Below, piece by piece: positions 1 to 26,333 of a DNA stretch of 26,333 bases. The stretch is from the IMG/VR virus record IMGVR_UViG_3300047382_000135, positions 1 to 26,333 of that record, one strand, 5' to 3'. A program made the position numbers and the translations under genes. The stretch's first letter is position 1. Every line of letters starts with the position of its first letter. A model generated the notes under the pieces. It saw nothing but the letters and a program-made list of their open reading frames with translations. It was not told the origin of the DNA and did not search any database. The DNA is from a virus. Taxonomy: Duplodnaviria > Caudoviricetes.

Positions 1-470
1 ATAATTTTACATCCATTCTCAAATTCAACAGAACCTTTGTTCCATTCCATAACACCCTGCTGTAACCACTTTGGCAATGCTTCGTATGCAATCTTGATTC
101 GATCAAGTATCTCACGAGCCGCATCACCTTTGTTTGCGAGTAACGCAACGGTCTTATGTTCGTTGAAGATAATATAATGTAGAATCACAGCAACAGCAGT
201 AGTTGTTTTACCCGCCTGTCTTGATGTTACAACTGTTACTCTACGATTGTTTGTTATCTTATCAACAATCTCTTTCTGATAATCGTACAAAGATATCGGT
301 ATTAATCCTCTATCTACATGAACGATTTGAATATACTTTTCTGCGAAGTATGTTGGATTCTGAGCGCACTTAACGAACTCTCCAACCATATCTTGTGTGA
401 ACTCAACAGATACGCCTTTTCTTTTCAGATTGACATTTCCGTTGTAGCCCTTTTCTATCGCATTAACCAT
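1..470 (-). CDS. gp17: Terminase large subunit, T4 gp17 family (N-terminal 156 codons; continues past the left window edge)
   Basis: Not in the ORF track; translated by hand from ATG at 470: MVNAIEKGYNGNVNLKRKGVSVEFTQDMVGEFVKCAQNPTYFAEKYIQIVHVDRGLIPISLYDYQKEIV...VTSRQAGKTTT...LLANKGDAAREILDRIKIAYEALPKWLQQGVMEWNKGSVEFENG. Contains the YQ adenine-binding motif and a Walker A SRQAGKT (T4 has SRQLGKT). Directly follows gp16 with an 8-nt ATGGTTAA overlap. Confidence 0.97.
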   Translation of the reverse strand, partial: MVNAIEKGYNGNVNLKRKGVSVEFTQDMVGEFVKCAQNPTYFAEKYIQIVHVDRGLIPISLYDYQKEIVDKITNNRRVTVVTSRQAGKTTTAVAVILHYIIFNEHKTVALLANKGDAAREILDRIKIAYEALPKWLQQGVMEWNKGSVEFENGCKI

Positions 471-876
471 CGCTATTTTTCATGTCCTTAATCAACTGCT
501 GTAGTTCATTTGTAGAACCAACAAACAAGTTGTTATTAGTAGTCAATCCATTAGGAGACTCTGAATTAGCTTTCTCTTCGCTTTCGACTTTCTTAGTAGA
601 CATGGCAACCAAATCTTTGTTCGCATCTACGAGAGTTTTCATAATAGTCGATACGACTTCATATGCTCTCGGATGCTCTGATGCTTTTGCCACATCAAGC
701 ATTTGCTCCAATGCCTCTGTTCCAGATTCGATTACATTATAGAAGTTACTTCTAGCGTACTCATAATCTTTATTCATTTTGTCGTCAGTGGGAACTTCTG
801 TTCTTTGAACTACTTTCCCTTCGACTACATCATCCAGAGGCTCAAGTCCTAGACTTTTACCTATTTCATCATTCAT
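463..876 (-). CDS. gp16: Terminase small subunit, T4 gp16 family (137 aa)
   Basis: Motifs DYEYARSNFYNVIESG, HPRAYEVVSTIMK and NNNLFVGSTNELQ; lies between gp15 and gp17. Start moved from 918 to the ATG at 876 (MNDEIG), which follows the gp15 stop and an AAAGG SD-like sequence. Confidence 0.93.
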   Translation of the reverse strand: MNDEIGKSLGLEPLDDVVEGKVVQRTEVPTDDKMNKDYEYARSNFYNVIESGTEALEQMLDVAKASEHPRAYEVVSTIMKTLVDANKDLVAMSTKKVESEEKANSESPNGLTTNNNLFVGSTNELQQLIKDMKNSDG

Positions 877-890
877 ATTATAACCTTTCT

Positions 891-2096
891 TTATGTAACT
901 ATTGTTCTGTATTTCCAATCATCATCAGTGCCCAAATCTAATTCTGTAGCATCTGGGTCATAACTCGCTACTTGAACTTTTGTGACTAAAGCGTGTTCCA
1001 TCCGACTCTTGAATGTCTTGAGTTCTTCACCAGACCAGAGATGGCTATATGTATGGTGAGAAGACCCTGAAACAATTGTACTAAGTAAAGCATCAAGATC
1101 AGGTGCGGTGAATGTATCACCAACTGACCAAGTATCACTTTCATCAGTATCCTCTGTCTCATCAGGACTATTTGGATGGAAGCGACCTTTCATATATACC
1201 TGCCAACCCTTTTGCCATCCATGATAATTAGTGGTATCTGCCGCCGGAAAACTTGGATCTTCAAACGCATCGGGCCCACCAATTGATAATCCAACTCTTA
1301 ATACTCTATACTGTTCACCAGGCACTAAGTTGTGGGTATACGAAACATCTCCGTTCTCTGCTGTCGTAAATGTGAATGGTGAAAACACATGGGCTGACGA
1401 AGATACTGAAATCTGAGAAGCCTCTACATTACCGGGCTGACCATCAGCAAATTCTGCAACAGGAGCTACATCTACATCAACAAAAGTAATCTGCTTCTTA
1501 GTAGACACAGGACCGAAGAAGTACCCCTTCATTGTAAAGTTCAATGTCCAAATCAATGCTCTTCTTGTTTCGAAGTCACCTTCGTATGTGTCTTCTTGTG
1601 ATACGCTATTTAATACAATAGGTATATCAAAATAAGTACCCAATTCGTCAATCAACTTAACACTTACTGTACAGTCTGGTTTGAAGAATGGTAGTATCTG
1701 CTCAATAATCTTCGTACCATCTTCATTATACTTTGTCATTACATTTAACTGAAACTCGATATCGTATGGAGCAGGCGCAAACATAGAAGTCATATCCCCA
1801 TCAGCACCGCCTGATTTAACCAGTTTAGTTACGCTTGTCAGTTTTCGATCTGGCGCATATGTCATTCCAGTCATCTCAAAAGACATTCTTGGTAGAGTAA
1901 TTGCAGGAGCATTAAGCTGTGGGTCTTGATTAATTCTAGCAAGTATCTTTTGCATTGGTGCGTAGTTAATTGGCACCTTCATCTGCTGAGTGGTTGTGTT
2001 TCCAGTCTTTCTGCTTATTTCGATGTCATTAAACATCGTGCCGAATACAGCAACATATCGTCTAGTCGTTTCGTTGTAAAAGTGATTACCGTACAT
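891..2096 (-). CDS. gp15: Tail sheath stabiliser / tail terminator, T4 gp15 family, with a large C-terminal insertion
   Basis: MYGNHFYNETTRRYVAVFGTMFNDI, KVPINYAP, TLPRMSFEM, QILPFFKP and RRALIWTLNFTMKGYFFGP are gp15 hallmarks; synteny gp14-gp15-gp16; TAATG overlap with gp14 at 2094-2098. Confidence 0.95.
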   Translation of the reverse strand: MYGNHFYNETTRRYVAVFGTMFNDIEISRKTGNTTTQQMKVPINYAPMQKILARINQDPQLNAPAITLPRMSFEMTGMTYAPDRKLTSVTKLVKSGGADGDMTSMFAPAPYDIEFQLNVMTKYNEDGTKIIEQILPFFKPDCTVSVKLIDELGTYFDIPIVLNSVSQEDTYEGDFETRRALIWTLNFTMKGYFFGPVSTKKQITFVDVDVAPVAEFADGQPGNVEASQISVSSSAHVFSPFTFTTAENGDVSYTHNLVPGEQYRVLRVGLSIGGPDAFEDPSFPAADTTNYHGWQKGWQVYMKGRFHPNSPDETEDTDESDTWSVGDTFTAPDLDALLSTIVSGSSHHTYSHLWSGEELKTFKSRMEHALVTKVQVASYDPDATELDLGTDDDWKYRTIVT

Positions 2097-2788
2097 TAGA
2101 AAGTATCATCTCCAAATGGGTTGCCTTGACTGAAGTCGATAATGTTATCTGCCGTAATCTCTTTATTACTATCAATAAAGTCATCAAAGGCTGTGTTCTG
2201 ACCACCTGTGTTAGCATCAAATGTTGCATCATTGACCGGAGTACCATTATCCTGAATAGTCTTGTAATTATCAAAGTGTTCATCGATGAAGTCGTGTCCT
2301 GTATTAAATCTCTCACCACTGTACTCAAACAGTTCTGCACGAAGATCATATGTTTGAAGTGATCCCATTTGATAAAAGATTGACTCATGCTCAACATACT
2401 GAATTTCAAATATTTTATTATTAAGCGGCAAGTAGATTAAATCGCCTTCTAGTGGTCTACGATTGTCTTCTAATGTACCAACTTCAGATTCATATGTTCT
2501 TTTTGCGATTGTAAGTGTCATTGAATCACGAATTTGAAGACCAAACTTAGATAAGAAGTCACCCTCACCCTCAAATCCATCAACATTCTTAACATACATT
2601 TCTGCCATATATGCTTCATTAAATGTTGATAGGTCGTCTTCGTTTAGAATACTGTCTTCGGCAACAAGCGTTCTTGGTATATACCAAACGTCTATTCCGT
2701 AGATTTTTATAGATTCGATAACCAAGTCCTCAATAAGCGATTGCTCCATTGAGTTCTCGAAATTCTCGAAATAATAATTTTTAGCCAC
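2096..2788 (-). CDS. gp14: Neck protein, T4 gp14 family
   Basis: EQSLIEDLVIESIKIYGIDVWYIPR, GFEGEGDFLSKFGLQIRD, PLEGDLIYLP, FEIQYVEHE and terminal DFSQGNPFG; synteny. Confidence 0.95.
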   Translation of the reverse strand: MAKNYYFENFENSMEQSLIEDLVIESIKIYGIDVWYIPRTLVAEDSILNEDDLSTFNEAYMAEMYVKNVDGFEGEGDFLSKFGLQIRDSMTLTIAKRTYESEVGTLEDNRRPLEGDLIYLPLNNKIFEIQYVEHESIFYQMGSLQTYDLRAELFEYSGERFNTGHDFIDEHFDNYKTIQDNGTPVNDATFDANTGGQNTAFDDFIDSNKEITADNIIDFSQGNPFGDDTF

Positions 2789-2792
2789 TCTA

Positions 2793-3761
2793 TTATCCTA
2801 TCATATCGACTGCGGGCAAAGAATAACTTGAAGCCATTTCTTCTTCAAGTCTTTGAATCTCTTCTCGTGCATCGCTTAAAATTTGTTCTCCATTGAACTG
2901 AACGCCACCGGGCAATGTCATGCCGTTGAACTTGGTAAGATTTGAACCCCACTGATATTTGATTTTTGCTGTTGCATAGTTTTGTAAGAAACGATCTTTC
3001 CACAAGTCTGGATATGTAGTACCATCAACGACCTGATACGCTTCGATTACAACGTGATTACCTACAGTCAAATCAGCTAAGTTAGTATCTAGGAATAATT
3101 TGTTCGTGTGTCTATTATATCTAAGCGGAACTGCTCCAACAAGAAGGTCTTCCATAAGACTTAGGTGCGCCATTGACATATAGAAGTGAGTTATGTTATA
3201 ATGCAACATATCGTGTAGATTATGTAAGACAAATTGATACTTTGCGTTAAAGATTCCAGAACCAAGAGATGCATTAGACTCTGGTGTAAATAGATTCACA
3301 GCGCCTATGATATTATCTGGAATCTCGATATAACCAAGTTCAAAGATTCCTTTTGTAACACCTAAGTTCGCTGAAGATTCAATTGTTGCTGTTGTGGTAG
3401 AGTCTTCTCCAGTTATAGCTTCACTAGGCAGAAATTCTGTATCAGTGGTTGGCTTTCTATATGTAATCTCTGCGCCAGATGTCGCTAGAATTACTGCTTT
3501 AGCCCCACCTGCACCTGTAATCACTTCACCCACAGTGAAGTTTTCTGCTGTACTTGTAGTTAGTTTGAGTATTGAATTAGATACTTTGTGCTTAAAATAA
3601 GTCTTTTCTACGCCATCAAAGTGGTAGTCGTTATAATACGACAATGCTTCATCAACACGGTCATCAATTTGATCTGGGTCAACATTGATTTCTATAACTG
3701 GTTTGCCCAGTTTTCTGAGACAAAACTCTTTGAACTCTGCTTTAGTTGTTGGCTGTGCCAT
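2793..3761 (-). CDS. gp13: Neck protein, T4 gp13 family
   Basis: FCLRKLGKPVIEINVDPDQIDDRVDEAL..YHFDG, YATAKIKYQWGSNLTKFNGMTLPGGVQFNG and terminal DMIG; AGGA SD and a late promoter upstream. Confidence 0.95.
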   Translation of the reverse strand: MAQPTTKAEFKEFCLRKLGKPVIEINVDPDQIDDRVDEALSYYNDYHFDGVEKTYFKHKVSNSILKLTTSTAENFTVGEVITGAGGAKAVILATSGAEITYRKPTTDTEFLPSEAITGEDSTTTATIESSANLGVTKGIFELGYIEIPDNIIGAVNLFTPESNASLGSGIFNAKYQFVLHNLHDMLHYNITHFYMSMAHLSLMEDLLVGAVPLRYNRHTNKLFLDTNLADLTVGNHVVIEAYQVVDGTTYPDLWKDRFLQNYATAKIKYQWGSNLTKFNGMTLPGGVQFNGEQILSDAREEIQRLEEEMASSYSLPAVDMIG

Positions 3762-3791
3762 GTTTATATCCTAAATTTTATTGATATTATA

Positions 3792-3799
3792 TATTTATA
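3792..3799 (-). promoter_or_regulatory. T4-type late promoter (gp55 sigma) upstream of gp13
   Basis: TATTTATA on + equals TATAAATA on -, intergenic, 30 nt upstream of the gp13 ATG. Confidence 0.85.
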
Positions 3800-3808
3800 A
3801 CGATAAAG

Positions 3809-4174
3809 TTATCTAGTTACTCCACCAGTAACAGTAACTGTACCCTGAACGACACGAGTTACAGTATTGTTACCAGACACTATCTCAACGTCATAAAGAT
3901 ATCTGCCGGGTTCTATAGAATTTGTTCCAACCTGAGTTACTGTAGTTCCGTCAACAACATCCGAATTGGGTAGTGACAAAGTAATGACACCGCCTTCACT
4001 ATTATGAGTAGTGATAAACTGTGCAGTAACTGTCGCTGTTGCATAATTTTTACGCATCTGACCCCTAGTGGTGTATCCACCAAGATTGAATGGTTGATCA
4101 CTAGAGTCTAGAACATCAACTGTTGCTGAAAAATCTGAACCCTGATCGATTGTTAAGTTTGCTTTAATTGCCAT
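3809..4174 (-). CDS. Small conserved virion beta-sandwich (BppU-N/Ig-like adaptor-type) protein, 121 aa
   Basis: Pattern NLTIDQGSDF...NLGGYTTRGQMRKNY...GVITLSL...TNSIEPGRYLYDVEI...TRVVQGTVTVTGGVT is typical of small structural proteins near gp13 in marine T4-like phages; GGAGA SD; late promoter ~28 nt upstream. Confidence 0.75.
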   Translation of the reverse strand: MAIKANLTIDQGSDFSATVDVLDSSDQPFNLGGYTTRGQMRKNYATATVTAQFITTHNSEGGVITLSLPNSDVVDGTTVTQVGTNSIEPGRYLYDVEIVSGNNTVTRVVQGTVTVTGGVTR

Positions 4175-4199
4175 GAATTTGTCTCCAATAGATACTACA

Positions 4200-4215
4200 G
4201 TTATTTATAAATAAC
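4200..4215. promoter_or_regulatory. Bidirectional T4 late promoter: two overlapping TATAAATA boxes in a perfect 16-bp palindrome
   Basis: GTTATTTATAAATAAC is self-complementary; TATAAATA at 4206-4213 (+) and 4202-4209 (-). It lies in the 74-bp gap between divergent ORFs starting at 4174 (-) and 4249 (+). Confidence 0.88.
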
Positions 4216-4248
4216 AGAATAACCCTATTTGAACTAATTGGAAAAAAC

Positions 4249-7200
4249 ATGGCTAACAGAAGATATATAAAATTTGGTCTTAGAGCAGATAAAAATCTAA
4301 TCGATCTCGGTAATACCGCAGAAGCAGTAGATAATCTAATAGACGGCTTGGCTGTAGGCTCAGACATTTTTGGAAATCCATATCGATTCACTTCTGTAGA
4401 TTTAGCACCATTAAGAACTCTTTCATCAACAGACTTAGGTGCAATTCTTAATCCGACAGATAACTTACCACAAATTCTAAGAAATTTGAGTGGTTCTGTA
4501 AAAACAATCTCTTCAGCAGAATTAGATTCAGACCTTATCGATGTTGTTGGTCAGTTGGTAGTACAGCCACAAGTAACGCTTCAAGACAGAATAAACAGGT
4601 TTAAATCTGTTCTAGGTGATCCACCATTCATCAGCGGTGGCTCAGGACCTTATGTTGAATATGTACACCCGATTAGACTAACACAATTCACTGGTGCTTA
4701 TGATGATCTATTAATCAACATTAAGCCTTTCACACAAGCGAGTGATATTGCTAACGGAACAGATCAAACTGAAAATAGAGATTTAGTTATAGGCGACACA
4801 TATAAAATAGTCAATCTTGGCGACATTACTAACGATGAGTGGAATGATATAGCGGACACTACTAGTGTAACCTATGGCGTAGGCGATGTTTTCGTTTGCG
4901 TAAACAACGCCTCAACTCAAGTTGGGCACGACACAACAGCGATTGTTAGAGATGTGACAACTCCGTCAGGTAACTTTGCTACTTCTATATCTGGTCAAAA
5001 AGCAGACACGCTTCCCGCAAAATTCTTATTTACTAAAACCTCTGCTAGTAATTATCCACCATCAGTTATTTCTGAAAACGACTGGGAAAACGGAAATTTT
5101 GAATGGGACGGTCCTATCAATAGAACATTCATAGCACAGGGTGGGTTGGTTCAGTTTAATGCATTTCAGGTTGGTGGATTCAACCCACAGATCGAAACAA
5201 ACGGCCTACTTTTAGTTGAAGAAAATGTGACTGAACAAAGTGACGGTTGGAGATTAGTAAAAGGTACAAATACCTATAACTTTAAGCCAGTATACAGCAC
5301 TACTGTTGCGACAGTAAATGAAAGAACTGTAATCACTTTCTCCAATAAAGACGACTGGAGAAGGGTCGCCAGATATATGAGTTGCACCATAAATGGACAA
5401 GGAGATACAGTAATCTCCGAATCTAGTGCAGGAACAATTTCTCTTGGAAGTGATCTTCAGATAACTGACTCTAATGCTGATATAGAATTTTCTTATAATG
5501 AAAGTGCTGTTGTAGAGTTTAATTCGTTTGACTTCACTAGACCCCCAGGAGATACTCGAAGACAGGTAAGATATAGCGTTTGGTGGCCTAGTGGATATGG
5601 AGAGAACTACTCCAAAATCTTTAGGGACTCTGGAGATAGTGGATCAGATCCTTTCAATAAACTAAACTTTTACAAAGAACAAAGAGATTTACTTTTCTAT
5701 AGTAGAAAATTTAGCTTTCCATATTTTAGGGATAATAGAATATATGAGTTAAATCAAACAGGCAACACAAAAGTAGAAGTGCAACACACTTTCTTAAATA
5801 GATATCTAAATCCACAGGTTCCGACTAATCTTTCTATATTAGAAAGCCCAAACATTTTTCCAAGAAGTACAGGTAGTGGAGCAACTGTAGAATCAATTCC
5901 TGTAAAAGTATCTGACGATGGCACAATAGAATCAAGCATCGAAGTATTTCAGGATTTTGAAGTTGGTGATTGGGTGGTATCATCAAGAAATGATGGAACA
6001 CAAAGATATTACGCATATCAAATAATTGAAAAGATTGGCGAAGATGATGAGATATCGGGAGATAGTACTAAGACAAAAGCGTATGTATCTCCGCAATATT
6101 TACAGCAAACAGGCATAGCCGCTGATACTTTACATCATGTTCTTTTAGCAAAGAATCAAGGATTAATTGCTATCTACAATTCGTTTCAGGGCACAGATGC
6201 TGATGCAAATAGTGTAAAGAAAATCAAAATACTAGACTATACTTCTTTAGATTCTCCATCTAGACCCTATAGTATCAGAGCAGAAGATATTATATACAAA
6301 GTAGATTTTGTCCCAGCAAATCCATCAAACACTTTGGCTGATGCAGTGGTTTCAAATAATACTCACAGATATGGTATGAAACTCACCGAAATAGACCATA
6401 ATGACTCTGCTACACCAGTAGAAGCTATATTTGATGTAGAGTCCAATCCTAGTGACTCTTCAGGGTATACATTATCTACTAATCAGGGTGTGGCTTTTGC
6501 TTATGCATCAAGAGGATTGATAGACAGATCAACCCTTCAAGAGTGCGTAGATGTTTACGGTAAAGAAGTTACGAATAATGTTACTGGTACAACTGCAATA
6601 GAACTCAACAACGTAACAGGTATTACTCCAAGAAGTTCTGCAACTGCAATAACAAATGTGGTTATAGGTACAGATGGTAATATATCATTTGATCAAATGG
6701 ATATGAAGCATGGAGATCATATTGTAGTTTCTGGTACACCAACTGGTACAGGCGATATTACTGGATATACAAACTCTACGACATATCTTGTTGACGAAAT
6801 AGTCACAGGTAATTCGCCAAATATTAGCGCAATTAAATTATCTGAACTTAACGGAGATGTATTAGTAACAACTAGTGGAGACTCTGCCGGGTTAACATTT
6901 AACTTACATACTACTGGAGACTTTGCGTTTTTTGAGGGAAAAATTCCATATAACATCGATAATATGGTTCAAGTAGGTACAGTAAATAGTGGGAACAACA
7001 CGATAACATTGGTTGACTATAATGGTACAGCAGTATCTTTAAGTGGAACTTTAGGAGCAGGTGGCACTGTCGTATTTGCGCCTGCAGATGCAGGACCTGA
7101 TGCTAATGGATGGGATAAGCTGAATAAAGAATACTGCATCATTCCTTTGAATACTGCGCCGCCTTGGGAAGGTACTACTCTAGGCCTAAGAAGTCCAGTT

Positions 7201-7356
7201 GGAGATGTTACCAATAAACCTTTGAGCGTTCAGGCAAAAGAACTTAGATTTGTCAAACTATCTTTCACTGTTCCTACAGTTAATGTAGAATCTTATGTCG
7301 AAGATGCTAGTAACAGAACACAATTCATGAAGGTGAAGTATACTCCACCAACTTAA
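4249..7356 (+). CDS. Large putative virion/fibre-associated protein (1035 aa); the only + strand gene
   Basis: Long acidic, T/S/G/N/D-rich ORF behind a late promoter. N-terminal GLRADKNLIDL..AVDNL anchor-like motif; one copy of the dispersed module (4780-4899); small beta module near 6660-6845. Confidence 0.8.
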   Translation: MANRRYIKFGLRADKNLIDLGNTAEAVDNLIDGLAVGSDIFGNPYRFTSVDLAPLRTLSSTDLGAILNPTDNLPQILRNLSGSVKTISSAELDSDLIDVVGQLVVQPQVTLQDRINRFKSVLGDPPFISGGSGPYVEYVHPIRLTQFTGAYDDLLINIKPFTQASDIANGTDQTENRDLVIGDTYKIVNLGDITNDEWNDIADTTSVTYGVGDVFVCVNNASTQVGHDTTAIVRDVTTPSGNFATSISGQKADTLPAKFLFTKTSASNYPPSVISENDWENGNFEWDGPINRTFIAQGGLVQFNAFQVGGFNPQIETNGLLLVEENVTEQSDGWRLVKGTNTYNFKPVYSTTVATVNERTVITFSNKDDWRRVARYMSCTINGQGDTVISESSAGTISLGSDLQITDSNADIEFSYNESAVVEFNSFDFTRPPGDTRRQVRYSVWWPSGYGENYSKIFRDSGDSGSDPFNKLNFYKEQRDLLFYSRKFSFPYFRDNRIYELNQTGNTKVEVQHTFLNRYLNPQVPTNLSILESPNIFPRSTGSGATVESIPVKVSDDGTIESSIEVFQDFEVGDWVVSSRNDGTQRYYAYQIIEKIGEDDEISGDSTKTKAYVSPQYLQQTGIAADTLHHVLLAKNQGLIAIYNSFQGTDADANSVKKIKILDYTSLDSPSRPYSIRAEDIIYKVDFVPANPSNTLADAVVSNNTHRYGMKLTEIDHNDSATPVEAIFDVESNPSDSSGYTLSTNQGVAFAYASRGLIDRSTLQECVDVYGKEVTNNVTGTTAIELNNVTGITPRSSATAITNVVIGTDGNISFDQMDMKHGDHIVVSGTPTGTGDITGYTNSTTYLVDEIVTGNSPNISAIKLSELNGDVLVTTSGDSAGLTFNLHTTGDFAFFEGKIPYNIDNMVQVGTVNSGNNTITLVDYNGTAVSLSGTLGAGGTVVFAPADAGPDANGWDKLNKEYCIIPLNTAPPWEGTTLGLRSPVGDVTNKPLSVQAKELRFVKLSFTVPTVNVESYVEDASNRTQFMKVKYTPPT

Positions 7357-9693
7357 TCACATCACGAGAACTTTATATATTCCGTCTCTTACATCTGCTT
7401 CGTCTGCATACGCAAGCAACTGATAAGATTCACCATTTACTGTTATGGGTATCATATGGGTAAAGTTGTTGGTTAGGAATTGAGCATTGTTTGTAACAAT
7501 ATCTGCTCCATCTACAATGCTAGTCTGATAAAGATTCTGTAATCCATTTCCGTTTATGGAATCTTGATTAGCATTAGTAAATAAAAGTTTTGGTTCACCT
7601 ACAGCTTCGCCACCAGTACCACTCAATCCATTACCACTATGTGTTGCTCGGAAACTATCACCGACAAGATAGGATACTCCAGTTGTTCCAGATACGTCAT
7701 TCCAGTCAGTATTGTTGTCTCCAACATCGGTAATAATGTAGCTTTCACTTACAACAAAGTTGCCCCAAGTAGTGACATCTTTTCTGTCGAAAATAAAGTC
7801 GCCCGCCTGAGCAGTATCAGAAGTTGTCTTTAGGGCAGGAACATTCAGTGTTCTACTTCCAGAAGTGCCAACTACACCAGGCTTATTAGTACCACCAAGC
7901 GTACCATCTAGCGTGTAGTTTGTTTCTACTGAGCCGGGAATATCAAGATTGTTAGATAGTGAGCCAGTGGCTTCTTCAACTTTCTGCCAAGGATTGTCTG
8001 TACCAGTAAATGCTCTTTTTGCTTCACCATTAGCTGGGTTTCTAATATATAATCCAACACTATCTACAATTAGTGCTGTAGAGCCAGTATCTACACTACC
8101 ACCTGCTGTTGTTGCTTTGAACACTATATGTTTCACTATAGCGTTAGATAGTGAGCCACCATGAGTCTGAGCAGTAAAGTAGGTACCTCTTACTACAGGA
8201 ATACCTTGTGATCTTGCAACATATGTAACCCCAGTTGAACCTACTATTGCATTCCAATTGGCTTGAGGATTAGTATCAAGTCTATATTCTCCAACTTGAT
8301 TTGACACACTCATGGCCATGTCTACTTGATCTTGATCTACATCACTAGAATTTTTAGACAGCTTTATCTGAGTACTGTTTACCACTTTAACATAGTATAT
8401 TGTTTCTACCATGTCTCCTGTAACGCCATTGTCTCCTATACTTTCACCACTAATTCTAGTATAGAACACTTCGTCACTATCAGAAAGACCATGTGGACTG
8501 TCAAATGTTATCGTGTCATTTACGTCATCGACATCATCAAATGAAAATGATAAAACTCCTTCAACACCAATACCAGTTCTGTATCCCAAATTTATTATTT
8601 CATATACTTCTCCTGGTATAATATTTCCACCAGTAATTTCTGGAGATTCATACTTTGTTATAGAACCTACACTCTCCCAAGAAGAAGTTCCAAGTTTTAC
8701 AACTTTATATATCTCACCTGCAACAAGGTCTCCGAAATTAGTTTCAACGCCGATCTTTCTGACTTTACCTGCGGCGTTTTGATTGTTTACTACTCTAACT
8801 CCACCGTCAAATCTTACACCAGAGTCTAATTTAAATATATTAGGAGAGTATCCGACAATCACATTAGCCTTCTTAACTTCGACACCTGAAATATTTTGAT
8901 CAAGTATCGCTAGTTGCCCAACACCACCACTGGCGGGGTCAGTGTCCCAAGGGTCGGGAGAGATTAGGACTATAGTCTCTTCATTAATTTCGCTGAAGCC
9001 ACCGAATAGCTGATCTTGTTGCCCCAATGACTCAACGTGAGCATTTTTTAAGTTTTCTATGGTAATTGTATCATCTCTGGTCAACGTAAGTGTGTCAACA
9101 TTACCCGGAGTATTCCCATTAGCACTTGTGGCAAAGTTAAAAGCTGGTCCTGTTGGGTCGGAAATAGGCGCAAGTTGAAATCTAGATACTGCATCACTAT
9201 TTACTACGATGTAATCATAATTTGATCCACCATCAATAGACAGTAGTGTACCTTCAGTAAATGCGATTCTAGCTATTCTAGGTCTTACTACTAATGTCCA
9301 ACCATCTAATGAATCAAATACTGCATCAAATTCTCTTTTTGGGGATATCTCTATTGCAAGTCCACCACTACCTGTCGAAATATCTCCTTCACCTGTAGCA
9401 GTAAAGATTTCATTTACGTCACCAGTACTTGCACCTATAGAAGTCCAACCTCTATCGCTTCCAGAGTCAAATATTTTATAATTTTTATCTTGCTCGAAAC
9501 TTCCGAACTGAACAAGCTGTCCTTCAGCAAAAGGATCATTAATGAGCCTAGACCTGTGCTGGGTATTTCCACTAAAAAGTTGTAAATCGCCAGAGACTCC
9601 CCCATCTTGCACGAGATTCGTTAAGATTAGCCTATCTGAATCTGGTGATGCGCTTTCTCTTAAATTTAAACTTGTTACGAAACCTTGAGCCAT
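7357..9693 (-). CDS. Large putative virion/fibre-associated protein (778 aa) with four copies of a short repeated module
   Basis: Long ORF with GAGG SD. Repeats FEQDKNYKIFDSG..W, LVAGEIYKVVKLG..W, IIPGEVYEIINLG..W and FVVSESYIITDVG..W; HGL..YYV..IKL small beta domain; C-terminal FTHMIPITVNGESYQLL. Confidence 0.8.
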   Translation of the reverse strand: MAQGFVTSLNLRESASPDSDRLILTNLVQDGGVSGDLQLFSGNTQHRSRLINDPFAEGQLVQFGSFEQDKNYKIFDSGSDRGWTSIGASTGDVNEIFTATGEGDISTGSGGLAIEISPKREFDAVFDSLDGWTLVVRPRIARIAFTEGTLLSIDGGSNYDYIVVNSDAVSRFQLAPISDPTGPAFNFATSANGNTPGNVDTLTLTRDDTITIENLKNAHVESLGQQDQLFGGFSEINEETIVLISPDPWDTDPASGGVGQLAILDQNISGVEVKKANVIVGYSPNIFKLDSGVRFDGGVRVVNNQNAAGKVRKIGVETNFGDLVAGEIYKVVKLGTSSWESVGSITKYESPEITGGNIIPGEVYEIINLGYRTGIGVEGVLSFSFDDVDDVNDTITFDSPHGLSDSDEVFYTRISGESIGDNGVTGDMVETIYYVKVVNSTQIKLSKNSSDVDQDQVDMAMSVSNQVGEYRLDTNPQANWNAIVGSTGVTYVARSQGIPVVRGTYFTAQTHGGSLSNAIVKHIVFKATTAGGSVDTGSTALIVDSVGLYIRNPANGEAKRAFTGTDNPWQKVEEATGSLSNNLDIPGSVETNYTLDGTLGGTNKPGVVGTSGSRTLNVPALKTTSDTAQAGDFIFDRKDVTTWGNFVVSESYIITDVGDNNTDWNDVSGTTGVSYLVGDSFRATHSGNGLSGTGGEAVGEPKLLFTNANQDSINGNGLQNLYQTSIVDGADIVTNNAQFLTNNFTHMIPITVNGESYQLLAYADEADVRDGIYKVLVM

Positions 9694-9705
9694 TTCATTT
9701 CCTCT

Positions 9706-12700
9706 TTACGGCAATTGATCTAATTGGAATGACCAACCACGTTGGACAAGAACAGTATACTTATCATTAATCGCCGAATTACCGGCTTGTTGAAGCCACG
9801 ATAGATTAAGTCTGTTTCCGCTATCTGGAGTCTGGTTATAAAGTCTGACAGTAATATTGCTATTACTACTTCTAGCATTTGAGTTTAAGTATAGATCATT
9901 AATTATAGGACCTAAGTGGTAGTCATTTAATTTATTATCATTCATATAGAATTTCTTACAATATACAGCAGTAGACAAACTCCCACTTGTATAGCCATCA
10001 AATAGATTATTATTAACTGTGTAAGACTCACATGAATTCACGCCACTGATATCAGGAAGAGGCCCGCTGAACTTATTATCTGTCACATTAAGTGTCGCAA
10101 ATTCATCACTACTTTGACTGAATACAGGAAAGTCACCTTCCATGTTAGTAATCCTAACACTAACATTTCTTAGTTTTTCCATATCCTTTATTTCATTATT
10201 GGTATCTGTGATAAATTCACTCAATCCTTGAGAAATCAACGGCTGCATACATCTATCTCTCACCACCTTACCAGTGCCGTAATCAACAGCAGGATCAGTA
10301 TTACCTGCAACCCCAGTTCTTTTCATTACGACTGTTCCATTATTAGTAGTTGTGAAACTACTAGTAGTACTGGTTGGATTGAATTCTTGTTTCCAATCGG
10401 TATCGTCTACTCCGCTAATAGTAGAATCCATTCCCTGAATGACAGAAAGATTTGATGATGTACCACTTCTTATAAAGAGATAGTTGCCTCCGGCTACACA
10501 CCCTGTCAGAAAGATTCTATTTGCGGCAGAACTGGCTTTAAACGTGTCGCCCTTTGCTGGGTTATTTCCTGTTACATAATGACCCCACTCACTAGCCCCT
10601 CCATTTGGGATGTAGTTGGCTACCCAACCCATGGCTTCCCATTGTGCCTTTGTCGAGCCTGATGGGTCAACAATTACATACTCTTGATCGTGTATACAAG
10701 TGTTTATATCTGGGTCTTGATATTCGAACCAATCTTCTTCCTTTGGTTTTCCTGTGCTTCCGCCTGCAACCAAAGTACCTCTAGATGTATTATCTCCCCA
10801 ACTTACAAAATCAGAATTTACGTCAGAACCGCTCCACCCCATATCTTCATACTCTTGAAACGACATAGAATGGTTTCTCTTGGAAGAAATAAACCCAGCA
10901 GGTCTCCATCCCTGAATAAAATCTGATCTCGGAACAGCAATGTCCATATTTTCTGCCACCTGATAATTCTTACCAGGAGTAATTGACTGATTTGGATCGA
11001 CTAATCTCCGAAGACTACTTATCGTTACCTTTGACATTTTCTCGCACCCAGATAAATTGGGGAACCTACCATGCACATGACAACCACTTACGGTTATCGT
11101 GCAATCAGTACTCTGTGTACCAGTAGGATTAGGGTTCCATGTTTCAAATTTAAGAGCATTTATCGGTGGTTGTACGGTTTCGTTGATTAAGTATCCAGAC
11201 CCCGCAGACCCAGTCAATATTACAACACATAGTCGAGGGTCTGATCCTGTTTGATCTGGTAAAATATTTCCCTGTCTTGCACTGGTGCTTCCATCAACTG
11301 CAAACTGATCATAATTAAGGGCCTCTCTATATAAATAAACTGAGCGAGAGGTGCCGGTGCTTTGGACATCATAGAAGTCGAACTTTCTTAGCTTAGAACA
11401 ATCTTTTAAAAAGTTGCCATCAAGAGTAAGTTGAGCATATGCGGCAGGACCGAAGTCTAATGTTTGTAACTCTGTCTGACCATGTAGTAAAGTGGTCGCA
11501 TCTCCCCACATAGTTTTATCTAGATCAGTTGATCTTCCATTGGCACTTGCGCTTGCATTATTACTAGATGACATATGTACAATCATAGTTTCAAGTTTAG
11601 TAGTAGTGTTTAGACCACCAAACATATTTTGCTGAGACAACTCCCTATCTTCAAGCCTATAACCAAAACCTATGCTAGTATTAGCCCCAAAACTAAGATA
11701 TTTTAAGTTGGGCATATCATGAATGTTAGGAACATGGGTTTTGCAACCACTCAAGCCCAATGATTCAAGATTCGCTTTATTTTCAAATTTGAACTTTCTA
11801 TCTTCATTACTGATGTCCATAGTAGTAGCGTTTGTAGTATCGACAAACCTATAATCAGCAACACAGTCTGTTCTGAATGATCTATTCGATGTCGAACCAG
11901 TAGGACCCCACTGAATTAGGTTAGTACTGTTTAAATATGCAATAGGAACGAATCTATAATCTACATAGTCTGGATTATAGATTTCAACGCCTCTACCTGC
12001 CTCGATGTGCAGTTTATTGTTAACATCATCCCACTTTTCAAATGTGTGAAAAGTGCCTGTATCAGCCGCTAATGTATATGATGATATAACATTACCTGCT
12101 CCATACGGGCTTTGTCTCAGTTTAATAGTATTCAAATCTACTACTTCAACCTGCAAAATATCATTTCTGCTAAGAGGAGATAGTTCTTCACACAAGGTTC
12201 CTGCAAGCATAGTACTGTCTTGACCACCAGTACCGACATTACCACCACCCATTACAAAATTTGGATTATCTGGTGCTACCCTATTTTTATATCGAACTTT
12301 GTCACCACTCACGAACCTGTGAGCAACAAAAGTAAATTCTCCTGTGCTTGGGTCTAAAACATTCGAGTCAGTTGGGTCAAATTTTAACTTATAATTAGGA
12401 TCATAAACGGCGGGTGCTACACCGTCACCACCAGTCTGTAAGTTAGTCGTTGACCCAGGGAATGAAGTCTCACCAAAGTCAAGATTAACCAAATCTGGAA
12501 ATCTTTCATAGCTTATATCGAGATTACCCGGCAAATCTTCCCAAGACCCTAGATCATTAATTGACTCCATTGAAAGTGGCAATCTCGCTAGTTGCTCGTT
12601 AGGTGTTCCTGTATATCCAGTGACAAACTGAAGTTCAGCAACTTCGGCGCTATTAGGTGCTAGGCCTAATTTGTTATTGGATAAATCAATGTGTTTGAGA

Positions 12701-13737
12701 TTAGGTGCAATAAAATTGAAGTTTGGAATATTCTCGAACTTATTGTTTGATATGTCTAAATCTTCTAAGCCAGTAAAAACAGTTTCGGCAAAAGAAGTCA
12801 GATTATTATTTCTCAACCTCAATTTACTAATCAAAGAGGGGTTATAGAAAACATCCAAATATACATTACCACTGACACTCGCATTGTCTATACTGGCTTG
12901 AACATGATATTCACTAGTTCCATTCGCACTCTTATTTGGTACAAACTCAGAAGTATTGTTGTTACTAATAGGGATAGTTGTTACACCATCCAGGTTAGTT
13001 TTCTCAAACTCAACTGGTATGTAGCCCAGAAAATCTTCAATAAGATCACCACCAGACTCGATTAGATGTGCATCAAATTCAAGAGTGGCTCCGCCTGCCG
13101 TAAATCTAAATGGTATACCTCTCATTACTGGAAACTGAACATCTGTTCCATTAATGTTTAATGTTAGTTTATCTGTAGGTACCTGAGATCGTTTTGCTTT
13201 TTGCTGAGGTTGTGTTGTTAATGCTAATTCTGTGAGAGCAAGAAATTCGCCACTATTAATAACTTCTGAGTTATATGTGATAAGTTGATCTGGATTGTCT
13301 TCAGGTCCGAAAGGAGACCAAGAAGATACTCTAGATGTAGAGATGTCAGCACTTTTCAGATTCCATTGCGAATTACCACTACCGTCATTTCCATCAAAAT
13401 TTACATAGTTGTACTTTATTGTACCTGCTATAAGTTTGCTGTTTATTGCAAAGTTATATCTTTGATCATTAGCAACACTTCTTATGTTGTCACTTATTTC
13501 ACCTGCGGCAACAGAAGAGGCCTCTAAAGAATCTAGAACTCTTTTTTGATCGTCAACAAGACCGGATATGTTATGAAACTCTTGAGTCGTTATTAGCCCA
13601 CCTAAACCTTTTATTAAGTTTAAGTTATCCCTTCTCAGACCCAAGTTGCTTAGTGCGATATCTCGATCACTTATATCGCTTAGAGACTTAGCTACATTCA
13701 AGCCCCTATAAACATTATCACCAAAAGCGTTAGCCAT
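9706..13737 (-). CDS. Leucine-rich-repeat-containing putative virion protein (1343 aa)
   Basis: LxxLxLxxNxL repeats: ISKLRLRNNNL, LEDLDISNNKF, LKHIDLSNNKL, FATLNVTDNKFSGPLP, CKKFYMNDNKL. N-terminal KSLSDISDRDIALSNLGL. AAGGAG SD and TAATG overlap with the upstream gene. Confidence 0.85.
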   Translation of the reverse strand: MANAFGDNVYRGLNVAKSLSDISDRDIALSNLGLRRDNLNLIKGLGGLITTQEFHNISGLVDDQKRVLDSLEASSVAAGEISDNIRSVANDQRYNFAINSKLIAGTIKYNYVNFDGNDGSGNSQWNLKSADISTSRVSSWSPFGPEDNPDQLITYNSEVINSGEFLALTELALTTQPQQKAKRSQVPTDKLTLNINGTDVQFPVMRGIPFRFTAGGATLEFDAHLIESGGDLIEDFLGYIPVEFEKTNLDGVTTIPISNNNTSEFVPNKSANGTSEYHVQASIDNASVSGNVYLDVFYNPSLISKLRLRNNNLTSFAETVFTGLEDLDISNNKFENIPNFNFIAPNLKHIDLSNNKLGLAPNSAEVAELQFVTGYTGTPNEQLARLPLSMESINDLGSWEDLPGNLDISYERFPDLVNLDFGETSFPGSTTNLQTGGDGVAPAVYDPNYKLKFDPTDSNVLDPSTGEFTFVAHRFVSGDKVRYKNRVAPDNPNFVMGGGNVGTGGQDSTMLAGTLCEELSPLSRNDILQVEVVDLNTIKLRQSPYGAGNVISSYTLAADTGTFHTFEKWDDVNNKLHIEAGRGVEIYNPDYVDYRFVPIAYLNSTNLIQWGPTGSTSNRSFRTDCVADYRFVDTTNATTMDISNEDRKFKFENKANLESLGLSGCKTHVPNIHDMPNLKYLSFGANTSIGFGYRLEDRELSQQNMFGGLNTTTKLETMIVHMSSSNNASASANGRSTDLDKTMWGDATTLLHGQTELQTLDFGPAAYAQLTLDGNFLKDCSKLRKFDFYDVQSTGTSRSVYLYREALNYDQFAVDGSTSARQGNILPDQTGSDPRLCVVILTGSAGSGYLINETVQPPINALKFETWNPNPTGTQSTDCTITVSGCHVHGRFPNLSGCEKMSKVTISSLRRLVDPNQSITPGKNYQVAENMDIAVPRSDFIQGWRPAGFISSKRNHSMSFQEYEDMGWSGSDVNSDFVSWGDNTSRGTLVAGGSTGKPKEEDWFEYQDPDINTCIHDQEYVIVDPSGSTKAQWEAMGWVANYIPNGGASEWGHYVTGNNPAKGDTFKASSAANRIFLTGCVAGGNYLFIRSGTSSNLSVIQGMDSTISGVDDTDWKQEFNPTSTTSSFTTTNNGTVVMKRTGVAGNTDPAVDYGTGKVVRDRCMQPLISQGLSEFITDTNNEIKDMEKLRNVSVRITNMEGDFPVFSQSSDEFATLNVTDNKFSGPLPDISGVNSCESYTVNNNLFDGYTSGSLSTAVYCKKFYMNDNKLNDYHLGPIINDLYLNSNARSSNSNITVRLYNQTPDSGNRLNLSWLQQAGNSAINDKYTVLVQRGWSFQLDQLP

Positions 13738-16700
13738 TATTGCTCCTTACTAGTAACAGATAGTTGCATACTTCCAATACTACCATCCAAAGACGATGCG
13801 GTTAAGTATACTGCCCTATTATTTAGCGAACCTCTGGTAATACCTTTTCTATCCCTAGAAAATATATTTTCTAAATCAACAGTAACGGTTTCGTTTTCTC
13901 CCACATAGCAAGAGTATAATTCTACTCCCGGTCTAAGTGGGTTAGAATTAGTAATATCATATCTGGAAGAAGCCATATCAGCATTATCATTGAAAGCAGA
14001 AGAACTATTAAGAGAGTTTGATCCACCACTATTAGCAATAGAGACATTCGGGTTTAATGAACTGGATTCTATTACGAACTCTGGTGTATGAGTTCTAACG
14101 ACCCCTTGCTCAAGTATCTCTTCTACTACTACACCATTAACATGAGCATAGTCACCTAAAGCAAAAACTGGATATAGTGGTTGGGCATCATTAAATGAAA
14201 CAGCCCTAGAGACTGTAAATCTTTGATCGTCAAACAATCGTCTACCGCTAGAGTCTACAGCGAAAGGCTTCCAGTCGTCTGTAATTGTAATGGTTTTTGA
14301 CTGTATGTTTCTATTTTCAGGGGTCATATTAGCTATTTGAGACTGAAAAGTTGGGTCGTAGTCTATGAGTATAGCGGCAACTATTCTTACTTCTGCATCA
14401 CTGCCTTGGTTCAATACTTCTTGATCTTCTGCGGCATACTCTATCAAATCAGACCTGTAAACTAGTGACCTTCCCACGAATTGAAATCCAACTTCAGAGA
14501 TGCCTGGCTCAATAACCCCTGCGGGTGGTGGACTATTAGATGGGTCACTACTGAATTTAACCACACTAACTTGACGACCATCAACTATAACCGGTCCTGT
14601 TACTGAATCATACCTATAATCATTTACAGTGACTTCGCAAGATACAGTAGAGGCTATACCTCTATCAGAACCCTGTATTCTATTCTCTCTTCTATCTAAT
14701 CTGGGATCTATTTGTAATCTGTTTCCATAAAGAGTGTCATTTTCTTTGATCTCAAGTTTCTTATTTTGATCATAGTCTCGTGTTGCATGAGAGTACTCTA
14801 TAGACGGAAACCGAGTTCTATCATATTCTACGCAATCATAACTGCTACTCGCACCAACTTTAAATAGAACCTCGTGATCATCGACTTTATTCGCAGGTCT
14901 ATTGGTAGCATCTCCAGTTTCTGTTGGCAAATACGGTGTCACGCCAACAGAGAACTCTCCAAAATGCTTGTACCAAAGATCGCTATCATTACCAGAAACG
15001 TCATAGTCTAAGCCTTTGTCCTTTATCTGTGGATTCAGAAAATGTATCTTGAATTTATTTGCATACACTGGAGTCTTTGATGCGACAACTGTTCTGTAAC
15101 TATTTAATCTTGCTAGGAACGATTCAGGTGCTGTTCCGGCTAGTTGAGTATAGCTGAATACCGATTCGTCAACTTTCTCAGAGTTTGTTGCTGTTCTTGG
15201 TATTATAGAATACTCGGGCTTGGAGTAATCGGGGTCGTCCCCTCTTCCATACAAATCGCCTAGATTTTCTAGAGTATCGACATATGATCCATAAACCCCA
15301 TCTGCTATTATGTGAGCCATATGATCACTAGGTTGGAATCTGTAGACTAGAGTCGCCTCGTAACTATTAGTAACGCCAGAAAATGGAGTCTCTAAAACCA
15401 GACCGTCAGTATCACTAGAACTGACATAAACTACTGTACTTCCATTTTTAAATGACTTAATTACATACTCGTTTCCACCTATACTTAAACTATCTCCTAC
15501 TTGAAGTCCTTTATAGTTATTACCAAAGCCAGCGGTACTTGATTGTGGATGAGTAATTGAATCAGAACCATTAGTCGCAGTTACACCAAACTTTAGTGCT
15601 GTTGGTGTTATTGGATTGCCTTGATAGTCATCGAACTGAATTAACTGTCTCGAATTTGTGGCTGATACCATATTTACGCCATTAGCTACACTGGAATCAG
15701 ATTCGTCTAGTCTATAACTCAGTGCCACTGTTCTATTTTTCGGATGCACTCCATCCATATGAATAGATGGAGAGTAGTGAAAATGAACGCCCTGAGATGT
15801 ACCCGCAATCTCTTCGAATGTTAATTTAGCCGCAGTGTCAGAAGAAACAGAAAGACTTGATGGATAAATCTTTTTAAAGTTTAGTTTAGGTACGCCCTTA
15901 CTATTTTTCAGCACTTCTTTGGGCATAATACCAATCATAGATGTTCGTGATTGAAATGGTTTTTGTGGTGATGATTCAGAATTTAGTCTAATAGTTCCCT
16001 CGTCACCACCATCAATATAGCAACTACTACCAAACTTATAAAGATATATTGGTTGCTTAATATCTTCTGTAAAGTTGGTGTATAGTAAATATTTAAATCT
16101 AAAATCTGGATTCTCTAGAACCGGTTGACCAAGACCATTCTCAATGACAAATGTGTGCATAAGCACCCATCGACAATCTCCATTACCAACAGGAATATAT
16201 GCGTAAAACTTTGCTCCAATAGCACCATACCAAGAGAACTCGATCTTGTACATCGTAACATCTTCAAATGACAATGCGTATCTAGTATCACCAGTTCCGT
16301 CTAATGGGTCGCCAGTAAAGTCAGTTCTTTCTATAATGGTTTCCCATATTTCTCTCGTTTCTTCACTTTTGATCCCAGGCATATACGATTTTGTTTGCTT
16401 GAGTGGAGATATCCCTTGTCGCTGAAGTAGTTCATCGGGCATCTTAATGGTACTTCTTCGTACCAAACTGAGTCTTTCGCCTTGAAGTTGGAACATATAT
16501 TCATCAGTGTCATTTGAGCAACCCCACTCAGCAATCGCTCCTTGACCACCTGCAATCATTCTCGAACCAAATGTGAAACCACTTGCTCGACCTGGCTGAT
16601 ATCTAAATGTTCTTTTACTTTGAAGGATTCCATAATATTCATCACCAGTGTAATTTTCATCAGTATCTTTACCTGGTAATGCTTCTTTTGTTTGAATCAT

Positions 16701-17669
16701 GTCAACAATTTTATTATATTCCCGAAATCCCTTGTAGCCATTTTCTTGAACCTGAAAGGTATTCTCGTTGCTAAAATTCGTCATTGTTGGATAGCTGTCT
16801 GTAGCAGACCGAATTTTATCCCAAAAAGCTGTCCATCTTTCTATAGAGTCAAAAACGCCTTGAATATCATCGTTGACATACTCGACATCGAAAAAGCCGT
16901 CTGCCATAACTTCCATTCTAAATTGTAAGGGACCATCGTTGATAATAAGATCGTAGGCGCCCAGTGTTAATGCATCACCAAATTGATTTACGATACGAAC
17001 ATCTTCTATTCGTAAAAAATTGTTTTTTGCAAATCTTCTACCATCGGGACCTTGAGCAGAGAACAGTCTATATAAATGTATTCCAAGTGCTATAAATCGC
17101 ATATAGCGTTTAAACTTTGCAGTAGGCTCACTTCTTTTTTCGAAAACTGTTCCGTAAGGAAAAGACCATTGACTAGGAAATGCTTTTAGGTATAATGCTT
17201 GTTGATCGGACCCCTCGTAAAACTTTACGTTTGATCTTCTACCAAAGACTGGGTGCTTTTTCGTATACCATTCTGGTGGATCATTTCTATGACTACTGTA
17301 GATATCAGAAGCATCCCAATTATCTATGTCTAAACCATAAGTCGCAACATCAGAAAATAAACTTAATTGCTCTTCTGCTCTAGCAACACCTAAAAGAGAA
17401 CTACTGACTTCAGAAACTTCTTTAAATTGCTCTACGATTGGAATGGCGCCGCCACCAACTTCTGCAGGTTGGCTGCCGTCATTGTTAACGTGAACCGATA
17501 ACGAATTTTGCGATAAAGTGAGGCTCGTTAAAGCCGCACTTTCTTCGGTTACAAGAGGGTTGCCCGCATCATCAAAGAGTAGCGTTCCCTCGATATCTAC
17601 CAGTTGCTGAAACTGCTTTGTGACTGGTGCCGGAGTTTTGTCCAGACCAATCTTTATCTTTCTGCTCAT
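13737..17669 (-). CDS. Large putative virion protein (1310 aa), paralogue of 17673..22325
   Basis: Shares ordered blocks with its neighbour: SLLGVARAE, SKRTFRYQPGR, VTMYKIEFSWYGAIGA..AYIPVGNG..RWV, YIDGGDEGTIRL and C-terminal VTSKEQ. Confidence 0.82.
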   Translation of the reverse strand: MSRKIKIGLDKTPAPVTKQFQQLVDIEGTLLFDDAGNPLVTEESAALTSLTLSQNSLSVHVNNDGSQPAEVGGGAIPIVEQFKEVSEVSSSLLGVARAEEQLSLFSDVATYGLDIDNWDASDIYSSHRNDPPEWYTKKHPVFGRRSNVKFYEGSDQQALYLKAFPSQWSFPYGTVFEKRSEPTAKFKRYMRFIALGIHLYRLFSAQGPDGRRFAKNNFLRIEDVRIVNQFGDALTLGAYDLIINDGPLQFRMEVMADGFFDVEYVNDDIQGVFDSIERWTAFWDKIRSATDSYPTMTNFSNENTFQVQENGYKGFREYNKIVDMIQTKEALPGKDTDENYTGDEYYGILQSKRTFRYQPGRASGFTFGSRMIAGGQGAIAEWGCSNDTDEYMFQLQGERLSLVRRSTIKMPDELLQRQGISPLKQTKSYMPGIKSEETREIWETIIERTDFTGDPLDGTGDTRYALSFEDVTMYKIEFSWYGAIGAKFYAYIPVGNGDCRWVLMHTFVIENGLGQPVLENPDFRFKYLLYTNFTEDIKQPIYLYKFGSSCYIDGGDEGTIRLNSESSPQKPFQSRTSMIGIMPKEVLKNSKGVPKLNFKKIYPSSLSVSSDTAAKLTFEEIAGTSQGVHFHYSPSIHMDGVHPKNRTVALSYRLDESDSSVANGVNMVSATNSRQLIQFDDYQGNPITPTALKFGVTATNGSDSITHPQSSTAGFGNNYKGLQVGDSLSIGGNEYVIKSFKNGSTVVYVSSSDTDGLVLETPFSGVTNSYEATLVYRFQPSDHMAHIIADGVYGSYVDTLENLGDLYGRGDDPDYSKPEYSIIPRTATNSEKVDESVFSYTQLAGTAPESFLARLNSYRTVVASKTPVYANKFKIHFLNPQIKDKGLDYDVSGNDSDLWYKHFGEFSVGVTPYLPTETGDATNRPANKVDDHEVLFKVGASSSYDCVEYDRTRFPSIEYSHATRDYDQNKKLEIKENDTLYGNRLQIDPRLDRRENRIQGSDRGIASTVSCEVTVNDYRYDSVTGPVIVDGRQVSVVKFSSDPSNSPPPAGVIEPGISEVGFQFVGRSLVYRSDLIEYAAEDQEVLNQGSDAEVRIVAAILIDYDPTFQSQIANMTPENRNIQSKTITITDDWKPFAVDSSGRRLFDDQRFTVSRAVSFNDAQPLYPVFALGDYAHVNGVVVEEILEQGVVRTHTPEFVIESSSLNPNVSIANSGGSNSLNSSSAFNDNADMASSRYDITNSNPLRPGVELYSCYVGENETVTVDLENIFSRDRKGITRGSLNNRAVYLTASSLDGSIGSMQLSVTSKEQ

Positions 17670-17672
17670 AGA

Positions 17673-20600
17673 TTACTGCTCTTCCCATGTCACACCCAAA
17701 CTTATTCCATCTCCGCTAGCCGCAATGTTAGTATCTGAATCAACGGCAAAGTATAGAGTATCTGCTATATCAGTAAGAGGAAACGACAGATATTCTTTGT
17801 TATAGTCAAAGTAAGTTGCTAGATCAAACTGCTCTGTTCCCGCCCTTAAATATGTAGTAGCAACATTAATTCCAGTATTTGGAATTGGTACTACTGGATT
17901 GGTTGCTATCTTAACAGAACTTAATCCTTCTTTTTCATAAGAAAACTTAGTGTCGCTCGATGTTGCTTCAACACCACTAGCTAAGAATTTTTTATCTGCT
18001 AAGAAACTTCCACCAGAAGCTAGAACAACGGCTCCCTCATAACTTTCTAAAAGTTCAAAATAATACTGATCAGTATCTTTATATAGTCTACCAAATACAG
18101 TCAAGAACTCAGCACTAATTCTCGCTCTGAACCAACCATAGGTTTCTTGACCATTAGCCAAATAGTTAGCACTTCCGGCTGTTACTGTTAGTGGAGTATT
18201 TGTATTATCCACTGTATACTCTGTATTTAATTCGAATGAACCAGTAGGAGTAACATCAGTCTGGAATAAAGGAGTTTTCTTAAATCTCAATCTCACTGGG
18301 TTGCTACCAATATTGGCAGAAGAAAGTTTAGTTGGATATACCTGAACTCTATTTCTAACTGCGTTTTGCTCACGAGTACTTAGAATAGTTTTCTTGGTTT
18401 CGATTCCGTAAATTGTTGTCGCTCTATCTGGAATAATTTTGATATCCGCCGCCGCACCTTGTATTTGACTAGAGAGATACAGTTTACTTCCATCAATCCA
18501 AACCACCTTAATGTTAGTGTCAGATAGGTTACCAGTTTTTATCGATGCTCCCATAAAGAACTCGGCATCTTGATAGGTAGAACCATCAACAGTTATATAG
18601 TACAGACTACTACCTGATCCAGTAAATGATTCTTGAGTGGTGGTGTTAACAGATGTTGATGGGAACTGCTTTCCAAGAGCATCAATAACAGAATCATTGT
18701 TATGAGAGTACAGACGAACAGTACCTCGGTCACCACCATCGATGTAGTATGAAGCACCATATTTAACAATGTGGTGTGAGGTTGAACCATAGCCCTGTTC
18801 AACTGCCACAGCAGGCACATCTTCCCCATCACCTAAACAATACGCTGATCCACCGCCATAAGTTGTGTATGTAATAGGCAATGTTGCGTTACCAAGAGAT
18901 GCAATCTTCAACTGATTCGATGCTCGTAAGTGATGTACTCTTACCCATCGTGCTTCACCGTTACCAACAGGAATGTATGCTAAGAACAATGCACCTACCG
19001 CACCATACCACGAGAACTCAACTTTAAGCATCGTTACTTTTGTAAAATCAAAATCATATTCACTGTTCTGGAACTCTGCGATACCTAATGTTTCGAAGAA
19101 ATTCTGACCTGGTCTGACAATAGTATTAGTGCCTGCTGAGTTCAAGCCAGTTACAATATCACTATAGACACGCTTTCTAGCACCAGGATTACCTGCACTC
19201 TTAGCGGCCGCATTTGATTTAATGCCATCAAGAGCATCATGACTGAATCTTGAGCGAGGAATACGATACTCGTAAACACCCCAGTATTCTGGCTTAACAT
19301 TATTCTTAACCCAGTTTACATATTCTGGATAGAAGTTTACGTTATCAATCTGTGATCTAATTCTATCAATATTAAGACCACCGTCAGAAGCATTTGGATC
19401 AAGAGAGGTATTAATGAATCCAACATAGTCGCCTACGTTTTGATTGATAGTACCTGTACCCATATTAGCATCAAGTAGATCGTCTGTCACGCTGTACATA
19501 TATGGGAACATGGCGCCAACTGGAGTAGCCCCAGTATTAAACTCTGTTCCGAAAGTTCTAAACTGTCTTTGATCGCCTTGATCTCCACTATCACTCGCAT
19601 CGTTAGTCAATGTAGCATAAGTGGTATCTATTTCTGATACATGAACAACATTTGCCAATGATCCTTGACCAGGATTAATTGTATCGAGATCATAATCTTT
19701 AGGGAAAATGAATGGTACAACTGTTTCAAAGAAGAATGTACCAGTACCCGAGGCATCATCTATATCAGCTTGTTCTATTGATACTAATTGATACTCATAG
19801 TTATTATCTTGATTGACTACCTTGTTTGCTTTTTGAAGCGTGAACTCGTTACCCTTAGGTCCTATAACTCTTCTTACTCTTAGAACTTCTCCGTTATATA
19901 TTTCTTCTGTAGTTGCGCCGTTGTCCACTATGGTAATACTAGGACTATCACCAGTCCAGTGTATCTTAACGTGCTGACCAAAAGTTACATTACCTTTAGT
20001 TAGCTTAAATACAGTACCTACTTGGTTTGCTACATTAGTAGTTTGTACGCCACCAGTTGCTACTGCTTTAATCTTCTCAGCATCTTTCAGTAAAGAGGGG
20101 TCATAGATAGCCGCATGAGTATGAATCAACCCATCTCTTAATACGACCAAGTTGCCTGGAAAAGGTTTAGAGCCATTTATAAGAGTATTGGTGTTTTCAT
20201 TATTAAAGTTTGTAACAATCAGCTCGGAAAGTTCATTAAACGATCCGCCGTCACCAGAACCACCATGAACTGATTCGTAGTTTGTCTGAACCCCGTTATC
20301 CGCACTATCGAATGCCTTGAGTTCTCTGGACATTAGAGTTTTTAGATATTCATGTCTCTTGATTTCGGAAAGAGTTGCTGTACCATCACCGTTGAAGTCT
20401 TCTTTTTGCGAATATACTGAAAGTCCAGTACCTCTCGTGAACATAGAAGCATTGTATGTGGTTTCAGCATTGCCACCACCTAGAATATCGTTTTTATAAC
20501 CATCAATTATGTAACCAACATCACGCTGACATTTATCTGCGATTAGTTGTTTTATTCTATCATCGCCTGCGGCACCTAGATTCCTAAACTGGAATAATTG

Positions 20601-22325
20601 AGTAGCAGAATCAGCACTACTAGTACCAAAGTTAGGCTGGGTGTAGACTATGTTTTCATAAATCTCTGCACTCGCACCAGTAACGCTTAAAGGTGAATTG
20701 TTACCGCTGAATACTCTACCCACATAAGGATCACTAATTGATAGAGAGTTCCAAGTGTTACTCATACTAGTACCGACACTTTTGATAGTATACTTTTTAT
20801 CACTAGAAAGAACCATGCCGTTTGCCAATGCAACAGGGGCTTTTTTAGTGGTTACGAAGTAAGACCAGAAGTTTCTTTTAACTTCAAAGAATGTTTCCAA
20901 CTTATCTTTAGTTCCGTAATCAATGGCATAAAAAGTAACGCCAGAGACTGCCGAAGGTACTGCTGTGGAATTAACATTAGCGGGTACAAAGGTATCTGAA
21001 TAATTTGAGGCAGAAGCATCATCAGAGTTACCAAATGAATTTGCGACTATTGTTTGCAAAGCAACCAATCTATCTTTTGCCGAAGTGCTTAGACCATCAG
21101 TAGTATGAATACTCGTGAAGTAATCTAATAATGCCTTATGGACAGGTGCTTCAAATATACTAATTTTTGGGAATACTCCAACATTATGCAAAGGGGTTTC
21201 CCATTCGTTTCCAACCTGCGAATCTGCCAAGGCAAAGTTTGTGGTATTCCATGCAGTGTGTGCATTACCACCAAACTCTAAATCTAGTAAGAAGTTATCT
21301 ATCCAGTAGTCTAGATCACGTTTACATTTTGCTTCCATCTTTGCGGCATCTAATAGGTTTGGATATCCAACAGACTGATTGAATGCTGTTGCCAAATCGG
21401 CATAATAAGATGTGTTAGTTGCTAGAATAGATGCACTAGTAGTACCAGAAGTCCAACCCTTTTTAATACCAGTCAATGTCTGTGGAGTACTTAACAAAGC
21501 ACTACAGTGTGCGGCATGATTTCCAACAACACCTGCTAGTACACTATCAACAATTTCAAATCTTTTTTCAGTAAGTATTTTTCTATCTGTTTCTAATACG
21601 CCTGTATAATCTTCTGACTCACTTTTACCATAACCAACAATTCTATAGTCATCTAACTGAGTGTTAGATAGCTTGGTCGGAGTAGCAGATGCTGTGTTGG
21701 ATTCACCTCTCAATTTAGTCTGCTGACTAATACCATATGGACTAACAGCACCATACTGTAATGACTGTGTTCTTCTTACCACAGAGAAGTTATCTTCCTT
21801 ACCACTGTTTCTAGTTTCCCAGTAGTAACCATCATACTTATCGTAAATGCCGTACTTACGAATAACTGGATTTTGAGCAAAGTCTGCAATAGACACAGAA
21901 CTCTTAATACCAAACGTAGCCGCAGATACACGACCAGGTTGATATCTGAAGAAACGCTTAGAGGTCAGTACTGCTGTTTTATTTCGAGATGCTTCCACAA
22001 GCGCACCGGCTTCAGTTGGAAGATGCGCTACACCATCGCCCGAAATATGATATGCAGGTTTCATTGACCACTCTGATGGGTTAACATCATAAGTGTTTAC
22101 ATCAGCGAAGATACCGAGTGCAATCTCTGCTCTGGGTATACCCAGAAGCGATAGAGCAACTTCAGACTGAATCTTATTCTGTTCGACAACAGGGATAGAA
22201 GTCTGGTCTGATGCCATTACGACAGGAATAGACTTAGATGCAGGTTGTGCGCCAGGAGAAACTGGAGTCGTTCTGCCTACATTTACTACTGCTGAATTTA
22301 TGTTAGAATTTGTTATACTTGACAT
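17673..22325 (-). CDS. Large putative virion protein (1550 aa) with RYQPGR/FSWYGA core and two phycobiliprotein-like helical repeats
   Basis: Core blocks SLLGIPRAE, SKRFFRYQPGR, VTMLKVEFSWYGAVGA..AYIPVGNG, YIDGGDRGTVRL, VTWEEQ; internal KCKRDLDYWID..GGN and KCQRDVGYIID..GGN; AGGA SD overlapping the upstream TAG. Confidence 0.82.
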   Translation of the reverse strand: MSSITNSNINSAVVNVGRTTPVSPGAQPASKSIPVVMASDQTSIPVVEQNKIQSEVALSLLGIPRAEIALGIFADVNTYDVNPSEWSMKPAYHISGDGVAHLPTEAGALVEASRNKTAVLTSKRFFRYQPGRVSAATFGIKSSVSIADFAQNPVIRKYGIYDKYDGYYWETRNSGKEDNFSVVRRTQSLQYGAVSPYGISQQTKLRGESNTASATPTKLSNTQLDDYRIVGYGKSESEDYTGVLETDRKILTEKRFEIVDSVLAGVVGNHAAHCSALLSTPQTLTGIKKGWTSGTTSASILATNTSYYADLATAFNQSVGYPNLLDAAKMEAKCKRDLDYWIDNFLLDLEFGGNAHTAWNTTNFALADSQVGNEWETPLHNVGVFPKISIFEAPVHKALLDYFTSIHTTDGLSTSAKDRLVALQTIVANSFGNSDDASASNYSDTFVPANVNSTAVPSAVSGVTFYAIDYGTKDKLETFFEVKRNFWSYFVTTKKAPVALANGMVLSSDKKYTIKSVGTSMSNTWNSLSISDPYVGRVFSGNNSPLSVTGASAEIYENIVYTQPNFGTSSADSATQLFQFRNLGAAGDDRIKQLIADKCQRDVGYIIDGYKNDILGGGNAETTYNASMFTRGTGLSVYSQKEDFNGDGTATLSEIKRHEYLKTLMSRELKAFDSADNGVQTNYESVHGGSGDGGSFNELSELIVTNFNNENTNTLINGSKPFPGNLVVLRDGLIHTHAAIYDPSLLKDAEKIKAVATGGVQTTNVANQVGTVFKLTKGNVTFGQHVKIHWTGDSPSITIVDNGATTEEIYNGEVLRVRRVIGPKGNEFTLQKANKVVNQDNNYEYQLVSIEQADIDDASGTGTFFFETVVPFIFPKDYDLDTINPGQGSLANVVHVSEIDTTYATLTNDASDSGDQGDQRQFRTFGTEFNTGATPVGAMFPYMYSVTDDLLDANMGTGTINQNVGDYVGFINTSLDPNASDGGLNIDRIRSQIDNVNFYPEYVNWVKNNVKPEYWGVYEYRIPRSRFSHDALDGIKSNAAAKSAGNPGARKRVYSDIVTGLNSAGTNTIVRPGQNFFETLGIAEFQNSEYDFDFTKVTMLKVEFSWYGAVGALFLAYIPVGNGEARWVRVHHLRASNQLKIASLGNATLPITYTTYGGGSAYCLGDGEDVPAVAVEQGYGSTSHHIVKYGASYYIDGGDRGTVRLYSHNNDSVIDALGKQFPSTSVNTTTQESFTGSGSSLYYITVDGSTYQDAEFFMGASIKTGNLSDTNIKVVWIDGSKLYLSSQIQGAAADIKIIPDRATTIYGIETKKTILSTREQNAVRNRVQVYPTKLSSANIGSNPVRLRFKKTPLFQTDVTPTGSFELNTEYTVDNTNTPLTVTAGSANYLANGQETYGWFRARISAEFLTVFGRLYKDTDQYYFELLESYEGAVVLASGGSFLADKKFLASGVEATSSDTKFSYEKEGLSSVKIATNPVVPIPNTGINVATTYLRAGTEQFDLATYFDYNKEYLSFPLTDIADTLYFAVDSDTNIAASGDGISLGVTWEEQ
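20469..21329 (-). repeat. Two diverged protein-level repeats, KCxRD[LV][DG]Y[WI]ID-x4-D[LI]xxGGNAxTxxN
   Basis: KCKRDLDYWIDNFLLDLEFGGNAHTAWN (core 21264-21329) and KCQRDVGYIIDGYKNDILGGGNAETTYN (core 20469-20534) align without gaps. Confidence 0.85.
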
Positions 22326-22334
22326 TTATTTTTC

Positions 22335-25300
22335 CTATTTAATAAGCCCTGATGCTAATACAAAATCATCCATTATATGTATATATCCATTTTCGGCGGT
22401 AGTTCCAGTTACTAATACACTTGAATCGATTGGACTGCCTGAATCAGCACCATAGTATCTGATTACACAAAGTGTTGTTGTTTGACCTAAGACTGGAGTC
22501 ATTTTCCACATGAACCCATTATATGGATTGAGTGTTACGTTACTACCTGTGACATATGGATTAAATGCTGTTCCTCTTTTAAACCTGACATGATCACCTT
22601 CTTGAACATGATCAATCTTGTCTATTAATACAGTGAAGTCAACAAAATACCTATTCGCATTCATTGGATCGTTGATTGCTTGCCCGTTTACATTATTACC
22701 GACATTCGGAATATTAGAGGCATCTGAATATTGAGCAGGAGTCTTTCCGTTGGCATCTAGTTGACCATGTTTAAAAGACCCATTATCGGTAGCAATACCA
22801 CCAATGAAACTGTCGCCCTGCTTTTCGCCCGCTATTGAATAATATCTATAACTAGCAGACCATTGAAGAGCAAAGTGCTTAGTCCCGAAGTTATGTATTC
22901 TACCTGCTGTAACATCAGAAAGAGACTGCTTTACATGACTCGCATACATATTTTTAAGTGCAGTTGAAGTATAGGCTCCAGTTGAGTCATCTGTAAGATC
23001 AGTATAAGTAGTATGATCTGTACCATCTTCTATTCTAAACTGGAATTCACCATTAGTTTTATCAGTACCACTAAGATCAGTAAATGCTAATGGAGACTTG
23101 CGAGTACCGCCATCTGTGGTGTAGCCTGTAAATTCTCTTGCATGAATCGCACCAGAAGTAGCTGAACCGAACGACTGAGAAGTTCCATTATATACAAACT
23201 TTGCGCCTATTTTATTTACACAGGCTCCCCACTCTGTCCAGTCAACATCTCCAACTTGAGATATTTCATACAATCTATCTGTTCTTAGATTCTGGTATGT
23301 AAATGCTGTATTGTTTGCATCAGTAATTCCAGGACCTATGCCCCTACCATATACATTATGATCTCCATCAGTATCAACATTAACTGCATCTACTCTATAA
23401 ATTAGTTCGCCAGGAGTATCTTCAATGTTGTCAGTAAGATTGCTGATAGAGTTTTGGGTTAAATCGAATACAGATGGAGTAGGACCTTCTTGATACACCA
23501 ATGGATCACTAGTGAACGGAGAACTTTTTACTATTGTCTGTCTAAGTAGATTAATTAAATCGAACTCGCTATTCAATATATCTGGCGTAGATAAAAACTC
23601 GTTTGCTGGGCCCATAAGAACATTCGGGCTACTAACGATAAATCTAGAGCCATAGATATCTAAACCAGTACCAACATTCTTAATAACATTATTCGCAAAA
23701 ACAGACTCTTTACTAACAGTTGCATCAACATTTGTAGTAAAGTTTTGTATTACATTTCCTGTTAGCATTGTGTTCTCACCAGAGTCTACGATCAATGGGA
23801 AGAAGTCGTGTCTATCTGTCAAACCACTATTAGAGATTTCGGAAAGACTCATTTTGAATCTTAGCGGAATACTTGCAAATATTCCATCACCAATAATGTT
23901 TTTAACCTTACAATTATTTACTGTAATGTCTGTGGATGTGTTACCAAAGTCAATGAATCTATTTCTAGATTCACCAAGATGGTATTGATTTAACGAGTTT
24001 CCGTCAAAATCTACACTATCCAGTGTAACATTTTTAGCATTATCACCAGGTATATCTATCACACTATTCGTAGCATTTATTCCGTCTGGATACCCACTCC
24101 AAGGCAGTTTAGTGACTTTCGTCATACCCAAAACACCGATTAGACCAAACTCAGATGGTAAATTAATCTTAGTGACATTATATGTTTTTGCATTAATACT
24201 TAGACTTTTAATTTTGTTGCTAATTTTTGTACTTATTCCAGTATTAATTTTGCTTGTATCATTATGAGCAATACTAACAGTGTGTCCAAATTGACCACCC
24301 ACGTTATTGACGAAAATTGGGTTATTTGGATTTAACACTATTGTAAAGAACTGTGTTGGGTCTGCCTCATTTACCTCAACACTTGTTATTTCAGCATCTA
24401 TCCAACCCCTGAATGTTTCATTTTGACCGGTCACCTCACCAACGTCAGATGGTGTTACTGGCAATTCGGCGGGGAAATGGATAGTCTTATCTACTGGATA
24501 TGTATTATCTGCTTCAATCTTATCAGACCATGCCGCATAGTCAAAAGTATAATAGTCTTTCCATAGAGGTAAGTCAATACCACTAACAACAGAAGCTAAC
24601 TTATATACACTTTCGTCAGCCTGAGTAGAAGTTTTTCTATACACTAAGACTCCCTCGGTATCACTAACAACGCCAGCAAGGTTGAAACTAATATAGTTAT
24701 CTCTACTGAATGATTCATAAATGTCATTCGCATCGGCATTACCATTAACACTTATGGTCGCTGTGTATGGCTCACTTCTAGGACCTACTTCGCCGGTAGT
24801 TAGATTAAACTTAGCAAGTACATATGTGAGAGTAACACCAATATCATCAGTCTCGCCAGTGTTGAAACCACCTAGATCACTTATTAAACTTGCCGATGTA
24901 ATTTTACTGGGTGAGTTTAATAACGAACTACTAGAACCACCATAAATTCTGATAACTTGACCCGGACTAAATGATGTTGAATCGGGCCCACCTTGAGCAG
25001 AACTAGGGACTTGTAAAACAGTACAATTCTGGTTTGGATATGTTCCGGCGAGATTTTCTTGTCGCCAAGTTGCGCTTACATTTGTTAAACTAGGAGAGGT
25101 GTTACCATCATCAAAGATGTCACTATATGTGTTAAACAAGTCTCTAAACTGATCTTGAAGTGCTAATTCTACAGATTCTGCACTAAAGTACAGATTTGTA
25201 CTACCCTCTCTAATATCATCTGTAGTAATTACGCCTTGATTTGGTGCGCCTGATTGATCTTGTGGGTTTCCGATACCAAGTTCTAAACCATTTGCGCTAC

Positions 25301-25688
25301 CAAAATTGATTTTCTTTATATAACCTTCACTGTTAGCTATCTGACTATTCTGAGTAATAGCTATAGGCTTATTACCCCCAATATTAGAGTAATCTAAAAG
25401 TTGTTCTGGTGTTTGATAACTTCCATTTAAGAATAAAGTTGCGGCACGAACACCGTTAGATACATTGGCGGCACCATTAATTGCTGCCTTTAGATTTGTT
25501 AAATTATCTCCAGACAGAACACTAGTACCCGTACCAGATGCATCGAAAGAATACATATACCGTGATATGTTTTCCGCAGTTATCTGTTTACTATTTTGTT
25601 GAGCATTGAGATCATCAACGATAGCAAATATATCATTATCTGAAAGTAATGAAGTAACCGGTAATTCTGTAAATTTTTTGTTAGCCAT
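22335..25688 (-). CDS. Tailspike/fibre-like protein (1117 aa) with a right-handed beta-helix (pectin-lyase-like) region
   Basis: N-terminal MANKKFTELP..LSDNDIFAIVD fibre-type start; TTDDIREGSTNLYF motif; beta-helix-like coils NVTLDSVDFDGN, DITVNNCKVKNIIGDGIF, NTMLTGNVIQN, SVFANNVIKNVGTGLDI (~23625-24270); AAGGA SD. Confidence 0.75.
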   Translation of the reverse strand: MANKKFTELPVTSLLSDNDIFAIVDDLNAQQNSKQITAENISRYMYSFDASGTGTSVLSGDNLTNLKAAINGAANVSNGVRAATLFLNGSYQTPEQLLDYSNIGGNKPIAITQNSQIANSEGYIKKINFGSANGLELGIGNPQDQSGAPNQGVITTDDIREGSTNLYFSAESVELALQDQFRDLFNTYSDIFDDGNTSPSLTNVSATWRQENLAGTYPNQNCTVLQVPSSAQGGPDSTSFSPGQVIRIYGGSSSSLLNSPSKITSASLISDLGGFNTGETDDIGVTLTYVLAKFNLTTGEVGPRSEPYTATISVNGNADANDIYESFSRDNYISFNLAGVVSDTEGVLVYRKTSTQADESVYKLASVVSGIDLPLWKDYYTFDYAAWSDKIEADNTYPVDKTIHFPAELPVTPSDVGEVTGQNETFRGWIDAEITSVEVNEADPTQFFTIVLNPNNPIFVNNVGGQFGHTVSIAHNDTSKINTGISTKISNKIKSLSINAKTYNVTKINLPSEFGLIGVLGMTKVTKLPWSGYPDGINATNSVIDIPGDNAKNVTLDSVDFDGNSLNQYHLGESRNRFIDFGNTSTDITVNNCKVKNIIGDGIFASIPLRFKMSLSEISNSGLTDRHDFFPLIVDSGENTMLTGNVIQNFTTNVDATVSKESVFANNVIKNVGTGLDIYGSRFIVSSPNVLMGPANEFLSTPDILNSEFDLINLLRQTIVKSSPFTSDPLVYQEGPTPSVFDLTQNSISNLTDNIEDTPGELIYRVDAVNVDTDGDHNVYGRGIGPGITDANNTAFTYQNLRTDRLYEISQVGDVDWTEWGACVNKIGAKFVYNGTSQSFGSATSGAIHAREFTGYTTDGGTRKSPLAFTDLSGTDKTNGEFQFRIEDGTDHTTYTDLTDDSTGAYTSTALKNMYASHVKQSLSDVTAGRIHNFGTKHFALQWSASYRYYSIAGEKQGDSFIGGIATDNGSFKHGQLDANGKTPAQYSDASNIPNVGNNVNGQAINDPMNANRYFVDFTVLIDKIDHVQEGDHVRFKRGTAFNPYVTGSNVTLNPYNGFMWKMTPVLGQTTTLCVIRYYGADSGSPIDSSVLVTGTTAENGYIHIMDDFVLASGLIK

Positions 25689-25721
25689 TTATTTTATATC
25701 CTTTAATTAATCCTATACTCG

Positions 25722-26333
25722 TTACGATACTCGTACCCAATATGCGACAACGACATATGACTGCAATATGCTGAACGACTTACCTGAACCGGACGTTGAG
25801 GTTGTTTGATCTGAATAATTTAGTGTAACCCCATTACTACCCTGAGTAACTCCATTAGCCGCAGATTTACCACTTTTCTTAAAACTACGACCTGCTCTAA
25901 TTCTATATGTATGACTGTGAGCGGGTAATTGACTAGCACCTAAAGTAACTTTATCAGCGCCACCTTTAACTCCAGTAAACTTACTGCCGCCAAAGTTGAT
26001 TTCTTTTCTGTATGGACTAAAACCAGATGATTTAGACCCGTCACCACCTACAAGTGTTTTACCCTTACCAAATCTGTGCCATGTACCCGCAGACAGATAG
26101 GTATTTGGATCATTATCATTAGCCATACAGATTACTGAGCCTTCAGGCCACATATTGTCTATATGAACAAATCCTTTAAGTTCCGCTTCAAGATTCGAGA
26201 TATCACTGAGTGTGTGCGTATGCGAATTATTTTGAACTTTACATGATAGACTCGCCGCGGCATCACCTCGAATGTTGACCGACCCCGTAACATCTCCTGT
26301 CAGGCTCAAAGTTCTTGCTGTTGTCCACCTTCC
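25722..26333 (-). CDS. C-terminal part of a short tail fibre / baseplate protein with a T4 gp10/gp12-like C-terminal domain (5' end outside the window)
   Basis: The frame is open to the window edge (GRWTTARTLSLTGDVTGSV...NNSHTH, a common fibre repeat), so the ORF-track start at 26309 is not real. The C-terminal domain follows the gp10-C pattern: WPEGSV..DPN...GTWHRFGKGKTLVG...GGADKVTL...PAHSH...ILQSYVVVAYWVRVS. Confidence 0.8.
   Translation of the reverse strand, partial: GRWTTARTLSLTGDVTGSVNIRGDAAASLSCKVQNNSHTHTLSDISNLEAELKGFVHIDNMWPEGSVICMANDNDPNTYLSAGTWHRFGKGKTLVGGDGSKSSGFSPYRKEINFGGSKFTGVKGGADKVTLGASQLPAHSHTYRIRAGRSFKKSGKSAANGVTQGSNGVTLNYSDQTTSTSGSGKSFSILQSYVVVAYWVRVS

Follow-up and report, generated by a model that had tools for sequence, protein, structure and literature searches.

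The six large genes at positions 4249..25688 of the window (the whole stretch of DNA analyzed, 26,333 nt of IMG/VR record IMGVR_UViG_3300047382_000135) are best explained as encoding one tail-end host-attachment apparatus, in which two phycobiliprotein-like domains of protein E likely carry covalent bilin, probably made by phage-encoded HemO and PcyX; we put the probability of this reading at roughly 55%. That the six genes build one virion apparatus is highly probable, that bilin is bound to the E domains in vivo is probable, and that the bound bilin acts as a shield rather than a switch is slightly favored. The main novelty would be a pigment-bearing virion: E has the pigment-attachment motif and a matching predicted fold, and close relatives encode bilin-synthesis enzymes, which together suggest that the virion may itself be pigmented.

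All six ORFs were verified and encode 7,133 aa in total, with gaps of 0, 12, −1, 3, and 9 nt, bearing out the initial annotation's description of giant ORFs packed at 12 nt or less between a gp10/12-like gene and the adaptor-gp13 genes. Gene A lies on the plus strand and the other five on the minus strand, a difference that the initial annotation leaves unmentioned, the stop of A abutting that of B; the order is F-E-D-C-B><A, with A inverted relative to the remaining five. The features of the region are:

3809..4174, minus strand: adaptor-like gene (phrog_1084), found directly after the cassette in many, not all, relatives
4200..4215, both strands: palindrome with a T4 late-promoter consensus each way, between gene A and the adaptor-gp13 operon
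4249..7356, plus strand: gene A, 1035 aa, convergent on B, N-terminus common to C
7357..9693, minus strand: gene B, 778 aa (309-835 in relatives), compact core with inserted small repeated modules
9706..13737, minus strand: gene C, 1343 aa, N-terminal segment common to A, then leucine-rich repeats
13737..17669, minus strand: gene D, 1310 aa, phrog_1645, core predicted to be a ConA-like beta-jelly-roll (GH16/lectin fold)
17673..22325, minus strand: gene E, 1550 aa, virion structural protein of phrog_1645 and paralogous to D, two phycobiliprotein-like inserts within the shared core
20181..20903, minus strand: phycobiliprotein-like domain 2 of E, approximately aa 475-715 with a small beta module breaking it up, motif C599-Q-R-D
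21021..21599, minus strand: phycobiliprotein-like domain 1 of E, aa 243-435, motif C334-K-R-D
22335..25688, minus strand: gene F, 1117 aa, middle region predicted to form a right-handed beta-helix (tailspike-like)
25722..26333, minus strand: C-terminal portion of a gene resembling gp10/gp12, which measures 735 aa in a longer contig

The gp10/gp12-like gene on one flank bears Gp10_C (PF21939, E = 4e-19), and in the longer contig gp25, gp6, gp7-like, gp8, and VrlC-like genes lie upstream of it; on the other flank are the phrog_1084 adaptor, gp13, gp14, gp15, terS, and terL. The T4 late-promoter consensus, TATAAATA, occurs on both strands of the palindrome; of 16 relatives in which A is complete, 12 have the motif on both strands close to where A begins. 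Late transcription would proceed from two opposed promoters. The orientation of gene A as an assembly artifact or an invertible segment was ruled out, because flanking inverted repeats are absent and all relatives share the identical orientation.

Gene neighborhoods support the six genes acting as a single conserved unit. Where loci chosen by E reach the gene concerned, D always adjoins (44 of 44), C always comes next (43 of 43), and A is always inverted (38 of 38); among loci chosen by A, B adjoins in all 47 with room for it, and 20 of these loci lie on new contigs. Selection by E and selection by A thus show one conserved order, F-E-D-C-B><A, which is the co-occurrence and synteny that the initial annotation expected of one apparatus. 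The cassette is also intact, with the same order and the same inverted final gene, in the cultured cyanophages S-TIM5 (AEZ65691-AEZ65696) and S-TIM54, TIM5-like cyanomyoviruses (Aurunvirus) that, unlike the window, are not T4-like and whose cassettes lack the phycobiliprotein-like inserts. Profile homology extends to six of six genes in S-TIM54 and to five of six in S-TIM5 (F, E = 4e-31; B not significant). S-TIM5 was reached by profiles only: a tblastn search of 50,697 phage records with C, A, and F gave no match, and single-sequence scans with C and A returned only the window's own contig. GenBank labels all six cassette proteins of both phages as virion structural, and PHROG does likewise for phrog_1645, these being annotation-level labels. 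The openly readable literature that was searched describes neither a function nor a structure for the TIM5 cassette, and it reports neither what such a cassette does nor any virion domains resembling phycobiliproteins. Taken by itself, the six-gene cassette would represent a new form of phage attachment apparatus, common to T4-like and TIM5-like lineages, and S-TIM5 would be a convenient subject for cryo-EM.

Lying just before the adaptor-gp13 genes and sharing a two-way promoter with them, the cassette occupies the position of T4 fibritin (wac), between baseplate genes and gp13. The initial annotation pointed to this position and to the control of fiber deployment by fibritin whiskers, and inferred a neck or baseplate apparatus. 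We regard a neck or collar structure that stands in for fibritin and governs fiber deployment as very unlikely. In relatives, other genes often intervene between A and gp13, or no adaptor comes next; the gp8-gp13 interval is generally variable, and S-PM2, HTVC008M, and P-HM2 have different giant structural genes there; the cassette is present in non-T4 phages; and wac is generally missing from cyanomyoviruses, according to the accessible part of PMC2984593. T4 fibritin is one coiled-coil protein, whereas the cassette encodes six globular multidomain proteins lacking sequence similarity to it: Pfam and PHROGs searches of the window matched no fibritin family, and the D, F, and A profiles found no fibritin or foldon in the PDB. 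The siphovirus S-CBS4 has D/E homologs without the other four genes, which counts against a single apparatus; its D/E pair sits among tail and fiber genes, which argues against a neck appendage, as do the predicted folds, which are of receptor-binding types.

Most of the internal kinship claimed for the cassette was recovered. D and E are paralogs (BLASTP E = 7e-20), A and C share an N-terminus (hhalign probability 91%, E = 1e-6), and a small module links A to B (E = 1e-5) and, by a motif match, to C; the resemblance of B to A and C is weak (probabilities 28% and 5%). Leucine-rich repeats were found in C (PF12799, E = 2e-9), and the PF13229 beta-helix matched 10 of 32 F-family members (best E = 7e-11) and was absent from the window's own F in the Pfam search. 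The D/E core is predicted to adopt a ConA-like lectin fold. A model of the D core, made on the 1102-aa homolog L043 (pLDDT 84), matched a ConA-like beta-jelly-roll (Z 14.5, rmsd 3.3, 215 aligned) in a comparison centered on residues up to 524, and most Foldseek alignments of the D model were long and spurious (rmsd ~30), the credible rows being lectin/GH16 only. The GH16 catalytic motif, E-x-D-x(x)-E, occurs in none of 35 D proteins and is missing from the window's D and E too. Searched against the PDB, the D and F profiles had no match and the A profile weak matches only; Atlas linked D to unnamed viral clusters only and the E domain to nothing. In the proposed assembly, the lectin-fold paralogs D and E, the beta-helix spike F, and A, B, and C, contributing the shared N-terminal helical segment and the LRR on C, would form one structure that binds glycans or proteins of the host surface. 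The multi-part virion apparatus of the initial annotation is retained as a unit with virion structural labels and with LRR, beta-helix, lectin-like, and phycobiliprotein-like parts; its fibritin analogy is weak, and its light gating is unproven.

The two inserts in E carry the phycobiliprotein CxRD motif on what is predicted to be a globin-type fold. In domain 1, Cys, Arg, and Asp are each present in 43 of 43 nongap rows, the Cys of domain 2 is present in 42 of 43, and the CxRD aligns to alpha-Cys84. All 36 PDB matches of the domain 1 profile are phycobiliproteins (best E = 3e-4, phycocyanin alpha), as are 43 of the 44 obtained with a broader domain profile (E = 1.6e-6); a single-sequence PDB search with E 230-770 gave no match. 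A model of the E domain (pLDDT 81, pTM 0.86) had phycobiliproteins as its top eight VIA matches (Z 7.5-9.9), the best having rmsd 2.9 over 125 aligned residues at a Z of 9.9, which falls within the chance range for helical folds, with identities of 11-17%; Foldseek with this model gave no significant PDB match. Domain 2 has weaker fold matches, to globin-type chains (Z 5-6), and matches the large family profile at E = 2.5e-13. The profile match spans only the N-terminal half of phycocyanin alpha, and the match to phycobiliprotein subunits begins at about residue 30, so the N-terminal helices, by which those subunits dimerize, appear absent from the E domains. None of the 36 members of set A1 reached the PF00502 gathering score, and a domain copy in a neighbor gene scored 16.2 bits against a cutoff of 22.2. 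The E domains thus share a predicted fold and CxRD with the phycobiliproteins of PF00502 (phycocyanin alpha, allophycocyanin, phycoerythrin, ApcE), but they are putative bilin binders below the Pfam cutoff, embedded in a giant phage protein of 1550 aa, unlike the stand-alone phycobilisome subunits, which form alpha-beta rings with linkers. The cassettes of S-TIM5, S-TIM54, and four IMG/VR contigs (G031, G033, G034, G038) lack the domain, so the domains are optional inserts outside the cassette core.

The E domains belong to a big family of phage repeats comprising 1,308 clusters, with up to 36 copies per protein. Tandem arrays of this kind resemble a structural repeat, and the Cys-Arg-Asp could be structural or form a disulfide, or the domain could bind host proteins, leaving hemO-pcyX to act on host metabolism; we consider such a pigment-free scaffold or mimic unlikely. 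CxRD is kept in 1,479 of 1,555 family copies, and Cys (97%, against a background of 0.7%), Arg (97%), and Asp (99%) are conserved around a free middle residue, with a second Asp kept at 100%, which is the pattern of a chromophore site. Relatives of the domain were found in tail, baseplate, and fiber genes; of the 169 phage records concerned, 168 are named as cyanophages. In cultured phages the domain was nearly confined to those whose cyanobacterial host supplies bilin, and elsewhere it was found with PcyX. CpeT lyase was absent in all five contigs tested, which favors a pigment-free domain; however, CXRD is described as a bilin-attachment motif, and the globins BBAG-1 and BBAG-3 as binding bilin without a lyase, in the accessible part of PMC10151467. 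Like the E domains, these CXRD globins co-occur with heme oxygenase and bilin reductase; they are stand-alone bacterial proteins clustered with pre-PcyA genes, whereas the E domains are inserts ~35 kb from hemO-pcyX. In a bilin-carrying apparatus, host heme would be cleaved by HemO, the biliverdin reduced to phycoerythrobilin by PcyX, and the bilin attached to Cys334 and Cys599 without a lyase, as in BBAG-1/3. The bilin-binding globins would then gain a large branch.

The tie to bilin-synthesis genes that the initial annotation proposed to look for was found in part. PcyX is encoded in three cassette-bearing relatives (G009, G044, G054), 35-36.5 kb upstream of E (E = 3e-67 to 5OWG), with hemO adjoining pcyX in G044 and G054. 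Among loci chosen by gp32 alone, pcyX or hemO occurs in 12 of 15 close relatives versus 2 of 15 distant ones. Because the window's contig reaches only 22.9 kb upstream of E, a pcyX gene in this phage is inferred from these relatives. Forty carrier records yielded a bilin reductase in one and a heme oxygenase in none, a scarcity that is uninformative for the 38 contigs among them because only two of those 38 extend 35 kb upstream of E: G009, with pcyX, and the psbA-bearing G038, without the domain. Five further carriers had no reductase, and the four with the domain stop short of 35 kb upstream of E. Conversely, 10 of 33 PcyX contigs tested have the domain, and of the 12 longer than 50 kb, 9 have it and 3 do not, counts that cover pcyX-bearing contigs only and include several near-duplicates. 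The coupling is not strict and has exceptions both ways, as a pigment-free domain would allow: the pelagiphage Mosig has hemO-pcyX without the domain, as P-SSM2 has bilin reductase genes (PMC2984593, accessible part) without it, and the six cassettes named above lack it. Neither bilin reductase nor heme oxygenase was found in S-TIM5 or S-TIM54. Phage hemO-pcyX, pebS, and pcyA are auxiliary genes whose enzymes also occur in this phage clade; the accessible part of PMC11480375 assigns them to host physiology or leaves their purpose open, proposes no virion acceptor, and discusses without settling why phages of phycobilisome-less hosts carry hemO-pcyX. If a bilin-accepting virion protein is real, these "auxiliary metabolic genes" would have to be seen as genes for morphogenesis.

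The initial annotation further speculated that light gates adsorption. Marine phages would then build pigmented virions, with their own (HemO-PcyX) or host bilin on tail domains as an extracellular light sensor, the absorbed light switching lectin-fold E so that adsorption occurs only in light; we judge this quite unlikely, both as a general statement and for this cassette. The domains do sit inside the ConA-like core region common to D and E. S-PM2, with nine domain copies, P-HM2, with three, and P-HM1, with a tblastn match, adsorb light-dependently, and P-SSM2, with none, adsorbs in the dark, according to the accessible part of PMC6628666 (which cites Jia 2010 for S-PM2); the effect is described there as independent of host photosynthesis and perhaps residing in tail fibers. 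Its cause, and the presence of phage bilin genes, would both be accounted for by a light sensor, and cultured phages together with simple biochemistry would suffice to test both. The comparison covers four phages, all cyanophages and none with this cassette as far as tested, and the domains are missing from the six cassettes named above, leaving light gating unproven. Photoswitching moreover uses a C15=C16 double bond, which phycoerythrobilin, the PcyX product, does not have. In the accessible parts of the sources, adsorption of P-SSM2 is also lower in the dark (PMC6628666), and the BBAG holoproteins tested are photoinactive (PMC10151467). For a tail-end apparatus carrying bilin, the pigment would be of use to virions outside the host in sunlit water, where it would most likely shield them from light or oxidants or act as a stabilizing ligand.

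The six giant ORFs reported by the initial annotation are present as described, totalling 7,133 aa, with gaps of -1 to 12 nt, and the stop codons of the convergent genes A and B abut:

4200-4215, both strands, 16-nt palindrome with the T4 late-promoter consensus on each strand
4249-7356, + strand, gene A, 1035 aa
7357-9693, - strand, gene B, 778 aa
9706-13737, - strand, gene C, 1343 aa
13737-17669, - strand, gene D, 1310 aa
17673-22325, - strand, gene E, 1550 aa
22335-25688, - strand, gene F, 1117 aa

Of 16 relatives in which A is complete, 12 also have the palindrome. The cassette flanks are T4-like, and beyond the window, a longer contig from this phage carries gp8, a gp7-like gene, gp6, and gp25. 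The best matches of the window gp13 are Stenotrophomonas DLP6, Melnitz, and phiM12-type phages, no psbA was detected in the close relative G054 (a contig, 67% complete), and the host is likely a heterotroph. Both gp15 (891-2096; 401 aa) and gp13 (2793-3761; 322 aa) exceed the profile-match length and contain inserted segments; gp14 of relatives reaches 517 aa.

An E-based scan, keeping the best 80 of 161 stretches, gave 57 loci, including the window's own contig, in which genes were identified by position with phmmer against the window proteins as a check. The check confirmed F in 47/52, D in 44/44, C in 43/43, B in 26/41, and A in 34/38 positions, and A was inverted in all 38. Profiles of the six families, built with the tested rows included, labelled all six genes in each of the 33 loci spanning F to A. 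A second scan with an alignment of A gave 50 other loci: B was next in all 47 with room (20/20 on new contigs), and the exact B, C, D succession was found in 27/27 old and 12/17 new loci, the remaining five having an extra small ORF or an early end. Synteny of the six genes, a check proposed with the initial annotation, was conserved whether loci were picked by E or by A. The five unmatched F positions (L050, L052, L054, L059, and L060) encode proteins of 2,352-2,663 aa with a similar C-terminal motif at their end; where tested, E at these loci has no pigment inserts, and psbA is present on one of the contigs (G038). At another locus (L017:14156 onward), D is apparently split into two ORFs, a genuine split or a sequence error.

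The same 5+1 layout is found in the cultured non-T4 cyanomyoviruses S-TIM5 and S-TIM54, where all six genes are labelled virion structural; this shared cassette is new. Profile E-values in S-TIM5 were 4e-31 (F), 8e-213 (E), 2e-163 (D), 9e-31 (C), and 1e-13 (A), whereas B was matched significantly only in S-TIM54 (9e-8), in which E apparently occupies two ORFs (L003:20025-23278), again a genuine split or a sequence error. Siphovirus S-CBS4, in contrast, encodes D/E homologues without the other cassette genes.

C contains LRRs, and a beta-helical fold is predicted for F on the basis of matches in 10 of its 32 family members. A 1102-aa homologue of D, itself a paralog of E, gave a confident predicted fold whose core matches GH16/lectin jelly-rolls (Z 14.5); because the GH16 catalytic motif is absent from 35/35 D proteins, the modelled core more likely binds than hydrolyses. 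An N-terminal segment is common to A and C, and B is weakly similar to it. A, B, and C also contain repeated inserts, namely a small module of about 40 aa (Tyr-x-Ile...Gly...Trp) and FCCH-like barrels, which seem to explain much of why these genes differ in length from relative to relative.

The most likely product of the cassette is an attachment apparatus, expressed late and placed at the tail end, in which the lectin-fold, beta-helix, and LRR parts would be assembled. The earlier analogy with fibritin (wac) holds for genomic position and nothing beyond it; the content of that interval varies among marine T4-like phages, and cyanomyoviruses generally lack wac according to PMC2984593.

Two inserts in E carry the motifs C334-K-R-D and C599-Q-R-D, with Cys conserved in 43/43 and 42/43 non-gap rows, respectively, of a 54-row alignment; PMC10151467 describes CXRD as the attachment motif. 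All 36 PDB matches of the domain 1 profile up to E 10 were phycobiliproteins (best 3e-4), as were 43 of 44 for a broader profile (best 1.6e-6). With a model of E 240-722 (pLDDT 81), the top eight VIA rows were phycobiliproteins (Z 7.5-9.9), with photocobilin (7.0) and other globins behind; Foldseek gave no significant match with this model, and the domains did not reach the Pfam phycobiliprotein cut-off. The location of the domains inside a predicted lectin-fold subunit is new, and we found no paper on cassette function or phycobiliprotein-like virion domains; the supplementary alignments of PMC10151467 could hold phage globins. The domain family comprises 1,308 clusters with up to 36 copies per protein, and 1,479 of the 1,555 copies in the best 150 proteins keep the CxRD motif. 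A query of the repeat type, taken from a neighbouring gene, matched 169 phage records, 168 of them cyanophages by name, with labels including tail fibre, short tail fibre, gp7, and structural protein. Three family proteins (P0001-P0003; 4,800-6,400 aa) have 30-36 tandem phycobiliprotein-like domains and termini resembling both ends of a 1312-aa protein beside the G054 cassette. S-PM2p088 (L250:28492-38508) has five CxRD copies and P-HM2 gp7 (L252:1-9683) several domain copies; both are from cultured light-dependent cyanophages.

The optional, putatively bilin-binding inserts would be loaded with phage-made phycoerythrobilin, which lacks the bond usually photoisomerised. Since this bond is missing and bilin-binding globins (BBAGs) are photoinactive, we favour shielding or stabilisation over the light switch for adsorption suggested speculatively earlier. 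According to PMC10151467, BBAG-1/3 bind bilin lyase-free, and the tested holoproteins are photoinactive. The switch would fit the light-dependent adsorption of S-PM2 (nine copies), P-HM2 (three), and P-HM1 and the dark adsorption of P-SSM2 (zero) given in PMC6628666 (S-PM2 phenotype as cited there), but this comparison of four phages is an anecdote.

Bilin reductase PcyX is encoded 35-36.5 kb upstream of E in three cassette carriers: G009, found among 40 carrier records (E 3e-67 to 5OWG), and, reached by starting from PcyX loci, G044 and G054, which also encode heme oxygenase (hemO). The window's own contig ends short of this position. hemO accompanies pcyX in 72 of 80 loci. Eighty further loci were picked by gp32; where 4.5 kb or more of upstream sequence was available, pcyX or hemO was present in 12/15 at identity of at least 65% and 2/15 below (Fisher p 7e-4, from related samples). 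The 33 of 80 PcyX loci on contigs of at least 20 kb, the query's own left out, were searched for the domain, which was found in 10, including 9 of 12 above 50 kb; in several it lies in unrelated 800-2,600-aa proteins. Exceptions to domain-PcyX coupling, also new, argue against a strict form: Pelagibacter phage Mosig (MT647606.1) has hemO-pcyX directly before gp13, with no domain found in its genome, none was found in P-SSM2, and the domain is absent from TIM5-like cassettes and from four contigs. CpeT was not detected in five contigs searched. The Mosig hemO-pcyX pair (L064:19454-21532) lies among consecutive structural genes and has a ferrochelatase-like gene close by. Loci L220, L221, and L223, from a phage group that is more distant, encode near gp32 a divergent bilin reductase with about 30% identity to PcyX, accompanied by hemO in L220 and L223.
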